Below are positions 1 through 64,000 of a stretch of DNA of 64,000 nucleotides, piece by piece. The position numbers and the translations under genes were made by a program. Each line of letters opens with the position of its first letter. Within the stretch, counting starts at the first letter, position 1. Location of the stretch: the IMG/VR virus record IMGVR_UViG_3300008261_000001, positions 62,001 to 126,000 of that record; one strand, written 5' to 3'. The notes under the pieces are model-generated. The model made no database searches, was not told the origin of the DNA, and saw only the letters and a program-made list of their open reading frames with translations.

Positions 1-112
1 AAACCGCCCTTACCCTTACCCTCCATATAGATCTACCTTATCCCTTATCCTCCATATAGACCCATATCCCTTATCCGCATATAGACCCTTACCCTTATCC
101 CATATAGACCGT
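1..112. repeat. Degenerate tandem repeat, about 4 units of CCCTTA(C/T)CC..CATATAGA
   Basis: CATATAG recurs at about 24, 53, 78 and 101, interleaved with CCCTTAC/CCCTTAT blocks; the array may continue left of the window. Confidence 0.8.
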
Positions 113-310
113 CTTACATATGAGGATTCATCTTGCTCCTTATATACGGCTGATTGGGGTGAGTGGTTTAGTTCGAAAAGGGGTTAGGATTCTGTTAAAT
201 TTTTCAAAATGGAAACTTGGAAAAGTGGTCCTAAAAATAGTTTTGGGTAAATTTTTTTGGGTTGATTTTGAAACCCCCTATTCTGCTTGAGTGTTTATAT
301 GTGGGCGTAG

Positions 311-348
311 GGTGTATTGGGCATAAGGTGTATTGGGCATAAGGTGTA
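311..348. repeat. 16-bp direct tandem repeat GGTGTATTGGGCATAA x2.4
   Basis: Exact copies at 311-326 and 327-342 plus partial GGTGTA at 343-348, just upstream of ATG 353. Confidence 0.9.
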
Positions 349-352
349 GTAT

Positions 353-784
353 ATGAGAGCAAAGACGACAAAGAACAGTGGGGGGGAGAGGGTGTGGGAG
401 GGTTGGGTATTGGATAAGTCTATATTGCTGTCGGGGGTGTTTGATTATGATTTAGCGTTGGGTTTGTATGAGGACATAGTGTGTGGTTTGGAGGAGTCTA
501 ATTTAAAGTTGAGGGGTAGTGGAGGTGGGGACAAGTACAAGATAAGGGAGTTTGTGGTGGGTAGTAGGGTTGTGAGGCAGGAGAGTTTGGAGTTATCGAT
601 GAGGATTTACTTAGTGCGGTCGAGTTTATTTGGTGGTGCTATATGTTATGACATAATGGTGGTGGGAGAGTTTGAGGATGAGGGTATGTTATCGGTATCG
701 GGTAAGAGGTTAGATTTGCCGATGGTGGAGGACTCTATATGGGTGGACATAAGGGTATGTTGGAGGAGTTTGGGAGGTGAGTAG
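353..784 (+). CDS. Hypothetical protein, 143 aa
   Basis: ORF with upstream AAGGTG; shares GERVW with the next ORF; extremely G-rich, C-poor coding strand. Confidence 0.6.
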   Translation: MRAKTTKNSGGERVWEGWVLDKSILLSGVFDYDLALGLYEDIVCGLEESNLKLRGSGGGDKYKIREFVVGSRVVRQESLELSMRIYLVRSSLFGGAICYDIMVVGEFEDEGMLSVSGKRLDLPMVEDSIWVDIRVCWRSLGGE

Positions 785-800
785 TTGGGAGGTGACTAAG

Positions 801-1139
801 ATGAACGAGGTAGGGGAGAGGGTATGGAGGGAGGAGTGGGTGTGGGTTTTTGTAAGTTCTCATTTTACGGTAGAGAAGAGGGAGTATGTATTACACCGAG
901 GGTTGAGGGAGGCTGGGTTTGAGTTATTTTCGCCTGTGGGGGGATTTATTTACGAGTTGGGTGTGTTAGTGGGTGGGGAGCCGAGGTATATAAGGGTGTG
1001 TGGTCTTGAGTCGGATGGTGGACTTGAGATAGGGATATACAATAAGTGGGATTTATTAGTTCGTGGTGAGTTAAGTGGGGGGGAGTGGGGGCTTTTATGG
1101 GAGCGTATAAGGGGGTTATGGGTGAGTAGTTTTGTATAA
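801..1139 (+). CDS. Hypothetical protein, paralog of 1164-1535
   Basis: ATG 801 follows GGAGGTG (preferred over the track start 777). It shares VLHxGLxExGF, GGFxYEL, YNKWDxL and LWERIRxLW with the next ORF. Confidence 0.75.
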   Translation: MNEVGERVWREEWVWVFVSSHFTVEKREYVLHRGLREAGFELFSPVGGFIYELGVLVGGEPRYIRVCGLESDGGLEIGIYNKWDLLVRGELSGGEWGLLWERIRGLWVSSFV

Positions 1140-1163
1140 GGGGCTTGGTAAGGAGGTTAGAGC

Positions 1164-1535
1164 ATGAGAAATGTTACGGAGAGAGACTTAGAGACTGGGA
1201 AGCGTAGGTGGAAAAGTGAAGTTTGTTATTTATTGGATGAGGGTGCGTTTATTTTAGTGTTGGATGTGTTGCACGAGGGTTTATTGGAGTCAGGTTTTAA
1301 GAAGTTAAATGTGGGTGGTTTTGAGTATGAGTTAGTGACAGCGGATGGGGAGTATTGGATAAGGTTGAGTTTGAAAGAGAATTCTTTGTTGGAGGTGAGT
1401 TTGTATAACAAGTGGGACATATTGGGTCGGGTGGAGTTGGAGAGAAAAGATTGGATAAGTTTATGGGAGCGTATAAGGGATTTGTGGGAGTGGGTATTGA
1501 GGTTTGCGGCGAATAAGTATCCGAACAATAAATGA
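1164..1535 (+). CDS. Hypothetical protein, paralog of 801-1139
   Basis: RBS AAGGAGG upstream; paralogous motifs as above. Confidence 0.8.
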   Translation: MRNVTERDLETGKRRWKSEVCYLLDEGAFILVLDVLHEGLLESGFKKLNVGGFEYELVTADGEYWIRLSLKENSLLEVSLYNKWDILGRVELERKDWISLWERIRDLWEWVLRFAANKYPNNK

Positions 1536-1542
1536 TCGGGGT

Positions 1543-2472
1543 TTAGGCTAGTTCAGCGAGGGATTTTTGGATAGAGGCGATAACGCCTTTGGTTTCGACC
1601 TTGTAGATAAGTTCGAGGGTCTCTGGGTCATTGGCGTAGAGTTCTACTGCCTTTTTAGCTCTCTTAGCCCAGTGGATATTCATATCCCATTCGACACCGC
1701 CTTCGAGGGTGACGATCTTGGATTGATCAGTACCTGTTGCTACAGCACCTGTGGCGGGGGTGGATTCGATAGCTTGTAGGGTTTGTAGGTCTTCGTTAGG
1801 GGTGGGGTTGTTCTCTTCTTCTAGGGGTGTGGCATCGTTTTGGTCTTCGATGACGGTCACTTTAAAGGAAGAGCGTGTGCCTTCTAGTTCTTCGAGTTTG
1901 GAGAGTTCGCGGTCTATAGCGGAGGCATCGGTGAGGATGGTCTTTTGCTTAGAGGCGGTCTTCAGTGCGGGTGTGATGGACTTAGAGGCTTGTGCTTCAG
2001 CCATAGCGTTTGTATTTGAGTCGGAGGCTGAGGAAGCCGAGGAGATAGAGGCTCCGCTTGAGTCTTTGACGAAGGACACTTCTTTGGTGTCTTCATCTGA
2101 GGACTCGACAACGATGGGGAACTTGGTAGTGGGGGCTTCTGCCTCTTCCTTTTTGACCGTGGTGACGGAGCGTTCTTCGTCATAGACGACTTGCACCTTA
2201 CTAGGTGTCTCTGCTTTGGGGGTGGGTTTAACCACCACTGGGGTTTCCTCGGTGTCGGTGGAGGGGGTCAGCCACCCTCTCTTAATGCCAGCCTTGAGTT
2301 CGGGCATATCGACATTCTGTCCGTTGAACTTAAGTGTAAAGCCATCGAACTCGACGATATCGCCCTCGTAGATGTTCCGCTCTAGGCGACCGAGGTGGAT
2401 TGTGTTCTTAGCCTTGAACTTTAGGAACTTGCCCTTAGAAAAAGATAACTCGCTCATGTTTATGTACTCCAT
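1543..2472 (-). CDS. Hypothetical protein with acidic/low-complexity middle and a KTAS motif
   Basis: 309-aa ORF at the end of the minus-strand virion block; folded-looking termini around an acidic linker. Confidence 0.7.
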   Translation of the reverse strand: MEYINMSELSFSKGKFLKFKAKNTIHLGRLERNIYEGDIVEFDGFTLKFNGQNVDMPELKAGIKRGWLTPSTDTEETPVVVKPTPKAETPSKVQVVYDEERSVTTVKKEEAEAPTTKFPIVVESSDEDTKEVSFVKDSSGASISSASSASDSNTNAMAEAQASKSITPALKTASKQKTILTDASAIDRELSKLEELEGTRSSFKVTVIEDQNDATPLEEENNPTPNEDLQTLQAIESTPATGAVATGTDQSKIVTLEGGVEWDMNIHWAKRAKKAVELYANDPETLELIYKVETKGVIASIQKSLAELA

Positions 2473-2510
2473 AGTGATGGGTGTGTGGGTTTTGTGTTAT
2501 TTATACCGAG

Positions 2511-3095
2511 CTATATCAGAGAACCTAACTCTGTTGTTTGAAGTGTATAGGTTGAGCCTTGTGATGGTCTAGCCCAAGTCACCGTAAGACCCTCACCTCC
2601 ACCATACTCCTGCATTCTCGCCCTAAACGAATACTGAGTCCCTGCTGTCAAAGAAATCGTCCCTGTCATTGGACCACTCATCCCATGACCCCCATAATAA
2701 GAGACAACAAAGTTCCCCCCTATAAACAAATCGCTTCCGTCGTCAGAGTTGATGGCGAAGGTATATGTGCCTGTCTCTTGAGGGATAAAAGTTCCCTCAG
2801 CCATGAGGGAGAAATAATCTCCTGAGGCGAGCGTCACGCCCGCATTGGTTAGGCTCGTGTAGTTGGAGAAGTTTATAGCAGGTGTGGCGTTCAGAGTTCC
2901 TTGCCAAGAAAGAGTTGTGTTCGTGTACGCTGTATCAAAAAGCCTATCGAACTGAGCGGTCGTGGAAGGGTAGCTGTCGTACTGAGTCGTGCTTCCATTT
3001 CCTGCGTGAGTCCTATAGACCTTAACGCTTAGAGAACCCTCAACGAGTCCAATACGAGCATCGCTCAGTACGCCATGTATTAATCTGATTATCAT
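2511..3095 (-). CDS. PA14-domain carbohydrate-binding protein, probably virion-associated
   Basis: EGTFIPQETGTYTFAINSDDGSDLFI..YSFRARMQEYGGGEGL is the PA14 pattern; N-terminal MIIRLIHG leader. Confidence 0.8.
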   Translation of the reverse strand: MIIRLIHGVLSDARIGLVEGSLSVKVYRTHAGNGSTTQYDSYPSTTAQFDRLFDTAYTNTTLSWQGTLNATPAINFSNYTSLTNAGVTLASGDYFSLMAEGTFIPQETGTYTFAINSDDGSDLFIGGNFVVSYYGGHGMSGPMTGTISLTAGTQYSFRARMQEYGGGEGLTVTWARPSQGSTYTLQTTELGSLI

Positions 3096-3830
3096 TTAGT
3101 GTCCATAAGGTGTCTTGGTGGCATCGTAGAAATCAGTAACCTCTGTACTTGATAAGGCTTTATTCCACACATGGAAAGCCCCTAGTCTAAATATAGACCC
3201 TGCACCGCTACCCATATGCGTGCTAGTTGGATACCCAAGCGTGTAGTACAACCCCACGCTACTTGTATTGTAAGGGGTCTGTCTTGCTTTCACGAGGCTT
3301 CCTGCAAGCTGTCCGTTTACATAACCCCTCAGAGTCGTGCCGTCATACACGAAGCCTACCAAATGCCAAGCGTTCAACCCCGCACTCACAGACGAACTTA
3401 CCCAATAACCACTTCCTATCGTGTATGGCCAGACAGAAAAGTGAGGGGTGCCACTTATCCACTCTATCTGAGAGTCAAACCAAGAACTATCAGGTGCGGT
3501 TGTCCCTTGCTCCGATAAAATCACACCGTTCGTTGTCGGATAAACCCAAGTCAAAACAGAAATAATCGTAGAGGTATTAGGGGGGGATAGATAGGGGTTC
3601 AGATTGGTCGTGGTGCGTACATAATTTGAAGTGCTACTATCCAAGCTCAAGTAGTTGGGCGTACCGCTGGTGTAAGGAACGCTCCCCACGAGTAATCCGT
3701 TATTTGTCCCATCAAGGTCGGTGATTGCAGTACCCGTTCCCCCATAGGAAGAAAGATTTTGAATATCCCAAGAGGTGATAAGCTCCCCTAGTTTTCTCGC
3801 TAACGCCCCATGAAGAACACGGATTATCAT
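3096..3830 (-). CDS. LamG/concanavalin A-like lectin domain protein
   Basis: WHLVGFVYDGTTLRGYVNG..VWNKALSSTEV is the LamG_3 pattern; MIIRVLHG leader. Confidence 0.85.
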   Translation of the reverse strand: MIIRVLHGALARKLGELITSWDIQNLSSYGGTGTAITDLDGTNNGLLVGSVPYTSGTPNYLSLDSSTSNYVRTTTNLNPYLSPPNTSTIISVLTWVYPTTNGVILSEQGTTAPDSSWFDSQIEWISGTPHFSVWPYTIGSGYWVSSSVSAGLNAWHLVGFVYDGTTLRGYVNGQLAGSLVKARQTPYNTSSVGLYYTLGYPTSTHMGSGAGSIFRLGAFHVWNKALSSTEVTDFYDATKTPYGH

Positions 3831-5203
3831 GAGGGGTACTTATCCTTGTCGTTGTTGTAGTTCGCTAAGACTTCCGCCCCACTCAGAGCCTTACTATAAA
3901 TCCGTACCACCCCCACATCTCCATTCAGATATTGGCTGTACTCCCCATTGTTATAGCTCCCTATGTACAAGCCATTAGCCGTATTGAGTATGCTCGTGTA
4001 GCTCATAGCCGATGAGGTGTGTTCCACCCCATTTATGTAGAGATACATAAGATTATTCGTGTTATCAATCACGCCCACCACTTGATACCAAGTGCCTGTG
4101 GTGGCTTGGTATCCACTTGTGCTTGTAGCGGCAGAGCCGTTACCCACCTCAAGTCTGATTAGTCCTGAAGCGTTGCACCTGACTCCATAAGACACATCAG
4201 CCGAAGCCCCGCCATTATCAAACTTTCCAATCACCACCGCGTTTTGGATAACGGAGAGTCTTACCCATATCTCTATTGAGAAATCCCCCCCCGCTGGCTC
4301 TAGGAGGGCACTATCCGCTATGGCAATCTGAGAGCTAGAACCGTTGAAGCTGAAATAAGTTCCATTATCCACCACATTGCTCATCGTTCCCGTGAGCGTA
4401 TTAGGGGCAAGATTAAAGATAGAGTTCCCTGCATTTGGATAAGAGTATGAGTTGGAAGGCTCATAATAAAGCACAAGGGATTCGGTGATAAGGGGGGCGA
4501 TATTTCCTGCTCTAGCCGCGTAGTTTCGATAAACCTCCGAGTCTGAGAGGGCTACACTATATATGCGGATAATGCCTATCCGCCCATCGAAGTAAGTCCC
4601 ATCACCCTGATCGGTGGTGTCCTGAGAGCCAAAGTTCATGTAGAGGTTATTGGGTGATGTGTCCTCTGGAGAGTCCCAATTCACATTAACTGACCCTGCA
4701 AGGCTTCCATCTAGATAACCCTTCAGAGTCGTGCCGTCATAGGTCAATACGACTTGGTGCCACGCATTGAAGGATATATTAGATGTCGGACCTGTAGAGG
4801 TTATGGCGGATCCGTTCCAAAGACCATACTCAACCTTGCCCGCTACTATTTCTAAAGCTGAGTGGTGATACGCGGAGTTGGGGGTTTGCTGTGCGTTGTA
4901 CTGATACACCACACCATTTGCGGTGGGGTATATCCAAACCTCAGTTGTGTGTGTTTCTGTTAAGTACGCAGCCAGATTCTGAGTGGATATATTGTCGTTT
5001 GAGAAAGTGAGATAGTTAGTGGTGAACACAGGCGAGCCTGTTATGTCTCCATGAAGAAAGTTCCCTGAAATATCAGAGATAGTCGCACCTGAGTCCTTGT
5101 TGTAGGAGTTCTCATTAAAGGTGGAGAAATACACCACCAAGTTATTAAGGATAACGGACTGCTGAATAGCGGATATTATCCCATTGAGTGCTTTGATTAT
5201 CAT
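3827..5203 (-). CDS. Tandem two-domain LamG/ConA-like protein
   Basis: Two LamG units (WHQVVLTYDG..IRIYSVALS and WYQVVGVID..LYING..VRIYSKALS); MIIKALNG leader. Confidence 0.85.
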   Translation of the reverse strand: MIIKALNGIISAIQQSVILNNLVVYFSTFNENSYNKDSGATISDISGNFLHGDITGSPVFTTNYLTFSNDNISTQNLAAYLTETHTTEVWIYPTANGVVYQYNAQQTPNSAYHHSALEIVAGKVEYGLWNGSAITSTGPTSNISFNAWHQVVLTYDGTTLKGYLDGSLAGSVNVNWDSPEDTSPNNLYMNFGSQDTTDQGDGTYFDGRIGIIRIYSVALSDSEVYRNYAARAGNIAPLITESLVLYYEPSNSYSYPNAGNSIFNLAPNTLTGTMSNVVDNGTYFSFNGSSSQIAIADSALLEPAGGDFSIEIWVRLSVIQNAVVIGKFDNGGASADVSYGVRCNASGLIRLEVGNGSAATSTSGYQATTGTWYQVVGVIDNTNNLMYLYINGVEHTSSAMSYTSILNTANGLYIGSYNNGEYSQYLNGDVGVVRIYSKALSGAEVLANYNNDKDKYPS

Positions 5204-5553
5204 AGGTTCTTATCTATGTGCTGTATGAGAAACCATTGGGGATTACCCAAAGCATTAAATCCTGCAATAACTCCTATTACCCCATAATCTCTCGTAATGG
5301 TGTCTGAGGCTGCCCCATCTATATTATAAGTCGTTGGACTATGCACGCATTGGATAATCACATTTGAAGTATGTGCTGCCCCTAGCTTGATGTAATAACA
5401 CCGACCTCTTACGGAGGCGATAGTGGGGTCGGGAAGATTAATCGTCTGTCCATTCTGAGCAATGTAAAAGAAATCAGTAGAGGTTAGCTGATAGGGGTCT
5501 GAGTTGGTTGCGGTTCTTATGGGGTGGAGATTAGAATCTACTTTGAAGGTCAT
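5200..5553 (-). CDS. Small protein paralogous to the N-terminal domain of 7530-8726
   Basis: MTFKVDSNLHPIRTATNSDPY..GQTINLP..IKLG..ITRDYG aligns with MTYLVDNNLKPTKVASTSDPY..GQTITLP..VKLG..ITSDYG. Confidence 0.75.
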   Translation of the reverse strand: MTFKVDSNLHPIRTATNSDPYQLTSTDFFYIAQNGQTINLPDPTIASVRGRCYYIKLGAAHTSNVIIQCVHSPTTYNIDGAASDTITRDYGVIGVIAGFNALGNPQWFLIQHIDKNL

Positions 5554-5566
5554 GGTTCATCGCCTC

Positions 5567-6259
5567 TCACATGGTGGGGTAGCTGAAGGCTGTCCAAGAG
5601 ACACCCGTATTAGTGACGGTCTTATTCAGTCCGCTAGAGTCTGAAGAAACGCTTCCGCTCGTGGTTGCGAGGAGCAGGAGTTTGGTGTTGGCTACAGGAG
5701 AAATAGGTGTTTTAGGGGGGGTGAACGCCCCTGTGTAAAGAGCGGTGCCTTTGACCCAATGGAAGTTGGTTAAGTATCCACCGAAAGAAGCGTCTGCTGA
5801 GAGAGACAGCTCATTTCCAATAGTGAGAGAGTTAACGGACTCTGAGAAGTTGGTGGAGTTTGCGATAGACCCTATCTGGGTGCCATTCTTGAAGGCTCTC
5901 AGAGTTCCGCTTGAGCGAGACACAGCGAAGTGAACCCATTGGTTCTTAAAAGTTCCTGGTGAAAACCCTATGGCACTACCGCCTGCCCAAAAGTAGAAGA
6001 CCCCACCCTCTAAAGATACGCCTATGTTTGCACTTGGATAAGTTCCCATAGAGAACACACGAGGGAAAGCATTTGAGTCAGTCTGATACTGCCACCACTC
6101 TATGGTGAAGTCGCCTGAACCCATACGCAAATCGGCATCGTTGGCTACGACTAAATAATCTGAAGTCGAGCCATTGAAGTTCATAGTCCCCACAAGGGCA
6201 GGGGGTGTCTCGACAGTAAGGGTGTCAGAAACGATTCCATGTAGGGCTCTGATTATCAT
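5567..6259 (-). CDS. LamG/ConA-like lectin domain protein
   Basis: GDFTIEWW..WVHFAVSRSSGTLRAFKNG..TALYTGAFTPP; MIIRALHG leader. Confidence 0.8.
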   Translation of the reverse strand: MIIRALHGIVSDTLTVETPPALVGTMNFNGSTSDYLVVANDADLRMGSGDFTIEWWQYQTDSNAFPRVFSMGTYPSANIGVSLEGGVFYFWAGGSAIGFSPGTFKNQWVHFAVSRSSGTLRAFKNGTQIGSIANSTNFSESVNSLTIGNELSLSADASFGGYLTNFHWVKGTALYTGAFTPPKTPISPVANTKLLLLATTSGSVSSDSSGLNKTVTNTGVSWTAFSYPTM

Positions 6260-6265
6260 GTGCAG

Positions 6266-7492
6266 TTATCCAATAATCATCCAATGAAGGACACAAGTCT
6301 GAACAGCACCTGTCGTGTTATTCACACCCAAATCCACTATGAAGTTAGCTCCACCATTTATTTCTCTAATCACAGGACTTCGTGTGACTAAGAATAGAGC
6401 GTCATTAGGGGCTTGTAGCGTGACTTGTATCATGCTATTCGCCCCTATAAACGCACCTACTACAGTCTGTTGGATAACGGCATTTACGCCTATACCCACA
6501 TTAAAGCTCTGCCTTCCATAAGCATTAGAGACAACCACACTACTAGATACCGAGAGGACTCCATCTTGAACATAATCTAAAAGATGAAGCTCTTTATTTA
6601 CCAAGACCGCCCCATTAGTCGCTCCCGCATTACCTGTTCCCGGTGTGAGTTCTATATCGCCTGCTGTGTGACCCGCACCCCTTCCTTCTCCGCCATTTAG
6701 ATTTACTGACCCCCCATTAGACACAGCGATGAACCCCCCAATACCACCACCAGAAATATTGACGCTCCCTGCGGTTGCATCCACATTGTCAATAACGGGG
6801 CCTGCCAGCAAGTTAATATCTCCCCCACTAAACCCTGCACCCCAAACAGGTCCAGAGTAAATATTAACATCTCCCCCATCGGCAGAGGGATTATCACCCG
6901 CAGAAATAGTGATTGCTCCCGCACTCGCTACACCCCCACCACGCCCCCCATAAATCCCTATATCTCCCCCATCACCTGTAGGACTATCTGAACCTCTTAT
7001 TTCAACAGAGCCTGCGGGTCCTACCCCAAGTCCATTTCCCGATTGTATTGTGATTGAGCCACCCTGTTCCCCCTCTACTGTGGCATCACCACCCAAGATA
7101 GAAATAGATGTACCCTGTCCAAAACCCGTGACTCCATCTCCACCTACTATTTTATATTCAGAGTCTTCTAAGCCCACACTTGCTGTGTACTTGAATAGAA
7201 GTTCTCCTGTTTCTCCATCAAAATCTTCTTGAGTAATATTTCTGAACCCCTCAAGGAAAGTTGTTGAGATAAGCCCTTGATTTGAAAAAGTCCGTATCGC
7301 CCCTTGCTCATACGAGTACTGCACTTGCTCAGAGAATATTAAGTCAACATAGCCATCCACAGGGACATATTGAGGTGGCTTTCGGTTATTAACCCTTCCG
7401 TTTTGGTCTTTTCCGTCATGGACATCGGATAAGAAAATAGACGAGTTTATAGTGTTGGAGTGGGTCACTCTCAGTAAAGTTCCATATGCCAT
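6266..7492 (-). CDS. Gly-rich repeat virion structural/fibre-like protein
   Basis: Repeated GGDxxIxxG / AGSVxIxG beta-repeat units in the middle; lies in the structural block. Confidence 0.6.
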   Translation of the reverse strand: MAYGTLLRVTHSNTINSSIFLSDVHDGKDQNGRVNNRKPPQYVPVDGYVDLIFSEQVQYSYEQGAIRTFSNQGLISTTFLEGFRNITQEDFDGETGELLFKYTASVGLEDSEYKIVGGDGVTGFGQGTSISILGGDATVEGEQGGSITIQSGNGLGVGPAGSVEIRGSDSPTGDGGDIGIYGGRGGGVASAGAITISAGDNPSADGGDVNIYSGPVWGAGFSGGDINLLAGPVIDNVDATAGSVNISGGGIGGFIAVSNGGSVNLNGGEGRGAGHTAGDIELTPGTGNAGATNGAVLVNKELHLLDYVQDGVLSVSSSVVVSNAYGRQSFNVGIGVNAVIQQTVVGAFIGANSMIQVTLQAPNDALFLVTRSPVIREINGGANFIVDLGVNNTTGAVQTCVLHWMIIG

Positions 7493-7529
7493 GACGGTCT
7501 CTCTTTAGTGGTAGGGGGAGGGGCTAGGA

Positions 7530-8726
7530 TTAAGAAGCGGACAAGTCACCAAACAAGTACCAAGTGGTCGAAGTCCTCTTCACGAGCGTAGCCGCCCCAT
7601 ACTGACTAGAAATATATCTATTGCTAGACACCGAATAGAGGGTGTCGGAAGTAATAGCGATATTCACCTTGCCAGAGCCTAAACGAGCCACCACAATCTG
7701 TGTCCCTACAGGGAAGGCAACAGATGAGTTGGCAGGAATAGTGAGGGTGAGGTTAGAAGAGGAGTTGAACTCCACGAGCTTCCCTGCATCGGATAAAACA
7801 AGGGTGTAGCTTGAAGTCTGAGTAGAAATACCCAAAGCGGCTTTCTGTACGAACTCAGTTGTGGCTACCGTAGTGGAGTTATCCGTAAGAGTAGCGGTCG
7901 TACTCGTGATGCTTCCAAAAACCGCAGACCCTGCTGAACCCGAAAAGACTTCAGAGGAGTTGGTGGCATCAGGAATAAATGTGAAAGCAGACGCGGAGTC
8001 GTCATAGCCAAAGAAGCCCACTTTAGCAGCAGACCCATTGTGCCACCTAAACTCAATGCCCCTGTCCTTATTATCGTCAGATGAAGGGGCTGTGTCTCCA
8101 CCGAGAGTAAAGATAGGGTCATCTACGGTCGTGGTAGTGGAGTTGACGGTCGTGGTTGTTCCGTTTACGGTCACATTTCCTGTGACGACAAGATTTCCAC
8201 CTACGCTCAGACTATGTGTGGGGATTTCCCAAGTGTCATTGTCTTCATCCCACAAGAGTTTTGCGTTGGTGGCTTGAGTTCCGCGTTCCACTTCAAGCAC
8301 CACAGCGTCTGCTTCTTGAGAGGCACCTGTCCTATCCGCATTGATTAAAATACTTGGGTCTGTTGTGGTTGTCCTCTTGTTGACTCTGAGAGGTTTGTCG
8401 TTGGATAGAGTGATGCTCTCTTTAACGACTAACCACTTGCCCGTAGAAGCGATTAGCTCTACGAAGCCATAATCAGAAGTAATCTTGTAGCTTGTTCCAC
8501 CCTCTATCGTGTCGGTGCCTGACCTAGAAATAGTTACATCGGAGGTGCGAGCCTCACCTAGCTTGACTAAGAAAGACCTACCCACCATACTAGCGGTGAT
8601 TTCAGGAAGGGTGATAGTCTGCCCGCTGAGAGCCAAGTACTGCCCATCAGATAACCCTATGGTGTAAGGGTCACTTGTTGAGGCGACTTTTGTAGGCTTA
8701 AGGTTATTATCTACTAAGTATGTCAT
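7530..8726 (-). CDS. Tail fibre-like protein
   Basis: VTVNGTTTTVNSTTTTVDDPIFTLGG..DRGIEFRW module and a C-terminal TSSYTLVLSDAGK..FPVGTQI..WYLFGDL domain typical of phage fibre proteins. Confidence 0.7.
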   Translation of the reverse strand: MTYLVDNNLKPTKVASTSDPYTIGLSDGQYLALSGQTITLPEITASMVGRSFLVKLGEARTSDVTISRSGTDTIEGGTSYKITSDYGFVELIASTGKWLVVKESITLSNDKPLRVNKRTTTTDPSILINADRTGASQEADAVVLEVERGTQATNAKLLWDEDNDTWEIPTHSLSVGGNLVVTGNVTVNGTTTTVNSTTTTVDDPIFTLGGDTAPSSDDNKDRGIEFRWHNGSAAKVGFFGYDDSASAFTFIPDATNSSEVFSGSAGSAVFGSITSTTATLTDNSTTVATTEFVQKAALGISTQTSSYTLVLSDAGKLVEFNSSSNLTLTIPANSSVAFPVGTQIVVARLGSGKVNIAITSDTLYSVSSNRYISSQYGAATLVKRTSTTWYLFGDLSAS

Positions 8727-8748
8727 GGTCTAGCTTCCTTCTTTAGAC

Positions 8749-11700
8749 TTAGATGATGAACCAAGCAGTTCCATAAGCGATGAGGCTTAGGGTAGCACCT
8801 GCCGCGATGTCCTTAGTGAGTTCGCCCGCTATGGTCTGAGTGCCGTTCCCATCTACGGTGATGGTGTTTGTCCCCTTGTTGATTAACTGAAGGACATAGC
8901 CATCATAGGTAGAACCGCTGAGAGCAAAGAGGTTCAGAGTTCCTGCGGTCGCTCCGTTATTTAAGAAGTAAGCGTGCTTATTCTCATACGCTGTAGGTGC
9001 TGATAGGGTATAGGCATTGGTGACGAAGGTGGGTTCGACACACGAGTATCTTGCACCCTCAGAGGCTTTGGCAGTAATGACCCCATAAGAAGTCCCTGTG
9101 CCATTGTCCGCCATCCATCTATCTTCGCCTTCATCCCAAGTGAGCTTGGCGTTGGTGCTGTCTCCACGCTCTACCTCTATGGTCACATCTTCAGTAGCCG
9201 CAGGTGTTCCTGTTTGGTCGCTGTTGAGAAGGATAGAAGTCTTAGCAGAGGAGTTATCGCTTGAGGATTTAACTCTGAGATCTACGACTGCTGTGACTGA
9301 GCTTAGGTCAACCGAAGCGAGTTCTGAGTCTGAGGGCGTTACAGTAGTACCCTCAGAGTCAATCGTGGTTTCAGAACCGAAGAGAACGAACTTATCGTTT
9401 GAAGGCTGATAGACTAGCCCTGCGATGTAGTTTGTTCCTGCTTCTCGATATTGTCCGTAGAAGCCCACATGGTTGGCTGTTGTGTTATTGAGACCGAGGA
9501 AGAGGAGGGGGTCAGAGAGCTTAACAATAGAGCCGTTGCCCGTAATGATGCCACCGACCGTTAAGTCTGAAGTGATGGTTACGCTGTCGGGCAAGCCTAT
9601 GGATAATGTATCCGTACCCGTTCCGCTTACGGTGATTTCTTGGGCGTTGGCAGACTGAATAGTAAAGCTGTTGGTCGAACCCTGCTTGATAGCGTAGGTG
9701 TTTATGCTTACAAGCGTATCGTTGGAGTGAAGCACATTGTAGGCGTTAGTTCCATCATTGGAAATCATCCACCTATCTACGCCCTCATCCCACCTCAAGT
9801 AGGTATCGGTATTCGTGCCTCTATCCACATAGATGTAAGCGTCAACATCTGCCGCCGCGTTGACTACGCCTTGATTAAGAGTAAGCGTCTTGGTGGTAGC
9901 TATTGTGACATTGTCTTTGAAGGTGCCTGTACCTGTTATATCCAATCCGCCCGATTGAACGGTGATGCTCCCCCCTGTGATGAGCGTACCTGTGAAGTTG
10001 GTGTTTCCGTTAGTGGCATCCACCTCAAACACCACCGATCCGTTGTTAATAATGGATAAGTCAGTAGTACCTGTGGTGCTTGTAAGGGTGAGGGTGCCTT
10101 GAATAGATGTATTACCTGTGGTGTCAGCCACAACGAACTTATTCGTATCTACAGATATGCCACCATTAGCGTTGAGGTTGCCCGCTATCGTGGTCACGCC
10201 TGCATTGGTCACTCCAAACACCGCTGTGGGTACTGCGTTGTTTATGGTGAACCCAACATTGGATAAAGTCACCGCACCCTTAAACTCAGATGTAGAGACA
10301 GCCTCAAAGGTGTTGGTGGTTGTCTTACCCGTTGTGGTGAGGTTATCCGAGCCGAAGGATATCCCTGAGTTATTGGCGGTTGTGATAGAACCATCACTCA
10401 GAAGGAGAGAATTTAAGGCTACCCCAACAAGTAAATCGTTCTGTACTTCGACATTACCCGCACCTGTGAAAGTCCAATTGTTAGTGCCTTCATCCCAATA
10501 GAAGATAGCGTCTTCGCCCGCTGTGGGTCTAACTACGGTGATGCCGAAGTCGTGTGCGTCTAGCTCACCTGTTGAGTCAGAGTTGAAGGTGATTGCCCCT
10601 TGTGAGGGGGTGTCTATCGCCAACACACCACCCGTGGTCTTTATTGTCCCTGCGGATGTCACAGCACCCGCAGTACTTACCGAGAAGTTCTTGGTTAAAA
10701 CCCCAAGTGCCTCAGTACCTACGGATAACTCAGTAGAGGAGAAGAGCTTGCCCCCCTCTATCTTGAAGGAGTCCTCTGAGTCGTCCCACTTCAAGTAAGC
10801 GTCTACAGCACCTACCGCACCTCCATCCTCGACATGGATAAGTACAGCGTCAAAGTCTGCTCCATTAGGTACATCCCCCACCGCTCTGTCTGAGTTAAAC
10901 ACAACACCCGTATCCGAACCTGACTTCTTAATGTAAAGAGAATCGGATAGAGTTGTTATGCCTGTAATGGATAAAGTACTCGATAGAGAAGTCGCTTGAT
11001 GGAGCGTGATTAGCTCCGACCCGTTTGTCGTTGCGAGGGTCACATAGTCTAAGCCCGCTCCCGTTCCTTGACGGATAACCAACCCTGTCGCTTGGTTATC
11101 CGCCATTTCAACGATAAAGCCATCCGCGTCTGTGTTGGTGATTTTGTTCAGACTCACCACATCGGTTGTCACAACACCTGCTGTTGTGATTGTGGTTGTT
11201 GGGCTATTAGCTGAGTTTGCCCCACCTATGGACAAAGCGAGTCCTGCCGCCTTGCCTACAAGGTGTAAGCCTGAGGCGGAGTTGAGATTGATCTCATCTC
11301 TAGTCTCGTCCCAGCTCAATACAGCGTCTGCGGAGTCGCCCCTCTCAATCTTAATGAGGTTAGCGTCTTCTGCACCCGCTCCTGTCACATCAGCGTTAAA
11401 GATAATCCCATCTGTTAGAGACTTGTTTAAGAGCAAGTCACCGCTGAAAGTCACCCTATTGTTGGTCGTGTCCACAGCCAACACATCTGTGCCGTCAGCC
11501 TTCTCAACCACGAAGGCACTCGTGTTGCCTGTCTTAACATTTAAGGTGTTAAGGATAGAGGTCACACCCAAGTTGCTTACGCTAAATACGCTCGCTCCGA
11601 CATCAATACCCGCATTAGGCTCAAGCAGAGAAGAAATCGTAACCGCCTCTGTGCCGTCAGCCGTATTGATATTCAGTACATCTGTTCCATTAGCCTTCTC

Positions 11701-14700
11701 AACCACAAACGCTGTAGCAGAGTTCAGAGTTATCTGAACATCCCCCGTTGTAGCGAGCTTATAGGTCGCACCATCTACGGTGAACTTATCCGTATCTACA
11801 GCCAAACCACCATTCGCGTTCACAACACCTGATGAAGTAATCGTTGAAGTTGTGGTGAGCGTTCCAACCTTCAAAGCACCCCAAGTGCTAGGCTCAGTAA
11901 AGTCAGTAGCTGTAGAGGCTACATTGGTAAGACCCATCTTGAAGACAGAGTCGTTCTCGTCAAAGAAGAACACCGCATCGTCTTCGTCACTTCCACGCTC
12001 CATGAATATCCCGATGTCGCGTGTGTTATTAGGAGCCGCACTCGCTCCCTTATTCAAACGGATAACTGAGTCCGACACCTCTAGGTCAGTTGAGTTAATC
12101 GTGGTGAGTGTCCCATTCACCGTCATATTGGTGCAAGTGACGCTCCCTGTCGTTAAGAGGTTATTCGCCACGAAGTCTATAGTGGCTGTCGCGGAAGTAA
12201 TCTCGCCATTATTTATTGTAAAGTCCGCTATTGTGTGACCCTCTGCCTCTGCCGTTACCACCCCTGTTACACCTAGCGTACCTTCCACGGTGGTGTCACC
12301 CGTAGCGGAAGCCACAATGAACTTAGAAGCACCGACTGAGAACTCGCCCTCAGAGTTGAGCTTATTGGAAACAACCCAGCTATCTGCACTCTCATCCCAA
12401 AGGAGATAAGAGTTAGTCGCAGTACCTCTCTCGACCTCTATCCGGGCGTCCCTCTCTGCATTAAGGGCAGTCGCATCAGAGTTGAGAAGGACTACAGCCG
12501 ATTGATTATTTGCGTCACCCGCTAAATCAGCAGACTTAATAGATAACACACCCGATAGCTCTGTATTGCCTGAAGCAGAAGCGATAGTAAAGACCTTATC
12601 GCCATCTCTCACACCAACCGAGAAGTTCCCTTCAGAGTTTAAGCCATCTGTTACCGTGAAGCTCTCGTTAGTATCCCAAGAAATAGTGGCGAAGCTACCA
12701 CCCTTATTTACCCTAACAAGTGTAGCGTCAGCATTACCCACCGCCTCAGAACGGAAAGTCACTCCATTAGAGGAAGCCGTTGTAAGGTCAAGAGAGCCTA
12801 CTAGTGTGGTCTTACCCGTCACATCAAGGGTATTTGAGACCCCTACGCTCCCTGTCACATCAAGGGTCTTAGCTGGAGCGTTATTAGCGATACCCACTCT
12901 ATCCGTAGAGGCATCCACAAATAAGAGATGAGTCTGAGTATCACCCTCTACGCGGAAATCTGAGTCCGCTCCCGTTTCGTTAATAACCACACCACCATTT
13001 AGAGTCGTCACACCTGTGATAAGCGTGTCCCCCACCACATCTAGCTGAACGCTTGGTGTGGCGTTATTGATACCCACTCTGTCTGTAGAAGCATCGGTAA
13101 AGATTAAGTGAGTCTGATTGTCGCCTTCTACTCGGAAGTCTAAGTCTGCTCCGTTTTCGTTTACGACCACCAAGCTATTAAGAGCCACACCTCCTGTAAG
13201 GGTAGCGGTAGAGGTAATGGATAAGGGCTTGCTGATTGTGACGAGTTCAGAACCATCGGTGGTGTCAAACTTCAAGTAAGAGTTAGCCCCTTGAAGGACT
13301 TCAAACGCTCCCGCTTGGTTATCCGTCATAGAAACTTGGATAGTCGAAGCGTCAGCCGAAATAGTGTCTAAGGCTATATCCCCCACATTGGTGATATTCC
13401 CCTCAGAGACATTTAAGCTATCTACGGTGGTAGCCCCAAAGTCAGCGGTCCCCGTTGTTGAGATGTTATTGTCGTTGAAGCTGATAGCGTCTGTAGCCGA
13501 GTCTATATTTCCATTAGTGATGGTCAGATTTGCAATCACCGAAGAAGCGGGAGCCTCAATCAGCTTTCCAAAGACAACCTTCTCTGTGCCATTTGTAGTC
13601 ACGAAGGTCTGATAAGCATTTAGACCCTCGGCTATCTGTAGAGAAGTCGCTTGGTTATCCGTTAAAGACACAGCGATGATGTTGGTCTGAGCCTCGATTA
13701 CACCTACTGAAAGGGTGTGAACATCTGTGATGTCATTATCGGATAGATCTAGCGTGTTATTAAGAGTGGTTACACCTGTGACTTCAAGGGTTCCACCGAT
13801 GGTGGTATTTCCCGAAGCACTCTGTATGCTGAAGGTCTGAACATCGTTAATATCAGTAAAGGCTAACGAGCCATCCTTTATGGTGACTGAGTTAGAGACA
13901 TTAACGACTGAAAGGGTAGCAGTGCCTGTGGACTCAATGTCGGTGGCTGAAATATCCCCTGTTGTCGTGAGGTCATCATCACCAAAGCTGAACCCTGCTA
14001 CATTGGTGGTGGTCATTTCTCCGTTGTTGAAGGTTATATCAGCTAAGAGATGACCTTCAGCGGCGGTAGAAATAACTCCCGCATTGCTCAACGAGAAGGT
14101 CGCTCCGACAATCAAGTCGCCTGCGACAACGGATAAGTTGCCTGTAGTCACCTCAAGGGCATCTGAAAGCGTGAAGGTATCAGACCCTGCGTTCCAAGAG
14201 AGGTCCGAGAAGCCTTCCGCACCTCTGTTGACGCGAAGGATAGTGGCGTTGCCATCTAAGCCACCACCAGCTATCTCAGACCTAAAGGTGATGCCGTTAG
14301 TGGCGGCGGTGGTTATATTCACACTCTCAGTATAAGTGGTGATACCCTCAATGGTGAGGTTATCTTGCACCTTGAGGTTATTGGATAAAACCCATTCTGA
14401 GTCGGCTTGTACCCAAGTGAAAGTTGTGTAAGTGCCTACACCTGTACCAACAGCGAGGGCGACCGCGTTTTGAGCTGGAGTTCCTGTGCCATCCGCCACA
14501 TCAGAGTTAAGGATAATCAGAGGGTTGGTTGCGTCTGCGGTAGCCGCTTGGATAAGAAGGGCTTTATCCGTAGTGATAGTGGCATTCTCATTAAGGATAG
14601 TATCCCCATCAGCGGTCAAAGTACCCGCTACGGTGAGTGTTCCTGTCCCTGTAGTTGAGATATTTCCTGATGTGGTGAGATTGTTGTCGTTGAAGGATAT

Positions 14701-16725
14701 GTTATTATCAACAGCCGTTGTCTCAATAAGCCCATCGGAGATGGTTATATCTCCGATAGTGCTTCCTGAAGCGAGGGTCGATGTACCCACAACCTCAAGT
14801 GTGCCTTCGATTAGAGTGTCGCCGGTATCTGTAGCTACCGAGAACTTGGTGTTCTCATTTACATCTTGGATAGCGAAGGTCTTTGTTTCGCCAATGATGG
14901 TGGTGTTTCCATTAAGGGTAGTGCCATCACCTGCTGTGCCGTTGACGACAAGATTTCTTCCTACAACGAGGTCTTGTCCGATGTTGGCATCTACAGCCAC
15001 CTCAAAGTTATTGGATAAGACCCATTCTGAGTCAGCTTGAACCCAAGTAAGGGTAGCTGTGGTAGCCGCACCTGTCTTGACGGCTAGTACGGCATTTTGA
15101 GCGGGAACACCTGCTCCGTTTACATTGGAGTTAAGAAGGATAAGGGGGTCAGCGGGGTTGGTGGCTACCTGTACGAGCAAAGAAGCGTCAGTCGTAAGGG
15201 TAGCGTCAGAGTTAAGGGTAGTCGCCCCATCAACCTCAAGGGTGGTTGTGGTGGAAATATCACCGAGGCTGGAGATAGAGGCGGTGGGGGCTCCGAGGTT
15301 TGAGCCTACATCAAGACCACCTACGCCTTGAAGCGTATGAGAGAGAGCGAACTTCTCAGAGCCTTCGTCCCAAGTGAAAGACGAAGGTCCAAAAGCTCCG
15401 CGTGTAACTGAGATGATGTTCGCGTTTGCTTCCTCGCCTGCACCATCCAAGTCAGCGTTGATGACGATGGCGGAGATGGAGGGGTTTGCCTTAATGGATA
15501 AGTTGTCATCGAGGGTGGTGATGCCCGTTACGGCTAGTGTGCCTTCGATGATTGTGTTTCCATTATCTGAGTCCACCGAGAACTTAGAGGCACCCGCACT
15601 CGTCTTAATAGAGAAGGTTGAGTTGTCTGCTTGGAGGGTGGTGTCCCCATTAACGACTAGGGAAGACGAGGCGTTAAGGGTAGCGAGGTTAAGAGTACCT
15701 TTGGTGAGGGTAGTGGTAGCGGAGAAGTCTGTGGTGGCTCCCGTAGCTCCGTTAGCAGTTCCCAAGAAGAACTGATCATTACCTTCATCCCAATAGATAA
15801 CAGCGGGGTTTTCGGTTGAGCCTCTAGTAAATACAAAGCCTGCATCGGTGGAGGCGTTAGGGTTAGCGGAGGCATTACGAGCGAGTTCAATAACGGGGTC
15901 TTCAACGGATAAGTTATCCGTATTGACGGTAGTTGTGGTGCCGTTAACGATGAGGTTGCCTGTGACGGTGGCGTTGCCTGTAATAGTGGCATTACCGCCT
16001 ACGGAGAGGATATTAGTGATTAAGACTTCAGAGCCTGCACCACCGATGGTGAGGGTGGTGGGGTTTCCGAGTCCGTCATCGGTCATGGAGGCGGCGAGGG
16101 AAGCGTCAGCGTTGGTGAAGTTAATACCTGTCATACCTGAGAGGGTAGTGGAGGTATTTCCGAGTTCTATTTCGGTTGAGCCGATAGTGACAGAGTCGTT
16201 AACGAGCTTGTTATTGGCAATAGTTGCGAGGGCGATGTCCCCGTCAACGATAGTGTTGGCTACGATTTGGACTTCGCCTGTATTGGATAGAGTGACATCG
16301 CCTGTAATGGAAACATTTTTCCATTTATCATCATTAGCACCTGCGTCATTATCATAGACGAGGATTTGGGCGTTGGCTTTATCTACGATGTGGGTATCAC
16401 CGAGTTCTTCGAGGAGAATATCTGAAGCACCTGCGGAGTCAACATATGCTTTTGTGGCGACATCTTGAGGGAGGGTAGGGTCAGCCACATTGGATAGTTT
16501 TACGGTCACATCGCCATCGTTGTCGGTGAAGTCAACGGAGGTGGCTGGGTCAAAGTCAATATTGGATAAGTCGGTACGGGCTGTTTCAGTACCACCTGCG
16601 GTGGCTCCATCGTGTACGCGGATGCTATTGCGTGTGGTATCTACGGTAATCTCACCCGACGCACCGATAAAGGCGTTGTTTTCAGCCGAAGTACCCCTTC
16701 TAAGTTGAACTCTACGAACGGACAT
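8749..16725 (-). CDS. Giant repetitive tail fibre-like protein, 2658 aa, with an Mtd_N-like N-terminus
   Basis: N-terminal VQLRRGTSAENNAFIGASGEITVDT..RVHDGATAGG matches the major-tropism-determinant N-terminal pattern; about a dozen LNxD..DAxIxVxRG..LxWDE modules. Confidence 0.75.
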   Translation of the reverse strand: MSVRRVQLRRGTSAENNAFIGASGEITVDTTRNSIRVHDGATAGGTETARTDLSNIDFDPATSVDFTDNDGDVTVKLSNVADPTLPQDVATKAYVDSAGASDILLEELGDTHIVDKANAQILVYDNDAGANDDKWKNVSITGDVTLSNTGEVQIVANTIVDGDIALATIANNKLVNDSVTIGSTEIELGNTSTTLSGMTGINFTNADASLAASMTDDGLGNPTTLTIGGAGSEVLITNILSVGGNATITGNATVTGNLIVNGTTTTVNTDNLSVEDPVIELARNASANPNASTDAGFVFTRGSTENPAVIYWDEGNDQFFLGTANGATGATTDFSATTTLTKGTLNLATLNASSSLVVNGDTTLQADNSTFSIKTSAGASKFSVDSDNGNTIIEGTLAVTGITTLDDNLSIKANPSISAIVINADLDGAGEEANANIISVTRGAFGPSSFTWDEGSEKFALSHTLQGVGGLDVGSNLGAPTASISSLGDISTTTTLEVDGATTLNSDATLTTDASLLVQVATNPADPLILLNSNVNGAGVPAQNAVLAVKTGAATTATLTWVQADSEWVLSNNFEVAVDANIGQDLVVGRNLVVNGTAGDGTTLNGNTTIIGETKTFAIQDVNENTKFSVATDTGDTLIEGTLEVVGTSTLASGSTIGDITISDGLIETTAVDNNISFNDNNLTTSGNISTTGTGTLTVAGTLTADGDTILNENATITTDKALLIQAATADATNPLIILNSDVADGTGTPAQNAVALAVGTGVGTYTTFTWVQADSEWVLSNNLKVQDNLTIEGITTYTESVNITTAATNGITFRSEIAGGGLDGNATILRVNRGAEGFSDLSWNAGSDTFTLSDALEVTTGNLSVVAGDLIVGATFSLSNAGVISTAAEGHLLADITFNNGEMTTTNVAGFSFGDDDLTTTGDISATDIESTGTATLSVVNVSNSVTIKDGSLAFTDINDVQTFSIQSASGNTTIGGTLEVTGVTTLNNTLDLSDNDITDVHTLSVGVIEAQTNIIAVSLTDNQATSLQIAEGLNAYQTFVTTNGTEKVVFGKLIEAPASSVIANLTITNGNIDSATDAISFNDNNISTTGTADFGATTVDSLNVSEGNITNVGDIALDTISADASTIQVSMTDNQAGAFEVLQGANSYLKFDTTDGSELVTISKPLSITSTATLTGGVALNSLVVVNENGADLDFRVEGDNQTHLIFTDASTDRVGINNATPSVQLDVVGDTLITGVTTLNGGVVINETGADSDFRVEGDTQTHLLFVDASTDRVGIANNAPAKTLDVTGSVGVSNTLDVTGKTTLVGSLDLTTASSNGVTFRSEAVGNADATLVRVNKGGSFATISWDTNESFTVTDGLNSEGNFSVGVRDGDKVFTIASASGNTELSGVLSIKSADLAGDANNQSAVVLLNSDATALNAERDARIEVERGTATNSYLLWDESADSWVVSNKLNSEGEFSVGASKFIVASATGDTTVEGTLGVTGVVTAEAEGHTIADFTINNGEITSATATIDFVANNLLTTGSVTCTNMTVNGTLTTINSTDLEVSDSVIRLNKGASAAPNNTRDIGIFMERGSDEDDAVFFFDENDSVFKMGLTNVASTATDFTEPSTWGALKVGTLTTTSTITSSGVVNANGGLAVDTDKFTVDGATYKLATTGDVQITLNSATAFVVEKANGTDVLNINTADGTEAVTISSLLEPNAGIDVGASVFSVSNLGVTSILNTLNVKTGNTSAFVVEKADGTDVLAVDTTNNRVTFSGDLLLNKSLTDGIIFNADVTGAGAEDANLIKIERGDSADAVLSWDETRDEINLNSASGLHLVGKAAGLALSIGGANSANSPTTTITTAGVVTTDVVSLNKITNTDADGFIVEMADNQATGLVIRQGTGAGLDYVTLATTNGSELITLHQATSLSSTLSITGITTLSDSLYIKKSGSDTGVVFNSDRAVGDVPNGADFDAVLIHVEDGGAVGAVDAYLKWDDSEDSFKIEGGKLFSSTELSVGTEALGVLTKNFSVSTAGAVTSAGTIKTTGGVLAIDTPSQGAITFNSDSTGELDAHDFGITVVRPTAGEDAIFYWDEGTNNWTFTGAGNVEVQNDLLVGVALNSLLLSDGSITTANNSGISFGSDNLTTTGKTTTNTFEAVSTSEFKGAVTLSNVGFTINNAVPTAVFGVTNAGVTTIAGNLNANGGISVDTNKFVVADTTGNTSIQGTLTLTSTTGTTDLSIINNGSVVFEVDATNGNTNFTGTLITGGSITVQSGGLDITGTGTFKDNVTIATTKTLTLNQGVVNAAADVDAYIYVDRGTNTDTYLRWDEGVDRWMISNDGTNAYNVLHSNDTLVSINTYAIKQGSTNSFTIQSANAQEITVSGTGTDTLSIGLPDSVTITSDLTVGGIITGNGSIVKLSDPLLFLGLNNTTANHVGFYGQYREAGTNYIAGLVYQPSNDKFVLFGSETTIDSEGTTVTPSDSELASVDLSSVTAVVDLRVKSSSDNSSAKTSILLNSDQTGTPAATEDVTIEVERGDSTNAKLTWDEGEDRWMADNGTGTSYGVITAKASEGARYSCVEPTFVTNAYTLSAPTAYENKHAYFLNNGATAGTLNLFALSGSTYDGYVLQLINKGTNTITVDGNGTQTIAGELTKDIAAGATLSLIAYGTAWFII

Positions 16726-16734
16726 AGTGCGACT

Positions 16735-16772
16735 CCTCTGTTAGTCTATTTAGATACAGAGGGGTATAAAAG
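16735..16772 (-). promoter_or_regulatory. CTTTTATA motif plus RBS-occluding hairpin upstream of the giant fibre gene
   Basis: Inverted repeat CCTCTGT (16735-16741) / ACAGAGG (16756-16762) covers the GAGGAG SD; + strand TATAAAAG at 16765-16772. Confidence 0.55.
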
Positions 16773-16811
16773 CACTATTGTGTTTAGTGTGTGGGTTAGA
16801 TAATCTCTTTA

Positions 16812-19800
16812 TTAAGAGACAAGGACTCCGTAGTCTTCTTGAGCGTACACGACAACATCACTGAAGCCTGTTCCGTTCCAATCTGTAGAGAAATCAACAC
16901 CAGGCATAAAGACTGAACTTACCTGTCCATAGTCGATTGTCTCTATGACTCGCCCAAGCACAATAAGGTCGGCTACGGCATTTACATTTTGTTGAGTAGG
17001 TTCGCTTAGTAAGAGTATTTCGTTGGGTGAGGTGCCAACATCATAATCGCTCGCTGTACCCAAGAGTGTGGGTACTAGCTTGTTTAACCCGCCTGCGGTC
17101 GAATACCTTAAAACTTGTTTATCCAATGTGGGGGCTGAGTCCACATCGGTGAGGTCTGAGGTTTGGATAGAGAGGGCTACGCTTATGGTGTTGTTCAAGT
17201 CGTCGTAGCTGAAGTCTAATGAAGTGACTCCCGTATGTGTCCCATTATCGAGGGCTGTGGTCACAAGGCTTCTGACTTGGTCAGCGGTCAGTCCCCCATC
17301 AGGGGTGGATATAATGAAACCACCGAGTCCACCATTAGCAGTTTCGTCCCAAATGATGGTATTTCCATCCTCTATACCTGTTAGGTCAACATCTGAGTGA
17401 AGCCCTATAGAGCCGAGGGCGGTTAGGTTAACACCAGATACAGCGGGCAAACCTGTTGCTCCGAGTACAGGTATTTGTCCATCGGCTGTACCTACATCAT
17501 AGGAGCTGGCTGTACCAAGCCCATCCACTACGCTCTTTATTTGCCCATCGAGAACAAAGTCAGCATTGGATAAACTTGTGGTTGCACCTAAGTAGTTAGA
17601 ACCCACAGGGGTTATGTAAGAACCATCTGTATCTAAGCCTGCTCCAAGTTGCGTATCGTCAATCTCGTTTTGGATATCTGTAAAGGTATCGGATAAGTTC
17701 TTAATCTCTGTGTCCAAGAGAGAGTCAGCGGAGAATAAGCTAGTAGCACCTGCCAAGTAGTTAGAACCTACTGGTGCAGTATAGGTGCCATCCACACCGA
17801 GCCCAGCACCGAGTTGTGTGTCGTCTAACTCGTCTTGTAAGTCTGAGGTAAGGTTATTTAAGTTCGTCTCTAAGCCGAAGAGTGCGTTGTCTAGATTTCC
17901 TAAAGATGTGTGGTGTGATTCGGTGTCGTTTATGAAGTGTGTGGAGGAATAAACGGGTAGTGACCCATCTACACCTACACCTACGGAAAGCTGGGTGTTA
18001 TCTAGCTCTAGTTGTAGACCACCCTCTACACCTGTAGCCCTTAGGATTTCAGCGTCCAAGTTATCCGATACGCTCTTTATTTGACCATCGAGAATCGTAT
18101 CGGCATTGAATAGGCTTGTGGCTATGTTTATGTAGTTGGATGCAAGGGGTGGTGCATAAGTGCCATCTCCATCTAAGCCCGCACCTGTGACAACATTGGA
18201 TAGTTGAGTGCTTATGTTTCCAACATCCGTCTGTGTGTTGGATAGAGAGGTAGCTACATCGAATATGCTCTGGTCGAGAGTGCCTATGGCATCGTGATGA
18301 GATTGCAGATCAGTGATGTAGTTGGTGGCTGTGTAAACAGGTCTGGATGCGTCTACATTCAGCCCAAGAGAAGATAAAGAAGTATCCAATAAGTCGGAGG
18401 TGTTTCCGAGGCTTATGTCGAGGGCGAGGTCAGCACTTGCCAAGCTCGTAGTTAGATCTAAGTAGTTAGAGCCTACAGGGACGATGTAAGAGCCATCGGT
18501 GTCTAAGCCTGCACCCTCTTGAGTCGCATCGAGTTCAGCTAAAGCCCCGCCTGTTGCGTTATTGACGGCAGTATCCAATAAGGACAGAGCCTCGTGGTGG
18601 GAAGTGCCGTTGGGTAGGTAGAAGTTAGAGGTGTAATCAGGTAATGACCCATCAGCGTTTAAGCCCAAAGAAGTCTGTGTGTTATCAAGCTCTAGCTGAA
18701 TATCCCCCTCTACATCTGTTGCTCTGTTAATCTCATTCAGCAGAGCGGTATCGAGAGCTTTAATCTCGGTGTCCAATAGGCTATCCGCATTGAACAAGCT
18801 CGTGGCGAGCCTTATGTAGTTGGATGCCCCATCTGCTGTGTATGTACCATTAGCGTTTAAGCCAGCACCACCTTGTGTGTTATCTAGTTCTAGCTGTAGA
18901 TCTCCCTCTACACCTGTTGCCCTTAGTATTTCTGCATCTAGGTTATCCGATACTCCCTTAATGGCTCCATCTAAAGCAAAGTCTGCATTGGATAAACTCG
19001 TGGTAGCCCCTAAGTAGTTAGAACCGACAGGAGTTATGTAAGAACCATCCGTATCTAAGCCCGCCCCCTCTTGCGTGTCATCTAGTTCTAGCTGTAGATC
19101 TCCCTCTACACCAGTAGCTCTGAGGATTTCAGCATCTAGGTTATCCGATACTCCCTTAATAGCTCCATCAAGGGTCGCATCGGCATTGGATAAACTTGTA
19201 GTTGCTCCTAAGTAGTTAGTGCCTACAGGGACTAAATAAGAACCATCTGTATCCAAGCCAGCACCAGATTGGGTGTTATCAAGCTCTAGCTGTGCGTCAG
19301 ATAGGGCAGAAGATCTGACCCAGTTAGTTCCGTTCCATGCTAGGACTTGACCCGCAACAGAGGGATCCGTTGTATCAACATCGGATAGTGCGTTAATGGA
19401 TAAGTCTCGTACCCATTCGGTCGTAGCGACTAGGCTTGAGTCTTCAGCAGAGGGTGGGGTAAGAGCCGAGATTGTACCAGTGGTTGAAAGAGCGGAAGCA
19501 CCAAAGGTTATTGTGTTATTGGCGGATAGTATAGACCCAGCGGAGAGGGTTAGTTGAGCTGGGTCTCCTACGCCTATTAGAGCAGAGGTTGAGGCTTTGA
19601 GGGTGGATAGATTTAAGGGTTGGAGGGTGGGGTTGAGGGGAGAAAAATCGATTGTGTCGTCATTAGCGTTGGGGGCTGTTGTGAGGAAGTACTCATTAAC
19701 GCCCTCGTCCCAATAGAACGCGGCAGGGTCTTCGGTAGAGCCTCTTGTAAAGATAAAGCCTGTGTCTGTAGAAGCGTTGGGGTCAGCATCGGCTCCGTTG

Positions 19801-22800
19801 GCTAATCGGATAATAGGCTCTGTGACAGATAAAGACTCTGTGTTGATTGTGGTGGTGGTTCCGTTCACTACAAGGTTTTGTGTAGTGATAGTCCCTGTAG
19901 TGGTGAGGTTGTTCGCACCGAAGTTTATAGCCGCAGATAGGCTAGTGATAGACCCATCGCTTATGGAGATGTCGGCAAGGGTATGACCTTGTGCTGTAGA
20001 GGTGATAGCTCCAATAATGGATAAGTCACCTGTTATTTCTACATCACCAGCAACATCTGAGAGTACGACCAAGTCTCCATTGGATAAATCAGAGGTAGAG
20101 AGGACTCTATTGACGAAGTTTCCTGTGTTGTCTTGTACGAGGACTTGAAACTCCTCTAAGGCACCAAGATCAACATCGCTAAGATCACCTATAGAGAGGC
20201 TTACAGAAGCGGATATGGTGTGATTAAGTGGATCGTGGTCAAAAGATATGCCCGTGTGGGCGGATGCTTCTAAAGCCACACCAACAGCGTCTATGGCTTG
20301 GTTATCCGTGTATGTGGAGGGGGCGTTTTGAGCAGTCCAAAGGTTGCCTGCACTCCAAGTTAAAACTTGACCTAGAGCGGGAGGGGTGGTCGTTGTGTCT
20401 ACATCGGATAAGTCGTCAATAGAAGACGAGGTGGTGAGCAAGTCGCCAACATCGGATAAGTCAGAACTAGAGAGAGAAGCGTTCTCGAAGCCGTTGGCTA
20501 CGCCTGTGTATTTAAGCGTCTGCCCAACAAGCGGTCCTGTGATTTTAACATCGGTGAGGTCATCAAGTTGGGTGACTCCACCTGCACCTGCAATCAAAGA
20601 ACGGACAAACGAAGCCGTGGCTACTTCTCTACCCACGGCTGTAAGATCTGGCGTATCAGCAGTTATGTCTCCGCCAAAGAAATCTACATTCCCTGTGAAG
20701 GTCTGATTAGCGTTCAACCGAGCTATGTTAGCCGTATCGGATAAGTCGAGAGACGAAAGCGACTTGTTTCTAAAGGTGTTATTAGCGAGGTCATAAACGA
20801 GCGTCTGCCCATCTACTAAGGGAACTCCACCTGGTACACCCGCAAGGGTAATGAGAGAGCTAGATAGGAAATCCCCAGTATCCGCTTGAGAGGCAGTACC
20901 TAGATTAAGGGCGGTTATTTCTTGTTGTACAAACGCGGTTGTAGCGATGAGGGTTGAGCTATCGGCTAGGGGCTGTGTCGTGACCCTTACAGAGCCTGTG
21001 AAGGTTTGGTTAGCGTCTAATAGGGCTATATTAGCTGTATTGGATAAGTCCGTAGAGGCTAGAAGTCTATTCGTGAACTGCCCAAGTCCATTATGAACTA
21101 AGACATGACCTACTAGGGGTAGGTTTACTTGTACATCGGATAAGTCATCGAGTCCTGCACTAGAGGCTAAGAAGTCGGTCGTATTGGATAGGGAAGCAGA
21201 TCCGAGACCCAAAGTCGTGCGGACTGCGGGAGCGTCTGCGTCATCGAGCAGTGAGCGAGCAAAGGTTGTAAGGTTGGCTTCTGCCCAAGTGTTCACGCCT
21301 GTGGTGTAGATAAGTTTATCTGCACCTGTGCCGAGGGTAGAGATGGAGTTGAGGTTAAGGTTAAAGGCTTGGACATCAACACCTGGCTCAAGCTCTAAGG
21401 TCGCCCTAGCGGTGGCGACATCGGTGTCGTCTATGAGGCTTCGACCGAAAGCTGTTATATCGCTCTCTGCCCATGTATCTACACCCACGCTATAGATGAT
21501 CTTATCCGCACCTGTGCCAAGTGTGGCTATAGACGAGAGGGTTGCGTCTAAGGGCTGATAGAGTCCATCTAGGTTTAGGGTAGTCCTAACTTGAGATGGG
21601 TCTTGGGATACTAGGTTAGCACCATCACCTACAATGAAGTTGCCCGCTGTTGGGGCAATAATGGATAAGTCGGTAAGTCTTGCGTTAAGAGGCTGATATG
21701 TATCAGCGAGGTCGAGGGCGGTTATTTCCTGCTGTACGAACTCAGTTGTGGCAAGCTGTGCGGTGTTTGTCCCTAAAGGAGCAGTGGGTGCCTCAGGTAC
21801 ACCCACAAACACTGGACTATCCAATAGAGCCAAATCTGCACTATTGGATAAGTCGGTGGATGAAAGCTCCCTATTCGTGAACTGACCGAGTCCATTATGA
21901 ACTAAGACATGACCTGCTAGGGGTAGGTTTACTTGTACATCGGATAAGTCGTCTAGGGAGAGGCTTACGCTGGCATTGAGTAAAGCGTTGTCGTCATCGT
22001 ATGTGAAGGTGATACCCGAGTTCCCTGCTTGGTTATCCGTAAACATCGCTCCGACGAGGTCTTGAACTTGCTCTGCATCTAAGCCCTCAAGATCATCCGC
22101 TTGAGTTATAACCCCGCCCACGACCTTGAGGACTTTTCCATTTACTAGAACACCACCCAAGTCAACATCGGATAAGTCATCAATAGAAGCATTTGAGGCT
22201 AAGAAATCTCCTGTATCTGCTTGGGAAGCCGTACCCAAGTTGAGTGCGGTTATTTCTTGTTGTACAAAGGCAGTGGAAGCGAGGAGTGTAGAGTTATCCG
22301 CTAGGGGCTGTGTTGTTGCTCTTACAGAGCCTGTGAAGGTTTGGTTCGCATCTAATAGGGCTATATTGGCACTATTGGATAAGTCCGTAGAAGCCAAAGA
22401 GACAACAGCAGATATCTGAGCATTGTCGTCATCGTAAGTCCAAGTCACGCCCCCACCATCGACGAGCATTCCCCCAACGAGGTCTTGAACTTGCTCTGCG
22501 TCTAACCCACCAGCTTCATCTGCTTGGGTTAGAACCCCACCTACAACCTTGAGGACTTTTCCATTTATTAAAGCCCCACCTAGATTGACATCGGATAAGT
22601 CGTCAATAGAGGCGTTGGAGGCTAAGAAATCTCCTGTGTCCGCTTGGGAAGCAGAGCCTAGATTAAGAGCGTTTATTTCTTGTTGTACGAAGGCTGTGTT
22701 AGCAACGAGGGAGGAGTTATCGGCTAGGGGCTGATTGGAGACTCTAGTGTTGCCTGTGAAGGTTTGGTTAGCGTCTAAGCGGGCGAGGTTAGCTGTGTCC

Positions 22801-23939
22801 GAGAGGTTTGTGGAGGCGAGGGTAACAACGGCTGATATTTCAGAGTTATCATCGTCATAAGTCCAAGTGACCCCCCCTCCATTGACAAACATAGCTCCGA
22901 CGAAGTCTTCTATTTCCTCTTGGGTGAACCCTCCCCCACCGCCTGCTTCGTCAGCTTGAGTGATGACTCCGCCTACGACCTTGAGGATCTTTCCATTTAC
23001 TAAAGCTCCGCCTAGATTGACATCTGATAGATCGTCAATAGAGGCGTTTGAAGGTAAGAAATCCCCAGTGTCTGCTTGAGAAGCCGACCCCAAGTTGAGT
23101 GCGGTTATTTCTTGTTGTACGAAAGCGGTTGTAGCTAGGAGGGTCGAGTTATCGGCTAGGGGTTGAGTCGTTGCTCTAGTGTTACCTGTGAAGGTTTGGT
23201 TCGCATTGAGAAGAGGAATATTGGCACTATTGGATAAGTCTGTGGACGCTATAGAGACAACAGCAGATATTTCAGAGTTGTCGTCATCATAAGTCCAAGT
23301 GACTCCTCCGCCATTGACGAACATAGCTCCAACAAAATCTTCTATTTCCTCTTGGGTGAACCCACCCCCACCTCCGGCAGGGTCTGCTTGTGTAATGACA
23401 CCGTCAACGACCTTGAGGATCTTTCCATTTACTAAAGCCCCACCCAAATCAACATCAGAGAGGTCATCAATAGAGGCGGTAGAGGATAAGAAATCTGTGG
23501 TGTCTGCTATAGAGGCAGAGCCTAGTCCGAGATTGGAGCGGGCGGAGGCTTGTGCTACTGCACCTGCTGTGGCGATTTCGGATAGGTTATTAGCTTTGAG
23601 CAGTAGAGAGGTGAGTGCTGTAGTGGCTGTGGAGGACAAGCCGAGGTTGGCTCGTGCGTTGGCTTGAGCTTGAGCCCCTTCATCTGCGAACTCGGATAAG
23701 TAGTTCGAGGCGATGAGATAACCAACGGGGTTAGAGCCATCTATAGTGCCAACCTCGTCTACAGCCACCTGCATGGCTGTGTTCACTTCTACAGGGTAAG
23801 TTCCGTTCCAAGTCACACCATTTCTACGGACATTTCCAATAGACACATACCCGTACTGATCCCTAGTGACGGTGAATGTAAAACGCCCAACAGGGGTGAC
23901 TACAAGGTATTGTAGGGAGACTGATTGCTGTATAGCCAT
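16812..23939 (-). CDS. Giant repetitive tail fibre/virion protein, about 2375 aa
   Basis: ATG 23939 follows GGAGG (preferred over track start 23954); DLSDV-type repeats, about 143-aa and about 60-aa repeat arrays, and an NGTTTTINT..TRGSTEDPA module shared with 8749-16725. Confidence 0.75.
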   Translation of the reverse strand: MAIQQSVSLQYLVVTPVGRFTFTVTRDQYGYVSIGNVRRNGVTWNGTYPVEVNTAMQVAVDEVGTIDGSNPVGYLIASNYLSEFADEGAQAQANARANLGLSSTATTALTSLLLKANNLSEIATAGAVAQASARSNLGLGSASIADTTDFLSSTASIDDLSDVDLGGALVNGKILKVVDGVITQADPAGGGGGFTQEEIEDFVGAMFVNGGGVTWTYDDDNSEISAVVSIASTDLSNSANIPLLNANQTFTGNTRATTQPLADNSTLLATTAFVQQEITALNLGSASQADTGDFLPSNASIDDLSDVNLGGALVNGKILKVVGGVITQADEAGGGGGFTQEEIEDFVGAMFVNGGGVTWTYDDDNSEISAVVTLASTNLSDTANLARLDANQTFTGNTRVSNQPLADNSSLVANTAFVQQEINALNLGSASQADTGDFLASNASIDDLSDVNLGGALINGKVLKVVGGVLTQADEAGGLDAEQVQDLVGGMLVDGGGVTWTYDDDNAQISAVVSLASTDLSNSANIALLDANQTFTGSVRATTQPLADNSTLLASTAFVQQEITALNLGTASQADTGDFLASNASIDDLSDVDLGGVLVNGKVLKVVGGVITQADDLEGLDAEQVQDLVGAMFTDNQAGNSGITFTYDDDNALLNASVSLSLDDLSDVQVNLPLAGHVLVHNGLGQFTNRELSSTDLSNSADLALLDSPVFVGVPEAPTAPLGTNTAQLATTEFVQQEITALDLADTYQPLNARLTDLSIIAPTAGNFIVGDGANLVSQDPSQVRTTLNLDGLYQPLDATLSSIATLGTGADKIIYSVGVDTWAESDITAFGRSLIDDTDVATARATLELEPGVDVQAFNLNLNSISTLGTGADKLIYTTGVNTWAEANLTTFARSLLDDADAPAVRTTLGLGSASLSNTTDFLASSAGLDDLSDVQVNLPLVGHVLVHNGLGQFTNRLLASTDLSNTANIALLDANQTFTGSVRVTTQPLADSSTLIATTAFVQQEITALNLGTASQADTGDFLSSSLITLAGVPGGVPLVDGQTLVYDLANNTFRNKSLSSLDLSDTANIARLNANQTFTGNVDFFGGDITADTPDLTAVGREVATASFVRSLIAGAGGVTQLDDLTDVKITGPLVGQTLKYTGVANGFENASLSSSDLSDVGDLLTTSSSIDDLSDVDTTTTPPALGQVLTWSAGNLWTAQNAPSTYTDNQAIDAVGVALEASAHTGISFDHDPLNHTISASVSLSIGDLSDVDLGALEEFQVLVQDNTGNFVNRVLSTSDLSNGDLVVLSDVAGDVEITGDLSIIGAITSTAQGHTLADISISDGSITSLSAAINFGANNLTTTGTITTQNLVVNGTTTTINTESLSVTEPIIRLANGADADPNASTDTGFIFTRGSTEDPAAFYWDEGVNEYFLTTAPNANDDTIDFSPLNPTLQPLNLSTLKASTSALIGVGDPAQLTLSAGSILSANNTITFGASALSTTGTISALTPPSAEDSSLVATTEWVRDLSINALSDVDTTDPSVAGQVLAWNGTNWVRSSALSDAQLELDNTQSGAGLDTDGSYLVPVGTNYLGATTSLSNADATLDGAIKGVSDNLDAEILRATGVEGDLQLELDDTQEGAGLDTDGSYITPVGSNYLGATTSLSNADFALDGAIKGVSDNLDAEILRATGVEGDLQLELDNTQGGAGLNANGTYTADGASNYIRLATSLFNADSLLDTEIKALDTALLNEINRATDVEGDIQLELDNTQTSLGLNADGSLPDYTSNFYLPNGTSHHEALSLLDTAVNNATGGALAELDATQEGAGLDTDGSYIVPVGSNYLDLTTSLASADLALDISLGNTSDLLDTSLSSLGLNVDASRPVYTATNYITDLQSHHDAIGTLDQSIFDVATSLSNTQTDVGNISTQLSNVVTGAGLDGDGTYAPPLASNYINIATSLFNADTILDGQIKSVSDNLDAEILRATGVEGGLQLELDNTQLSVGVGVDGSLPVYSSTHFINDTESHHTSLGNLDNALFGLETNLNNLTSDLQDELDDTQLGAGLGVDGTYTAPVGSNYLAGATSLFSADSLLDTEIKNLSDTFTDIQNEIDDTQLGAGLDTDGSYITPVGSNYLGATTSLSNADFVLDGQIKSVVDGLGTASSYDVGTADGQIPVLGATGLPAVSGVNLTALGSIGLHSDVDLTGIEDGNTIIWDETANGGLGGFIISTPDGGLTADQVRSLVTTALDNGTHTGVTSLDFSYDDLNNTISVALSIQTSDLTDVDSAPTLDKQVLRYSTAGGLNKLVPTLLGTASDYDVGTSPNEILLLSEPTQQNVNAVADLIVLGRVIETIDYGQVSSVFMPGVDFSTDWNGTGFSDVVVYAQEDYGVLVS
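17500..19300 (-). repeat. Intragenic array of at least 7 ELDxTQxGAGLxxDGSY..NYL units
   Basis: Recurrent (A)GTAGTT(A)G..CCATC..AAGCC blocks near 17590, 17755, 18130, 18460, 18820, 19012 and 19210. Confidence 0.8.
22000..23500 (-). repeat. Intragenic tandem repeat of about 430 bp, about 3.5 copies
   Basis: ASIDDLSDVxLGG..TQAD..MFVNGGGVTWTYDDDN..TTAFVQQEI unit; TCAATAGA(G/A)GC anchors near 22182, 22603, 23035 and 23466. Confidence 0.85.
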
Positions 23940-24128
23940 GACTCGAACCTCCAAAAGATTGGATACTTTAAGGGGTGTTCATCATTAAAAGATTATTGTT
24001 TCTTATAGGTGTATGTAGTTCTGCCCCCTCCAGAGTGTTGTTGATGTAGTCCGAGTGTCGATTATCGACCAAGAGGGGGGGGGTTAATACATACAAATAC
24101 TTAGCTTAAAAGAGAAAGGTGGGGTAGT

Positions 24129-25118
24129 ATGGGTCTATCTATTATGACGCAGGAAGAAGCAGAAGACCCTATGCGTAACATCTATTGGTCGCACTTGAAG
24201 ATGATGAGGGCTTGCCCTCAGCAGTACTTATGGCACAAGGGGCATCCAGACATTGACTTGGGGGCTGGTAAGGGAAACCCCAAGCCGTTGCCAGATGACA
24301 AGAGGGAGTCGGAACACCATCAGCTAATGGGTACGGTTTTATCCAAAGTCGTTGAGGATGTGTACAACCACGAGTTATGGAAAGAACCGAAGGTGTTATT
24401 GGAAAAGGTGCAAGACATAGCTCGCAGGGAGTTTGTATTTGCGGAGCAACGGCACTATGTGGAGTGGACTCTCATGACGAGGGAGAGTGCGTTAGAAACT
24501 TGTGTCGAGGGGGCGAGGAACTTTTTGGAAATCATGAGGGACAACAAGATGATTGGCCCTTTTGCGAAGTCCGAGATGAAGATGACCCCCACGATGAACA
24601 AGTACTTCAATGTGTGTGGTGTGGCGGACTTGGTCTATAGGGATAAGGAGGGAAGGGTATTTATTCTTGATGGCAAGAACGCGATGACACCGATGAAGTA
24701 TGAGGACGAGGATCAGCTTAGGTGGTATGCGTTATGTTTTAGGCTTCAGTACGGAAAGACTCCAGATAAGTTGGGGTTTTTCTTCTTTCGTTATCCGAAG
24801 TCTAATCCGCCCGCTGATTGGGACACTTCAAGTAGTGGTGAGTGGACTGGCTTTGTAGAGGTCAAGATAGACGAGGAAGACATTAAGCGTCTTGGCAAGG
24901 AAGCGATTGAGACGAATAGGGCTATCCATTTTGGGAAGTTCGAGCCGAACCCACAGCCTAAGCACTGTAAAATGTGTAAGTTCGAAAACATCTGTGAGGA
25001 GCGTCAAGCTCAAAAGAAGCACAACGCTGCCAAGAGGGGTTTGGGTAGGTCTGACACGGAAGACCCTGCTTCGGTGGGTGGGGGGTTTGTGGATTTGGAT
25101 ATGAGCAAAAAAGGGTAG
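24129..25118 (+). CDS. PD-(D/E)XK nuclease (RecB/Cas4-like exonuclease family)
   Basis: ACPQQY N-terminal Cys, GVADLV..ILDGK catalytic motif, QLRWYAL, and C-terminal CKMCKFENIC cysteines. Confidence 0.85.
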   Translation: MGLSIMTQEEAEDPMRNIYWSHLKMMRACPQQYLWHKGHPDIDLGAGKGNPKPLPDDKRESEHHQLMGTVLSKVVEDVYNHELWKEPKVLLEKVQDIARREFVFAEQRHYVEWTLMTRESALETCVEGARNFLEIMRDNKMIGPFAKSEMKMTPTMNKYFNVCGVADLVYRDKEGRVFILDGKNAMTPMKYEDEDQLRWYALCFRLQYGKTPDKLGFFFFRYPKSNPPADWDTSSSGEWTGFVEVKIDEEDIKRLGKEAIETNRAIHFGKFEPNPQPKHCKMCKFENICEERQAQKKHNAAKRGLGRSDTEDPASVGGGFVDLDMSKKG

Positions 25119-25187
25119 TTCTGAAGGGAGCTGATGGGGTGGATTTTATAAGTGTGAACTGCACCAATCGATCCTAAGGAGGAAGAA

Positions 25188-25451
25188 ATGGATTTGGAGC
25201 AGTTAGTAGCCAAGAAGTCGGAGCTAGAAAAGAGGAGAGAGAGGCTTCTTGGTAAGATGGAGTCTGCTAGGGCATCTTTAGCCGATTTGGATAAGAAGCT
25301 CATGGAGAGGGGCATAAACCCCGAAAACCTTGAGGACGAGATCGTAAGGTTGAAGTCTAAGAGGGACGATTTAATGAAGCAGTTATCTGAAGCTATCGCT
25401 GAAGCAGAGACAATTTTAACACGCATCGAGACACGAGTGGAGAACCTATGA
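25188..25451 (+). CDS. Small coiled-coil protein
   Basis: Strong RBS AAGGAGG; heptad-rich 87 aa; overlaps the next gene by ATGA. Confidence 0.75.
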   Translation: MDLEQLVAKKSELEKRRERLLGKMESARASLADLDKKLMERGINPENLEDEIVRLKSKRDDLMKQLSEAIAEAETILTRIETRVENL

Positions 25452-26665
25452 AGATTACGATTTCGACTAATGACCTCAAGGAAGCCTTGAGCATTGCCCA
25501 AAACACATTGGGTTCGGCATCTGACATTACATCACATTTTGTGTTTGTGCCGAGTTCTAATGGTGTGTCGGTGATGGCTTGTGAGCCACCTCGCATCTTT
25601 TCCAAAATCCCTTGTTTGGGGGCGACCGTTCAAGAAGCAGATGACTCTGTGGGCTTTTCTTTCGATGGTAAGCGAGCCATGCAAGCTATCGGAGCGGTGA
25701 GCGGGGTACTTGAGATTTCCGATGCTGAGGGTGAGGTGACCATCAAGTCGGATAAGGGTACGATCAGCCTATCGAGCCTCGACCCCAATGCGTTTCCTCC
25801 GTGGTTGGATAAGTTTAACGAGTCCACCGGAGACAAGTCTGTTCCATCGGGTGTGTTGTACGATTGTTTGAATCAGCTTAAGGGGTACATCTCTACGGAT
25901 GACTCTCGTAGACCTGAGCTTGCTATGTTGTACATCAATGATGGTAAGGCGTATGCTTGCGATGGTTTTGGGCTTTGTGTGTCTCGTCACGAGGCTTTGC
26001 AAGGGGTGACGCTGAAGCTCCACTTCAAGGATGTTGCCCCCTTGTGTAAGTTCTTGAAGGCACACGATGGTCACGCCATCTCCATAAAGGCAGGTGGGCA
26101 AGCGACATTCTTTGTGTCTGAGAACAACGCGGTGTTTGGCACGATGGATTTGCCTTACACTTATCCTATGGCGATCACGACACACAATGCTTTGGACTTC
26201 GACATGGTTCCGAGGAGGGTGTGGAGGCTCTCTAAGGGAGATGTTTTGACCGCGATCAACTTCCTCTCAGCAGGTGCAGATAAGACCGACCTCAAGGTGG
26301 TGTTCAAAGACCCTGAGGGTGAGATTGGATCATCACCTGTGATGGAGATGCGTCCAGCGAGCGGTAAGGGCTATATGTCTTATACGCTTGAGACTCCAAA
26401 CTACGATTTGGATAATGCCAAGCTAGAGACGCTGACCGACCCTGGGGAGCGTATGTTTGTTTCTCGCTCTAAGGCTAAGGACACCGAGGGAGAAGACATC
26501 GAGTCGTTTAACTTCAACTACTTGTACATGAAGAGGGCTTTGGAGGGTATCGATCAGTTTGTATATATGGGTTGTAATCGTCAACAGGGCAAGGGCTATA
26601 TGTTGTTCAAGAGCCAATGCTCATCTAGCGTTGAGATTGTATCCGTTATCGGTTGGATGATCTAA
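25448..26665 (+). CDS. dnaN: DNA polymerase III beta sliding-clamp-like protein (divergent)
   Basis: MKITISTNDLKEALSIA start, SSLDPNAFPP, ISTDDSRRPEL..YACDGFGL, and FNFNYLYM near the C-terminus follow the beta-clamp layout; about 400 aa. Confidence 0.7.
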   Translation: MKITISTNDLKEALSIAQNTLGSASDITSHFVFVPSSNGVSVMACEPPRIFSKIPCLGATVQEADDSVGFSFDGKRAMQAIGAVSGVLEISDAEGEVTIKSDKGTISLSSLDPNAFPPWLDKFNESTGDKSVPSGVLYDCLNQLKGYISTDDSRRPELAMLYINDGKAYACDGFGLCVSRHEALQGVTLKLHFKDVAPLCKFLKAHDGHAISIKAGGQATFFVSENNAVFGTMDLPYTYPMAITTHNALDFDMVPRRVWRLSKGDVLTAINFLSAGADKTDLKVVFKDPEGEIGSSPVMEMRPASGKGYMSYTLETPNYDLDNAKLETLTDPGERMFVSRSKAKDTEGEDIESFNFNYLYMKRALEGIDQFVYMGCNRQQGKGYMLFKSQCSSSVEIVSVIGWMI

Positions 26666-27279
26666 TGAATGACCTTGCCTCTCGCCTTCATCGTCTTTCT
26701 ATCCTAAAGGAAACGACCGAGCAAAGGATTTCGTCCCTTGAGCGGGAGATAGCGTTCCTAGAGGTGGACAAGGACAAGAGGGTAGAGGCAAGTGCCATAT
26801 TGGATAAACTAGCAGAGGACGAGGTGGAACAGGGTGTGTCCACCTATGTAACTCTGTTAGAGGAGGGGTTAAAGGCTATCTTTCCCGACCAAGAGGTGGG
26901 GCTAACAGCCTCAGTCGAAAAGGTGAGGGGGAAGGTATCTGTAAAGCTAAAGACTAGCTTTAAGGGTCAAGACGGCTTAGAGGTAGAGGGTGAGGGCATA
27001 GATGCGTTCGGAGGGGCGGTAGCTACCGTTCAGAGCCTCTTATTGAGAGTCGCTCTTATCCTTAAACGCAATCTGAGACCCATACTTATCCTAGACGAGA
27101 CTTTCCCCGCAGTAGATGAGGGGAGGGTTGGTTTGTTGGTGGACTTCTTAAAAGTTCTGTGTGATCGGTTAGATATGGAAATCCTTTGTATAACACACGA
27201 CCCCTCAATAGCGGAGGGGGCTGATGTCGCATACAAGATCAAGCCCACCGCTCATGGGGCTAAACTGAAACGGATATGA
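26665..27279 (+). CDS. C-terminal half of an SbcC/Rad50-like ABC ATPase
   Basis: Signature-like AFGGAV, Walker B LILDE, H-loop CITHD; no Walker A. ATG 26665 overlaps the upstream TAA. Confidence 0.8.
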   Translation: MNDLASRLHRLSILKETTEQRISSLEREIAFLEVDKDKRVEASAILDKLAEDEVEQGVSTYVTLLEEGLKAIFPDQEVGLTASVEKVRGKVSVKLKTSFKGQDGLEVEGEGIDAFGGAVATVQSLLLRVALILKRNLRPILILDETFPAVDEGRVGLLVDFLKVLCDRLDMEILCITHDPSIAEGADVAYKIKPTAHGAKLKRI

Positions 27280-27282
27280 ACT

Positions 27283-27759
27283 ATGAAGTCTCAAGGGGCT
27301 ATCCGTCATAAGTTAAAGCAAGTTAAGGCGAGGCTACTTCAAAAGGCTATACGGAACAATCTATCCAAAAAGCCTTGCAACTGCAAGCACAGCGGACTCG
27401 TGAGGGGTTCAGCTTCAGAACCCCTCTTTTATGTGTGCCTATTGGATAGTGACAAGCCTAAAGAGTGGGAGGGGACAATCTGCGACCCATCAGTTCCCAA
27501 TAACTGTCCCTTCTTCAAGCCACCAAAGTCAAAAGAAGAAATAGAGCAAGAGTTCGAGGAGGAGTTCAACAAGCTCATAGACTCTGGGGATATGGGTGAG
27601 ATAGCGTCTAAATATCCAGATGTTGCCGCTCTCGTTTGGGTTTTATCTGGAGATGGGGACATAGACAGCGATACTCAAATCAGCGAGAGCGAAACTACCA
27701 CAGAGGAAGTTCAGTCTAACACCACAGAGGAAACTAAAAAAGATGTTGGAGATAGTTAG
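27283..27759 (+). CDS. Hypothetical Cys-rich (possible Zn-binding) protein
   Basis: CNCKH..VC..ICDP..NNCPF; acidic tail. Confidence 0.65.
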   Translation: MKSQGAIRHKLKQVKARLLQKAIRNNLSKKPCNCKHSGLVRGSASEPLFYVCLLDSDKPKEWEGTICDPSVPNNCPFFKPPKSKEEIEQEFEEEFNKLIDSGDMGEIASKYPDVAALVWVLSGDGDIDSDTQISESETTTEEVQSNTTEETKKDVGDS

Positions 27760-28165
27760 GTTAAAAGGAAAACAGCCCCTTTTCTTGGAGGCAAATGTAC
27801 CCCCCTTGTGTTATCCATATCTTGTCGGAAATCCAAAAGGGGAAGGTTTTTTGAAATGGGTAGAGAAGCCCACGGCTAAAGAGACCATCCTTACATGGGG
27901 GGTAGAAGCCACAATCGAACAAATCTTAGCCGAGATGATTCGTTTAACCCTAGACAGAAGTGAGGTAGAGGGTTGGGGTGTTCGGCAGAAGAGTTTTAAT
28001 TTAGCCGAAAAGAGGCTAAAGGATTTGGGCGTAAACGACCTTGAAGTGTCGAACAAGCTGATTTATCCAAAAGACCCGTCTTTATTGGGGACTATCCTTA
28101 TATCGGAAAAGAAGTGCTTTCCTATTATTCACAATGTGAGCAGAGGATTGTGCGTACTAGAATAA
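27743..28165 (+). CDS. Hypothetical protein
   Basis: 140-aa ORF continuing the operon. Confidence 0.6.
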   Translation: MLEIVRLKGKQPLFLEANVPPLCYPYLVGNPKGEGFLKWVEKPTAKETILTWGVEATIEQILAEMIRLTLDRSEVEGWGVRQKSFNLAEKRLKDLGVNDLEVSNKLIYPKDPSLLGTILISEKKCFPIIHNVSRGLCVLE

Positions 28166-28233
28166 ATTATCCCAACTCTCTTTGAGTCTTATTATTGGGT
28201 AAGTGTTAAGACCCATTCTCAAAGGAGTCTCCC

Positions 28234-28416
28234 ATGTTAGACGACTACATTATCAAGATAGAGATTGAAAGAGAGAGGGATAGGAGAAGAAGGGTACAAG
28301 AGGAGGATGGGAGGCGGATACAGCTTCCGATACCAGAGTACGAGGATAGGGGCGAGGGTAGGGGCGAGACAAAGCCACAAGATGAACCGAAAAGGGTGAT
28401 AGTAATAGATCTGTAG
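28234..28416 (+). CDS. Small hypothetical protein
   Basis: RBS AAGGAG 5 nt before ATG; 60 aa, highly charged. Confidence 0.55.
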   Translation: MLDDYIIKIEIERERDRRRRVQEEDGRRIQLPIPEYEDRGEGRGETKPQDEPKRVIVIDL

Positions 28417-28477
28417 CGGTATAAAGGGGGGGTGTGGATAATCAAGTCCCACCTTTTCACCCTTTAGAGGACGCTCT

Positions 28478-29056
28478 ATGTCAGCGACTATTATTCTTGT
28501 GCGTGGTCTTACAGGTTCGGGCAAGACGACCCTTGCCGATCTTATTATTGGTGACGATGAAAACCGAGTGAGCATTTCTGTTGATGATTACTTCACAGAC
28601 GATGCTGGTTTTAACTTCGATCACACGAAGCTAAAGGAAGCCCACGATTGGTGTAAGAACAAGACCCTTGAGTTTATTCTAGAGGGCTACGAGGTGGTGG
28701 TTGTACACAACACATTCACTCGTAAGTGGGAGTGCGACCCCTACTTGGAGATGGCTAAGGAGAGGGGTTGTAACATCCATGTAATCAACCTGTACGATGC
28801 TGGGTTGAACGATGTGGAGTTATCCAATAGAAATGGTCACAATGTTCCTGCTCATGTGATTCAAGCACAGCGTAAGCGTTGGGATAAGGATGTTTACCGT
28901 GAGCGGAAGCAACATACACCACAGCAGAACTTCATGCCTTACCCTCCCCCTTATGGATATGGGAACTATCACCCTCAACAGCCGTTCGGTGGTTATCCCC
29001 CATATGTGCCTAACGAGGGTGGGTATCAGCGTAAGTCACCTCGCCCTAGTCGTTAA
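28478..29056 (+). CDS. AAA_33/N4BP2-like P-loop nucleotide or polynucleotide kinase with a P/Y/Q/G-rich tail
   Basis: IILVRGLTGSGKTT Walker A, SVDDYF, AHDWC, VVVHNTF..WE, RNGHNVP. Confidence 0.8.
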   Translation: MSATIILVRGLTGSGKTTLADLIIGDDENRVSISVDDYFTDDAGFNFDHTKLKEAHDWCKNKTLEFILEGYEVVVVHNTFTRKWECDPYLEMAKERGCNIHVINLYDAGLNDVELSNRNGHNVPAHVIQAQRKRWDKDVYRERKQHTPQQNFMPYPPPYGYGNYHPQQPFGGYPPYVPNEGGYQRKSPRPSR

Positions 29057-29146
29057 GTTTAGTCGTTAAGTTTAGTTTTTCTTAACCTATTACTCTTCTT
29101 ATTGTATAACCTCTCTTAAAGAGGCTACAAAAGAGGGTGTGGTTAA

Positions 29147-29572
29147 ATGGATAAGTTTAGAATAGGGCAGACGGTGCTCGTTGGGGAGAACTCTTTCGAC
29201 GAGCATACGATCATAACTATCACTAAAGATGATTTTGATTTGCTTTATGTTACGGACGATAAAAAGTCTATACGCTCGGAAAGCATTGTGGCGATATTAT
29301 CAGGACCTACTCAGCCTGAGACAGAGGATGTAGAAGACACCATTACGGTTCAAGACCCATACACAACAGACTACAACACGGAAATGTTCCGTTGGGGGGA
29401 CGAGGTTGTGTTCACCTCTAGGTATCTAGACGCTGAGATAGAGATAGAGGGGTATGTACTTGTACCTGGTAGGTCGTGGTGTGTCTTAACAGAAAAAGGT
29501 ATTTCCATACCCAATCGGCATTGGCGTGTACACAAAAATGCGATTCGCTTAAAGAACGACTTAAAGAAGTGA
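29147..29572 (+). CDS. Hypothetical protein
   Basis: 141-aa ORF with two SH3/KOW-like stretches (FRIGQTV.., FRWGDEV..). Confidence 0.6.
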   Translation: MDKFRIGQTVLVGENSFDEHTIITITKDDFDLLYVTDDKKSIRSESIVAILSGPTQPETEDVEDTITVQDPYTTDYNTEMFRWGDEVVFTSRYLDAEIEIEGYVLVPGRSWCVLTEKGISIPNRHWRVHKNAIRLKNDLKK

Positions 29573-29693
29573 GACCATTAATCAGACCATTAATCAGACC
29601 ATTTATCGTCTTTGATGTGTTTGGGGTCGATGGTGTTGCTGAGGATCTGTCGGGTGGTGTAGTAACCGATGGTTATGTAAATAATCAGTAGTG

Positions 29694-30158
29694 TCAAAGT
29701 GGTAGTCCCCTTTTTCTGGCAAGATTTCTAACTGCTCTGTAGCATGAAGAAGCGTCGAAATAGCCGACAATCTTTGCTATCTCTCTATAGGTTAGTCCAC
29801 TCTGTCTTCTTAGATTGTAGCTTAAAAAAGCATTTTTATCCAAAGACAAAGGGTCGGTGTCCCCTATTAACTGAGCATATGCGTTTATCCAATTTCGAGC
29901 GGTCATAGAGGTGACAGAGAAAAGTAGACCTATGTCTTGGGTGTTCATCCCATTTATGTATAGGCAGTAAGCATATTGAGTGGGTGCAGTTCTAGGATAG
30001 GGCAAGAAGTTCTTCTTAGCGTACTTTTTAATCCTAATACTCGCGTTGTGGGGGTGTGTAAGGCTTATGCCCAAAGCGTCACATATTTCTCTGTATGTAA
30101 GTCCATCCATGTAAAGTCTATAGGCGTTAGCCCAATCTATCTTGCTCTCACAAGTCAT
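29694..30158 (-). CDS. Multi-HTH DNA-binding protein
   Basis: Three HTH-like units: GLTYREICDALGIS, GMNTQDIGLLFSVT and GLTYREIAKIVGY. Confidence 0.7.
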   Translation of the reverse strand: MTCESKIDWANAYRLYMDGLTYREICDALGISLTHPHNASIRIKKYAKKNFLPYPRTAPTQYAYCLYINGMNTQDIGLLFSVTSMTARNWINAYAQLIGDTDPLSLDKNAFLSYNLRRQSGLTYREIAKIVGYFDASSCYRAVRNLARKRGLPL

Positions 30159-30468
30159 GTGTTTGCTCCCAGATCTCTAGGTCTCCATAATCACTCAAAA
30201 ACTTACGCTCCTCAGACAAAATAATGGATAGTTCATCTGAGGTCATAGAGTTATCCATTATAGACGAAGACTTGTCGTAAGAGACTACACAGAACCCATG
30301 TTCCCTTGCATAAGACCCTCCTTTGTTCAGTGCCTCAACCCAACAAAGAGCCGATAAGAAAGAGTTATGCGTGTCCTGCACAAAATGGATATGTGGACAA
30401 CCCTTATCCATTTTTATTTGAAGTGCTAGGGTTATAGACGATGTGAGGAAGAGCGTGGGCATAATCAC
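30148..30468 (-). CDS. Hypothetical protein
   Basis: 106-aa ORF overlapping the HTH gene start. Confidence 0.5.
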   Translation of the reverse strand: MIMPTLFLTSSITLALQIKMDKGCPHIHFVQDTHNSFLSALCWVEALNKGGSYAREHGFCVVSYDKSSSIMDNSMTSDELSIILSEERKFLSDYGDLEIWEQTHDL

Positions 30469-30494
30469 CTAAAGATGATGCGGTCAATGAGTGT

Positions 30495-31403
30495 TTATCC
30501 AAAAATAGAGTCCCACCAACAAGCTATGTCCCATTTGTTATCCGTAAGGTGATGATGCCCCACAACGCCCTTAAAGTATTCCACCAAGAAATCTTTATCC
30601 AATACATCATGTGTATTGGGAAAGCGATAGGGTACATCTAGGGTATCGCATAAGGACTTTACAGCGGAGCGAGTGGCTTGTGCTATGCGTGGGTCTAAGC
30701 TCAACACCTTACTTGGACCTCTAGAGGTAGGGTTGTCCACAATGGAAACTTGATAGCCGAGTTTGGTGTAGTGATCTTTCCATTTTACATCTGGCTGTTG
30801 GCAGATGTCGATGCCGACAGAGTGAGGGTTAACCCAACCTCCATGCCACGAAATATGCTGTAGATCGAGCCATTGGTAGATAGTAGCCTCTTGTTCATTT
30901 AGCCCTATGCCCGCATGACTAGACACCTTGCGGTCAGGATCTGAGAACACACGAAAACAATGCCGAGGGTCAAGCCCTCCCCAATGCACAACAATGAGGT
31001 GTGGTGGCTTGTTTCTACGAGTAGAGAAGTGACCGAACCTATGTAGGTCAAGACCACCATCTTGGTCGAAGTTTATGATTTGTGTTGAGCTATCTACGCG
31101 AACTCGTCTGTCTTTGTGTACCCAATAAGCGTCTAGTGACTCAACATAGTCGTAAAGTTTAAGAAGTTCAGCCCATGTGCCTCGCCCGAGTTTTCCGTCT
31201 ATCTGAGAAGATCCTTTTCCGTAAATCGCTGTCTGAAATTGGATAACCCCTAGAGCGAAGTCGTTCGAGTCGGCAGGGTTGGATAACAGAGGGTATTTCT
31301 CAAGGGCATTAGGGGGTATGCTATTCGCCCACCCTAGAGAAACAGAGGCGGTAGCGTTAAACTTTTTAGCTGAACCTAGCGTCTGTATAACAGAGTGAGA
31401 CAA
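30495..31403 (-). CDS. Endolysin: peptidoglycan-binding-like N-terminus plus N-acetylmuramoyl-L-alanine amidase (Amidase_2)
   Basis: FQTAIYG..DGKLGRGTW PG-binding-like segment; IVVHW, SSH, HGGWVNPHSVGIDI and VVGHHHL..K amidase motifs; TTG start after TAGGAG. Confidence 0.8.
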   Translation of the reverse strand: MSHSVIQTLGSAKKFNATASVSLGWANSIPPNALEKYPLLSNPADSNDFALGVIQFQTAIYGKGSSQIDGKLGRGTWAELLKLYDYVESLDAYWVHKDRRVRVDSSTQIINFDQDGGLDLHRFGHFSTRRNKPPHLIVVHWGGLDPRHCFRVFSDPDRKVSSHAGIGLNEQEATIYQWLDLQHISWHGGWVNPHSVGIDICQQPDVKWKDHYTKLGYQVSIVDNPTSRGPSKVLSLDPRIAQATRSAVKSLCDTLDVPYRFPNTHDVLDKDFLVEYFKGVVGHHHLTDNKWDIACWWDSIFG

Positions 31404-31432
31404 CTGATACTCCTATCTAGTGCGGTGTTTAC

Positions 31433-32800
31433 ATGAGCTTAGAACTCTTAATGCCAGATATAAACCAAGCTGTACAGCTACTTATCCTAAGCCATGCAAG
31501 CAAGGGTGGGTCTGTTTGCTTATACCGAAATGGAAAAGTGTGGAACAACCTATCTGCGTTATCCATTTTGAACGCTTGGTCACCCACACATAAAGTGGTT
31601 CAAAAAGGGTTCTTAGATGTATGTGGTACAGGCGGAGATGGTGGGAAAATGGGGGTGTTCATCACCGCGTCTTTGTTGAAGTCCATCTACAGAACAGGTG
31701 AAAGCCTAACCCCTTCGGAAGTGGAAGATTTCTTAGGGAACTTCAAAGAGGCAGTCAGCAAAAAGAAAAAGAAAGCCACCTACGATGTGCTGTTGGAGAT
31801 CGGGAGTAGATCAAAGCTCCATGCAGAACACCTAGAGAAGATCTGTGACGCTCTGATGACACATGGGGTTGACTCCCATATCTCATTAGAGCGTGGTAGG
31901 TCAGTCCATACGGAGGTTATCCAATCCGAGGCGTTGGAAACGCCTGTTATAGCTGGAATAGACACGGATCAGATTTCCTTAAAGGGTGCGATGTTTGCTT
32001 TCTTCGACTATCCATTATTCTCTTACACGCAAGTTCAAGATGCGATGGAACAGATGGGGGAGTTCGAGGGCAGACCTTTGTGTATAGTCTCACCGCTCAT
32101 GGGTAAAGAGGTGAAGGCGACCATAGCCCTCAATAGGAATAAGGGGGTGGTGGAGGTCTATGGGCTAGAAGCTCCACAGATCACTTGGAGCAAGGGGTGG
32201 TTAGAAGACCTTTGTGCTTTTACAGGTGGCACAATACACACAAAAATGGATAAGTCCTTTCCTGTGGAGTTTTATGGTTCAGCACTAGAGGTGTTAATCA
32301 AGCCTTCGTCTTTGCTGATAGAGCCATATGAGGATCATGCAGAACAGACAGCTAAACACGCTGAGGCGTTATTGAGAGAGGCTGAGTTTATCCCTCACGC
32401 ACACACACAAGATCTGTGGCGTAAGAGAGCTTCTTCTCTGATGGGGTCTTTGATCCGAGTCCAAGTGGGTGGGACGACCGAGGCGGAGTCTAGGGTGAAC
32501 TTAAACCTAGCCGAGAAATCTTTATTGTCCATGACTGACGCTCTAGAAAATGGATATGTCGAGGGGTCGATTCCATTTTTAGCGGAGGTGCAGTCAAGCT
32601 CTATAATAGGACACGCTATGCGTTGCCCTTTAAGGGTAGTCGCACACAACCTCAACCTCCCTCAACACTCCGTATTGGATAACCCAATACTAAGGGAGAG
32701 CTTCCCTACAGGTCGCTTAGTTTCCCTTATGGAGCGTTCTCTCTCTGTGGCGTACACACTAGGTACTATAGGTCACATAATCAAAGCAAAGGGGCATTAA
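31433..32800 (+). CDS. Divergent GroEL-like chaperonin
   Basis: DVCGTGGDG (cf. GDGTTT), IRVQVGGTTEAE (cf. IKVGAATEVE), ALENGYVEG, CPLRVVAHN (cf. PLRQIAEN). Confidence 0.7.
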   Translation: MSLELLMPDINQAVQLLILSHASKGGSVCLYRNGKVWNNLSALSILNAWSPTHKVVQKGFLDVCGTGGDGGKMGVFITASLLKSIYRTGESLTPSEVEDFLGNFKEAVSKKKKKATYDVLLEIGSRSKLHAEHLEKICDALMTHGVDSHISLERGRSVHTEVIQSEALETPVIAGIDTDQISLKGAMFAFFDYPLFSYTQVQDAMEQMGEFEGRPLCIVSPLMGKEVKATIALNRNKGVVEVYGLEAPQITWSKGWLEDLCAFTGGTIHTKMDKSFPVEFYGSALEVLIKPSSLLIEPYEDHAEQTAKHAEALLREAEFIPHAHTQDLWRKRASSLMGSLIRVQVGGTTEAESRVNLNLAEKSLLSMTDALENGYVEGSIPFLAEVQSSSIIGHAMRCPLRVVAHNLNLPQHSVLDNPILRESFPTGRLVSLMERSLSVAYTLGTIGHIIKAKGH

Positions 32801-32802
32801 AG

Positions 32803-33216
32803 ATGTTTAAGAACTATCATTGGACAGTGGTCGAAGCTGAAAATGCTTGTACGGGTTTTAAGCTCGCCAAACAAAGCGACAACACCTTCGAGAACTTCAA
32901 CCGATACTATATCGTCAACCCCAACACACAAATCCTTTTTGAGGAAATCGAGTACTTGATCGAGAGTACAAAGGACACCCGCTCCCCATCTCGGTCTCGC
33001 TCCTGTTGTTGCTTTGTCCTTCAAGGAAATAAGTACTTCTTCTATGTCAAGAAGTCCTCCTTAGTCAAAGCGGACAAGCTGTTTATCCAAAACATCGGCA
33101 GGATACTGCATGGAGGTGGCGACTTAACCGAGGACGACTTAAATAAGCTCGCTTCCTCTGTACAGAGGCTCAAGGCTTCCCTTAAAAGCACACCCAAGAA
33201 AGCGGATGGTCGATGA
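32803..33216 (+). CDS. Hypothetical protein
   Basis: 137 aa; its stop overlaps the first MTase module start (ATGA). Confidence 0.6.
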   Translation: MFKNYHWTVVEAENACTGFKLAKQSDNTFENFNRYYIVNPNTQILFEEIEYLIESTKDTRSPSRSRSCCCFVLQGNKYFFYVKKSSLVKADKLFIQNIGRILHGGGDLTEDDLNKLASSVQRLKASLKSTPKKADGR

Positions 33217-33833
33217 TAATCACCCTGTTGAGAAAGCCCCTAGACGGGAGCGTAGCTGAGAACGCCTTACAGCATGGCTGTGGGGCTATCAATATAGACG
33301 CTACAAGAGTAGGTTTTGTGAATGGAGAAAACCCCTCCGCCTCCTCACGAGAGGCGTACACTCCCAATCACTCGGCAGTGGCGGACATGAACGCGAGCGG
33401 TGTCATCTATTCCGATCCAACACGGCAACTCGGCAGGTGGCCCGCTAACTTTATCCTTAACCACCTAGAGAGCTGTGAGCTAAAAGGTACTAAGAAAGTT
33501 AAAGGGGCGATAAGCAAACCTTCGGTGGGATACAAAGCTAAGACCTCCACCTCTTGGTTCAACTCTAAAGATGGTATTCATAGGGTTGGTCATGCGGATG
33601 AAGATGGGAATGAAGAAGTAGCGGATTGGGCTTGTGTAGAGGGTTGCCCTGTCCAAGAGCTAGACCAACAAAGTGGACATCTGAAAAGTGGGAAGATGGG
33701 TGCTAAGTCATATCAAATGTGGGGGGTAAATGGGATATATGGGGGAGGTAAAGAACACCCTGCGACATATTATGGAGATGAGGGTGGTGCTTCTAGGTTC
33801 TTCATGCAGTTTAAGAAAGACCCAGAAGAATGA
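33213..33833 (+). CDS. Split beta-class MTase, insert module A1
   Basis: RKPLDGSVAENAL..INIDATRV..GRWPANFI..GGASRFF corresponds to the central insert of phage N6/N4 methyltransferases; no DPPY or FxGxG. Confidence 0.8.
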   Translation: MIITLLRKPLDGSVAENALQHGCGAINIDATRVGFVNGENPSASSREAYTPNHSAVADMNASGVIYSDPTRQLGRWPANFILNHLESCELKGTKKVKGAISKPSVGYKAKTSTSWFNSKDGIHRVGHADEDGNEEVADWACVEGCPVQELDQQSGHLKSGKMGAKSYQMWGVNGIYGGGKEHPATYYGDEGGASRFFMQFKKDPEE

Positions 33834-34408
33834 TAGAAATAAAAATCGGAGACTGCGTGGATAGGCTCAAAGACCTAGAGGATAACTCCGTTGACGCTAT
33901 TATTTCTGACCCCCCCTATGGTCTGAAGTTCATGAGTAAGGGTTGGGATGATATTGGAGAGGGTGCCGAACAACGAGAGTGGCACCGAGCTTGGCTTACT
34001 GAAGCCTATAGAGTCTTAAAGCCTAATGGAGTCCTTAAAGCCTTCTCAGGTACGAGAACTTTCCATCACCTCATAGCGATGATGGGAGAGGTGGGGTTCT
34101 CAGAGTTATCTGTGGAGGCATGGACATACGGAAGCGGTTTTCCAAAATCCCATAATGTGAGCAAGGCACTCGATAAAGGATTTGGGGCGGAAAGAACAGT
34201 AGTAGGGACGCAAAAAATGGGGGGTTCTGCGAGAAAACTAAAAGGTTCAAATAGGAACGGTCAGAAAATGGTCGGAGTTGACTTGGAATACGAAGAGACA
34301 TACGCAGAAATAACTATCCCCGCAACAGATGAAGCAAAAACATGGGAGGGATGGGGAACTGCTCTTAAGCCAGCTTGGGAGCCCATCTGCATAGGAGTTA
34401 AGAAATGA
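33830..34408 (+). CDS. Split beta-class MTase, catalytic module B (subtype 1a)
   Basis: GDCVDRL, DPPY (motif IV), RVLKPNG, GSGFPKSHN, WEGWGTALKPAWEP; no FxGxG. Confidence 0.85.
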   Translation: MIEIKIGDCVDRLKDLEDNSVDAIISDPPYGLKFMSKGWDDIGEGAEQREWHRAWLTEAYRVLKPNGVLKAFSGTRTFHHLIAMMGEVGFSELSVEAWTYGSGFPKSHNVSKALDKGFGAERTVVGTQKMGGSARKLKGSNRNGQKMVGVDLEYEETYAEITIPATDEAKTWEGWGTALKPAWEPICIGVKK

Positions 34409-35016
34409 TAATCACCCTCCTAAGAAAGCCCCTAGAGGGTACTGTAGCTGAGAACGCCTTACAGCATGGCTGTGGGGCTATCAATATAGACGCTACGAGA
34501 GTGTCCACTTCCGATAATCTTAATGGCGGGGCTTATCGTTGTGAAAACCCTACTGATAGTGAATCAGTTTCCTATTCTTTGAGAAAAGGGATAGGTGAGT
34601 ATGAGCAACCGAGTGGGAGGTGGCCAGCTAACTTTATCCTTAACCACCTAGAGGGCTGTGAACTAAAAGGCACTAAGAAAGTTAAAGAGGGTAAAAGTAG
34701 CTCTGCTGTTGGTGGCTCTGACAGAAAAGTAGGTCTTTATAAGGATGGACTTAAGAAAGAAGCGGAAAATCGCTATCGAGGAGAGGAAGAAGTGGCAGAT
34801 TGGGCTTGTGCCGAGGGATGCCCTATTAAGAAATTGGATACTCAGTCTGGGATACTCAAAAGTGGAGCATTGAAACCCGATGCTTATGTTAAAAATGACA
34901 GGGTCAACTCCTCTATGTTTGCAGGAGCAGGTACTTACTCAAATAAGGGATATTCATCTGAGGAGGGTGGAGCGTCTAGGTTCTTCATGCAGTTTAAGAA
35001 AGACCCCGAACAATGA
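34405..35016 (+). CDS. Split beta-class MTase, insert module A2
   Basis: Same conserved blocks as A1 with different variable segments. Confidence 0.8.
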   Translation: MIITLLRKPLEGTVAENALQHGCGAINIDATRVSTSDNLNGGAYRCENPTDSESVSYSLRKGIGEYEQPSGRWPANFILNHLEGCELKGTKKVKEGKSSSAVGGSDRKVGLYKDGLKKEAENRYRGEEEVADWACAEGCPIKKLDTQSGILKSGALKPDAYVKNDRVNSSMFAGAGTYSNKGYSSEEGGASRFFMQFKKDPEQ

Positions 35017-35600
35017 TAGAAATAAAAATCGGAGACTGCGTTGACCGACTTAAAGACCTCGCGGATAACTCTATTGACGCGGTTATTTCTGACCCTCCTT
35101 ATGGTGTTAAGGTATTAGGGAAGGGTTGGGATAATATCGGTGAGGGGATTCAACAACGAGAATGGCATAGAGGTTGGCTCATGGAAGCCTATAGAGCCTT
35201 AAAGCCTAATGGAGTCCTTAAAGCCTTTTCTAGTGCGGTCACTTATCATCACTTATTAGAGGTAATGGGAGAGGTGGGGTTCTCGGACTTGAGCGTAGAG
35301 GCTTGGGTTTATTCAAGCGGTATGCCCGCTGGAAACTTTGATTTGGCGAAGGGGGTTGAGTGTCAGATTCTCTTTGGTGACTCGAACAACAAGCAGTTTA
35401 AGAAACTTAAAGGTAGTCGTAGAGAGGGTAAAACAGGTTTGGGGCAACTCAACTTTTTACACGACTCAAGACCTGAGAACTACAAACAGCATGGGGCGTT
35501 TACGCTCGACCCTCAAACAGAGCAAGGTGCTTTGTGGGCAGGCTGGGGAACAACACTAAAGAAATCTTGGGAACCCATTTGCATTGGAGTTAAGAAATGA
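35013..35600 (+). CDS. Split beta-class MTase, catalytic module B (subtype 2a)
   Basis: DPPYGVKVLGK, SSGMPAGNFDL, WAGWGTTLKKSWEP; no FxGxG. Confidence 0.85.
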   Translation: MIEIKIGDCVDRLKDLADNSIDAVISDPPYGVKVLGKGWDNIGEGIQQREWHRGWLMEAYRALKPNGVLKAFSSAVTYHHLLEVMGEVGFSDLSVEAWVYSSGMPAGNFDLAKGVECQILFGDSNNKQFKKLKGSRREGKTGLGQLNFLHDSRPENYKQHGAFTLDPQTEQGALWAGWGTTLKKSWEPICIGVKK

Positions 35601-36166
35601 TAGAAATAAAAATCGGAGACTGCGTTGATAGGCTTAAAGACCTCGCGGATAACTCCGTTGACGCTATTATTTCTGACCCCCCCTATGGTCTGAAGTTCAT
35701 GGGTAAAGGTTGGGATGATATTGGAGAGGGTGCCGAACAACGAGAGTGGCATAGGGCATGGCTTACTGAAGCCCACCGCGTCTTAAAGCCTAATGGAGTC
35801 CTTAAAGCCTTCTCAGGGACGAGGACTTTCCATCATCTGATAGCGATGATGGAAGAAATAGGTTTCTCAGACTTGAGCGTAGAGGCTTGGGCATATGGGA
35901 GCGGTTTCCCGAAGTCTCACAACCTTGCCAAGCAGTTCGATAAGAAGGCTGGTGTAGAGGGTGAGATAATAGGTCATAAGCCCGGAGTGTCAGTAGAGGA
36001 CTCTCAAGGACATGGGGGCATCGCGAGAGGTGGTGTGGGGATTGTTCAGAAGAACGCGATGATACCCATTAGAGCTTCGGTGACGGATGACGCGAAAGTA
36101 TGGGAGGGATGGGGAACGGCTCTTAAACCAGCTTGGGAGCCCATCTGCATAGGAGTTAAGAAATGA
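35597..36166 (+). CDS. Split beta-class MTase, catalytic module B (subtype 1b)
   Basis: DPPYGLKFMGK, GSGFPKSHN, WEGWGTALKPAWEP; no FxGxG. Confidence 0.85.
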   Translation: MIEIKIGDCVDRLKDLADNSVDAIISDPPYGLKFMGKGWDDIGEGAEQREWHRAWLTEAHRVLKPNGVLKAFSGTRTFHHLIAMMEEIGFSDLSVEAWAYGSGFPKSHNLAKQFDKKAGVEGEIIGHKPGVSVEDSQGHGGIARGGVGIVQKNAMIPIRASVTDDAKVWEGWGTALKPAWEPICIGVKK

Positions 36167-36813
36167 TAATCACTTTGCTCAGAAAGCCCCTAGAGGGTAC
36201 TGTAGCTGAGAACGCCTTACAGCATCGCTGTGGGGCAATCAACATTGACGCTACAAGAGTGTCCACTTCCGATAATCTTAATGGTGGAGCGTATGCAGAA
36301 AACCCTACAGAGCGTGGGGGGGCGGATATGTGGACTTCAACAAGAAAAGGGGATTCTAACTGCTTTAAGCGTGGTGGTGGGGGTGAATATGAGCAACCGA
36401 GTGGCAGATGGCCCGCTAACTTTATCCTTAACCACCTAGAGGGCTGTGAGCTAAAAGGCACTAAGAAAGTTAAAGGGGCGATAAGCAAACCTTCGGAGGG
36501 AAACAAAGCTAAGACTTCTATCTCTATGAACAACTCTAAAGAAGGTATTCATAGGGTTAGTCACGCTGATGAAGATGGGAATGAAGAAGTGGCAGATTGG
36601 GCTTGTGTAGAGGGATGCCCTGTTAAGACCCTCGATGAACAAAGTGGTATTTCTAAAAGTACAGGTGGGCGTATCGGTAATAAGCAAGGAGCTTATGCTC
36701 ATCAGGGGCCGGGGGGGTGGTCAACGGATTATACGAAAGGTGACCCAGGTTTTGGAGATGAGGGTGGTGCTTCTAGGTTCTTTATGCAGTTTAAGAAAGA
36801 CCCCGAACAATGA
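36163..36813 (+). CDS. Split beta-class MTase, insert module A3
   Basis: Conserved A blocks; appears mosaic of A2 (5' part) and A1 (3' part). Confidence 0.8.
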   Translation: MIITLLRKPLEGTVAENALQHRCGAINIDATRVSTSDNLNGGAYAENPTERGGADMWTSTRKGDSNCFKRGGGGEYEQPSGRWPANFILNHLEGCELKGTKKVKGAISKPSEGNKAKTSISMNNSKEGIHRVSHADEDGNEEVADWACVEGCPVKTLDEQSGISKSTGGRIGNKQGAYAHQGPGGWSTDYTKGDPGFGDEGGASRFFMQFKKDPEQ

Positions 36814-37400
36814 TAGAAATAAAAATCGGAGACTGCGTGGATAGGCTCAAAGACCTAGAGGATAACTCCATTGATGCGGTTATTTCTGACCCCCCTTATG
36901 GTGTTAAAGTACTAGGGAAGGGTTGGGATAATATCGGAGAAGGTGCCTTACAGAGAGAGTGGCATAAAGGTTGGGTTCAAGAAGCCTATAGAGTCTTAAA
37001 GCCTAATGGAGTCCTTAAAGCCTTTTCTAGTGCGGTCACTTATCATCACTTATTAGAGGTAATGGGGCAGATGGGCTTCTCAGACTTGAGCGTAGAAGCG
37101 TGGGTTTATTCAAGCGGTATGCCCGCAGGGAACTTCGACTTGGCGAAGGGGGTTGAGTGTCAGCTTCTCTTTGGGGTGTCGAACTCAAAACACTTCCATA
37201 AACTTAAAGGGACAAAGCGAGCAGGGAAGACAGGGATAAACAAGTGGGGGGTAGAGCATGGCTCTCGTCAGGTGGACTCTCAGATAGGGGCTTCCGCCTT
37301 TGACCTAGAGCCACAGACGAAGGAGGGGGAGACATGGATGGGGTGGGGTTCTGTTCTCAAGAAATCTTGGGAGCCTATCTGCATAGGGGTTAAGAAGTGA
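36810..37400 (+). CDS. Split beta-class MTase, catalytic module B (subtype 2b)
   Basis: DPPYGVKVLGK, SSGMPAGNFDL, WMGWGSVLKKSWEP; no FxGxG. Confidence 0.85.
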   Translation: MIEIKIGDCVDRLKDLEDNSIDAVISDPPYGVKVLGKGWDNIGEGALQREWHKGWVQEAYRVLKPNGVLKAFSSAVTYHHLLEVMGQMGFSDLSVEAWVYSSGMPAGNFDLAKGVECQLLFGVSNSKHFHKLKGTKRAGKTGINKWGVEHGSRQVDSQIGASAFDLEPQTKEGETWMGWGSVLKKSWEPICIGVKK

Positions 37401-37858
37401 AAGACAAACACCTAAAAACACGGATTATCCAATGCGACTTGATTGCCTCTAACTCCCCTTGTTGTAGGCGGAAAGTGGGGGCTTTGGTGATAGACCCAGA
37501 GAGTAATGTGGTTATTTCCGAGGGGTACAATGGAACACCACGAGGATCTACTTATCCATTGTGTGGCGGAGAGTTCTGTTTAAGGGAAGAGTTATCCATT
37601 AAGAGTGGGACACAAAACGATGTGGGGTGCATACACGCGGAACAGAACGCAATCTATAATGCCTCAAGGACAGGGAACAGCACACTCAACAAGTGGATGA
37701 TCACTAACTGCGACCCTTGCCTTATGTGTGCGAAGGCTATTCACCAAGCGGGAATAACAAGGGTCTATCTACCTCTACACGAGCAAGTCCACATAGAGGG
37801 CGTAAAGTTCCTCAGAAACAACCAAGTAGAACTCATTAAGACGGAGAGCTTCAAATGA
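37397..37858 (+). CDS. dCMP deaminase
   Basis: SPCCRRKVGA, GYNGTP, HAEQNAI and PCLMC zinc-deaminase motifs. Confidence 0.9.
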   Translation: MKDKHLKTRIIQCDLIASNSPCCRRKVGALVIDPESNVVISEGYNGTPRGSTYPLCGGEFCLREELSIKSGTQNDVGCIHAEQNAIYNASRTGNSTLNKWMITNCDPCLMCAKAIHQAGITRVYLPLHEQVHIEGVKFLRNNQVELIKTESFK

Positions 37859-38637
37859 ACGAGATGATAGATTATTTCCTCAAGATGATTACGCCACCAG
37901 TGGAAGACGCTTATGTGCTAGTGTCTGACCCAAGTGAGATAAACTTCGATCTTTATCTAAAAGAGATAGGGGCTGAAGACTCACTTACAAGTACCTTCGA
38001 GCCTATGCTTCATGGTCTTATCCTCTTGGGAGAACCGACTGCGGACGAAGCAGATCAGATTATGAGGATACTAAAGCCTGGTGCTCATGTAGTTCTCATC
38101 CCTAAGAGCGACTCCCCCATAGGCTACAAGGGTGTGATCGCTATGGAGGACAACGGATTTGAGGTGCGTGACGCAATCTTCGTTGCCGAGGGGAACTCAG
38201 ATTTCTTCTATGGCTCAAAGGCAGGTCGGAGTGAGAGAGAGGCGGGGCTAGAGGGCTTTGAAGAGAAAGAGGGTCATGGCGGGATGACGGCTACAAAGAA
38301 CCAAGACATGAAAACAGGAAGCGGAAATGACCGAGACAACTCGCGTAAGAATATACACCCAACCGTTAAGCCGATTGATGTGATGGAGTGGTGTGCTAGG
38401 GATATTGGAAAGAAGTGTAAGGTGGTCGATCCATTCTTAGGAAGTGGGACAACGGGCTGTGCTATGGCTCGACTAGGTCACGACTTTGTGGGGATAGAGC
38501 TTCAGCCAGAATATGGAAAGATTTGTGAGGCTCGTATTCGTCATTGGATGCCGATAGGTACGGAACTCAAGTCCGAGGCTGTAGGGGTAGCGAAGTCCCC
38601 TACGAAGGGTGGGATGGTTTCTATATTTGACTTTTGA
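37855..38637 (+). CDS. Split beta-class MTase, SAM-binding module C (catalytic motif degenerate)
   Basis: HPTVKP, VVDPFLGSGTTG (motif I) and GIELQPEY; the N-terminus keeps RILKPG and AMEDNGFEVRD but has DPSE where DPPY is expected. Confidence 0.85.
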   Translation: MNEMIDYFLKMITPPVEDAYVLVSDPSEINFDLYLKEIGAEDSLTSTFEPMLHGLILLGEPTADEADQIMRILKPGAHVVLIPKSDSPIGYKGVIAMEDNGFEVRDAIFVAEGNSDFFYGSKAGRSEREAGLEGFEEKEGHGGMTATKNQDMKTGSGNDRDNSRKNIHPTVKPIDVMEWCARDIGKKCKVVDPFLGSGTTGCAMARLGHDFVGIELQPEYGKICEARIRHWMPIGTELKSEAVGVAKSPTKGGMVSIFDF

Positions 38638-38671
38638 GCCAACAGAGGCTCCTAAGTCTTAGGGGTGAGAT

Positions 38672-39055
38672 ATGGGGTACGGTTTCAGCTACTTAGAAAA
38701 TGGCTTGAGGACAATAGACGGTACGAAGCTACCTATCCCCAACACGCTTTACTTTGTGTTATGCTTGTTGGAGGAGTGCGGTTTCGAGGACGAGAATAAA
38801 GTCCCTGTAAACACAAGTAATGCCTATTTTAAGCTAGTGCATAAAACAGACGAAAAACTTAAAGTCACCGTTAGCACCCGCGAGATAGGCATCTTATCCA
38901 TTTCTTTAGTCTTGGATAACTATAAATCGAGCCTCAAGTTCGACATAAGCAACAAGGATCTCTTATTACACACTCAGATGGACATAGGCACTACCATACT
39001 GAGACAGATAAGGGGTCTTTATGTGTTCAGTAGTAAACACCATGAGAAAGGATAA
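38672..39055 (+). CDS. Hypothetical protein
   Basis: 127 aa; GGGGTG RBS-like motif upstream. Confidence 0.6.
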   Translation: MGYGFSYLENGLRTIDGTKLPIPNTLYFVLCLLEECGFEDENKVPVNTSNAYFKLVHKTDEKLKVTVSTREIGILSISLVLDNYKSSLKFDISNKDLLLHTQMDIGTTILRQIRGLYVFSSKHHEKG

Positions 39056-39058
39056 GCG

Positions 39059-39772
39059 ATGATACTTGGACTTGATCCGTCATTGAGAAACTTCGGTTGG
39101 GTGTTGATGACGGACGAGGGAGATTTCTTGGATAAGGGCATGATGAGTACGGAGGCGGATATGGTGTTTGTGGAGCGGTATATCTACTTGAGGGAGGGTC
39201 TGAGGAAAGTGGTGCAGATGCTGAGGGAAAAGTATCCAAATGATGTGATGAGGGTAGGCATAGAGTCGCCCATCTTTAACGACCTCTATTCTGAGGGTAT
39301 GTATGGGTTATTCCTCTACTCGAACGAGGCGTTGATGTTAGAGAAGTTGGATACGGTGTATTTAACACCGAACCAAGTGAAGGCTCATGCTCATGTGTAC
39401 TTGGGTCGTCCGAAGGGTTGGAAAATGCAGAAGGCGGACATGGTGGACGCGGTAAAGAAAGCCACACAAGGTCAAGGTGCTAAGGCGTGGAATCACCACC
39501 AAGCAGACGCTTATTGGGTGGGTCGTACAGCGGGTAGATTTTGGAAACTTGTGGAGGGGGATCTAGATATAGCGGACTTATCCGATTTGGAGAGGAAGCA
39601 TTTCACAGATCTAGAGCGGTATGTACAGGGAAAGAAAGCTGGCAAGATTAAGCGTATGGGGATAACCCACAAAGAAGATGACCGATATTTTAGGTGGTCT
39701 TCTATAACTACAACCGATGAGTCACCTAGCGTGGGAGACTCAGACAACCCGAACGGAGCGAGCGATGAGTAA
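39059..39772 (+). CDS. ruvC: RuvC-like Holliday junction resolvase
   Basis: ILGLDPSLRNFGW, VGIESP, KADM and HHQADAY acidic catalytic motifs. Confidence 0.8.
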   Translation: MILGLDPSLRNFGWVLMTDEGDFLDKGMMSTEADMVFVERYIYLREGLRKVVQMLREKYPNDVMRVGIESPIFNDLYSEGMYGLFLYSNEALMLEKLDTVYLTPNQVKAHAHVYLGRPKGWKMQKADMVDAVKKATQGQGAKAWNHHQADAYWVGRTAGRFWKLVEGDLDIADLSDLERKHFTDLERYVQGKKAGKIKRMGITHKEDDRYFRWSSITTTDESPSVGDSDNPNGASDE

Positions 39773-41009
39773 AGCACCGAATAAAAAGGTGGAGGGCGTG
39801 AAGTCAGCCCTCAATAAGAAGGCGGATTTGATGGGGACTCTTAAGGAGGTTGAGAAGGGTACGAAGGACTCTGCACTTGTAGAGCTAGACCCTGCGTCTT
39901 TGACAACATCTATGCCCCATATCTCTACAGGGGCTGTGGCGTTGGATTATCTCATTGGGGGCAAGGAGAACGCTCAAGGTGTGCGTCCATGTCCAGGTAT
40001 CCCTCGTGGGCGTATCACCAACATTTACGGCATGGCAGGTGCAGGTAAGACGACCATCGCTCTACAGACCGCAGCGAGCGTTTGTGCTGAGGGTGGGACT
40101 TGCGTGTACATAGATTGGGAGAACGAAGTTGAGCCTCGTTATGCCTCAGTCTTAGGTGTTCCCGTGACGGATAAAAATCATTTCCTTTTGCTTCAGCCTG
40201 AGACCCTAGAGCAAGGGTTCAAGCTCATGGTGAAGTTCGCTCATGCAGGGGTGGACTTAATCGTCGTGGACTCTGTGGGTGCAGGTGTACCTGAGGCGAT
40301 GTACAAGAAGGAAGCGGGCGAGCAAGGTGGTGTGGGTTTATTGGCTCGTCAATGGTCGCAGTTCTTGCCCTTGTTTAAGAAGGTTATTGCAAGCTCCAAC
40401 ACGGCTGTTATTGGTATCTCTCAGTTGCGTGAGGCTATCGGTGGTATGCCAGGTTTTGGTGCTGGACCTACGAAGAAGCCACAAGGCGGTCAGGCTTGGA
40501 CTTTCTACTCTACGCTCAAGATTATGCTCACCGTTATTGGAAAGGATAAAGGCAAGGAGTGGGATGGGCTACAGAACAAGATGATCGAGACGGTGAAGGG
40601 CAACATCGTCAAGGCGGCATTGGATAAGTGCAAGGTGTCGGACTCGTATAAGCACGAGGCTCAGTTCTACCTCATGTCGGGCAAGGGCGTAGATAACGAG
40701 CGTACGGTGATTGACTTGGCTATCGCCACGAACATCTTGGTTAAGAAGGGTGCTTGGTTCTCATGGATGGGACCAGAGGGCGAAGTGCGTGGGCAAGGGC
40801 TTGAGGGCTTTAGAGCTAACTTGCCTGAGGGTTGGCTCGACTTCATGTTCGCACAGGTGAAGCCATACCTTACTTCAAAAAAGGGAGACGAGGGTGGAGC
40901 TACCACAGCTTTGAGCGGTGGTGCAGGTGGTGCTTTGGAGTTGGGAGATGAAGCAGATGACGCTATGGAAGAGCTTGACGCTTTGTTCGGTGGTGAAGAC
41001 GAGGAGTAA
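39765..41009 (+). CDS. recA: RecA/UvsX recombinase
   Basis: GIPRGRITNIYGMAGAGKTT, YIDWE, LIVVDSV, ISQLRE, GGQAWTFYS, GAWFS; ATG 39765 preferred as start. Confidence 0.92.
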   Translation: MSKAPNKKVEGVKSALNKKADLMGTLKEVEKGTKDSALVELDPASLTTSMPHISTGAVALDYLIGGKENAQGVRPCPGIPRGRITNIYGMAGAGKTTIALQTAASVCAEGGTCVYIDWENEVEPRYASVLGVPVTDKNHFLLLQPETLEQGFKLMVKFAHAGVDLIVVDSVGAGVPEAMYKKEAGEQGGVGLLARQWSQFLPLFKKVIASSNTAVIGISQLREAIGGMPGFGAGPTKKPQGGQAWTFYSTLKIMLTVIGKDKGKEWDGLQNKMIETVKGNIVKAALDKCKVSDSYKHEAQFYLMSGKGVDNERTVIDLAIATNILVKKGAWFSWMGPEGEVRGQGLEGFRANLPEGWLDFMFAQVKPYLTSKKGDEGGATTALSGGAGGALELGDEADDAMEELDALFGGEDEE

Positions 41010-41010
41010 G

Positions 41011-41110
41011 CAGAGTAGGGTAGTGGATATAATGGGGGGGGTAGGGTAAGTGGTGGATATAATGGGGTAGATAGTGGTGGTGGATATAATAGGGTATCTA
41101 TATAAGGGGT
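41011..41110 (+). promoter_or_regulatory. Tandem array of promoter-like GTGGATATAAT(G/A)GGG units
   Basis: TATAAT at 41028, 41058 and 41085, each followed by a G-run, plus TATATAAGGGG at 41099; directly upstream of the SbcC N-half gene. Confidence 0.6.
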
Positions 41111-41132
41111 TAAGGAGAGAGGGGATACACCT

Positions 41133-42278
41133 ATGAAGGTCACTATAGAGAACTTTCAGTCTATTGAACACACCGAGTTTGAGGTGAAGGGGCTTACGGT
41201 CATAACAGGTCCAAACAACACGGGTAAATCAGCGTGTGCAAGGGCTGTTATAGGGGCTTTCACCAACACAAGGGGGTCTAGCTTTGTCCGTCAAGGTACA
41301 AAGGGCTGTAGGGTTCAAATCGACTTCAAAGATGGGAAAAGCCTTGTTTGGGAAAAGGGGAAAAACACTAACCGATATGAGGTCGATGGCTTCGAGATCA
41401 ACAAGGTCGGCTCTGGAGTTCCAGACGAGGTCAAACAGCTTGGGGTTGTGGCTGTAGAGGTGGATGGAAAAGAAGTCTATCCACAAATTGCCAAGCAGTT
41501 TGAGCAGATTTTTCTTTTGGATATGCCACCGAGCGTTTTGTCTAGTGCTTTGTCCGATGTGGATAAAATCCAAGTGTTGGAGCAAGCTACTGCGATGGCA
41601 CGAAACGAGGTTAAGAGCATAAACAATAGGATAAAAGTCAAATCGGAGGACTTAGATCTAGAAAGGAAAAAAGTAAAAGCATTTGATGAACTGTACTTGG
41701 CACAACAAGCGAATCTTGTAGTCCAATCCTTACAAAACGAGTTATCCAATTTAGAACAAACAGTAAAGGTTTTAGGGGATATAATGGATAAAAGGTCTCA
41801 GTGTAAAAATATATTAAGTGTGTTGGGTGATGCTGTTCAAGTGTCTTTACCAGACACTAGAGCGGTTTATGATTTCGACAGGATACCAGAGCTTGAGCGG
41901 ATAAAGCGTGAGAGATCCAAGTGCTTACTATTGGATAAGTCTATATCTATTGGTTTGGATTCTTTACCGAGTCTTCCAGAGATTAAGGGCTTTGAGAAGA
42001 TAGAAAACCTAGAGCGTATTGTTGGTGTTCGTAATGGATATATTCAGTTATCGAGAGGTTTATCCAATATCCAAGAAATGAACATGAGTTTCAGTTCTGC
42101 CGAGGTGGAGCAGGTTATCCTATTTTTAGAGTACATGGAAAAGAGGAACGACTTAGCTTCAAAGTTAAAAGTTGCGGACTTGGAGGTAGAGCGTATATCG
42201 GATGAGTTAAGCTCACTGAAGACATCTTTAGGTGCTGTGTGTCCGCTCTGTGAGAAGGCGTGTGGGGATACACATTAA
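41133..42278 (+). CDS. N-terminal half of an SbcC/Rad50-like ABC ATPase ending at a zinc hook
   Basis: IENFQSI, ITGPNNTGKSA Walker A, Q-loop region, coiled coil and C-terminal CPLC. Confidence 0.85.
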   Translation: MKVTIENFQSIEHTEFEVKGLTVITGPNNTGKSACARAVIGAFTNTRGSSFVRQGTKGCRVQIDFKDGKSLVWEKGKNTNRYEVDGFEINKVGSGVPDEVKQLGVVAVEVDGKEVYPQIAKQFEQIFLLDMPPSVLSSALSDVDKIQVLEQATAMARNEVKSINNRIKVKSEDLDLERKKVKAFDELYLAQQANLVVQSLQNELSNLEQTVKVLGDIMDKRSQCKNILSVLGDAVQVSLPDTRAVYDFDRIPELERIKRERSKCLLLDKSISIGLDSLPSLPEIKGFEKIENLERIVGVRNGYIQLSRGLSNIQEMNMSFSSAEVEQVILFLEYMEKRNDLASKLKVADLEVERISDELSSLKTSLGAVCPLCEKACGDTH

Positions 42279-42802
42279 ACTTTGAGTGGGTTCCCATCAT
42301 CGTCAAACATACGCTCGATGTCGTAAGAACCGTCTTCGGCTAACTTAACCGACCATAGGTCTTTGGTCGCCTTATGGACTAATACGGCATCGTCGTTAGC
42401 GAACATAGAGTGAGCCATAAGGGAGGGACCACTAAGGATAACAAAGTGGTCGTCTATGGATGCGACCCTCTTAGAAACGACTTGTAAGAACTCTGAGGGG
42501 ATGCGGTCTATCTTCGCACCCCTACCATCGAACTTTACAAATACCTCTCCACCCATAGAGGTGACCTCGCCTGAGGCTGTCCTCACCGCCACAACCGTTC
42601 CCTTAGTGCCACTCATGGGAACTTGTGTGGGGATCACTACGCCATTGTTGGTGTAAACGGCTACCCGAGTTCCCTCTTTGAAGTTAATCCGTTTAGCTTT
42701 CCGACCTGTATCTGTAAGGTCAGAAATCTTGGTGTTCAACACCGCGTCCATGCTAGAGGTCTTGGCGTTCCCATAGAAGGTAATCTCGTCATCGTCCCAC
42801 AT
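42275..42802 (-). CDS. Hypothetical protein with an SH3/KOW-like core and RTAS/RVAS motifs
   Basis: FKEGTRVAV..GTKGTVVAV..VFVKFDG; preceded by an RBS-occluding hairpin. Confidence 0.7.
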   Translation of the reverse strand: MWDDDEITFYGNAKTSSMDAVLNTKISDLTDTGRKAKRINFKEGTRVAVYTNNGVVIPTQVPMSGTKGTVVAVRTASGEVTSMGGEVFVKFDGRGAKIDRIPSEFLQVVSKRVASIDDHFVILSGPSLMAHSMFANDDAVLVHKATKDLWSVKLAEDGSYDIERMFDDDGNPLKV

Positions 42803-42804
42803 GG

Positions 42805-42846
42805 TATCTCTCCTTATGTGTCATTCCATAAGGCTGAGATATAAAG
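42805..42846 (-). promoter_or_regulatory. CTTTATA motif plus RBS-occluding hairpin
   Basis: TATCTCTCCTTATG (42805-42818) pairs with CATAAGGCTGAGATA (42827-42841; one bulge/mismatch), covering AAGGAG 2-10 nt before the ATG. Confidence 0.6.
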
Positions 42847-42873
42847 GGTTTATTGAGAGACCCTTAAAGCACA

Positions 42874-42923
42874 AAGCCCCAGCCCCCTTTAGCCTTTGTG
42901 AGGGCGTTAAGGGGCTGGGGCTT
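42874..42923 (-). terminator. Probable intrinsic terminator after the SSB-like gene
   Basis: 13-bp inverted repeat AAGCCCCAGCCCC / GGGGCTGGGGCTT; on the minus strand it runs into TTTGTGCTTT. Confidence 0.6.
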
Positions 42924-42962
42924 GTTAGCCCTCTAGTGTTGGGGGGAGTCTAGGTGCGGTTT

Positions 42963-43694
42963 TTAGCCGAGGACATCATCGAGGATGTCATCCGCGTCAA
43001 ACGAGCTATTAAAGCTCCCACCGCCCTTGTTGCCCGTGGGTGAACCAACCTGACCGCTGATACGCTCACGGATCTGATCAATCGTGAGGTCTTGGGCGAT
43101 GTCGTTTTGGATATTGCCGTGGATACCACGAGCGTGTTCCACAATCGTCTTGTAGATGTCAGCACCCTTGTCGCAGAGGGTCTTAAAGAGCGACTCCTTG
43201 CAAGGGGCGAAGGACATCTTATGGAACTGAGGGTCGGTCACAGTGATGGAGAGGTCGTGATGAGACAGAGGGAACTCCCCATTAATCGACTCTAACTGCT
43301 TGTACTTATCGAGGCTGAAGACCCAAGTCTTGATCTCGTACTCACCGTTGGCGAAGCGAGCCTTATCCAAGTTGCCGTTGGCATCCACAGGCCAGAACAC
43401 AAGGGTCGTAGCGATAGAGGTCTTAGACCCCTTACCATCATCCGCGTACTTCTGATACTCGGGGCCGTGGTCGAGGAAGTACCCAACCTTCTGATTGTAC
43501 AGACGCTTGCCCCCCTTGAAAGAGGGGTTTGTGGGGTTGCCATTCGCATCCGAGAAGATGGGGGCGTTCTTGTCGAGACCTGGGAGAGCCACGAAGGTCA
43601 CGCGATACTTGCCCTTCTGGGGCTTCCAACGAACCTTGTCGCCAGAGAGGAGGGGGGCTGAACCACCGAGGGAAAAATCTGAGAAGCCTGCCAT
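42963..43694 (-). CDS. Putative single-stranded DNA-binding protein
   Basis: ATG 43694 after AAGGAG; aromatic beta-rich core, Gly-rich linker and acidic tail FDADDILDDVLG; lies among recombination genes. Confidence 0.6.
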   Translation of the reverse strand: MAGFSDFSLGGSAPLLSGDKVRWKPQKGKYRVTFVALPGLDKNAPIFSDANGNPTNPSFKGGKRLYNQKVGYFLDHGPEYQKYADDGKGSKTSIATTLVFWPVDANGNLDKARFANGEYEIKTWVFSLDKYKQLESINGEFPLSHHDLSITVTDPQFHKMSFAPCKESLFKTLCDKGADIYKTIVEHARGIHGNIQNDIAQDLTIDQIRERISGQVGSPTGNKGGGSFNSSFDADDILDDVLG

Positions 43695-43828
43695 AGCAGT
43701 CACTCCTTGTATGAGGGTTAAGAGCGTTAGCAAGTCATTCGTATGATAGGCTCATCGCTCACCTAACCCTTATAAAATCTCACCCTCACTCTAAGGGTTT
43801 TTTTAAGTTTTTTCTGCCCCCCCCCAAA

Positions 43829-45043
43829 CTATCCATTATTCTCCTCTTTTACCTTAGCTTCATATTCAGCCTGAGCCTGAGCCGCCTCCGCTTCCCATCG
43901 TGCTCCCTCTTCTTGTCTCTTTCTAGCCTCTGCTTCCCAATCTTGTGCTCTGCTTTGTTGGTTCTTTTTACGCCTCTGCTCTTTCTCATACTCTTTCTGT
44001 AGCCTTTTAGCTTCACGCTCCGCCGCCTCTTGAGCTATTTGACGAGCTAGGGCTTCCTCCCTGGCTTTAGCTTCTTCTTCTTCCTTAAGCCTCTTCTGAT
44101 TATTCTCATGTAGGGCTTTATTTTGCTCATCACTAAGGATTTCTAGTGGGTCGCAGTTCACCTCGTCAGACTGACCATAAGGAACAATAGACTTAATAAA
44201 AATCCCCTCAAGTCGCCACTTATGCTCTTTGATTATCTCATTAACTATCCTTCTCCTTAGTTCCGCACTTTGGCTGTTTCTCTCTCTACCCCTAGCGAAG
44301 TTCTCTAATAAAGGTAGCTTCTTAATAGTTATGGTGTTCTCACTACCCTCTTCTTTTAGCTCAATGTCTTTATCCAAGTACTTCTTTAAGTCTGAGTCGT
44401 TCGTGTGGATGTTGGACTCCAAGATAATCAAAATCGTAAGCCCCCCATGCTCTATGGTTATTTTGTTGTAACTCTCTTGGCTAACACCGAAGTATCCTTT
44501 GGAAGTCCACAATGACTTCACTAAAGCCAGTTGCACACTATCTTCATCTTTGAAGAAACTTCCGATTGCCTTAACCACCGTGTCTTCTGAGATACTCCTA
44601 AGATCCATCCTCCATTGTGTATGCCTATTAAACTCCAAAGGTACGACACCTGCCCTACCAAACCTAAAGCTCTCCTCATAGGTTTTGTAAGCCGCATATT
44701 CAATATCTTCGTTATATATGGCTTTTATGCCGTCCTCAGTAATTATTGCTGGGCTGTTATTAAGGGAAGTCACGAGCTTGTTATAATCTTGCCTTTGCCT
44801 ATTCAACAGCCTGTCTAGATGGTCTGGGTGTACACGCATTGCTCGGCTAATCGCCACGCAAGGGCCACCGCTACCTAAGGGGGGGGTTAGGTCGGCTTGT
44901 CTCTCCAACATCGCCACTCTCTGCATAAGACGCTCTATTTGAGCGGCGAGCTTATCTGTAGAGGCAACCCTAGAAATCTTATTCTGAGCCACAAGGGAAG
45001 CTATCTTCCTTTGTGCTACGCGGACAATCATAAATCTATCCAT
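43829..45043 (-). CDS. Hypothetical protein with RVAS/KIAS-rich N-terminus, DUF4258-like segment and charged coiled-coil tail
   Basis: FNRHTQWRMDLRSISEDTV resembles the HAxxRMxxRxI pattern; E/K/R/Q-rich C-terminus. Confidence 0.7.
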   Translation of the reverse strand: MDRFMIVRVAQRKIASLVAQNKISRVASTDKLAAQIERLMQRVAMLERQADLTPPLGSGGPCVAISRAMRVHPDHLDRLLNRQRQDYNKLVTSLNNSPAIITEDGIKAIYNEDIEYAAYKTYEESFRFGRAGVVPLEFNRHTQWRMDLRSISEDTVVKAIGSFFKDEDSVQLALVKSLWTSKGYFGVSQESYNKITIEHGGLTILIILESNIHTNDSDLKKYLDKDIELKEEGSENTITIKKLPLLENFARGRERNSQSAELRRRIVNEIIKEHKWRLEGIFIKSIVPYGQSDEVNCDPLEILSDEQNKALHENNQKRLKEEEEAKAREEALARQIAQEAAEREAKRLQKEYEKEQRRKKNQQSRAQDWEAEARKRQEEGARWEAEAAQAQAEYEAKVKEENNG

Positions 45044-45050
45044 TTTCAGC

Positions 45051-45090
45051 TCCTTCTATGAGTTATCCTAAATGTAACCTCATAAAAGGA
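45051..45090 (-). promoter_or_regulatory. CTTTTATG motif plus RBS-occluding hairpin
   Basis: TCCTTCTATGAGTTA (45051-45065) pairs with TAACCTCATAAAAGGA (45075-45090; one bulge, one wobble), covering AAGGAG. Confidence 0.6.
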
Positions 45091-45129
45091 TAATACACCC
45101 CCCACCAAAGAGCTAGTATCCACCTCCCA

Positions 45130-46116
45130 CTAGAGGTCGAGCTTATCCACCTGCTCTAAATAAGCCAAAGCACACTCCTTTGCTCCGTTGGAAGCCGACA
45201 CGCTCATGACACGCTCACGGAGGGTTAAACTAGACCAACCTGTGGTAGCAACGCTCTTCATTTTCTCTACTATGGTTTCCATACGCTCTTTTGAGTCTTT
45301 GTCCCTTATGGCTTCCTCTACCTTAAAAGCCTCCGTAGCGGGACGACAAGGCACATCGTGTCGAATAATGGATAAATCTGTCTCAGATACGGAAACCTCT
45401 ACAGCACAAGGTGTACGGTCTAGGTCGTCTAGGTGTAAAGACCCTCGTGTCAAAGACCCTACATTTACGACATGAGAGCCATTGGATAACTTGGTGATTC
45501 CTTGATCCTTATGCCAATGACCGAAGAACCAACAATCCACATCGGTTATGCTATCCAATAAATCATAGCCTACGATGTCCTCGTTCTCGAACATAGAGCC
45601 ACCCTCACCTTTGCGGGCTAAAAGATGGCAAGCTACGAATAAGTAGTCCTCTGGACCTTTTTGGATACTTTTGAGCCTCTCGAAGTCGTAGCTTGTGCCA
45701 TGATACGGCACACCGACTATCCTTAATGAAACCCCTGACTTATCCGTAATGAATACCTCTTGGTTGTCTCCGAACTGCTTGAACACACCAGATGAAAACA
45801 AGACGCTCAGTGGTTGCTCAGGTAAATACTCGATGTTTCCGTATTTCACATCGTGATTGCCGACAAGGGCGTAAACGGGACACGGATAGTTGCTGTGAGC
45901 CTCACACGCTTGACGAACAAGGGCATGGGAGTTTCTTGTGGGCGACTTCACATCAAAAAAGTCACCACCATCCAGCACTAGGTCTGCACCCACCTCTTGA
46001 GCGAGCTTCCCTATCCATTTTAGCTTATCCACCACATCGAGCGTCCAATCGCCTGTACGCCTACGAGGGGTTTTATCGGACAGATGGACATCAGTCCGCC
46101 AGATTAGTTTTATCAT
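45130..46116 (-). CDS. SbcD/Mre11-like metallophosphoesterase nuclease
   Basis: TDVH, GGDFFD, GNHD, CH, GHWH and GSL motifs. Confidence 0.88.
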   Translation of the reverse strand: MIKLIWRTDVHLSDKTPRRRTGDWTLDVVDKLKWIGKLAQEVGADLVLDGGDFFDVKSPTRNSHALVRQACEAHSNYPCPVYALVGNHDVKYGNIEYLPEQPLSVLFSSGVFKQFGDNQEVFITDKSGVSLRIVGVPYHGTSYDFERLKSIQKGPEDYLFVACHLLARKGEGGSMFENEDIVGYDLLDSITDVDCWFFGHWHKDQGITKLSNGSHVVNVGSLTRGSLHLDDLDRTPCAVEVSVSETDLSIIRHDVPCRPATEAFKVEEAIRDKDSKERMETIVEKMKSVATTGWSSLTLRERVMSVSASNGAKECALAYLEQVDKLDL

Positions 46117-46154
46117 GGTAGCTCTCCTAGAGCCTTATTATAACATAAAACCCA

Positions 46155-46640
46155 TCAAGGTGTAGGCGGTTTCTTGGTGTACTTGTCCGCTATACATGAA
46201 GCACACCAAGCATTGGGCTTTATTTCTACACGCTCGTATCCAAAGCCTTTGGCTATGCTCACTAGACCCTTCGACCACCTATGGGTGTATCCCCTCTCAT
46301 TAGAGTTCACATCTAAATGGATAACTATCGGCATCGAGGGATACGCTTGTTTGAGTGCATTAGCGACTTCTAGGGTTGCCTCAAACTCCGTATATAGCCT
46401 TGTGTACAAATCCATGAACGGCTTCAGCATCGGAAGGCTCTTATGAAAGCACCTCCCATGATGGGCTGTGTTATTGGATAACACACACACAGCCACCACA
46501 ACGAAAGTACCCTCTTTGAAGGGCTGACTGTCTGCACCCACAACCACCTCTATGAGATCTCCGCTCCTAAGGTAAGAACCAACCTCAGTTAAGAAATGTT
46601 CTTCTGTGTACAGATCACTACCGCGTATCCATTTATCCAT
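46155..46640 (-). CDS. RNase H-like YkuK/DUF458 family protein
   Basis: VGADSQ, EFEATLEVA, IHLDVN and IKPNAWCASCIADKY. Confidence 0.75.
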   Translation of the reverse strand: MDKWIRGSDLYTEEHFLTEVGSYLRSGDLIEVVVGADSQPFKEGTFVVVAVCVLSNNTAHHGRCFHKSLPMLKPFMDLYTRLYTEFEATLEVANALKQAYPSMPIVIHLDVNSNERGYTHRWSKGLVSIAKGFGYERVEIKPNAWCASCIADKYTKKPPTP

Positions 46641-46685
46641 TTTTTGGTCTCAGACCCCTTATGGACTCGGATAAGCCTTAGAGGG

Positions 46686-47048
46686 CTAGTTATTGGGTGT
46701 AATCCTCAGAGTGGGGACCACAGAGTTTGAGGAGTTTTTCTCAACGAGGTCGGTGGGGATAACACCTTGTTGAATCGCCTCAGCGAGCATCTTGCGGTTG
46801 ATAGATACTACCACATCACCAATCAATGTGGGGTCGATACCCTTTTCTAGCAGATCTTTAAGAAACTGTGCCTCATCGTAGCTCGTGCGGTTAACCCCAA
46901 CAAGATGTACCTTGCCCGCAGATGTTGTAATGGAGTCTCCAACCTCAAGATAAGCCCTTAGGGATTTAACCTCTTGATCGAGCATCACACGAAGAGACTC
47001 GATACGGCACAAACGCTCACACACTTGGTTTTTATCCAATGTCATCAA
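46686..47048 (-). CDS. Hypothetical protein
   Basis: 120 aa; TAGGAG RBS upstream. Confidence 0.65.
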   Translation of the reverse strand: MMTLDKNQVCERLCRIESLRVMLDQEVKSLRAYLEVGDSITTSAGKVHLVGVNRTSYDEAQFLKDLLEKGIDPTLIGDVVVSINRKMLAEAIQQGVIPTDLVEKNSSNSVVPTLRITPNN

Positions 47049-47240
47049 AACACTCCTAGAGAGGGTTGAGGGGTGTCACCCCCATATAGATTTTGGTAAG
47101 GACATTTTGAGAGATTGGGTATAAGTCCACGCACATGATGCCTATCACTACACCTAGTCGCATTTATCCAATACGGATACTCGAAGAAGAAGGGTGTCAG
47201 AGGCGATTGGGAGTAGAAATCTGTTTGACTCCGTAGATTT

Positions 47241-47585
47241 TCACCCTTTCTTTACGGGGGAGGAGACGATAGGGTCATGTGCTTTATGTTCTGAGTTATT
47301 TGGGGGGTGTGGATTATTTGTGACCTCTTGTTCGTCTAAGAGTTTGAAGTAAAAGAAGTCTCCGTTATCCAACAAGAAGGCGAAGGCGATCTGTGGGTAG
47401 CGTCTGCATTTAAGGTGTTTAGAGGCTCTTATCTTGGCTTCTTCTAGAGTTTGCACCTCAAGTCCTTTGGGTAAGACATAGGACTTTTTATCCTCAAAGC
47501 CAGCTTGTGTTTTCACTCTCTCTAAGAACAGAGTTTTTAGACCACGACTGCGGTCTGGATTGGTCACGATTATGTACTCGTACAT
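47241..47585 (-). CDS. Hypothetical protein
   Basis: 114 aa; GGAG RBS upstream; divergent from dnaX. Confidence 0.6.
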   Translation of the reverse strand: MYEYIIVTNPDRSRGLKTLFLERVKTQAGFEDKKSYVLPKGLEVQTLEEAKIRASKHLKCRRYPQIAFAFLLDNGDFFYFKLLDEQEVTNNPHPPNNSEHKAHDPIVSSPVKKG

Positions 47586-47660
47586 GGGGACTCCGTTTAT
47601 AGATGGGTCGGTTCAATCCTATAGTATAGGGACTCACACACTAGTTCATAAGGAGAACTG

Positions 47661-48887
47661 ATGTCGTTAGACACAAAATACCGCCCCAAAGCGTACTCGG
47701 ATGTGTTAGGACAGCAAGGGTCGATACAAGCTCTGAAGGGGTTTATTAAGTCAGGTGCGGGTTGGAGGCAGTCTTATCTTTTCGCTGGGCCATATGGGTC
47801 AGGTAAGACCACCCTCGGTCGCATCATGGCTCGTGCTTTATTGTGTATGAGTCCACGCGATGGCGAGCCGTGTGACGAGTGTGCTTCTTGTGTATCTATG
47901 CTTAATGGATCTTCGGATAGCTTTGTGGAGGTGGACGCGGCTACGAACTCTGGTAAGGCAGATGTAAAGAAGCTGTTAGAGGAGATTGGATACTCTAGCT
48001 TCTCTGGTAATCGGAAACTTTATCTTTTTGACGAGGCACATCAGCTTTCCAAAGACGCACTCGATGCACTGCTCAAGCCTATGGAGGAAAACGAAAGGGG
48101 TACATTGGATAAAAGGCTTGTGGTCATTTTCGCCACGACTGAGCCTGAGAAGATGAGGCAGACGGTTTTATCTCGTTGTGCTCCAGCGTTCATTATCCGT
48201 CATGTGAACTCCGAGGAGATTGCGGATAGACTTCAATGGGTGTGTGAGCAAGAGAATATCTCTTGGGAGCGAGAGGCTCTTTTGCTCATTGCTGACTTCA
48301 CTGAGGGACACATAAGGGATGCCCTTAAAGCCATCGAGGGGGTTGCATCGGCTTGTGGGGGGAGCGTCACTTTAAAGGGGGTGAGGACATACCTTCATGT
48401 GGATCGAAACGATACGATATGTAAGATGTTGTTATCCAATGGTGGAGAGAGCCTAGCCCTTGCAGACGAGCTTTTAGAATCTACTCCAGTGGGTACTGCT
48501 TATGATAGGCTCTTATCGGCTAGTATGTACGCGGTGAGTCTTGGGCTTGGAGCAGGTTCACCACCCCCTTATTGGAGCAAAGACGACATACAACGCATTT
48601 GGGACACCTATGGTTTGAGCCTTTTGTCTTTATCGGATAGTTTGGCGAGCAGACCTATACGCCCCACTTCTGCTATGTTTAAGTGTGATTTATTAAAATG
48701 GAAAATCGGAGGTGTGGCACCTACAAGGAGTTTGGGGTCTAGCACTTCCGACTTAGTGATGACGACTCCCTCAGTGGGGATGACGAACCCTTCCGTGAAA
48801 CAAGAGAAAGAAGTATCCAATATAATAAAGGATTTATCGCTATCGGATTTCGCTAGGTTGGTAAAAGGGTTTTTGAATAACCAATAG
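47661..48887 (+). CDS. dnaX: DNA polymerase III gamma/tau-like clamp-loader subunit
   Basis: KYRPK, YLFAGPYGSGKTT, EPCDECASC, EVDAA, LFDEAHQL, ATTE..TVLSRC and GHIRDAL. Confidence 0.9.
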   Translation: MSLDTKYRPKAYSDVLGQQGSIQALKGFIKSGAGWRQSYLFAGPYGSGKTTLGRIMARALLCMSPRDGEPCDECASCVSMLNGSSDSFVEVDAATNSGKADVKKLLEEIGYSSFSGNRKLYLFDEAHQLSKDALDALLKPMEENERGTLDKRLVVIFATTEPEKMRQTVLSRCAPAFIIRHVNSEEIADRLQWVCEQENISWEREALLLIADFTEGHIRDALKAIEGVASACGGSVTLKGVRTYLHVDRNDTICKMLLSNGGESLALADELLESTPVGTAYDRLLSASMYAVSLGLGAGSPPPYWSKDDIQRIWDTYGLSLLSLSDSLASRPIRPTSAMFKCDLLKWKIGGVAPTRSLGSSTSDLVMTTPSVGMTNPSVKQEKEVSNIIKDLSLSDFARLVKGFLNNQ

Positions 48888-48905
48888 CCAACGAGTAGGA
48901 GACCT

Positions 48906-49421
48906 ATGAAAGAACCTGCATGGGTCACATTAGAGATAACACCACGCGGTGAAGAGGAAGCAAGAGCTGGAAGGTTGAGAAGCCTCCTCTCAAATAGAAG
49001 TCCATTTAAAGAGGAGGACATCTATATCCCGATCATTAGGTCGGGGAAAGACCCAGTTTTTTTACTTGAGGGGTACATATTCATAAAGTGGGGGTATCCA
49101 ACAAGCGACTATGTGCATCTGAAACGCACACCGTGGATATCGGGTTTAATGGCGAGGATTGACCCAAGAACGGGTCTTATCAGTAGCGGTGTGCTAAAGG
49201 ATAAAGACCTAAAGGCAATGGTCAAGAGGGCAGATAACATGGGGGGCAAGTTTCAGATAGGGGACTTGGTGGAGATAAAGTCTGGTGAGATGAAGGGGTT
49301 CTCTGCCATTGTGATGGATTGGTGGATGAACGAAGAGGGTTTAAGAAGCTATACGCTCCTTATTGAGTTACGGAGCGTAGAGGTTGTCTTATCCGTCGAT
49401 TGCCTATCTTTGGAGGGGTGA
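48906..49421 (+). CDS. NusG/RfaH-like transcription factor
   Basis: NGN-like N-terminus (IYIP..EGYIFI) plus KOW motif FQIGDLVEIKSGEMKGFSAIV. Confidence 0.75.
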   Translation: MKEPAWVTLEITPRGEEEARAGRLRSLLSNRSPFKEEDIYIPIIRSGKDPVFLLEGYIFIKWGYPTSDYVHLKRTPWISGLMARIDPRTGLISSGVLKDKDLKAMVKRADNMGGKFQIGDLVEIKSGEMKGFSAIVMDWWMNEEGLRSYTLLIELRSVEVVLSVDCLSLEG

Positions 49422-49422
49422 T

Positions 49423-49992
49423 ATGGACTCTAAGTTAATGGAAAGATTGTTTTCATCTGAACAGGGGTTGCACACACTACCCACTGCACCAGAGGAGCTA
49501 TCCGAGGAAGCAAAGGGTCAGTTAGCGACTATAATAGAGAACATGGGGCGAATATCTCCCTTAGAAGCTGATCTGTTGGAGATGTATTTGCTCAAAGGGG
49601 TCAGTCAGGCAACTCTTGGTAAGATTTTTCAGTACACCCAACCGAATATCCATTACAGAATAAATAGGGGTTTACAGAGGCTCCGTGTGTTTGTAAGCAT
49701 ACGAATCTACACAGAGGAAGAGCTAAGGAAACGCTTATCCACTTTTTTCACCGACACAAAAGACATAGAGGTAATGACGCTCATTTATGTACACTCTAGT
49801 CAGAGCTTGGTAGCCCGTATGATAGGTGAGTCACAAGGTAAAGTTAGATATCGTTACCTCAAGTGCATAAAGGCACTCGAACAAGCTCCATCGCTTCAAG
49901 ATGTGTATCTAACCCTCAAGTCCATAGGTGACAATATCACCCTACTGAGAAAACACAAAGACGACGACCTTGAGAAGAAGGTCATATTATGA
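49423..49992 (+). CDS. Tandem sigma-70 region 4-like HTH protein
   Basis: ATG 49423 after GGAGGGG; two units, ISPLEADLLEMYLLKGVSQATLGKIF..RGLQRL and VMTLIY..SQSLVARMIG..KCIKAL. Confidence 0.65.
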   Translation: MDSKLMERLFSSEQGLHTLPTAPEELSEEAKGQLATIIENMGRISPLEADLLEMYLLKGVSQATLGKIFQYTQPNIHYRINRGLQRLRVFVSIRIYTEEELRKRLSTFFTDTKDIEVMTLIYVHSSQSLVARMIGESQGKVRYRYLKCIKALEQAPSLQDVYLTLKSIGDNITLLRKHKDDDLEKKVIL

Positions 49993-50246
49993 GCGAGGAA
50001 AACAAAACACCACCCATCCTAGCAAAAGCTGTGGTGGATAAATGGCTGTCTGAGATTCTCTCTTACGAGTACTCCATTACTATTTATCCAAAAGACAAGC
50101 CTTTTCGTGAAAGGTTTGTGCGTTCTTTAACGGATAAGTATCAGGTAAGTATCTCTGGGGATAAGCTCGTAATATTATCTAATAATCCCATAGAGCTGGC
50201 GGAACTGTCTTTAGCACTACAAAATCAAGGTTACTTAGTGGACTGA
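49989..50246 (+). CDS. Hypothetical protein
   Basis: 85 aa; ATGA overlap with the previous gene. Confidence 0.6.
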   Translation: MSEENKTPPILAKAVVDKWLSEILSYEYSITIYPKDKPFRERFVRSLTDKYQVSISGDKLVILSNNPIELAELSLALQNQGYLVD

Positions 50247-50296
50247 CTTTTAGTTTATTTATGATAGCCGACCCCTAGACACATCTTTCACATGGG

Positions 50297-53200
50297 GTGC
50301 TTCATATGCTTTTCCTAAGAAATAAAAACAGATCGGTGGTTCCCTTTAAGGGGGAGCTGTTCAAGATGATAGAGACGAAGTTCTCTAGGATTCCAGTCTT
50401 GAACGCTATGGGTCAGCAGATAGTGGATCCTTCCACCAAGAAGGTCAAGACGACAAAAGCTGAAGAAGTGACGATGCCCTTTTTCGTCTATAACTCTCTT
50501 GTGTCCTTAGACGAGTATGTCATGGGCAAAATGGAGCAACTAGAGGCGGATAAGGATAGGAAAAGGGTTAAGTCAGACTTAACGACTAAGTTCGCTGCGT
50601 CTTGGCGGTTTATACTTCGTAGGTGGACGGTGACCGCCCCCAAAGGCATGAGGGACAACTGCGTTAAGATCGAAAGATTTATCGAAGCACTCGACAACGA
50701 AATGGAAAACCTTATCAACGATAGGAATACCCCCTTCACAGAGAAGGTTAAAGCCATCAAAGATTATGCGAAGAGTACCGAGGGCAAAAAGCTCATGGAG
50801 CTTTACTGCGACTTCATGCGTAATGTGTTTCAGACCTTCGGCATGGTCGTGGCAGTATCCATTAAGGTCAATAACAGAGTCGGTGTAAGATATCTTCAGT
50901 TCAAGCTCGGCTCTCAAGTAGAGGCTATGCTTGAGGAAGCAAGCAACTCTGAAAAGGTTCGTATCGAACGAGCCATGAAGATGACCGAACTTCGTGATCT
51001 CAAGCTCAAAGCCCAAATGGATAACATGGGCTATGTTGTTGAGTCTATGCCCGTCTACGGAGATGGGGATAAACCCATCTTCGCCCTCGTAGCGTACGAC
51101 CCCGCATACAAGCAAATCCCCGTACCCAAAGTCCCCACAAGGGTAAAAGTAAGTGACGAGGAAAAGAAGCTCATTAAAGAGCTTTATCCCAACGAACAAG
51201 GGCTTTATTCAGTACTCCCCCCTAGAGCCACAAAGGAAGACAGGGATAGGCTTTTGGAAAGGATTGAGTTCCTTAAAGAAGAGATTAAGGATCAAATAGG
51301 AAAGTCACAAAAATTCTATCTCCCTGGTTATGGGATAAAACCTGATGGGACACCAGAGAAAACGGATAAAAACGGCAAGCCTATTTACAAGTACATAAAT
51401 ACAGAAACTGAACGCAGAAAAGCCGCTAGAGCCGCTAAAGCACTAGAAAAACTGCAATACAATATGAGCCTTCAGCTCTCTTCCAATGTAACCAAAGAAA
51501 TCAAAGATCAATACAGAAGGGCTATAGAGCCTTACATCAAGGGCATATACCACCCCAACTTCACCACAAACCTCGGCAACGAGTACGAGTACTTCCCCTC
51601 GCTACAAGCCTTAAAGGATAAAATAGCAGTACAACAAGCCTCTAGTACTGCTATTCAAACCGTACTCGTCCCTGAGTTCCAAACACAGAAGGTCAATGTG
51701 CCTAACTATCCTGTTTGGGATGATGTCACGCAGAAGATTAAGTATGAGTCCAAAGATCTCACTGTACCCGTGATAACAATCGGACCAAACAACACCGCAG
51801 TACCCCACTACGCAACAGAGCTTGCTAGTGTGAACTACGAAAAAGACGAAATCGTCACTAGAGAGATCAGGGACTTCGGTGAATCCCAAGTCGTAGGTAG
51901 TGGGATTTCTCGCTCTGTAGAGACAAAGCAGATAGTAGTAAACGGCTCACCAAAGTCTCTCATCGTAAAGGGTCGCTATGCAGGCTATCTCTTAGAACAC
52001 ATCGTTAACCTTGAGGGTAAGTTCATCGAGGGTGGGTACATCAACAAGGTTGGTGGAGATAACAAGACGGTCTCCCTCCTTGAAGACCGCATGATTGTTA
52101 AGGACGGAGTAGTACAGACCATAGACTACTTAGCGGACAATAAGGTACGCCAACGCTTAATCGAGCCTTATGTGACCCTCACAGAAGATGGGCAGTCGCT
52201 CTTGTTGGGTCTCCCTGGATCATCCCCTCGTGGGATAAATCTCGACCATAGCATAATGGATAAACTATCCAAAAAGGTAGCCACTATTGAGAAGGTGATC
52301 AATAAGGATATACCAGAGTCTCACTCATGGCATAGGTCTCGTAACCCTTACTACACCTTCAAGGTTGAAGACTTTGAGCTAGTTCGTAAGAGCCTCGGTT
52401 CTGTTGGTGTGAGCAAGCCAGCCTCCGACTTCATTGACGCTTATTTCAATAAGCTCAAAGCACAAGAGGCGGCGATGGCTGTAGAAAACCTAGAACGCTT
52501 CACCCCAGCGTCTCTAGGTGGCTTCGTTAAGCAAACGGATAGAGGCCCGTTTAGGTTCAACAATAAGCAACTCGAAGCCCTTGCTTGGATCGACTCCGCT
52601 GAAATGAAGGGTGTAGTCGGTCTAGACACAGGTGTAGGAAAGACGGTGACGGCTCTCGCCGCCATCAAGAACGCCATAAACCAAGAGATGTACGAGGGGC
52701 TACCTAAGCGTAAGTTCCTATTCGTATCGCCTGCTCGTCTTGTGGGCAACCTCAAGAAAGAGATAGATGCCTACATGGATGAGGGTGGTGAAGAAGTCAC
52801 TCTCGCTGACGGCACTAAGGATGTGTCTCCAAACTGGCGTAAGATACTCAACGACCGCGTGGTCGAGATGTCTTATGACAAGTACACGGAAACTTTCCAA
52901 GATTTCGGTGGGCAGTTCGCCTCCACAGAAGAGGGTTCTAAGCTACTGGAAGAGTTATCCGTTCTAGAGAGAGAAATACAGCTACAAGGTCGTCCCGTTG
53001 ACCCTAACAACCTAGAGGGCGAAAAGCACCCCACCCTAAGCGATAAGCAACTAGAGGCTAAGAAAAAGCTCATCAAAGAACTCAAGAAGCAAATCCGTCT
53101 GCTTCAAAAGGCACTCGTGGTGGAGAGTTATCCTAAAGCGGATAAGTATTTCCAAAAGGAGTTCTATGCCTGCTTCTTTGACGAGGTGAACGAAGCCCTT

Positions 53201-55882
53201 GTTGGGGATAAGAGGAAAGCCCTCGCCTCTCTCAAGCACCCTCGTAAGGTTTTCCTTACCGCCTCTACCATGCAGAAGGATCCCCTCGACCTTTACAGAT
53301 TCGTTACGCTCGCTAAGGGTGCAGATTACTCAGCGGCAGATGAAGAAGCCTTCGTTAAGAAATACGGAAATGTCGTGGGCGGTCGCTTTGTAGGCATCAA
53401 GAACGACCCTGAGGCTCAGAGAGAGTTCTACACATGGGTCAAGGAAAACGCTTTCTTTGCCTTTAAGGAGAGCGTCAACTATGAGGAGGTTGGCTTACCC
53501 AAGCTACTCCCCAAGACCTCACGCACCTTAACGGTTAAGATGCCACAGGCTGTTCAAAACGCCTATAAGCAAGAGGCTTCTAAAATCAAACGCGAACTCG
53601 CAGCCATGCTCAAGAAGTATCGTGACTTGAGTGCTGAAGAGCTTTCCTCATACAGCGACACCGAGGATGACGACTTCAGAGAGCTTAATCCCTCCGCTGT
53701 GGGTCGTGGCAGAAACCGCACCATGCAGAAGAAGCTACTCCAAGACTACGCTCAGAAGTCTCTTACACCGCTCATTAAGAAGCTCATGAAGCTATCCAAT
53801 AGACCTGAGAGCGTTATCAAGGGAGCTAAAAATGTAAAGGTGGAACAGGCTGTTGCTCTAGCCCTTGAGTACAGAACAACTAAGACCCTTTACTTCACCG
53901 CAGATAACCTCTTAGCTGTAGAGACAGGTAAGAGCATCAGTAAGAAGATGCCTGCAAAAGTCGTAGCTGTGTGCTTACCAGAAGCTATCCGCTTCTATCA
54001 AGCGGGCAAGCTCATCTACACCGTCAACTCAAGGGATAACCTCTCCCTTGAGCAGTTTGAAAAGCTAGATGTGGCTAAGATCATCAAGCGTTCAAACGAA
54101 ATGCCTGAGGGTGAAGAGATGGAGGCTGAGGCTACATGGGCAATGGATATCTCCAAGCAGTACATCAACAACAACCCCCACATCGGGTCTACCGTGTGTA
54201 CTGACGCTTATGCGTTCGGCTTTAACTTCCAAACCTTCACCAAAGTTATCCATTTGGATAGAGGTGCGGGATTCAACTCCGAAGTGATTAAGCAACGCAC
54301 AGCTAGAGCCTATAGAGCGGGACAAGACAAAGAGGTCGAAGAAATCTTCATCGACACCACAATGAGTGAAGCCACAGACTCACCCACCGCTGTGTCTCAG
54401 AATATCCAAGAGGGCGACATAGAGAACCTATCCATTGACGAGCTTCAGGGTCTAGTCGCCATGAAGGATCAAGAGTTCTTTACGGACATTATCCGTAAGA
54501 GCCTCACAATGGATTTAACCGCTGGTGCAGACGCAGTACAAAGAGACTCCTCTAAGGTGGTTAACTTCACCAACGAGATGCTCTCTTCTATTGTGGATCC
54601 TACGCCTCAGAACATCACCGCTCTTGAGGTACAGCTTGACGATTTTGAGAAGAATCCAGTAAATCATGTGTCTCTACCTGCGGATAGATATGCTCGGCTT
54701 AAAGGTAAATATAGTTTTGCTGTAGAGGGTTATCCACCTAAGAATTTAACTCTTATTCAAGCAATAAATACATTCACAAATGTGCCTGTAGAGCGTCTTT
54801 TCGACTCCATTGGGTTGTTCTTTAACAACTCAGACACAGAAAGCACTCAAAAAAGGATAAACATAGAAAAATATATGACTAAGGGATGGCAGATTTCCTA
54901 CCTAACACCCTTTGCCAGAACTACCGCTACAATAAAGTTTACTCAGGATACTGGTGAAGAGTATATTTATGGGGACTACACGGTGGCTGGAGAGTGTGCT
55001 CCAAGCGGTACTGGTATAAGGATAATGATTACCCGTGCCATATCCGCGATGAAGTCTGGTTTGAAGTCCGTGAGGAACACCTCTGCATTAACTGGTGGAC
55101 CGCGTGTGTGGCCGAAGGTTGGAATGAATGGTAAGGTCGATGTAGGTAGTATCGCAAACACTTGGAGATACAAGCATAACGGTTCTGCCGTTGCCGAACA
55201 GGAAGTAGAGTGGATGAAAGATCTTCTTGAAAGCGACAATAGCATCCTCAGGCTTATTGCTTCAGAGAGAAATCCTGGAGACAAGTTAGGTGAGCGTATG
55301 TGGTCTGCGGGAGCCCACGCTTTCAGCGGAAAAATAGACCTCACTCCAGGGAGTCTATCTCTACAGGTGCTGAACGGATACATTAAAAAGAAGTGTGAGC
55401 AGTTAGGCATAAGCGTACAAGATTACCTCACCGCACCACTAGAGCCTTTCGATCTCGAATCTGTGGATTGCTGGCGTAACCTAGCTAATGGGACTAAGTT
55501 CACTTATGAGGGGAAGGAAATAACCCTTGAGGAAGCAGCCTCGTTATTCCCCACAGAGTTCAAGATTGCCCTTAGGAGTAGTTCAATCCTTAGGGAAGTT
55601 TTGAAGTATTCCAAGCCAGAACTTTTGTCCAAGTATTTCCGCACACCTGTAGAACCCACGGTAGGGAGAACAGCCTCTCCTAGTCACAAGTACTCTTCTG
55701 AACAGCAAGAGGGTGTGGAAATGGATAGCATCCTTAAAGGCATGATGAATGACCCCATATTGGATAGTGTATGGGACGCTATTCGTAGGCAACACTCTAT
55801 CATCTCTATGGAGATAGACCTAGAGATAGACAGAGGCGACACCGACCTCTCACTCGTTGAGAAACTCAAAGGAGCTAACTGA
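50297..55882 (+). CDS. Large SNF2-like (SF2) ATPase with long accessory regions and a C-terminal GNAT-like segment
   Basis: LDTGVGKT (I), FFDEVN (II), LTAS (III), GFNFQ (V) and QRTARAYRAGQ (VI); the start may be ATG 50306 or 50366. Confidence 0.8.
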   Translation: MLHMLFLRNKNRSVVPFKGELFKMIETKFSRIPVLNAMGQQIVDPSTKKVKTTKAEEVTMPFFVYNSLVSLDEYVMGKMEQLEADKDRKRVKSDLTTKFAASWRFILRRWTVTAPKGMRDNCVKIERFIEALDNEMENLINDRNTPFTEKVKAIKDYAKSTEGKKLMELYCDFMRNVFQTFGMVVAVSIKVNNRVGVRYLQFKLGSQVEAMLEEASNSEKVRIERAMKMTELRDLKLKAQMDNMGYVVESMPVYGDGDKPIFALVAYDPAYKQIPVPKVPTRVKVSDEEKKLIKELYPNEQGLYSVLPPRATKEDRDRLLERIEFLKEEIKDQIGKSQKFYLPGYGIKPDGTPEKTDKNGKPIYKYINTETERRKAARAAKALEKLQYNMSLQLSSNVTKEIKDQYRRAIEPYIKGIYHPNFTTNLGNEYEYFPSLQALKDKIAVQQASSTAIQTVLVPEFQTQKVNVPNYPVWDDVTQKIKYESKDLTVPVITIGPNNTAVPHYATELASVNYEKDEIVTREIRDFGESQVVGSGISRSVETKQIVVNGSPKSLIVKGRYAGYLLEHIVNLEGKFIEGGYINKVGGDNKTVSLLEDRMIVKDGVVQTIDYLADNKVRQRLIEPYVTLTEDGQSLLLGLPGSSPRGINLDHSIMDKLSKKVATIEKVINKDIPESHSWHRSRNPYYTFKVEDFELVRKSLGSVGVSKPASDFIDAYFNKLKAQEAAMAVENLERFTPASLGGFVKQTDRGPFRFNNKQLEALAWIDSAEMKGVVGLDTGVGKTVTALAAIKNAINQEMYEGLPKRKFLFVSPARLVGNLKKEIDAYMDEGGEEVTLADGTKDVSPNWRKILNDRVVEMSYDKYTETFQDFGGQFASTEEGSKLLEELSVLEREIQLQGRPVDPNNLEGEKHPTLSDKQLEAKKKLIKELKKQIRLLQKALVVESYPKADKYFQKEFYACFFDEVNEALVGDKRKALASLKHPRKVFLTASTMQKDPLDLYRFVTLAKGADYSAADEEAFVKKYGNVVGGRFVGIKNDPEAQREFYTWVKENAFFAFKESVNYEEVGLPKLLPKTSRTLTVKMPQAVQNAYKQEASKIKRELAAMLKKYRDLSAEELSSYSDTEDDDFRELNPSAVGRGRNRTMQKKLLQDYAQKSLTPLIKKLMKLSNRPESVIKGAKNVKVEQAVALALEYRTTKTLYFTADNLLAVETGKSISKKMPAKVVAVCLPEAIRFYQAGKLIYTVNSRDNLSLEQFEKLDVAKIIKRSNEMPEGEEMEAEATWAMDISKQYINNNPHIGSTVCTDAYAFGFNFQTFTKVIHLDRGAGFNSEVIKQRTARAYRAGQDKEVEEIFIDTTMSEATDSPTAVSQNIQEGDIENLSIDELQGLVAMKDQEFFTDIIRKSLTMDLTAGADAVQRDSSKVVNFTNEMLSSIVDPTPQNITALEVQLDDFEKNPVNHVSLPADRYARLKGKYSFAVEGYPPKNLTLIQAINTFTNVPVERLFDSIGLFFNNSDTESTQKRINIEKYMTKGWQISYLTPFARTTATIKFTQDTGEEYIYGDYTVAGECAPSGTGIRIMITRAISAMKSGLKSVRNTSALTGGPRVWPKVGMNGKVDVGSIANTWRYKHNGSAVAEQEVEWMKDLLESDNSILRLIASERNPGDKLGERMWSAGAHAFSGKIDLTPGSLSLQVLNGYIKKKCEQLGISVQDYLTAPLEPFDLESVDCWRNLANGTKFTYEGKEITLEEAASLFPTEFKIALRSSSILREVLKYSKPELLSKYFRTPVEPTVGRTASPSHKYSSEQQEGVEMDSILKGMMNDPILDSVWDAIRRQHSIISMEIDLEIDRGDTDLSLVEKLKGAN

Positions 55883-55884
55883 AA

Positions 55885-56166
55885 ATGGAACCTGAGAACC
55901 TACAAGAATGGATAGATTTTATCCTTAATGAGATACCTATGGAGGAGCTTATCTTCCAAGCCCAAGCCATAGGCTCTATCGCCTTCCAAAATCAGCTACA
56001 GCAAGAGGGCTATACAGGTGAAGACCTACTAGCCATCTATAGAGCCGTAGCCCTTCGCTTTACACGCGATGATTTTCGTATCCCATCTCAGATGGACGAT
56101 TGTATCGTGGACTATCAAGAAATAGCGGATTTCGACCCCAACAATCCGCTCAATATGCCTCAGTAA
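55885..56166 (+). CDS. Hypothetical acidic protein
   Basis: 93 aa immediately after the SNF2-like gene. Confidence 0.65.
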   Translation: MEPENLQEWIDFILNEIPMEELIFQAQAIGSIAFQNQLQQEGYTGEDLLAIYRAVALRFTRDDFRIPSQMDDCIVDYQEIADFDPNNPLNMPQ

Positions 56167-56168
56167 TC

Positions 56169-56954
56169 TTAACCCTCGAACTCGGAGAACAGATCGTCTA
56201 GATTTAACTCGTCTATGTTCGAGGTGTCTACTTGAGTGAGGGGGGTCTTGGCAAACTCCTCAATAGCATCCATATCCGACACATTATCCAATAACTGAGC
56301 CTTAGGTGGTGTCGCTAAGGCTCGGTTCAACTCGTCCTCCGCATCTTCGGCTTCTTGCCTTCGGTCTAGATAGTCTTTTACGAGCGAGTCCGTGTTGGCT
56401 TGTGTGTCGGGTGCTTTGCTTGCAGGGAGCTTCAAGTCCGAGGGCAACCCAAAGTCTTGTGCCGTGTAAGCCCTACTACCCCAACGCTGACCTAAGCCCA
56501 ACTGCTCTTGGCAGAGCTTCAACTGATCCTTAAGCCTCCCTTGTAGGTCTTTCAAGTCCGCCCGCTTCGCTTTGATTACGGCTAAGACATCCTCCAAGTC
56601 ATGAACTGCAAGGGTCAAGTCATTAATGGAAACTTGCAAGGGTACTAAGCGAGTAGCCGCTATAGCCTCTCGCTCAGGCTGAGATCTGCCCGACCTCACA
56701 ATGGGGTCGTTCGTCATTAGGCTCGTCACCTCTAGCTTGTACTGCGTCTGAGCCACCAACAGATTACGCTTGTATTGCTGAAGGTTATGAGACACCTCCA
56801 TGAATATACGCTCTGTATTGGATAAATAACCGCGTACTTCTGCTGTCTTTTGATTAAGCCTCGATGGTCCAAACTGCAAAGGGTCTGCGTCTAGCTCCAC
56901 ATCCATTTCGGATAAACGCTGATAAACACCATCAATATAGTCTTGGGTTATCAA
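56169..56954 (-). CDS. Hypothetical coiled-coil protein with acidic tail
   Basis: TTG start after AGGAGG; long helical region, tentatively UvsY-like. Confidence 0.65.
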   Translation of the reverse strand: MITQDYIDGVYQRLSEMDVELDADPLQFGPSRLNQKTAEVRGYLSNTERIFMEVSHNLQQYKRNLLVAQTQYKLEVTSLMTNDPIVRSGRSQPEREAIAATRLVPLQVSINDLTLAVHDLEDVLAVIKAKRADLKDLQGRLKDQLKLCQEQLGLGQRWGSRAYTAQDFGLPSDLKLPASKAPDTQANTDSLVKDYLDRRQEAEDAEDELNRALATPPKAQLLDNVSDMDAIEEFAKTPLTQVDTSNIDELNLDDLFSEFEG

Positions 56955-57034
56955 TGTACTCGCCCCTCCTGCTAGGGTTTAGGTGTAGGTCAGCCCTATT
57001 ATATAAAGCTCAACCCTCAACCCCACCAAAATCC

Positions 57035-57898
57035 CTACACACCCACCTCTTTAGCCGTTAAGTGTCCATTTTTGTACAGCCAATAAAGCTGAAGACCTAG
57101 CGTTGGAATAATCAGAGCGTTCCAACCTATCTGTAAAGACTTCATCACCCAACCTCCAGGGATACCAGGGAACATCAGCGTCACCAAGAACCCAAGCCCG
57201 CTCTCAGGTAATGACGCAAGCAACTCCCCCCATGAGATCATCCCTAGAAATCCCTTTAGGATATCCGTGATCTTCCAACTCACCTCCGTCACATTTATCC
57301 AGATTATCCAAAATATGTAGGCTTTAGCGGGAGTGGTTAAAGCGGACAATAAGGGGTTCGCCTCTAAGAACTTAGTCATCCAATCCGTCAGAGAGCGTGT
57401 GCCTTTGGTGAGCTTGCCCACATAAGCTGAAACAGCGGATCTCTTTTCCTCTGGTAGCTTCTTTATGAGGTCTGTCACTAAGGAGGTAAGCGTAGGGGCG
57501 TTGTTAGCGTAGGCAAAGAAAAACCTAACGAACGCATACTTGTCCTCTAAAGATTTCTTCTTTGAATCTATCCATTTTTTCCCCTCGTCCAAGAACTTCT
57601 CGAACTTGGTGGATAGCTCTTTGTAGAGGCTCAAAACATTCGTAGATGTGATGCCGAGCATCTCTTTGAACTGCTCCCACAGCTTAGGTGCTTTTTGGAA
57701 GCCTTGATAGATTTCTTTAATCTTTGAGACAAGCCCTTTGATACTCGCCCGCTTAACCGAACCTTTGAGGATTTGGTTTCCAAAGGGGATGAGGGTAATC
57801 TCGTTCAGTTCTTGGCGAACCAAATAAGCAGAGGCTGTACGAACTCTTGGGGATGTCCTTACAGCCTCTCTACAGGCAAAAGAGATTGTAGATCTCAT
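57035..57898 (-). CDS. Hypothetical protein with RTAS N-terminus and hydrophobic C-terminal helices
   Basis: YIFWIIWINV, LGFLVTLMFPG and WNALIIPTLGLQLYWLY hydrophobic stretches suggest membrane insertion. Confidence 0.7.
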   Translation of the reverse strand: MRSTISFACREAVRTSPRVRTASAYLVRQELNEITLIPFGNQILKGSVKRASIKGLVSKIKEIYQGFQKAPKLWEQFKEMLGITSTNVLSLYKELSTKFEKFLDEGKKWIDSKKKSLEDKYAFVRFFFAYANNAPTLTSLVTDLIKKLPEEKRSAVSAYVGKLTKGTRSLTDWMTKFLEANPLLSALTTPAKAYIFWIIWINVTEVSWKITDILKGFLGMISWGELLASLPESGLGFLVTLMFPGIPGGWVMKSLQIGWNALIIPTLGLQLYWLYKNGHLTAKEVGV

Positions 57899-57940
57899 AG
57901 TGGGTTATCCTATCTGTTTAAGGATAACCCACTATAAAAG
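57897..57940 (-). promoter_or_regulatory. CTTTTATA motif plus a perfect 15-bp hairpin occluding the RBS and start codon
   Basis: ATAGTGGGTTATCCT (57897-57911) / AGGATAACCCACTAT (57921-57935); the minus-strand 3' arm includes AGGA and the AT of ATG. Confidence 0.7.
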
Positions 57941-57976
57941 ACTTACACAAGATAAGGGGTGTTGATCAAAAGCTAA

Positions 57977-58306
57977 TCAGCCCTCGCTATTGCCCTTAAT
58001 GAGATAAGTGAAGTTTCCTTTAATCTTCTTGATAGAGGCTTCCATCTGAGCTTGTGTGATAAGACCACCTGCGGCAGCTTGCTCGTGAGCGAGTACATTT
58101 ACATCCAAGCCCAACAGATGGGTTGCAACACGCACATCTGCATGGTCTAGACCCTCAGTCAAGTCATCAGGGGTTCCGTAGTTTGCAGTAAGAGAGACAA
58201 ACACATCACCACCACCGCGTGGGAGCTTCACAACACGGCTTACCATAATCTGAGTCACTTTGGTGTTCGACCTTATACGACTCACTTGTGCTTTCAAATC
58301 GCTCAT
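57977..58306 (-). CDS. Hypothetical protein
   Basis: 109 aa; GAGG RBS upstream. Confidence 0.65.
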   Translation of the reverse strand: MSDLKAQVSRIRSNTKVTQIMVSRVVKLPRGGGDVFVSLTANYGTPDDLTEGLDHADVRVATHLLGLDVNVLAHEQAAAGGLITQAQMEASIKKIKGNFTYLIKGNSEG

Positions 58307-58373
58307 ATAAAACCTCGTTTAAGTGCGGTAACTTACACCCCTTTATATAGGAAAGGGGGTTTAGAACACCGCC

Positions 58374-58796
58374 TTATTTACGGATTTTTCTCATGCGAGC
58401 GTTGATCTTGTTGAACACCGCCTCTACATCCTCGATAGCCTCGATAGACTCTTCCAAAATGGATAACGCCTTACCCAAGTCACCGCCAGGTAAATCGAGG
58501 TGGTTCATGAGGTTGTTCTGAAGGATACGAGCCTCAGCCCTAAGGGGGTTAGCCTCGTCCTCGTCAAAAGAAACCTCCTCGTCTTCGTCCAACTGAGATT
58601 GAATAGAACCAACCTCTTTCAGTACAGCCTTAAACTCCGACTTAACGGACTCTACTGCCTTCTTTAGACCACCGAGGTCGAGCTTCACATCCTTATCATC
58701 TGCGGCGATACGGCTAGAGAAATCATTACGACCCTCTAGGCGGGCTAAACGGGACTCAAGTTCACGGACTACTTCACTTGCTAGACGAGTTCTCAT
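58374..58796 (-). CDS. Coiled-coil protein with an MRTRLASEV..RLARLE leader
   Basis: ATG 58796 after AAGGA (preferred over track start 58865). Confidence 0.7.
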   Translation of the reverse strand: MRTRLASEVVRELESRLARLEGRNDFSSRIAADDKDVKLDLGGLKKAVESVKSEFKAVLKEVGSIQSQLDEDEEVSFDEDEANPLRAEARILQNNLMNHLDLPGGDLGKALSILEESIEAIEDVEAVFNKINARMRKIRK

Positions 58797-58919
58797 AGCT
58801 GTCTTATCCTTTGTAAGTGGGGTGAAAAACACATGGGCAACAAAATATAAACGAATAAAAATCATCCCAACCCTGGTTATCCATTATTAGTGAGGAGAAC
58901 CAACAGCTAGGAGAGCTAA

Positions 58920-59186
58920 ATGAACAAGTACGATAACAAGATCACCCAATGGCTCTTTGAGAGCCCCGCCAATAACTTCAACCTCACCCTCAGCGAGCTA
59001 ACCGCCCTCAATGACCACCTCAAGGGGATTGACCTCGACAGCCTTGAGATTGAGATGCCCCAAGCCTCTGTCTCTACCAAGAGACTCTTAAACGCCCTCA
59101 AAGGCGATTTTGGAAGGTCGGTCAAGTTTAAGGCTTTTGAGTATCTGATGGCTACCTGCCCTAACTTCGCTCAGTATTGGGACTGA
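58920..59186 (+). CDS. Hypothetical protein
   Basis: TAGGAG RBS; 88 aa; isolated on the + strand. Confidence 0.6.
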   Translation: MNKYDNKITQWLFESPANNFNLTLSELTALNDHLKGIDLDSLEIEMPQASVSTKRLLNALKGDFGRSVKFKAFEYLMATCPNFAQYWD

Positions 59187-59207
59187 AGAGGAGCTAGGGG
59201 GGTAGGG

Positions 59208-59822
59208 TCACTCAGAGTAAACGATCTCGCTCTCCACAGAGACTAAGAGAGACACCACTAGGGTATTCCTCTCTTTCTTAGCGGAGAGGTTCACCACCTC
59301 TAGTTCGGTCGTTATGTCTTGGATATCCAATCCACGAACCTCGTAGTTGAGTTCGAGCTTGGTGGCTTCTATGAGGTCTTGCTCTACGCTAGAGAGCTTA
59401 GACTTCACAACCGAGAACAAAGTTTTGGATAGATCTTCATAGCCCATGCCACCGAGTACTAGGGGTGTGCCTAGTACTCTTTCGAAATCACTTCCATCAT
59501 AGACATAGGTGAGAACCATCGAGCCACCTACTACCACTTGATCTGGATAAGGGATAAGCTCAGTCTCTCGTTCTGCTCTGTTGTATCGCTCGATAGAGGC
59601 GTAGCCCTTTTTGGCTTTAAAGTTCGAAGAACCATCTAGGTTAGAACCGAATCCTTGAAGGATTACATTTAGGACTTGATTAGCGACTTTATCGTCTCCC
59701 TCTGTTTGAGGGAAAACAGCATGGACAGGCTTTAGGTCTAAAGCCGCCCTACGAGTCATTCCGCTTTCGAGGCGGGCGACTCTCACCTCTAGACTTCTCA
59801 ATACTTCACTTGCTGTTCTCAT
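59208..59822 (-). CDS. Hypothetical protein with an MRTASEV..RVARLE leader
   Basis: 204 aa; leader shared with 58374-58796. Confidence 0.75.
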   Translation of the reverse strand: MRTASEVLRSLEVRVARLESGMTRRAALDLKPVHAVFPQTEGDDKVANQVLNVILQGFGSNLDGSSNFKAKKGYASIERYNRAERETELIPYPDQVVVGGSMVLTYVYDGSDFERVLGTPLVLGGMGYEDLSKTLFSVVKSKLSSVEQDLIEATKLELNYEVRGLDIQDITTELEVVNLSAKKERNTLVVSLLVSVESEIVYSE

Positions 59823-59871
59823 TTATAACCCCTTAGGTGAATCTTATTGTATCCACCTAAGGGGTTATAAA
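59822..59871 (-). promoter_or_regulatory. CTTTATAA motif plus a perfect 18-bp hairpin occluding the RBS
   Basis: TTTATAACCCCTTAGGTG (59822-59839) / CACCTAAGGGGTTATAAA (59854-59871); the stem ends at the A of ATG. Confidence 0.72.
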
Positions 59872-59883
59872 GAGACTATAAAC

Positions 59884-62800
59884 TCAGTTAGACCTAAGGA
59901 ACTCCCGCATAGCTTCCATAAAGCTAACGCTTGCAGTACGAGTATCGAGGGAGATCTCGGGTTGGATACAAGCCTCAGAGATGAAGGGGGAAGGACCGCC
60001 CTTACCCTTATTCCCACGGTCTGAGGGGTTTCTGTCAGGACCATAAAGAATCTTAACGCGGTCTTGCCCACGAGTGATAGCCACATAAGCAAGCCTACGC
60101 TCAGACTCTATATCAGAGCGAGGGTCTGGGAAGTATCCATTTGTCATAGGGAGGTACATATCCCTACACTCAAGACCTTTCCAAGCGTGCATGGTGCCGA
60201 GGAACACAGAGTTCTTATTTCGACCACCCTCTTCGTTGGACTTATCCGCCATCGTCTTCGACTGTTTCTTTAGCTCAAAGAAGAAGGTCAACCCATCTTC
60301 GAGGGTTCGTTTCTCGAACACACGATGGACTACGCGGGTTCCAGACTCAGCGTACTGAGCCATATCATCCAGAGTGACCTCGCCTGACTCGGTCTCTCTG
60401 GATAGATCGTCGATCTCGGCAGCGGACAAGTTTTCACCCGTGCGTTCCAAGAGGTTCTTACCATCTAGACCACGGATATTACGGCACACAAAGTCTATCA
60501 GTTCTGAGTTAGTCCCTTCGAAGTCCATAATAGACTTCAAAGCATCCGCATACGCCTTAGCATTGGACAATCTCTTGGTTTGGCTTGAAGGATAGAGCGA
60601 CCTCCAACCGCCATTCACCAAGAAATCTAAGGGGTGTTGCCCAGCGTGTCTTGCTTGCTCATCTAGGCTGGCATTGAACTGAGAGTCGATGTAAAACAAC
60701 AAGTGCTTGTGAGCCATCTTAACGGCTTCAAGTTTGTACACTGGATTGTTTGAACGAACCGACATCAAGTGAACAGGTGCAAGCATTGTGGCTGTGTTCA
60801 TTAAGTCTCTCTTACAGAAGTAAGGAACTCCAGCTACCAATAACTCAAACGCATATCCAGTCAGTTCTGCGTTTGTACGGCAACCAATACCGAACTTGTG
60901 TTGCTCACCATTTTGGTGAGACCAACCCTCAATCTCAATAATCTCAGAGATCTCCTTAGCCACCTCTACAGCACCAGGTGATTGGGGTGTCGATGTATTG
61001 ATGTGATCCTCTGAGGTAATCCGACCCTCTTCTTTTGTGGGTGTAGGATTACAAACCATAGGGATTTGTTTGGTGTTATGGGCGATGAGTTTATTAGCCG
61101 CTTGGACGATGTTGCGACCTGATCTAAAGTTTGTCCTTAAAACAGATGTCTTGAACTCACCATTGTAAGCGTCTGAGATGTTGATGAACTCCTCGGGTTG
61201 AGCACCTCTAAACTCGTAAATGGCTTGCTTGTCGTCACCAATGAAGCAGTATGTGTCTGCCGTCATACGACCATCACCATATGGCTGTAAGGTCTCGGGA
61301 TTAATATGACCTGCAATAAGACCGAACAGAGTGTGTTGTGCCTTATTTAAGTCTTGTGCCTCGTCTACGAAGATGTACTTGTAAGCCGCCTGCATGGAGC
61401 GGAGCTTAGACGGATTCTCTACAAGGGATTTATTCGCCCACACCAAAAGGTCGTCATAATCAGCGAGCTTCTCCCTTGTCTTAAAGTACATATAAGCACC
61501 ATAAACTGCCGCTACCGCTCCACCATTGCCCCCAGACCAAAGCTCGGTGGGTGACACCATATCCGCCATGTAGATACCGATCTCCTTCATGTAATCGGAT
61601 ACCTTCTGGTCTTTAGAGAGGACATCTTCCCTCTCGTAGCCAATGTTAAACCACTGCCCTACAGGCTCAGGTTTACCAAAGGGAGGGAAAGAGGCGAACT
61701 TACCCGTAAAGCCAGGAAATGGACCAGCCTTTTGGATAGAGTTCTGCCCACGATTTGTGGTGATGAGAGCATTAACTGTATCCCTAAAACCCCTATCGTC
61801 CCAAATGGGACTGCTCGGAGGTAAGAATGTGATGTTCCCTCTGTTGTCGATGTTTTGGATAGATGGACGAATCTTATCCAAATCACCTCTACCCCACGAC
61901 ATATTGTTATTTATAGCCCAAATCGCCTTCTCACCGATTACGCGGGCGGTCTCAATAAGAAGTCTCTTTAGCTCGTCCACTTGTTGTGTGTTTCCAGCCG
62001 CTTGATCCACTTGTACGCTCATAGACTGAAGTGGAGCGGCGGCGAGGGCGAGGTTAATGAAAGGTCTAACAAGTGGAGGGGTATTACTAGCAGGGTGATA
62101 AAGCATAACCTGCTCTATAGCCGCCTTCATCCACGCCTCTGCCTTAGACTCTGACATTAGCTCCACACCCCTAAGAAAACCAGAATCGGTACAAATCTTA
62201 TGGGAGATAGAGTGTGTCGTAGAGCCAATAAAACGACCAGAATCCGATGCTCCATTCGAGTACTTAGATGCCCTAGACTTCAACTCGTTAGAAGCCTCCT
62301 TGCCGAAGGTCGTGGCGATTATCTGATCAGGGCTGGCACCTAACTCGTTAATGGTGTAGGCGATCTTAGATGCCAACACACGAGTCTTACCAGAACCTGC
62401 ACCCGCAGCAATAATCGACTTACCCGTCACCATCATCGCTTCCTCTTGCTCTGGAGTGAGCCTTTGGATCTCTCCAGTTCGAGTTTGGAAACTTGTGTTG
62501 GTGTTGATTACACGACCCGCCTCTGCCAACAAAGCCTGCCTGTCTTCCGAACCTTTCGTCATATCCAAGAGCTTGTCGTACAAAACCTCGCGGTTTTGAA
62601 GCATCTTGATCTGCTCCCCTTCAGGCAAACCACCCGCCCTGATCCTCGCATCTAAGCTCTTAATCTCCCCCGCCAGCTTCGCTACCTCCCTTATGTCCCT
62701 AAGGCTTTGCTCCACAGGGTTCGCTTGCTCCAATAGAGCACACGCATCAGCTATCCATTTCCCTATCGACTGTGCCTTGCTCGCCCTCTCGACTAAGAGT

Positions 62801-63255
62801 AGACCGTTAAGATCCACCATAACATCAAGACAAGCATTGCTAACCCCAATCAAAGCTACTTGAGTCGGCTTATCTGTAAAAGCTGACTTCAAAAGAGGCT
62901 GACGAGTTTTAAACCAACCAAAAACACTCTTATAAACACGGCTTACAGCCACCACACGCTTTATCGTGACTTGTGGCGTCCCGACCAACCTAGATAAATA
63001 AGCCACTAAACGAGGCTTACTCTTTAAACCGTCAAACGCCTGCCCCTCAAGCAAACTTAAAATAGACTTCTCAGTTTCGAGAAACTCCTCTTTGAAACGC
63101 CTCAAGAGAGCCTCCGCATCTCCCATTAAAGCAGAAACATCGACACCGCTCTCTACAGAAAGCTCCTCAACAGCCCTAACAGCTAGAGAAAACTTGATTA
63201 AATCAGCTTGAAGCCTTGTCTCAGGCAAGGGTCCAGTAGCGGTCTTTACTCTCAT
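59884..63255 (-). CDS. UvrD/PcrA-like SF1A helicase with an N-terminal extension of about 260 aa
   Basis: LTPEQ, AAGAGSGKT, THS, VDEAQD, GDDKQAIYEFRGA, NFRS, RTNA, TMHAWKGLE and ERRLAYVAITR. Confidence 0.9.
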   Translation of the reverse strand: MRVKTATGPLPETRLQADLIKFSLAVRAVEELSVESGVDVSALMGDAEALLRRFKEEFLETEKSILSLLEGQAFDGLKSKPRLVAYLSRLVGTPQVTIKRVVAVSRVYKSVFGWFKTRQPLLKSAFTDKPTQVALIGVSNACLDVMVDLNGLLLVERASKAQSIGKWIADACALLEQANPVEQSLRDIREVAKLAGEIKSLDARIRAGGLPEGEQIKMLQNREVLYDKLLDMTKGSEDRQALLAEAGRVINTNTSFQTRTGEIQRLTPEQEEAMMVTGKSIIAAGAGSGKTRVLASKIAYTINELGASPDQIIATTFGKEASNELKSRASKYSNGASDSGRFIGSTTHSISHKICTDSGFLRGVELMSESKAEAWMKAAIEQVMLYHPASNTPPLVRPFINLALAAAPLQSMSVQVDQAAGNTQQVDELKRLLIETARVIGEKAIWAINNNMSWGRGDLDKIRPSIQNIDNRGNITFLPPSSPIWDDRGFRDTVNALITTNRGQNSIQKAGPFPGFTGKFASFPPFGKPEPVGQWFNIGYEREDVLSKDQKVSDYMKEIGIYMADMVSPTELWSGGNGGAVAAVYGAYMYFKTREKLADYDDLLVWANKSLVENPSKLRSMQAAYKYIFVDEAQDLNKAQHTLFGLIAGHINPETLQPYGDGRMTADTYCFIGDDKQAIYEFRGAQPEEFINISDAYNGEFKTSVLRTNFRSGRNIVQAANKLIAHNTKQIPMVCNPTPTKEEGRITSEDHINTSTPQSPGAVEVAKEISEIIEIEGWSHQNGEQHKFGIGCRTNAELTGYAFELLVAGVPYFCKRDLMNTATMLAPVHLMSVRSNNPVYKLEAVKMAHKHLLFYIDSQFNASLDEQARHAGQHPLDFLVNGGWRSLYPSSQTKRLSNAKAYADALKSIMDFEGTNSELIDFVCRNIRGLDGKNLLERTGENLSAAEIDDLSRETESGEVTLDDMAQYAESGTRVVHRVFEKRTLEDGLTFFFELKKQSKTMADKSNEEGGRNKNSVFLGTMHAWKGLECRDMYLPMTNGYFPDPRSDIESERRLAYVAITRGQDRVKILYGPDRNPSDRGNKGKGGPSPFISEACIQPEISLDTRTASVSFMEAMREFLRSN

Positions 63256-63263
63256 AAGTAGCT

Positions 63264-63307
63264 CCTATGTGTGCTTAGATTATCCAAACACACATAGGGT
63301 TATAAAC
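63264..63307 (-). promoter_or_regulatory. GTTTATAA motif plus RBS-occluding hairpin
   Basis: CCTATGTGTG (63264-63273) / CACACATAGG (63289-63298) covers TAGG of the TAGGAG SD. Confidence 0.65.
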
Positions 63308-63317
63308 AAAGTATAAA

Positions 63318-63992
63318 TTATAAACCCTTTGCCCCAATCCTTACATACCCACGCCTAGAACCTAACTCCCAATCACTACTTCTTAACAAGAGCTTCTTCG
63401 CACTACCTCGCCCCAAAAATACCACCTGCTTAGTCGTGTTGTTCCTTAAGTCTACACTCGCACTCTTAAACTCATAACCCAACCTCAACTTGTCCAAGTA
63501 CTCCCCACGAGCCACCGACACAACATCACCACTTGGACTCACCAACAACACCGGCTTATCCGACCACGACTTCACCTGCCCTTCCGACTTCACTTGCTTT
63601 ACTCCCTCTAGATTGGAAATCACATCGTAGTTCACCCTCTCAAGTCCATAATGCGTCCCAAACTGAAAACCATGCTCCACCACCAAGTGCTTCACCACAT
63701 CATGCTGTCCACAGCTATACACACCTATGTCCGAGCGGTAAATGTTCACCACCCCCTTCGAACATAAAGACCAACCTAATCGAAAATAATCGGATAACTC
63801 ATCTCGGTTAATGGATAAAACCACTCCGTTTTTCTCTATCCTTATTGGCTTAACCATGTTGCTCCTTCTAAGGTTCTCTCTCCTAGAAGCACAGCGAAAC
63901 CTACCCCTCAACCACTCCATGAAAATCGGGTCCCTGAGCTTAATCTTATAGGCTTCTATCCTTTTAACAGCTACGGAACCTTGCCTAGACAA
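63318..63992 (-). CDS. Hypothetical protein with an internal duplication; possibly 5'-truncated by the window edge
   Basis: KPIRIEK..LSINRDELSDYFRLGW and KPVLLVS..VSVARGEYLDKLRLGY; no in-frame stop before position 64000. Confidence 0.55.
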   Translation of the reverse strand: MSRQGSVAVKRIEAYKIKLRDPIFMEWLRGRFRCASRRENLRRSNMVKPIRIEKNGVVLSINRDELSDYFRLGWSLCSKGVVNIYRSDIGVYSCGQHDVVKHLVVEHGFQFGTHYGLERVNYDVISNLEGVKQVKSEGQVKSWSDKPVLLVSPSGDVVSVARGEYLDKLRLGYEFKSASVDLRNNTTKQVVFLGRGSAKKLLLRSSDWELGSRRGYVRIGAKGL

Positions 63993-64000
63993 GAGTACTT

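What the first reader, a model, noticed from the sequence alone, without database searches (positions are those of the whole stretch)
1..64000. Genome-wide over-representation of TTATCC/GGATAA, a DnaA-box-like core
Seen: a manual, approximate tally gives 40-45 copies (both strands) in the first 17 kb, against roughly 10 expected from base composition, and it stays frequent throughout. It sits in coding DNA through unusual codon pairs (TTA TCC AAT/GAT for LSN/LSD; TTG/ATG GAT AA for LD/MD-K/N), in both orientations, in three of the regulatory hairpins and in the left-edge repeats. The usual extension is TTATCC(A/G)(A/T); perfect DnaA boxes (TGTGGATAA) occur at 28433 and 41558. Inference: a DNA-level selected site, for example for a nucleoid or packaging protein, a Chi-like signal for the phage nucleases, titration of host DnaA, or a target of the MTase array.
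Basis: partly seen in the sequence, partly recalled or inferred. Interest (0 to 1): 0.66.

Follow-up and report, generated by a model that had tools for sequence, protein, structure and literature searches.

The report
Huge phage saturated with private DNA word
A 290-kb phage genome and its closest kin are peppered, about once every 340 bases on either strand and in genes and spacers alike, with a short asymmetric DNA word (TTATCC plus an A/T-rich tail) that their nearest relatives lack. This points to an unidentified sequence-reading system private to this phage lineage, not to a DnaA box or a codon-usage quirk.

Summary
TTATCC/GGATAA occurs 212 times in the window (35 expected) and 860 times in the 290-kb genome, and it is the top hexamer. 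A shuffle that also limits new avoided palindromes gives the same null.

The full word is B-TTATCC-W-W-T-A. It is unpolarised, Poisson-spaced, found in all frames, and densest in non-coding DNA. G000 uses 35% of all positions where the protein sequence permits it (9.5% expected; 6–10% in relatives). The enrichment is confined to one sub-clade (G000 plus a kin genome with about 65% amino-acid identity) and is absent from three complete relatives. Synonymous sites inside the word are still conserved between the two motif-bearing lineages.

It is not a DnaA box, because the CACA half sits at chance level. The same hexamer occupies the −35 position of about 25 promoters found only in this genome, and it recurs in an iteron-like array.

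Best reading (confidence about 0.4): a dispersed recognition word for a phage-encoded HTH-type DNA reader. The reader protein and the benefit of high density are not identified. Rivals are a modification-enzyme target, a Chi-like signal and a host-imposed signal.

The parts
1..64000 (.). Dispersed word B-TTATCC-W-W-T-A: 212 hexamer copies in the window (92 on the + strand, 120 on the - strand), of which 36 match the 10-mer TTATCCWWTA. Part of 860 copies genome-wide.
   Evidence: nulls
1..110 (+). Iteron-like array: four units of CCCTTA(T/C)CC..CATATAGACC at 23-29 bp spacing, holding five CTTATCC copies. It lies in a 658-bp intergenic region (genome 61695-62352). Possible origin or control region.
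28167..28199 (+). The window's copy of the promoter class: TTATCCCAAC, N14, TATTATTGGG, with TTATCC in the -35 position. About 25 such promoters exist genome-wide, and only in G000.
28433..28441 (-). TGTGGATAA, a perfect DnaA-box string. It is one of 13 in the genome, which is the number expected by chance given 860 TTATCC copies.
41558..41566 (-). TGTGGATAA, the second perfect DnaA-box string in the window; same comment as for 28433.
57897..57935 (.). Intergenic hairpin with a 14-bp stem, ATAGTGGGTTATCC..GGATAACCCACTAT, carrying the word in both arms.
29694..30158 (-). 154-aa protein with two to three HTH units of homeodomain-like / sigma70 region-4 type. It is family-wide but fast-evolving (34-37% identity to syntenic homologues in motif-free kin). 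Candidate reader, unproven.
   Evidence: structure model too poor to use
49384..49992 (+). 202-aa protein with a sigma70 region-4 domain, next to clamp-loader genes. Present in all kin (60% identity in G002-G004, 81% in G001).
33213..38637 (+). Tandemly amplified array of split N6/N4-adenine/cytosine MTase modules, with a dCMP deaminase gene inserted (37397-37858). Homologous modules exist in motif-free kin. The targets are unknown.
50297..55882 (+). 1861-aa SNF2-type ATPase with unassigned N- and C-terminal regions. Present in G001 (59%) and in motif-free G003 (36-47%), so it is excluded as a sufficient cause.
59884..63255 (-). 1123-aa UvrD-like helicase. Its gene is the most motif-poor in the genome (2 sites against 10 expected). 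It is shared with motif-free G003 (56%) and G004 (31%).

Best explanation
SHOWN. TTATCC, as the 10-bp asymmetric word B-TTATCC-W-W-T-A, is a DNA-level signal that arose in one sub-clade of a family of roughly 300-kb freshwater-type phages and is still being maintained there. It has been written into whatever sequence allows it. 35% of all synonymous opportunities are used, and up to 80-95% for some tripeptides. Amino-acid usage has been nudged to create more opportunities. Spacers are even denser than genes. Sites are scattered at random, in both orientations, with no relation to gene starts, gene ends, transcription direction or genome arm.

INFERRED. I infer that the word is the recognition site of a sequence-specific double-stranded-DNA reader encoded by the phage, most likely a monomeric or multi-HTH protein. 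The same hexamer sits at the -35 position of about 25 promoters that exist only in this genome and drive its clade-restricted early genes. It also forms the core of an iteron-like array. Those are the two contexts where a protein reading TTATCC on duplex DNA is expected.

The hundreds of extra promoter-less copies would then be selected for number, not position.

The reader protein and the benefit of high density are not identified.
For: Not codon usage: synonymous and codon-order shuffles give z=22-38. Not a by-product of palindrome avoidance: the constrained shuffle gives the same null, and the avoidance is family-wide whereas the word is not. Not a redistribution among GGATN words: GGAT itself rose from 611 to 1073 per 100 kb, all of it in GGATA(A).

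Non-coding copies: 89 against 16±4 expected, with the same W-W-T-A tail as coding copies. Graded, PWM-like neighbours: TTATCC 5.5x, CTATCC 2.9x, GTATCC 1.9x, ATATCC 1.5x, while changes at the other five positions give 0.4-1.4x.

Saturation of permissible sites: G000 35% and G001 32%, against 6-10% in G002-G004.

Clade restriction: TTATCCAAT has 154 copies in G000 and 21 in the 61-kb G001 fragment, but 0, 2 and 1 in three relatives of 297-376 kb that CheckV rates 95-100% complete. Orthologous positions in G002 carry the word in only 3% of cases.

Ongoing constraint: given identical amino acids, the hexamer is identical between G000 and G001 at 57% of sites against 26% for background (OR 3.9, p=2e-7).

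Spacing and position: exponential gaps (CV 1.04) with no preferred distances; flat metagene profile; no orientation bias relative to transcription (25 against 21).

Promoter link: 40 TTATCCCAA copies, 25 with a (T/C)ATTA(G/T) box 20-30 nt downstream, against 1 of 820 other sites. This class is absent from G001-G004.

Candidate readers exist: several HTH proteins in the clade-restricted early region, and a fast-evolving multi-HTH protein.
Against: No reader has been identified. Every specific candidate tested by phylogenetic profile is either shared with motif-free kin (SNF2 giant, UvrD-like helicase, 405-aa MTase paralogues, multi-HTH protein, sigma-like ORF) or has no recognisable DNA-binding domain (the 742-aa protein of the one operon restricted to the motif-bearing genomes).

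The promoter copies have a different tail (CAA[G/C]) from the dispersed copies (W-W-T-A), so one protein need not read both. The coincidence could also arise because a genome-wide drive reshaped promoter -35 boxes.

The promoter class was not found in the G001 fragment, although G001 has the dispersed word. That fragment covers only about 20% of a genome and lacks the early region.

Selection for site number cannot be told apart from a sequence-specific mutational or repair drive using sequence alone. The host is unknown, so a host-encoded reader is not excluded.
Confidence: 0.4

Rival explanations
1. Target of a phage DNA-modification enzyme: one of the amplified N6/N4-MTase modules, a 405-aa gamma-type MTase paralogue, or another modification system. 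High density would be favoured because modified sites shield the genome or serve as strand or self marks. Alternatively it would arise as a by-product ratchet of modification-coupled repair, as Elhai proposed for HIP words in cyanobacteria.
For: The word is a short asymmetric sequence containing adenines, like the targets of Type IIG/III/BREX-type MTases (my knowledge). G000 has a tandemly amplified MTase array and three Eco57I-like 405-aa paralogues. Elhai's model links newly gained or duplicated MTases to new iterated words at about 1 per kb (PMC4390886). A PP-loop/QueC-like gene sits among the MTase paralogues.
Against: All kin, motif-free ones included, carry 6-9 such MTases, and G003 shares the 405-aa paralogues and the neighbouring block. 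There is no C5-MTase, no MutS and no MutH in the phage, and only a sub-threshold Vsr-like hit in a gene that G002 also has. One-mismatch neighbours show no clear substrate depletion beyond what other avoided words explain. The HIP precedent concerns palindromes. An MTase target does not explain the -35 and iteron usage.
Confidence: 0.2
2. Chi-like signal. The word would attenuate or redirect a helicase-nuclease, either the phage's own or the host's RecBCD/AddAB. That would protect phage DNA ends and stimulate RecA-dependent recombination or replication. Both orientations are needed if ends are permuted.
For: The phage encodes RecA, a RuvC-like resolvase, an SbcC-like ATPase and a UvrD-like helicase. 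Chi is the classic over-represented self-marking oligomer, and phages are known to gain host Chi sites (PMC3784561). The density and presence in all frames resemble Chi and uptake words.
Against: No polarity: gaps and orientation are random, and the only arm skew is z=-2.9 in the first 90 kb after correcting for coding strand. RecA, RuvC and SbcC are in all kin, and the UvrD-like helicase is shared with motif-free G003 and G004, with its own gene the most motif-poor in the genome. Known Chi sequences are G-rich and read on single strands (my knowledge), whereas this word is A/T-rich and is reused at a -35 position.
Confidence: 0.12
3. Host-imposed signal. The word would be read by a host protein (nucleoid protein, transcription factor, uptake or repair system), or would reflect a host-specific mutational bias. 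It would appear in this clade because the clade moved to a new host.
For: Clade restriction could equal host restriction. Promoters of early genes are normally read by host RNA polymerase (my knowledge), and they contain TTATCC.
Against: Nothing positive was found. The word persisted through G000-G001 divergence to about 65% amino-acid identity with slightly different 'dialects' (G001 uses more CTATCC and TATCCG), which fits a co-evolving private reader better. A simple mutational bias would not give 80-95% saturation at particular tripeptides or a defined 10-bp consensus.
Confidence: 0.1
4. Titration of host DnaA by DnaA-box-like sites.
For: TTATCC is the first six bases of the E. coli-type box TTATCCACA. 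Two perfect boxes lie in the window.
Against: ACA follows TTATCC in 1.5% of sites, which is chance level and only the 17th-ranked extension. The preferred tails are AAT and ATT. The positions invariant here are the ones DnaA tolerates, and the CACA half it needs is missing (my knowledge of the box consensus TTWTNCACA). The phage has no DnaA domain IV homologue.
Confidence: 0.02
5. Statistical or compositional artefact: codon-pair bias, protein repeats, or a side effect of extreme palindrome avoidance.
For: The genome does have extreme 4-mer avoidance, and ordinary coding words such as CTCAAG reach 3-5x over base-composition expectation.
Against: All nulls fail to explain it. Intergenic density exceeds coding density. 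Relatives with the same avoidance and the same G+C lack it. Sites are spread over all genes (chi-square 355 on 310 df).
Confidence: 0.01

Closest known systems
Uptake sequences (USS of Pasteurellaceae, DUS of Neisseriaceae)
   Same: A short asymmetric core with a weaker A/T-rich extension. About one copy per kb or denser, on both strands equally. Found in all reading frames inside genes through favoured codons and peptides. Lineage-specific 'dialects'. Maintained for number and not for position.
   Different: Those are bacterial and tied to a competence uptake receptor. Here the carrier is a virulent-type huge phage with no such machinery. The density is higher (1 per 340 bp for the core). Inverted terminator pairs are rare (one clear case). 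The word doubles as a promoter -35 element.
Stoperators/operators of Cluster A mycobacteriophages (L5 gp71-type repressor; PMC9283540, PMC6550527)
   Same: An asymmetric word read by a monomeric phage protein with two DNA-binding domains. The same word is used at an early promoter and at many dispersed sites in the phage genome.
   Different: There are more than twenty stoperator sites per ~50-kb genome, in short intergenic gaps, strictly oriented with transcription. Here there are 860 sites, mostly inside genes, with no orientation rule (25 against 21). No reader has been identified and there is no evidence of lysogeny.
HIP1 and alternative highly iterated palindromes of cyanobacteria (PMC4390886)
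   Same: A genome-saturating word at about 1 per kb, in coding and non-coding DNA. New words appear sporadically in single lineages. A link to gained or duplicated MTases has been proposed.
   Different: HIPs are palindromes containing an MTase site and occur in cellular genomes. This word is asymmetric and sits in a phage, and no cognate MTase or repair partner could be assigned.
Chi sites (RecBCD/AddAB)
   Same: An over-represented self-marking oligomer that sits in coding DNA through common codons. Phages can accumulate it.
   Different: Chi is strongly strand-polar and G-rich, and is read on single-stranded DNA. This word is unpolarised and A/T-rich, and is reused in duplex-DNA contexts.
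DnaA box (TTATCCACA)
   Same: The first six bases are identical.
   Different: The defining CACA half is absent. There are 13 perfect boxes among 860 sites, which is chance level. There is no clustering with the box consensus.

Membership tests
DnaA box | 9-mer TT(A/T)TNCACA with a conserved CACA 3' half | tested here: not met
   After TTATCC the extension ACA occurs 13 times in 860 (1.5%, 17th rank). The preferred extensions are AAT (154) and ATT (86).
DnaA box | Tolerance at box positions 3, 5 and 6, with strictness at positions 7-9 | tested here: not met
   Here positions 2-6 are strict (neighbours at 0.4-1.4x) and positions 7-10 are degenerate. The DnaA tolerance pattern comes from my own knowledge.
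DnaA box | A DnaA domain-IV reader | tested here: not met
   No Bac_DnaA_C match in the phage at E<=1. Host DnaA is not testable because the host is unknown.
Chi site | Statistical over-representation in the genome | tested here: met
   5.5x over composition and 2.5-2.9x over the synonymous null.
Chi site | Strand polarity relative to replication or to DNA ends | tested here: not met
   411 against 449 overall. The sense/antisense split of 408 to 363 is explained by the GGA-TAA stop frame. The only arm skew is z=-2.9 in the first 90 kb.
Chi site | A cognate helicase-nuclease that co-occurs with the word | tested here: not met
   The UvrD-like helicase is shared with motif-free G003 and G004. 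No AddB/RecC-type partner was recognised.
Uptake sequence (USS/DUS) | Both strands equally, all frames, core plus weaker flanks, about one or more per kb | tested here: met
Uptake sequence (USS/DUS) | Frequent inverted pairs forming terminators | tested here: not met
   No excess of inverted pairs at any distance. There is one 14-bp-stem hairpin in the window.
Uptake sequence (USS/DUS) | A DNA-uptake receptor that prefers the word | not testable with these tools
   This needs the host and an experiment, and it is conceptually inapplicable to a phage chromosome.
Stoperator-type dispersed operator | An asymmetric word also present at an early promoter | tested here: met
   TTATCC sits at the -35 position of about 25 promoters of clade-restricted genes.
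Stoperator-type dispersed operator | Intergenic location and orientation tied to the direction of transcription | tested here: not met
   771 of 860 sites lie inside genes. Orientation is 25 against 21 in co-directional spacers.
Stoperator-type dispersed operator | A cognate monomeric two-domain repressor | tested here: inconclusive
   Multi-HTH proteins exist, but none could be tied to the word. The single-sequence structure model was poor (pLDDT 56).
HIP-type iterated word | A palindrome containing an MTase site | tested here: not met
   The word is asymmetric.
HIP-type iterated word | Co-occurrence with a lineage-specific MTase | tested here: inconclusive
   MTase counts are 8, 4 (fragment), 6, 9 and 7 in G000-G004. 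Specificities are unknown.
KOPS/AIMS-type polar word | Strong skew that switches at the replication terminus | tested here: not met

The most novel reading that the evidence does not exclude
The word is the address label of a previously undescribed phage 'self-marking' system. A private sequence reader, co-evolving with its 10-bp word, would distinguish the phage chromosome from host DNA, for transcription takeover, selective packaging, or protection from the phage's own or the host's nucleases. Its advantage would scale with copy number, so the whole genome has been recoded at synonymous sites to carry it. That would be a viral counterpart of uptake sequences or Chi, with a new reader family still to be found among the clade-restricted early genes.
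Probability: 0.3. Interest if true: 0.85.

Novelty: new variant of a known kind. Interest (0 to 1): 0.72.

Why it matters
Genome-saturating short words (Chi, uptake sequences, HIP1, KOPS) have each led to a piece of DNA-handling machinery. As far as I know and as far as the literature searches showed, none has been described as a private feature of a huge-phage lineage.

Here the signal is unusually clean. It has a dated origin: it is present in two lineages that have diverged to about 65% amino-acid identity and absent from three complete relatives with the same G+C. A third of all synonymous opportunities have been recoded. Purifying constraint is demonstrably still acting.

That makes the reader protein findable by a short list of experiments. 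It also offers a natural test case of how strongly a non-coding DNA signal can override codon choice in a virus. In practice, the word is also a sensitive marker for recognising members of this phage clade in metagenomes.

Tried and rejected
1. Codon usage, amino-acid order or palindrome avoidance as the cause: rejected.

2. Redistribution among GGATN words after new avoidance of GGATC, GGATG or GGATT: rejected.

3. A family-wide 'each lineage has its own word' idea. CTCAAG in the relatives behaves like ordinary coding words (realised/expected 1.9 against 1.2-2.2 for controls; sparser in spacers). No other clade shows an extended dispersed word.

4. SNF2 giant, UvrD-like helicase, 405-aa MTase paralogues, the modification-gene block, the multi-HTH protein and the sigma-like ORF as clade-specific causes. 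All have homologues in motif-free kin.

5. The 742-aa protein of the only operon restricted to the motif-bearing genomes: no Pfam, PDB or convincing Atlas match. It has an HExxH signature, so it is probably an early anti-defence protease and not a reader.

6. Dcm/Vsr-type drive or phage-borne methyl-directed repair: no C5-MTase, MutS or MutH.

7. Fold of the multi-HTH protein: the single-sequence AlphaFold model was too poor (pLDDT 56) to search with.

8. Host inference. Megablast against the phage collection found nothing.

9. Collection-wide pattern scans for other motif-dense contigs were designed but not run. Chance matches would have swamped the capped output.

10. Literature searches found no description of this word in phages.


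Full report
WHAT THE WINDOW IS. The window is bases 62,001-126,000 of a single 290,179-bp virus record with 47% G+C, rated about 93% complete. It encodes phage tail-fibre-type giants, RecA, a clamp loader, an MTase array and similar functions. Megablast against the phage collection found nothing. The best RecA match there is a 485-kb uncultured phage at 51% identity. RecA-based retrieval from the viral collection gave 41 related loci. I then obtained these in full:
- G001: a 61-kb kin fragment with about 74% DNA identity and about 65% amino-acid identity over 48 reciprocal best hits.
- G002 (297 kb), G003 (376 kb) and G004 (312 kb): three relatives that CheckV rates 95-100% complete.

TTATCC/GGATAA occurs 212 times in the window against 34.6 expected and is the top hexamer. 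It occurs 860 times in the genome against 156 expected, evenly over all 10-kb bins. The word extends to [not A]TTATCC[A>G][A/T, almost never G][T>A][A]. TTATCCAAT occurs 154 times against 2.9 expected, and TTATCCWWTA occurs 132 times. The word lies in all three frames, in both orientations relative to the sense strand, and in spacers.

- Permuting synonymous codons within each gene, which preserves protein sequence and codon usage, gives about 162 copies per strand against 411 and 449 observed (z about 30).
- Permuting codon order gives about 128 per strand.
- For the window alone the synonymous null is 69.7±6.5 against 212 (z=22; the maximum over 200 shuffles was 92).

While doing this I found that the genome has almost completely purged several 4-bp palindromes: ACGT 0 of 1126 expected, GCGC 0 of 909, CCGG 33, GGCC 48, AATT 87. 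A synonymous shuffle that also rejected swaps raising the total count of these words left the null unchanged. That constraint was on the summed count only, so a few individual words drifted upward. The avoidance is shared by the whole family, whereas the TTATCC enrichment is not. The enrichment is also not a reshuffling among GGATN words. GGAT itself rose from 611 to 1073 per 100 kb, all in GGATA(A), while GGATC, GGATG and GGATT are unchanged relative to G002.

HOW HARD THE GENOME HAS BEEN RECODED. Of all positions where the amino-acid sequence would allow the hexamer by synonymous choice, G000 realises 35% (752 of 2150; 205 expected from codon usage). G001 realises 32%. G002, G003 and G004 realise 6%, 10% and 8%, each equal to or below its own expectation. 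Individual tripeptides approach saturation: M-D-K 18 of 19, L-D-K 50 of 64, T-D-K 26 of 32, W-I-N 7 of 7. Permissible positions are 21% more numerous than in G002, so protein sequence has been nudged as well. Strictly non-coding DNA holds 89 copies against 16±4 expected. After the promoter class is removed, these show the same W-W-T-A tail as the coding copies, so the tail is a property of the DNA word and not of codons.

ANATOMY OF THE DISTRIBUTION.
- Gaps between sites are exponential (CV 1.04), with no preferred spacing and no excess of direct or inverted pairs.
- Density is uniform across genes (chi-square 355 on 310 df). Core genes have 2.96 sites per kb and clade-specific genes 2.63 per kb.
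- The metagene profile is flat, apart from GGA-TAA gene ends.
- The slight excess of sense-strand TTATCC (408 against 363) is explained by the stop codon in one GGATAA frame.
- In co-directional spacers the orientation split is 25 against 21.
- After correcting for coding strand, only the first 90 kb shows a weak skew (z=-2.9).
- One-mismatch neighbours behave like a graded binding matrix: position 1 is T>C>G>A (5.5, 2.9, 1.9 and 1.5x), and positions 2-6 are strict.

ORIGIN AND MAINTENANCE. The enrichment is found only in the closest clade: loci L002-L007, with RecA identity of 87% or more, and G001. TTATCCAAT has 154 copies in G000 and 21 in G001, but 0, 2 and 1 in G002-G004. At positions orthologous to G000 sites, G002 carries the word in 3% of cases, so the sites were gained in this lineage. 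Between G000 and G001, 31% of sites are retained in place against 13% for background hexamers. Amino-acid conservation at those codons equals background (47.7% in both). Given identical amino acids, the hexamer is identical at 57% of sites against 26% (odds ratio 3.9, p=2e-7). The constraint is therefore still acting in both lineages. G001 has a slightly different dialect, using more CTATCC and TATCCG.

The relatives' top word, CTCAAG/CTTGAG, is an ordinary coding word. Its realised-to-expected ratio is 1.9, against 1.2-2.2 for control words, and it is sparser in spacers than in genes. No other clade shows an extended dispersed word.

IT IS NOT A DnaA BOX. However, ACA follows TTATCC in only 13 of 860 sites, which is chance level and 17th in rank. 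The phage has no DnaA domain-IV homologue.

WHERE THE SAME HEXAMER IS USED IN A DEFINED CONTEXT.
- Promoters. Forty copies have the tail CAA. Of these, 25 are followed 20-30 nt downstream by (T/C)ATTA(G/T), usually with a G-run, and are preceded by an A/T tract, with a gene start 40-80 nt further on. This is classic -35/-10 geometry with TTATCC as the -35 hexamer. Only 1 of the other 820 sites has such a box. The class clusters in a block of roughly 37 small genes at 36.7-56.5 kb, nearly all without homologues in G002. It recurs next to a sigma-factor homologue at 270.8 kb. It is absent from G001-G004. The window's copy is at 28167.
- Iteron-like array. Window 1-110 holds four units, each containing CTTATCC, inside a 658-bp spacer. 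Further repeat-rich spacers lie at 133.2-135.0 kb.

These are the contexts where a protein reading TTATCC on duplex DNA is expected.

The following all have homologues in at least one motif-free genome, so none is a sufficient cause:
- the SNF2 giant (window 50297-55882);
- the UvrD-like helicase (59884-63255; its gene is the most motif-poor in the genome, 2 sites against 10 expected);
- three 405-aa Eco57I-like MTase paralogues and the neighbouring PP-loop gene block;
- the multi-HTH protein (29694-30158);
- the sigma-like ORF.

Within the 20% of the G001 genome available, only a 108/742/106-aa operon (G000:41770-44645) and a few small ORFs are restricted to the motif-bearing genomes. The 742-aa protein has an HExxH signature and no DNA-binding match. 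A batch scan of 43 clade-restricted small proteins, followed by a genome scan, found HTH proteins in the early region: G000:40943-41776, 52556-52954 and 55270-56553. These are the best remaining candidates. No C5-MTase, MutS or MutH is encoded, and the only Vsr-like hit is sub-threshold and lies in a gene that G002 also has. The host could not be inferred.

INTERPRETATION. Shown: a clade-specific, actively maintained DNA-level word that has recoded a third of the permissible synonymous sites of a 290-kb phage genome. Inferred, with about 0.4 confidence: it is the recognition word of a phage-encoded duplex-DNA reader, and the dispersed copies are selected for number, marking or concentrating factors on the phage chromosome. 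Rivals are a modification-enzyme target (0.2), a Chi-like signal (0.12), a host-imposed signal (0.1), DnaA titration (0.02) and an artefact (0.01). The nearest known phenomena are uptake sequences, for the genomic pattern, and mycobacteriophage stoperators, for a phage word used both at a promoter and at dispersed sites (PMC9283540). It fails defining features of each, as the membership table shows. I therefore file it as a new variant of the 'iterated word' kind and not as a member of any named family.

Noticed in passing
whole genome; window 1-64000: Near-total purge of 4-bp palindromes: ACGT 0 copies (1126 expected), GCGC 0 (909), CCGG 33, GGCC 48, AATT 87, CGCG 212. GAAT/ATTC is at 0.35 and CCAG/CTGG at 0.42 of expectation. 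ACGT, GCGC, CCGG and CGCG avoidance is shared by kin loci L002-L026, so it is ancestral to the family.
   Followed up: partly
window 33213-38637: Tandem amplification of split N6/N4-MTase modules: alternating ORFs of about 200 aa, with copies 80-88% identical in DNA. There are three to four modules here against one or two in G002. A dCMP deaminase gene sits inside the array at 37397-37858.
   Followed up: partly
G000:36700-56600 (outside the window); window 28167-28199: A block of roughly 37 small genes, nearly all without homologues in G002, served by a genome-specific promoter class: A/T tract, TTATCCCAA(G/C), N15, (T/C)ATTAG(G/T)GGG. The block also encodes an Fe/Mn superoxide dismutase (G000:45499-46107).
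   Followed up: partly
window 1-110 and G000:133240-134970: Iteron-like repeat arrays in long spacers: four units of CCCTTATCC..CATATAGACC, plus GGATAGATAGAGAGAG and GATAGAACTTATCAG repeats. These are possible origins of replication or control regions.
   Followed up: no
whole genome: GATC is half as frequent as in G002 (240 against 499 per 100 kb). It is over-represented (1.3-1.9x) in most other kin loci but under-represented (0.62x) here.
   Followed up: no
window 59884-63255: The UvrD-like helicase gene has only 2 motif copies where 10 are expected (p=0.003). The longest motif-free stretch of the genome is G000:156195-159826 (G+C 53-55%). Either could be a recent import or be under a different constraint.
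   Followed up: no
G000:272100-278500 (locus L065): A gene block downstream of TTATCCCAA promoters, holding two 405-aa Eco57I-like MTase paralogues and a PP-loop ATPase (Asn-synthase/QueC-like). It is shared with G003 at 52-87% identity and absent from G002 and G004. Possibly a DNA-modification cluster.
   Followed up: partly
G000:41770-44645 (locus L066:5770-8645, minus strand): An operon of 108, 742 and 106 aa found only in the two motif-bearing genomes. The 742-aa protein has an HExxH metalloprotease signature and weak structural echoes of ArdC/M78-type anti-restriction proteins.
   Followed up: partly
window 8749-16725 and 16812-23954: Two giant ORFs of 2658 and 2380 aa on the minus strand. 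The first starts with an Mtd_N domain (major tropism determinant), so it looks like a tail-fibre-type protein and may indicate a diversity-generating retroelement target.
   Followed up: no
window 57897-57935: An intergenic hairpin with a 14-bp perfect stem whose arms each contain the word (GGGTTATCC / GGATAACCC). It is the only strong inverted pair of the word in the window.
   Followed up: no

What the first reader, a model, noticed from the sequence alone, without database searches (positions are those of the whole stretch)
2511..6259. Cassette of four lectin-domain genes sharing an MII(R/K)x(L/I)(H/N)G N-terminal tag
Seen: MIIRLIHGVLS (PA14), MIIRVLHGALA (LamG), MIIKALNGIIS (2xLamG) and MIIRALHGIVS (LamG); the tag is conserved although the domains differ. 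It does not look like a signal peptide (too short, no long hydrophobic core). Inference: a plug-in docking peptide that attaches interchangeable glycan-binding heads to a fibre tip, giving a modular host-range system without a DGR.
Basis: partly seen in the sequence, partly recalled or inferred. Interest (0 to 1): 0.62.

Follow-up and report, generated by a model that had tools for sequence, protein, structure and literature searches.

The report
Shared N-terminal tag on phage lectins
Four neighbouring genes of an uncultured 290-kb jumbo phage encode sugar-binding-type domains that all begin with the same ten-residue peptide, which is most likely a plug that fastens interchangeable adhesins onto the tail-fibre network; this is a new small-lectin variant of the known 'docking peptide plus branching domain' design, and binding has not been shown.

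Summary
Four adjacent minus-strand ORFs start MII(R/K)x(L/I)(H/N)G: 6259-5567, 5203-3827, 3830-3096 and 3095-2511. Pfam calls them LamG, 2xLamG, LamG and PA14. The motif occurs nowhere else in the 290-kb genome.

The tag is conserved at protein level across an uncultured jumbo-phage lineage, with consensus M-Φ-x-x-x-H-G-Φ-Φ. About 50 of 61 relatives of the 244-aa protein carry it.
- It is disordered in the AlphaFold model, is followed by a variable linker, and is not a signal peptide.
- Tag variants group by genome, not by domain family.
- Between this phage and its closest relative, DNA homology ends just after the tag-linker, where a different lectin body follows.

In seven genomes the first tagged gene follows a fibre 'adaptor' gene ending WYLFGDL. 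Here that is the 398-aa ORF 8726-7530, with one inserted gene between. Its N-terminal domain, and the 117-aa ORF inside the cassette, have the T4 gp10 / CBA120 XD fold (Z 10-12.6). That fold is the known hub for branched receptor-binding complexes.

The docking-peptide reading is therefore the best explanation (about 0.55). The one complex prediction gave no verdict, so the partner is unknown and binding is inferred. This is a new variant of a known kind.

The parts
5567..6259 (-). Tagged lectin 1: 230 aa. Tag MIIRALHGIV at 6230-6259, a linker to about residue 22, then a Laminin_G_3 domain.
   Evidence: Orthologues that directly follow the adaptor gene: L149 (233 aa), L156 (231 aa), L151 (234 aa) and G001 (234 aa).
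5200..5553 (-). Untagged 117-aa protein made of a single gp10-like/XD domain. It is a candidate socket. Its stop overlaps the next start (ATGA).
   Evidence: 41% identical (E 1e-23) to residues 1-103 of the 398-aa adaptor. That domain matches CBA120 TSP4 79-181 (Z 12.6) and T4 gp10 47-150 (Z 10.4). A 117-aa homologue is present in L149 and L150; 111-aa, 120-aa and 110-aa small proteins of this type lie in L151 and G001.
3827..5203 (-). Tagged lectin 2: 458 aa. Tag MIIKALNGII at 5174-5203, then two Laminin_G_3 domains.
   Evidence: The tag-linker is homologous to that of the L149 253-aa gene, but the body differs, with a breakpoint about 45-50 nt into the gene.
3096..3830 (-). Tagged lectin 3: 244 aa. 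Tag MIIRVLHGAL at 3801-3830, then a Laminin_G_3 domain.
   Evidence: 61 homologues, most of them tagged. AlphaFold2 mean pLDDT is 88.7, with residues 1-10 at 41.
2511..3095 (-). Tagged lectin 4: 194 aa. Tag MIIRLIHGVL at 3066-3095, a linker of about 12 residues, then a PA14 domain.
   Evidence: Tagged PA14-only orthologues occur in L149, L156 and L031. PA14 is nested inside LamG in L124, L125 and L151.
7530..8726 (-). 398-aa fibre adaptor. N-terminal gp10-like/XD domain (residues 9-106, about 8409-8702), a shaft, and a C-terminal knob ending WYLFGDLSAS (residues 294-398, about 7533-7847).
   Evidence: The AlphaFold2 model has both terminal domains above pLDDT 92. Its orthologue lies immediately upstream of the first tagged gene in L149, L156, L151, L125, L031 and G001.
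6266..7492 (-). 408-aa glycine-rich ORF lying between the adaptor and the cassette. It is probably an insertion and not a core part of the system.
   Evidence: Absent at this position in L149, L156, L151 and G001. A homologue lies elsewhere in G001. No Pfam or PHROG hit.
8749..16725 (-). 2658-aa giant fibre protein upstream, in the same operon direction. Its last 50 residues weakly resemble the gp10-like domain.
   Evidence: BLASTP E 0.013 against residues 52-101 of the adaptor. This is weak evidence only.

Best explanation
The four genes encode small accessory adhesins with lectin-type heads: LamG, 2xLamG, LamG and PA14. Each head carries a roughly 10-residue N-terminal docking peptide (M-I-I-R/K-x-L/I-H/N-G-Φ-Φ) and a flexible linker of about 5-20 residues. 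The peptide fastens the heads non-covalently to a common socket in the phage's branched tail-fibre network. The most likely socket is one of the gp10-like/XD domains (the N-terminus of the 398-aa adaptor, or the 117-aa protein). The C-terminal knob of the adaptor is the alternative. Because every head uses the same plug, heads can be added, lost or swapped by recombination at the tag-linker boundary without changing the rest of the fibre.

Shown here: the tag, its conservation, its disorder, its genome-wise co-variation, the synteny with the adaptor, the gp10-like fold, and the recombination breakpoint.

Inferred: virion incorporation, the socket, and glycan binding.
For: 1. The tag is unique to these four ORFs in 290 kb. 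It is the best-conserved segment between paralogues whose domain bodies barely align.
2. About 50 of 61 relatives of the 244-aa protein begin with M-[ILF]-x-x-x-H-G-[ILV]-[IV], followed by a variable Ser/Thr/Pro-rich linker. Codons differ between genomes, so selection acts on the peptide.
3. In every locus fetched, every tagged ORF is LamG or PA14. PA14 is an unrelated fold, so the tag is portable.
4. AlphaFold2 leaves residues 1-10 unstructured (pLDDT 41), while LamG from residue 17 exceeds 90.
5. Tags group by genome, not by domain family: MII in all 4 genes here and in all 3 genes of L149; MI[KR] in the 3 ATG-started genes of L156 (the fourth, a GTG start, reads VIRAIHGV); ML in both genes of L151; MF in all 3 genes of G001, including two orphan genes 27 kb from the third; MILT in both genes of L125. 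Orthologous bodies are meanwhile 49-75% identical between genomes. This is what co-evolution with one genome-specific partner predicts.
6. The first tagged gene directly follows the fibre gene ending WYLFGDL in L149, L156, L151, L125 (ATGA overlap), L031 and G001.
7. The adaptor's N-terminal domain matches CBA120 TSP4 79-181 (Z 12.6, rmsd 1.9 over 94 residues), T4 gp10 (Z 10.4) and T4 gp9 (Z 9.7). The 117-aa ORF is a stand-alone copy of this domain. Gp10-like domains are the known hubs of branched receptor-binding complexes (bioRxiv 10.1101/2024.03.21.586117). In Klebsiella phage KP32, a 29-aa conserved N-terminal peptide of RBP2 docks on such a domain and can carry foreign cargo (PMC13352976; PMC6872550).
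8. Homology with L149 stops about 45-50 nt into the gene that follows the 117-aa ORF, and a different lectin body follows.
9. Laminin G3 domains are reported on the fibres of jumbo phages (PMC7824862).
Against: No binding is shown. The only complex prediction (398-aa adaptor plus 244-aa lectin, both as monomers) scored ipSAE 0.00. The tool says this must not be counted either way.

The socket is not identified. Synteny points to the C-terminal knob, whereas fold analogy points to the gp10-like domains.

The C-terminal knob family is very widespread (486 hits, including Gordonia phage minor tail proteins). Most of those phages have no tagged lectins.

Some tagged genes sit far from fibre genes, among replication genes (L124, L154, P0018).

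Genome-wise similarity of tags could also come from gene conversion.

No cultured phage carries the family, so no virion proteome exists.
Confidence: 0.55

Rival explanations
1. The tag is a capsid- or particle-targeting sequence like the T4 CTS on internal proteins. On this reading a short N-terminal peptide sends diverse cargo into the prohead, or to another virion compartment, and the prohead protease then removes it.
For: The formal pattern is the same: a plastic locus of unrelated small proteins that share a peptide of about 10 residues. Three of the four window proteins have a Glu at residues 16-19.
Against: The linker has no conserved Glu or L/I-x-E site across the family; most relatives have Ser/Thr/Pro linkers without any Glu. 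The genes are syntenic with fibre genes in seven genomes, not with head genes. Lectin-type domains fit an external role. The Gly in mid-tag argues against a helical CTS.
Confidence: 0.08
2. The tag is an oligomerisation or assembly-chaperone handle rather than a plug for a fibre socket. Either tags of several lectins pair with each other into mixed bundles, or an assembly factor recognises the tag transiently (the phage encodes a GroEL-like protein).
For: The peptide is short, hydrophobic and glycine-containing, and is disordered in the monomer. Several tagged proteins are made from one operon with overlapping stops and starts. A GroEL-like gene lies at 31433-32800.
Against: Genomes with a single tagged gene exist (L031, L154), which argues against obligate hetero-bundles. 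Nothing links the chaperonin to the tag. Synteny with the adaptor and the presence of gp10-like hubs favour docking.
Confidence: 0.12
3. The tag has no function of its own. On this reading it is a remnant of duplication, kept uniform by gene conversion, or it serves translation initiation or re-initiation in tightly coupled genes.
For: ATGATAATC is identical in the four window genes. Three of the four starts overlap or abut the previous stop. Tags are most alike within a genome, as gene conversion would give.
Against: Between genomes the codons differ while the peptide pattern M-Φ-x-x-x-H-G-Φ-Φ is kept. The tag is kept on orphan genes 27 kb from the others and on genes with ordinary spacers. 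It was transferred to a non-homologous PA14 gene. The linker next to it evolves freely.
Confidence: 0.1
4. The tag is an export or lipoprotein signal, and the lectins are secreted from the infected cell.
For: PA14 homologues in other phage contigs (L110-L140) do start with true Sec-type signal peptides.
Against: The tags have at most 3 consecutive apolar residues and a maximum hydropathy of 1.5-1.75, against 2.85-2.98 for those signal peptides. There is no lipobox cysteine and no AxA site.
Confidence: 0.03

Closest known systems
Klebsiella podophage KP32/K11/KP34 dual-RBP system: the conserved N-terminal peptide of RBP2 docks on the T4gp10-like branching domain of RBP1 (PMC6872550; PMC13352976)
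   Same: A short conserved N-terminal peptide sits outside the functional domain. It acts as a portable plug and accepts foreign cargo. A gp10-like domain is encoded next door as the hub. Host-range modules are exchanged behind the peptide.
   Different: There the peptide is 29 aa, on one trimeric depolymerase tailspike of a small podovirus. Here it is about 10 aa, on up to four small non-enzymatic LamG/PA14 proteins of a 290-kb phage. There is no sequence similarity, and binding is experimentally shown there but not here.
Ackermannviridae (CBA120, S117) branched tailspike complex: XD (gp10-like) domains of TSP2/TSP4 bind the TD1 domains of TSP1/TSP3 (bioRxiv 10.1101/2024.03.21.586117; PDB 7rej, 7rfo)
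   Same: Residues 9-106 of the 398-aa adaptor superpose on TSP4 79-181 (Z 12.6, rmsd 1.9). Several receptor-binding proteins are encoded in a row and hang on one hub. Conserved N-termini allow gene exchange.
   Different: The attached tailspikes use a folded N-terminal domain (TD1), not a 10-residue peptide, and they are large trimers. Here one XD-like domain is also encoded as a free 117-aa protein.
T4 baseplate gp10 (with gp9) as the connector for gp11, gp12 and the long fibres (PDB 5iv5, 2fl8, 1qex)
   Same: The fold of the hub domain is the same (Z 10.4 and 9.7), as is the principle that fibre N-termini plug into it.
   Different: T4's hub sits in the baseplate and carries fixed partners. 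Here the hub domains sit at the ends of fibre proteins and the partners are a variable lectin set.
T4 internal-protein locus with the capsid targeting sequence (from my own knowledge, not tested with papers here)
   Same: It is a hyperplastic cassette of unrelated small proteins that share an N-terminal peptide of about 10 residues.
   Different: The CTS is followed by a protease site and leads into the head. Here there is no conserved cleavage motif, and the synteny is with fibre genes.

Membership tests
Branched RBP system with docking peptide and gp10-like branching domain (KP32 type) | Secondary RBPs carry a short conserved N-terminal peptide that is not part of the functional domain | tested here: met
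   AlphaFold2 pLDDT is 41 for residues 1-10 and above 90 from residue 17.
Branched RBP system with docking peptide and gp10-like branching domain (KP32 type) | A T4 gp10-like branching domain in the primary RBP, or next to it | tested here: met
   The adaptor's N-terminal domain matches T4 gp10 47-150 (Z 10.4), CBA120 TSP4 79-181 (Z 12.6) and T4 gp9 (Z 9.7). The 117-aa ORF is 41% identical to it.
Branched RBP system with docking peptide and gp10-like branching domain (KP32 type) | The peptide binds the branching domain and is needed for virion incorporation | tested here: inconclusive
   Complex prediction of the 398-aa and 244-aa proteins gave ipSAE 0.00, 'no answer'. Only one pairing was tried, with monomers. 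Incorporation itself cannot be tested with these tools.
Branched RBP system with docking peptide and gp10-like branching domain (KP32 type) | The attached RBPs are trimeric depolymerase tailspikes | tested here: not met
   Pfam finds only Laminin_G_3 and PA14. The model of the 244-aa protein is a single LamG sandwich.
Ackermannviridae TSP complex | The attached proteins start with a folded TD1 domain that binds XD3 | tested here: not met
   Only about 10 tag residues plus a short linker precede the lectin domain.
T4-type capsid targeting sequence | The tag is followed by a conserved prohead-protease site (L/I-x-E), and the genes are linked to head genes | tested here: not met
   There is no conserved Glu in the linker across 34 aligned relatives. 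The neighbours are fibre genes.
Sec or lipoprotein signal peptide | A basic n-region, a hydrophobic core of at least 10 residues, and a cleavage site or lipobox | tested here: not met
   The longest apolar run is 3 residues and the maximum hydropathy is 1.5-1.75, against 2.85-2.98 in true signal-bearing homologues. There is no Cys.
Pfam Laminin_G_3 / PA14 carbohydrate-binding domains | Score above the curated Pfam cut-off | tested here: met
   Scores are 48.8, 141.3 and 44.4 bits against a cut-off of 27.6, and 59.5 bits against 24. Sugar binding itself was not tested.
DGR-diversified receptor-binding protein | A reverse transcriptase is present in the genome | tested here: not met
   There is no RVT_1 match in the 290-kb record, which is 93% complete.

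The most novel reading that the evidence does not exclude
The tag is a general display handle for monomeric cargo. Several different lectins compete for the same few gp10-like sockets, so that virions from one burst carry different adhesin mixtures (bet-hedging on host glycans). Tag-bounded cassettes, each a body plus the next tag, then move between jumbo phages by recombination at the tag. That would make this a lectin cassette system comparable in logic to integron cassettes and independent of DGRs.
Probability: 0.2. Interest if true: 0.7.

Novelty: new variant of a known kind. Interest (0 to 1): 0.5.

Why it matters
If the tag is a docking peptide, it extends the 'conserved peptide plus gp10-like branching domain' principle beyond small Klebsiella, Escherichia and Salmonella phages with trimeric enzyme spikes. 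It would then also cover uncultured jumbo phages that hang small, probably monomeric, lectins on their fibres. It would also give a very short (about 10-residue) natural tag for displaying cargo on a phage particle. Finally, it would give a sequence signature (M-Φ-x-x-x-H-G-Φ-Φ at the start of LamG/PA14 ORFs next to a WYLFGDL fibre gene) for finding host-range modules in metagenomes.

Tried and rejected
Steps that led nowhere:
- Complex prediction of the full 398-aa adaptor with the 244-aa tagged LamG, using my own alignments A2 and A1, scored ipSAE 0.00 twice, so 'no answer'. It is not evidence either way. The 117-aa protein, trimeric sockets and the 2658-aa C-terminus could not be tried because the cap is one job.
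- A megablast of the region against cultured phages found nothing. A tblastn of the 244-aa protein also found nothing.
- PDB sequence searches with the 398-aa and 117-aa proteins found nothing useful.
- A first regular-expression scan for the exact tag in relatives of the 230-aa LamG and of PA14 found none. Relatives carry variant tags, which only became visible after reading the N-termini.
- The promoter and terminator scan was uninformative.

Ideas considered and dropped:
- The C-terminal HWMIIG of the 408-aa ORF, in frame with the next MIIR start, as a read-through or tag-related element. Relatives lack this gene at that place, and its tail shows no significant similarity to the adaptor.
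- The C-terminus of the 2658-aa fibre as an established gp10-like domain. The similarity is only weak (E 0.013).
- The tag as a DNA-level recombination or translation signal conserved across genomes. The codons differ between genomes.


Full report
**Observation**

The window is bases 62,001-126,000 of a 290,179-bp IMG/VR virus record that is 93% complete. On the minus strand lie four adjacent ORFs:
- 6259-5567, 230 aa, starting MIIRALHGIVS
- 5203-3827, 458 aa, starting MIIKALNGIIS
- 3830-3096, 244 aa, starting MIIRVLHGALA
- 3095-2511, 194 aa, starting MIIRLIHGVLS

Pfam assigns Laminin_G_3, two Laminin_G_3 stretches, Laminin_G_3 and PA14 respectively, all above the curated cut-offs.

A six-frame scan of the whole genome finds MII[RK]..[HN]G at these four places only. 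Each lies 0-3 codons after the preceding stop. At DNA level only ATGATAATC is shared, and the following codons vary synonymously. BLASTP between the 230-aa and 244-aa proteins gives the tag as the top segment (8/14 identical), while the domain bodies hardly align. An untagged 117-aa ORF (5553-5200) lies inside the cassette.

**The tag is a feature of a lineage**

The word search with the 244-aa protein returned 62 proteins, one of which is the window's own protein. Their N-termini read MLIATHGIIKP, MFLATHGIVKP, MLKATHGIIKP, MIKSIHGLV, MIIKSIHGIIS, MIKAIHGVAK and MILTSYGMIKN. This gives a consensus of M-Φ-x-x-x-H-G-Φ-Φ, followed by a Ser/Thr/Pro-rich linker of variable length, and then the LamG domain (alignment A1). 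More distant members have other N-termini.

Codons for the tag differ between genomes, so the peptide is what is conserved. In all fetched loci, every ORF with the generalised tag is a LamG or PA14 protein. No cultured phage in the 50,697-record collection has a homologue.

**The tag lies outside the fold and is not a signal peptide**

AlphaFold2 on A1 gives a confident LamG sandwich from residue 17 (mean pLDDT 88.7) but only 41 for residues 1-10. Homologues without the tag start where the domain starts.

The tags have at most three consecutive apolar residues. Their maximum 11-residue hydropathy is 1.5-1.75. PA14 homologues from other phage contigs that carry real Sec-type leaders score 2.85-2.98. 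The linker has no conserved Glu or other cleavage motif.

**Comparative genomics**

The closest relative, L149, encodes in order:
- a giant fibre
- a 456-aa adaptor ending WYLFGDLSAS
- MIIR-LamG (233 aa)
- a 117-aa protein
- MIIK-LamG (253 aa)
- MIIR-PA14 (193 aa)

Other relatives:
- L156 has a 496-aa adaptor ending WYLFGDLGA, followed by four tagged genes. Three start MI[KR]xxHG; the fourth uses a GTG start and reads VIRAIHGV.
- L151 has a 1063-aa adaptor, then MLIATHG-LamG with PA14 nested inside, and MLKATHG-LamG.
- L125 has a collagen-like 255-aa fibre ending WYLFGDLK. Its stop overlaps the start of MILTGIGMIKN-LamG/PA14, which is followed by MILTSYGMIKN-LamG.
- L031 has a 378-aa fibre ending WYLFGDLGA, then MIKITHG-PA14.
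- G001, a complete 316-kb genome, has an adaptor followed by MFKATHG-LamG. It also has two orphan tagged genes 27 kb away, among replication genes, starting MFLATHGI(I/V)KP.

The first tagged gene therefore follows the WYLFGDL fibre gene in seven genomes. In the window a 408-aa gene (7492-6266) is inserted between them, and its G001 homologue lies elsewhere.

Tag variants are uniform within a genome (MII, MI[KR], ML, MF, MILT) and differ between genomes. Orthologous domain bodies, in contrast, are 49-75% identical between genomes, and paralogous bodies within a genome are barely alignable. This concerted pattern, which includes genes 27 kb apart, is what a shared genome-specific partner would produce. 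Gene conversion is the alternative.

**Modularity**

I anchored an ungapped comparison of the window and L149 on the ATG that follows the 117-aa gene. DNA identity is 60-90% through the 117-aa gene and about 70% through the first 45 nt of the next gene (the tag and the linker MIIKxxxGIISAIQxS). It then falls to about 25%.

Behind that point the window has the 2xLamG body, followed by a fresh tag and the LamG244 body. L149 goes straight into the orthologue of LamG244. The unit that differs is therefore 'body plus next tag', bounded by tags.

PA14 is a separate tagged gene in the window, L149, L156 and L031. It is nested inside LamG in L124, L125 and L151. The genome has no RVT_1 reverse transcriptase.

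**The likely socket**

AlphaFold2 on the 398-aa adaptor (alignment A2) gives two confident terminal domains, residues 10-105 and 300-398, both with pLDDT above 92.

Foldseek and VIA-align place residues 9-106 on the following:
- CBA120 TSP4 79-181 (Z 12.6, rmsd 1.9 over 94 residues)
- an Acinetobacter phage tailspike (Z 11.9)
- Klebsiella phage KP1 baseplate proteins (Z 11.4-11.6)
- T4 gp10 47-150 (Z 10.4)
- T4 gp9 (Z 9.7)

Residues 294-395 match the C-terminal domain of the Pseudomonas phage Pa223 capsid spike (Z 14.9).

The 117-aa ORF is 41% identical to the adaptor's N-terminal domain (E 1e-23). These are the only two copies detectable by sequence in the genome. The tail of the 2658-aa fibre resembles the domain only weakly (E 0.013).

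The C-terminal knob family is very common in phage fibres: 486 hits, including Gordonia phage minor tail proteins.

Gp10-like (XD) domains are the documented protein-protein hubs of branched receptor-binding complexes (bioRxiv 10.1101/2024.03.21.586117). In KP32, the first 29 residues of RBP2 dock on such a domain, are required for incorporation, and can carry a foreign enzyme (PMC13352976; PMC6872550). Laminin G3 domains on the fibres of jumbo phages have been noted before (PMC7824862).

**Mechanism proposed**

Each lectin head has a short plug and a flexible linker. The plugs bind a common socket in the fibre network. The gp10-like domains are favoured by fold analogy, and the WYLFGDL knob is favoured by synteny. 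Heads are exchanged by recombination at the tag-linker boundary.

Shown: the tag, its conservation, its disorder, its co-variation by genome, the synteny, the hub fold and the breakpoint.

Inferred: binding, presence in the virion, the socket and sugar recognition.

It is listed only under what was tried.

**Rivals**
- A T4-CTS-like targeting peptide. This has the same formal pattern, but there is no conserved cleavage site and the synteny is with fibre genes.
- An oligomerisation or chaperone handle.
- A functionless remnant homogenised by gene conversion, or a translation signal. This is contradicted by peptide-level conservation with differing codons, and by retention on orphan genes.
- A signal peptide. 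This is contradicted by the composition of the tag.

**Verdict**

This is best filed as a new variant of the known docking-peptide and branching-domain architecture. The differences are small LamG/PA14 heads, a tag of about 10 residues, up to four heads per genome, and a free-standing hub domain, all in an uncultured jumbo-phage lineage. Interest is moderate (0.5). It rises if binding and mixed display are demonstrated.

Noticed in passing
window 353-1535 (+): Three tandem small ORFs of 143, 120 and 123 aa lie in a stretch with GC skew +0.51. The second and third share YNKWD[LI]L...LWERIR.LW. The first and third, the two scanned, have no Pfam hit.
   Followed up: partly
window 6266-7492 (-): A 408-aa glycine-rich ORF sits between the adaptor and the cassette. 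It is absent at that position in L149, L156, L151 and G001, and its homologue in G001 lies about 200 kb away, next to a protein with a gp10-like domain. It ends HWMIIG and is in frame with the next MIIR start, two codons on, which is probably coincidence.
   Followed up: partly
window 8697-8726 and 5524-5553 (-); L151 1658, 12022: There is a second conserved N-terminal motif, M(T/S)(Y/F)xVD(N/S)N(L/K), on the proteins that start with the gp10-like domain (398 aa, 117 aa and the fibre proteins of relatives). Residues 1-6 have low confidence in the model, so this may be a second class of docking peptide.
   Followed up: no
L124 9566-10843; L125 2423-3676; L151 10001-11260: In relatives the PA14 domain is nested inside a LamG domain (418-425 aa). 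In the window, L149, L156 and L031 it is a separate gene with its own tag.
   Followed up: partly
L110-L140 (for example L110 9851-11002, L132 1401-2531): The closest PA14 homologues outside the lineage sit in other phage contigs and start with true Sec-type signal peptides instead of the tag. They lie in a row of signal-peptide proteins.
   Followed up: partly
window 33213-38637 (+): A run of about nine ORFs of roughly 150-260 aa with overlapping stops and starts. Several match only halves of the N6_N4 DNA methylase family.
   Followed up: partly
window 8749-23954 (-): Two giant fibre-like proteins of 2658 and 2380 aa with many internal repeats, for example about a dozen xVxRGxxxxxxLxWDExxDxW units in the first. 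The central motif of the 398-aa adaptor is 78-81% identical to cyanophage tail-fibre and structural proteins.
   Followed up: partly
window 31433-32800 (+) and 24129-63255: A GroEL-like chaperonin gene, and a replication and recombination module (UvsX-like, SbcCD-like, clamp and clamp loader, helicase), lie directly beside the fibre module.
   Followed up: partly

What the first reader, a model, noticed from the sequence alone, without database searches (positions are those of the whole stretch)
16735..63307. Six RBS-sequestering hairpins, each with a TTTAT(A/G) motif at the 5' end: a candidate late-gene translational lock
Seen: upstream of the minus-strand genes starting at 16725, 42802, 45043, 57898, 59822 and 63255, the coding strand reads (C/G)TTT(T)AT(A/G) at or just before the 5' arm of a 7-18 bp inverted repeat whose 3' arm holds the SD and reaches or nears the ATG. 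There is no downstream U-tract, so these are not typical terminators. Weaker candidates lie at about 23940-23995 and 50256-50305. Established: T4 late genes (e, soc, 49, I-TevI) are silenced on early read-through mRNA by SD-occluding hairpins and freed when a late promoter starts transcription inside the stem. Inference: TTTATR is this phage's late promoter core. An alternative is DNA hairpin promoters for a phage RNA polymerase, as in N4.
Basis: partly seen in the sequence, partly recalled or inferred. Interest (0 to 1): 0.8.

Follow-up and report, generated by a model that had tools for sequence, protein, structure and literature searches.

The report
Promoter-embedded hairpins that mask ribosome sites
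In a 290-kb uncultured freshwater phage, six genes carry strong RNA hairpins that hide the ribosome-binding site, and each hairpin's first arm holds a phage promoter-like motif, as in phage T4's known translational locks, though these genes are not shown to be late genes.

Summary
All six leaders fold far better than shuffles (z -3.4 to -8.1, 0/200). Three of them are the three longest inverted repeats in the 64-kb window.

TTTATA is the most enriched hexamer upstream of genes (10 of 33 regions; 0.7 expected). It faces the gene and lies 33-65 nt before the ATG.

Over about 100 kb of this phage, strong leader hairpins occur in 6/20 motif-bearing leaders and 2/84 others (p=5e-4).

The hairpins go with one motif subtype, TAN-N4-TTTATR. 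That subtype is conserved in relatives sharing only 47-56% UvrD identity. A G-rich-upstream subtype before clamp, clamp-loader and SbcD genes has no hairpins.

The anti-SD segment lies inside the motif or within about 10 nt after it. In four hairpins the motif itself pairs with the start codon, so a transcript starting 6-8 nt downstream would be unlocked.

Best reading: a T4-style lock that silences read-through mRNA (confidence about 0.5).

The "late gene" label is not supported. One locked gene is a UvrD helicase, and relatives lock RNR. TTTATR is a general promoter core here, and T4's TATAAATA is not enriched.

The N4-type reading is rejected. No transcription start data exist.

The parts
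16723..16777 (-). Leader of the 2658-aa Mtd_N/structural gene (8749-16725). Motif TAGTGC-TTTTATA at 16765-16777. Inner stem 16756-16762 / 16735-16741. Outer stem 16772-16777 / 16725-16730. SD GAGGAG at 16733-16738 sits in the 3' arm.
   Evidence: z -3.6, 0/200
42800..42852 (-). Leader of the 175-aa gene (42275-42802). Motif TAAACCC-TTTATA, with TTTATA at 42840-42845. Outer stem 42836-42841 / 42805-42810. Inner stem 42827-42833 / 42812-42818, which covers AAGG of the SD.
   Evidence: z -3.7, 0/200
42866..42922 (-). Canonical terminator-like hairpin: a 12-bp GC-rich stem (42909-42922 / 42875-42890) followed by a T-rich tail. It lies between the upstream gene and the 42845 motif.
   Evidence: read directly from the sequence; not tested further
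45041..45093 (-). Leader of the 404-aa gene (43829-45043). The whole TTTATG motif (45081-45086) lies inside the 5' arm (45079-45089), which pairs with 45052-45062 and covers GAAGG of the SD. This hairpin can form only in RNA that starts upstream of the motif.
   Evidence: z -3.4, 0/200
57896..57945 (-). Leader of the 287-aa gene (57035-57898). Motif TAAGTC-TTTTATA, with TTTATA at 57933-57938. A perfect 15-bp repeat (57921-57935 / 57897-57911) extends by G-U pairs, so UUUUAUA pairs with UAUGAGA (the start codon).
   Evidence: z -8.1; second longest inverted repeat in the window
59820..59882 (-). Leader of the 204-aa gene (59208-59822). Tandem TTTATA copies at 59877-59882 and 59866-59871. The 21-bp arms (59851-59871 / 59822-59842) include the whole second motif. 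The SD AAGGGG and the bases up to the AUG are paired.
   Evidence: z -7.9, -36.3 kcal/mol; longest inverted repeat in the window
63253..63324 (-). Leader of the UvrD-type helicase gene (59884-63255). Three TTTATA copies at 63319-63324, 63312-63317 and 63301-63306. The 16-17-bp hairpin (63282-63298 / 63264-63280) covers TAGG of the SD TAGGAG.
   Evidence: z -5.4; third longest inverted repeat
25145..25150 (+). TTTATA with a G-rich upstream flank, 43 nt before the ATG of the 87-aa gene that precedes the sliding-clamp gene. No hairpin.
   Evidence: (z about 0)
43771..43776 (-). TTTATA with a G-rich upstream flank, 43 nt before the start of gene 42963-43733. No hairpin.
   Evidence: z +0.7
46144..46149 (-). 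TTTATG with a G-rich upstream flank before the SbcD-like gene (45130-46116). No hairpin. Its transcripts would read into the locked 45043 leader.
   Evidence: z -0.3
47596..47601 (+). TTTATA before the clamp-loader gene (47661-48887), in a divergent intergenic region. No hairpin.
   Evidence: z -0.6
57002..57007 (-). TTTATA with a G-rich upstream flank before gene 56169-56954. No hairpin.
   Evidence: z +0.4
23934..23995 (-). This is the leader of the 2380-aa tail-fibre gene, whose likely true start is the ATG at 23939. It has a TAATCT-TTTAATG variant of the motif in a divergent intergenic region and no significant hairpin.
   Evidence: z -0.6
50251..50311 (+). TAGTTTA-TTTATG, identical to the relatives' consensus, lies before the 1858-aa SNF2 gene. 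The fold is weak and not significant.
   Evidence: z -1.5, 17/200
49384..49992 (+). Gene for a 202-aa protein with a Sigma70 region-4 domain. It is a candidate phage promoter-specificity factor, given as context and not shown to act on these sites.
   Evidence: PF04545, 31.1 bits against a cutoff of 24.1

Best explanation
These are T4-style promoter-in-stem translational locks. TAN-N4-TTTATR is a promoter of this phage clade. It is probably read by the host's multi-subunit RNA polymerase with a phage factor.

At six genes in the window, and at least one more in the same genome, the DNA that carries this promoter and the next few bases also encodes the 5' arm (the anti-SD) of a hairpin. The 3' arm of that hairpin is the SD and start codon.

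Long transcripts that read in from the co-directional gene upstream contain both arms, so the gene on them is translationally silent. Transcripts started at the gene's own promoter begin inside or beyond the 5' arm, cannot form the lock, and are translated.

The effect is to make expression of these genes depend on their own promoter alone. This insulates them from read-through, and gates them in time if that promoter class is timed.

Shown here: the hairpins, the motif, their coupling and their geometry. Inferred: that the motif is a promoter, where transcription starts, and that read-through occurs. The temporal class is unknown.
For: 1. Hairpin strength and rank.

2. The motif behaves like a promoter.
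- It is the top upstream hexamer: 10/33 regions against 0.69 expected.
- Half of all copies lie in the 4% of the window that is intergenic.
- It faces the gene and lies 33-65 nt from the ATG, five times at exactly 43 nt.
- The extended form TAG-N4-TTTAT is conserved upstream of many genes in marine relatives with 53-56% UvrD identity, and in a 47% lineage, while the spacer and flanks vary.
- Sigma70-consensus promoters are depleted: 11 found against 22.5 expected.
- A Sigma70_r4 protein is encoded in the window.

3. Hairpins and motif are coupled.
- z<-3 in 6/20 motif-bearing leaders against 2/84 others, Fisher p=5e-4.
- Hairpins go with the low-G TAN-N4 subtype rather than the G-rich subtype, Mann-Whitney p=0.01.

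4. Pairing extends into the motif.
- The whole motif is inside the stem at 45043 and 59822, and in relatives at L005 15532 and L006 18926.
- The motif pairs with the AUG at 57898, 59822, 63255 and L012 2030.
- Three of the six locked genes start ATGAGA, which complements UCUUUUAU. Only 2 of the other 55 genes do (Fisher p about 0.005, my calculation).
- This pairing can act only in RNA started upstream of the motif.

5. What-if folding: a start 6-8 nt after the motif lowers stability and raises P(SD unpaired) from 0.00-0.23 to 0.40-0.64 at all six sites.

6. All locked leaders follow a co-directional gene. The one TA-type promoter in a divergent region (23990) has no hairpin.

7. Parallels elsewhere in the same genome.
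- A homing-endonuclease gene just downstream of the RNR small-subunit gene (PHROG 314, E=1e-15) has an SD-occluding hairpin. This mirrors mobE of phage Aeh1 (PMC2988022).
- One bipartite early-type promoter holds an anti-SD in its spacer.

8. In relatives, the RNR-small leader hairpin keeps pairing through four one-sided changes.
Against: - No transcription start is mapped. The only RNA-run hit is one 224-nt contig that stops at codon 2 of the 204-aa gene, and it is uninformative.
- If transcription starts right after TTTATR, as at T7-type promoters that end in TATA, five of the six hairpins stay in the primary transcript.
- At 42802 and at L012 2030 the anti-SD lies 7-12 nt after the motif, so a +7 start unlocks only partly.
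- A terminator-like hairpin upstream of 42845 would limit read-through there.
- The hairpins are not conserved at orthologous genes. UvrD and the Mtd_N gene in relatives have none.
- No double compensatory change was seen, and near-identical strains gave no variation.
- The subtype split was defined after seeing the data.
Confidence: 0.5

Rival explanations
1. The hairpins are 5'-terminal structures of the primary transcripts. Transcription starts at or immediately after TTTATR, as at promoters of single-subunit phage polymerases that end in TATA. Every mRNA then begins with the hairpin, which stabilises the 5' end and keeps translation constitutively low, or dependent on a helicase, ribosomal protein S1 or a standby site.
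For: - The motif is contiguous and about 13-17 nt long (TTTGTAG-N4-TTTATA in relatives) and ends in TATA.
- With a start at motif end +1, five hairpins remain (-13.5 to -26.6 kcal/mol) and begin within 0-2 nt of the 5' end.
- 5'-terminal stem-loops are known mRNA stabilisers (T7 gene 10 leader, ompA; from my own knowledge).
Against: - The 45043 hairpin disappears entirely under this model (-3.9 kcal/mol).
- The extra pairing of the motif with the AUG or SD at 57898, 59822, 63255 and L012 2030 would have no role.
- Stems of -24 to -27 kcal/mol over the SD would nearly abolish translation of a helicase and other genes.
- No single-subunit RNA polymerase was seen in about 100 kb, whereas a Sigma70_r4 protein and 17-nt-spaced bipartite promoters point to a sigma-dependent polymerase.
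Confidence: 0.25
2. The promoter-hairpin units are mainly recombination cassettes, like the PeSLs of T4-type phages, that mediate gene shuffling. On this reading, SD occlusion is incidental.
For: - In other lake metagenomes, contigs of related strains break or diverge at 57947, 57974 and 59788-59829, at the edges of two of the units. A hypervariable stretch lies at 58799-58917.
- PeSLs are described in PMC2839356 and PMC4122927.
Against: - The hairpin arms share no sequence with each other, so they offer no homology for exchange.
- The order is promoter then stem-loop, with the SD in the stem, whereas a PeSL is a terminator stem-loop joined to an early promoter.
- The breakpoints come from assembly graphs of mixed strains and may simply mark gene boundaries.
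Confidence: 0.08
3. The hairpins are processing sites. The long stems are cut by RNase III, or an endonuclease cuts the AU-rich motif, which frees or destroys the ribosome-binding site, as at the lambda N leader or the T7 early mRNAs.
For: - The 59822 stem has 21-25 bp and the 57898 stem 15-19 bp, near the size RNase III needs.
- The one RNA contig ends 3 nt from the base of the 59822 stem.
Against: - Four of the six stems are 7-16 bp with bulges, too short for RNase III.
- DNA contigs break at the same place as the RNA contig, so its end is probably an assembly branch point.
- This reading does not explain why the motif also occurs without hairpins at a fixed distance from the ATG.
Confidence: 0.06
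4. The hairpins are DNA hairpin promoters for a phage virion RNA polymerase, as in N4.
For: There are inverted repeats next to a conserved motif upstream of genes, and the genome encodes giant proteins.
Against: - The two giant proteins are a tail fibre and an Mtd_N/structural protein with no polymerase domain.
- Stems are 7-21 bp and loops 1-16 nt, with no shared sequence. N4 promoters have a short conserved stem and a 3-nt loop (my own knowledge).
- The same motif works, by position, at many genes with no repeat at all.
- The SD always lies in the 3' arm, which is an RNA-level feature.
Confidence: 0.03

Closest known systems
T4-type translational locks on late genes and homing endonucleases (e, soc, 49, I-TevI, segB; mobE of Aeh1)
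   Same: - A stable hairpin sequesters the SD or AUG.
[quoted passage not shown]
- The gene sits inside a longer co-directional transcription unit.
- A homing endonuclease next to an RNR gene is among the locked genes (PMC3014915, PMC2988022).
   Different: - The promoter motif is TAN-N4-TTTATR, not TATAAATA.
- The temporal class is unknown, and the locked genes include a UvrD helicase and, in relatives, RNR.
- The density is higher: at least 7-8 in about 100 kb.
- The motif often pairs with the start codon itself.
- No transcript ends are mapped.
PeSL promoter/stem-loop cassettes of T4-like phages
   Same: Both are short intergenic units that combine a promoter and a stem-loop, and both lie near strain-level rearrangement boundaries (PMC2839356, PMC4122927).
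   Different: PeSL stem-loops are terminators joined to sigma70-like early promoters, and their sequence is conserved between copies. Here the stem-loop follows the promoter, contains the SD, has no T-tract, and differs in sequence at every site.
N4 virion-RNA-polymerase hairpin promoters
   Same: Both are inverted repeats at promoters of a phage with giant proteins.
   Different: No virion RNA polymerase was found. Stems and loops vary and are long. The SD is in the 3' arm. The same motif also occurs without repeats.
5'-terminal stabiliser stem-loops (T7 gene 10 leader, ompA leader)
   Same: In both, a hairpin lies at or near the predicted 5' end of the mRNA, just after the promoter.
   Different: Those stabiliser stem-loops leave the SD free. 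Here the SD or AUG is the 3' arm, and pairing reaches back into the promoter.

Membership tests
T4-type promoter-in-stem translational lock | A stable RNA hairpin sequesters the SD and/or start codon on long transcripts | tested here: met
   In silico only. z is -3.4 to -8.1 with 0/200 shuffles. P(SD unpaired) is 0.00-0.23 in the read-through form.
T4-type promoter-in-stem translational lock | A promoter lies within or at the 5' arm, so its own transcripts lack that arm | tested here: inconclusive
   The motif is promoter-like by enrichment, orientation, spacing and conservation, and it overlaps or abuts the 5' arm. No transcription start is mapped.
T4-type promoter-in-stem translational lock | The gene lies inside a longer co-directional transcription unit that can read through | tested here: met
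   Shown by gene layout only. All six leaders follow a co-directional gene 61-160 nt upstream. One terminator-like hairpin lies before the 42845 motif. Expression was not tested.
T4-type promoter-in-stem translational lock | The locked genes and the embedded promoter belong to the late class | tested here: inconclusive
   One locked gene is structural, one is a UvrD helicase and four are unknown. Relatives lock RNR-small. Timing cannot be read from the sequence.
T4-type promoter-in-stem translational lock | The promoter is the gp55-type TATAAATA | tested here: not met
   TATAAATA occurs twice against 1.8 expected, and not at these sites.
N4-type DNA hairpin promoter | The phage encodes a giant virion RNA polymerase | tested here: not met
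   Pfam and PHROG scans of the 2658-, 2380-, 1861- and 1123-aa proteins found no polymerase domain. Only about 100 of 290 kb was examined.
N4-type DNA hairpin promoter | A short conserved stem with a 3-nt loop and conserved bases | tested here: not met
   Stems are 7-21 bp and loops 1-16 nt, with no shared arm sequence.
Intrinsic (rho-independent) terminator | A GC-rich stem followed by a U-tract | tested here: not met
   No T-run follows any of the six stems, and the terminator scan did not list them.
PeSL cassette | A terminator stem-loop joined to a sigma70-like early promoter, with sequence conserved between copies | tested here: not met
   The order and content differ, the arms are unrelated, and sigma70-like sites are depleted.
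5'-terminal stabiliser hairpin | The hairpin starts within a few nt of the mRNA 5' end | not testable with these tools
   This needs 5'-end mapping. Only assembled contigs of one RNA run were available.
Known RNA families (Rfam) | A match at gathering score | tested here: not met
   No match in the window.

The most novel reading that the evidence does not exclude
A whole clade of uncultured huge phages, freshwater and marine, uses one conserved promoter type (TAN-N4-TTTATR) that is repeatedly built into anti-SD or anti-AUG arms. Dozens of genes per genome would then be translated only from their own promoter. These include helicase, RNR, homing-endonuclease and structural genes. Translational insulation would largely replace terminators as the way to separate transcription units, and even the second codon (AGA) would be selected to pair with the promoter's RNA copy.
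Probability: 0.3. Interest if true: 0.6.

Novelty: new member of a known kind. Interest (0 to 1): 0.45.

Why it matters
Gene regulation in huge uncultured phages is almost unknown, because there is no host and no time course. This work gives three things that can be tested.
- A concrete promoter motif shared by lineages with only about 50% protein identity.
- At least two further promoter types in the same genome.
- A testable rule for which genes are shielded from read-through.

If transcript 5' ends confirm the model, T4's classic lock becomes a general and heavily used device in a distant phage group. The motif could then be used to predict transcription units in metagenomic phage genomes. 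If the ends refute it, these are unusually strong 5'-terminal SD-masking hairpins, which would need another unlocking factor.

Tried and rejected
- Megablast of 22 kb against GenBank phages found nothing. The nearest record is a 485-kb uncultured phage with 51% RecA identity.
- No tRNA genes and no Rfam family.
- Close relatives for covariation:
  - IMG/VR gave only the source contig.
  - A Logan contig and an NCBI MAG contig are identical, or differ only by indels.
  - The metagenome scan gave only relatives with 32-55% identity.
  - One relative had no DNA available.
- RNA evidence: one metatranscriptome holds a single 224-nt contig, and reads were not available, so no start sites could be mapped.
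- Function of the locked genes: the ESM Atlas and relaxed PHROG scans were uninformative for the 175-, 404-, 287- and 204-aa proteins. The 204-aa protein gave only a weak tail-completion/DUF7941 lead.
- T4 late consensus TATAAATA is at chance level.
- Archaeal TATA-box reading of TTTATA, prompted by the only paper hit. I set it aside because the genome has an amidase-type lysin, SD-led genes, a Sigma70_r4 protein and 17-nt-spaced bipartite promoters. It was not formally excluded. A start 20-25 nt downstream would unlock the genes even more completely.
- Terminator reading: rejected, because there are no T-tracts.
- Covariation in the relatives' RNR leader: only one-sided changes in three distinct sequences, so there is no statistical power.


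Full report
WHAT THE WINDOW IS

The window is bases 62001-126000 of a 290,179-bp IMG/VR contig from lake water. Many freshwater metagenomes hold near-identical sequence. It has no close relative among sequenced phages. The nearest GenBank record is a 485-kb uncultured phage.

- Bases 1.5-24 kb, minus strand, encode tail-fibre, baseplate and giant structural proteins.
- Bases 24-64 kb encode DNA-metabolism functions: exonuclease, sliding clamp, PNK-like ATPase, a run of methyltransferase ORFs, RuvC, a UvsX/RecA-like recombinase, SbcC and SbcD, RNase H-like, clamp loader, an 1858-aa SNF2 protein and an 1123-aa UvrD helicase.

All six sites read as described.

- With the folding tool, each leader beats all 200 dinucleotide shuffles. 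The z-scores are -3.6, -3.7, -3.4, -8.1, -7.9 and -5.4.
- Five are the five best-folding leaders of the 60 genes in the window, and the sixth ranks 8th.
- Among 106 leaders from about 100 kb of the same genome they rank 1, 3, 4, 5, 7 and 11.
- The three longest inverted repeats in the entire window are the hairpins at 59822, 57898 and 63255.
- None is followed by a T-tract.
- The two weaker candidates are not better than shuffles.

THE MOTIF IS REAL AND BEHAVES LIKE A PROMOTER

- TTTATA is the most enriched hexamer in gene-oriented upstream regions: 10 of 33 against 0.69 expected. This is more enriched than the SD itself.
- Half of its 32 copies lie in the 4% of the window that is intergenic.
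- It lies 33-65 nt before the start codons, five times at exactly 43 nt.
- Consensus sigma70 promoters are depleted.

The motif is not confined to the six hairpins. It also precedes the gene ahead of the clamp, SbcD, the clamp loader, SNF2, an amidase and others, with no structure.

TWO SUBTYPES

- The hairpin sites have TA(N)-N4 directly before TTTATR and few G bases upstream.
- The structure-free sites have a G-rich flank.
- Hairpin z-score tracks this split (Mann-Whitney p=0.01, Spearman 0.57). I defined the split after looking at the data.

RELATIVES

Marine huge phages whose UvrD is 53-56% identical, and a third lineage at 47%, carry the same motif in clearer form: TTTGTAG or TTAATAG, then four variable bases, then TTTAT. 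It lies 45-75 nt before many start codons. The spacer varies while the two blocks stay, which is the footprint of a recognition site.

Some of these leaders also have SD- or AUG-occluding hairpins that start at the motif:
- the RNR small-subunit gene in four contigs (z about -4);
- a 181-aa gene (z -6.7);
- a 1161-aa gene.

The RNR hairpin keeps pairing through four one-sided changes, but there are no double changes and only three distinct sequences.

Orthologues of the window's UvrD and Mtd_N genes have no hairpin in those phages. The architecture recurs, but its positions do not.

COUPLING AND GEOMETRY

Over 106 genes of this phage, strong leader hairpins (z<-3) occur in 6 of 20 leaders with the motif and 2 of 84 without (p=5e-4). 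A seventh strong case lies outside the window: L012 2030-2566, z -7.6.

- The bases that pair with the SD lie inside the motif or mostly 2-10 nt after it.
- At 45043 and 59822 the whole motif is inside the stem.
- At 57898, 59822, 63255 and L012 2030 the motif pairs with the start codon and second codon.
- Three of the six locked genes begin ATGAGA, the complement of UCUUUUAU with G-U pairs. Only 2 of the other 55 genes do.
- RNA pairing that involves a promoter element can matter only in transcripts that began further upstream.
- What-if folding shows that a start 6-8 nt after the motif frees the SD at all six sites, while a start right after the motif leaves five of them locked.
- Every locked leader follows a co-directional gene.
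- The one TA-type promoter in a divergent region, before the tail-fibre gene, has no hairpin.

MECHANISM

The best fit is the arrangement described for T4 gene e, I-TevI, segB and mobE. There, a -10-only promoter lies in the DNA that encodes the 5' strand of an SD-sequestering structure. Read-through RNA is silent and promoter-initiated RNA is translated (PMC3014915, PMC2988022).

Two further parallels appear in the same genome.
- A homing-endonuclease gene (PHROG 314, E=1e-15) lies immediately downstream of the RNR small-subunit gene and just beyond the window's right end. It has an SD-occluding hairpin (z -2.0).
- One bipartite early-type promoter has an anti-SD in its spacer (z -1.95).

Both of these are only suggestive.

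WHAT IS NOT SUPPORTED

The 'late' label is not supported. TTTATR is a general core, not a late-specific one. The locked genes include a helicase. T4's TATAAATA is at chance. Timing cannot be read from the sequence.

The N4 reading fails on polymerase content and on hairpin form.

LIMITS

- No transcript 5' ends could be obtained. The one RNA hit is a single contig that ends at codon 2 of the 204-aa gene, at a place where DNA assemblies of other strains also break.
- Close relatives for covariation were not found.

I therefore give the lock model about 0.5, a constitutive 5'-terminal hairpin about 0.25, and smaller weights to the cassette, processing and DNA-hairpin readings.

VERDICT

This is a new member of a known kind of control, in a poorly known phage group. 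It comes with a usable promoter motif and a clear experiment that would settle the question.

Noticed in passing
L008 600-8000, L013 5100-9500, L012 3520-3660; window 28167-28205 (+): A second, bipartite promoter type: TTATCC(CAAG), a 17-nt spacer, (C)TTATTAG followed by a G-run, often with an A/T tract upstream. It lies before about a dozen small ORFs of unknown function left of the window. One copy lies in the window, before the 60-aa gene at 28234. It looks like an early class.
   Followed up: partly
window 1106, 1135, 28420, 41101 (+) and 58339-58347 (-): A third upstream motif, TATAA(A)GGG(G): 6 copies against about 1 expected. It lies upstream of genes 1164, 28478, 41133 (SbcC-like) and 57977. 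A related TTTGTATAT form precedes the homing-endonuclease gene and L012 1472.
   Followed up: partly
window 48906-49992 (+): Next to the clamp loader lie a 171-aa protein with weak KOW/NusG-like hits and a 202-aa protein with a Sigma70 region-4 domain above the Pfam cutoff. Together they may form a phage transcription-factor module.
   Followed up: partly
window 33213-38637 (+): A tandem run of about nine short (150-260 aa) DNA-methyltransferase-like ORFs joined by ATGA overlaps. Two C-terminal types alternate, as if a split methyltransferase pair had been amplified about four times.
   Followed up: no
window 57947, 57974, 58799-58917, 59788-59829: In other lake metagenomes, contigs of related strains diverge or break at these points. 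Two of them are at the edges of promoter-hairpin units. A 35-nt piece (59788-59822, the first 11 codons of the 204-aa gene) also occurs in otherwise unrelated contigs.
   Followed up: partly
L009 5432-6505 (window 63318 to beyond 64000, minus strand): The gene upstream of UvrD is a 357-aa homing endonuclease (PHROG 314, E=1e-15; weak GIY-YIG hit). It sits between the RNR small-subunit gene and UvrD. The window's ORF 63318-63992 is only its 3' part.
   Followed up: partly
L009 307-2982: The RNR large-subunit gene just outside the window carries a LAGLIDADG (intein-type) insertion.
   Followed up: no
window 300-350 and 41040-41110; L008 9560-9700: Short direct repeats in intergenic DNA: 2.5 copies of a 16-nt unit before gene 353, two copies of GGTGGATATAAT(R)GGGTA before gene 41133, and three copies of GGGTCTATATG..GGATAAGGG left of the window. 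They could be binding sites or iterons.
   Followed up: no
whole window: The heptamer TGGATAA/TTATCCA occurs 100 times against about 8 expected by size. Copies are found on both strands. When on the coding strand, they are mostly in one reading frame (33 of 41).
   Followed up: partly
window 31433-32800 (+) and 30495-31403 (-): A GroEL-like chaperonin gene and an amidase-type lysin gene are arranged head to head. The lysin's TTTATA motif lies inside the chaperonin coding start.
   Followed up: no
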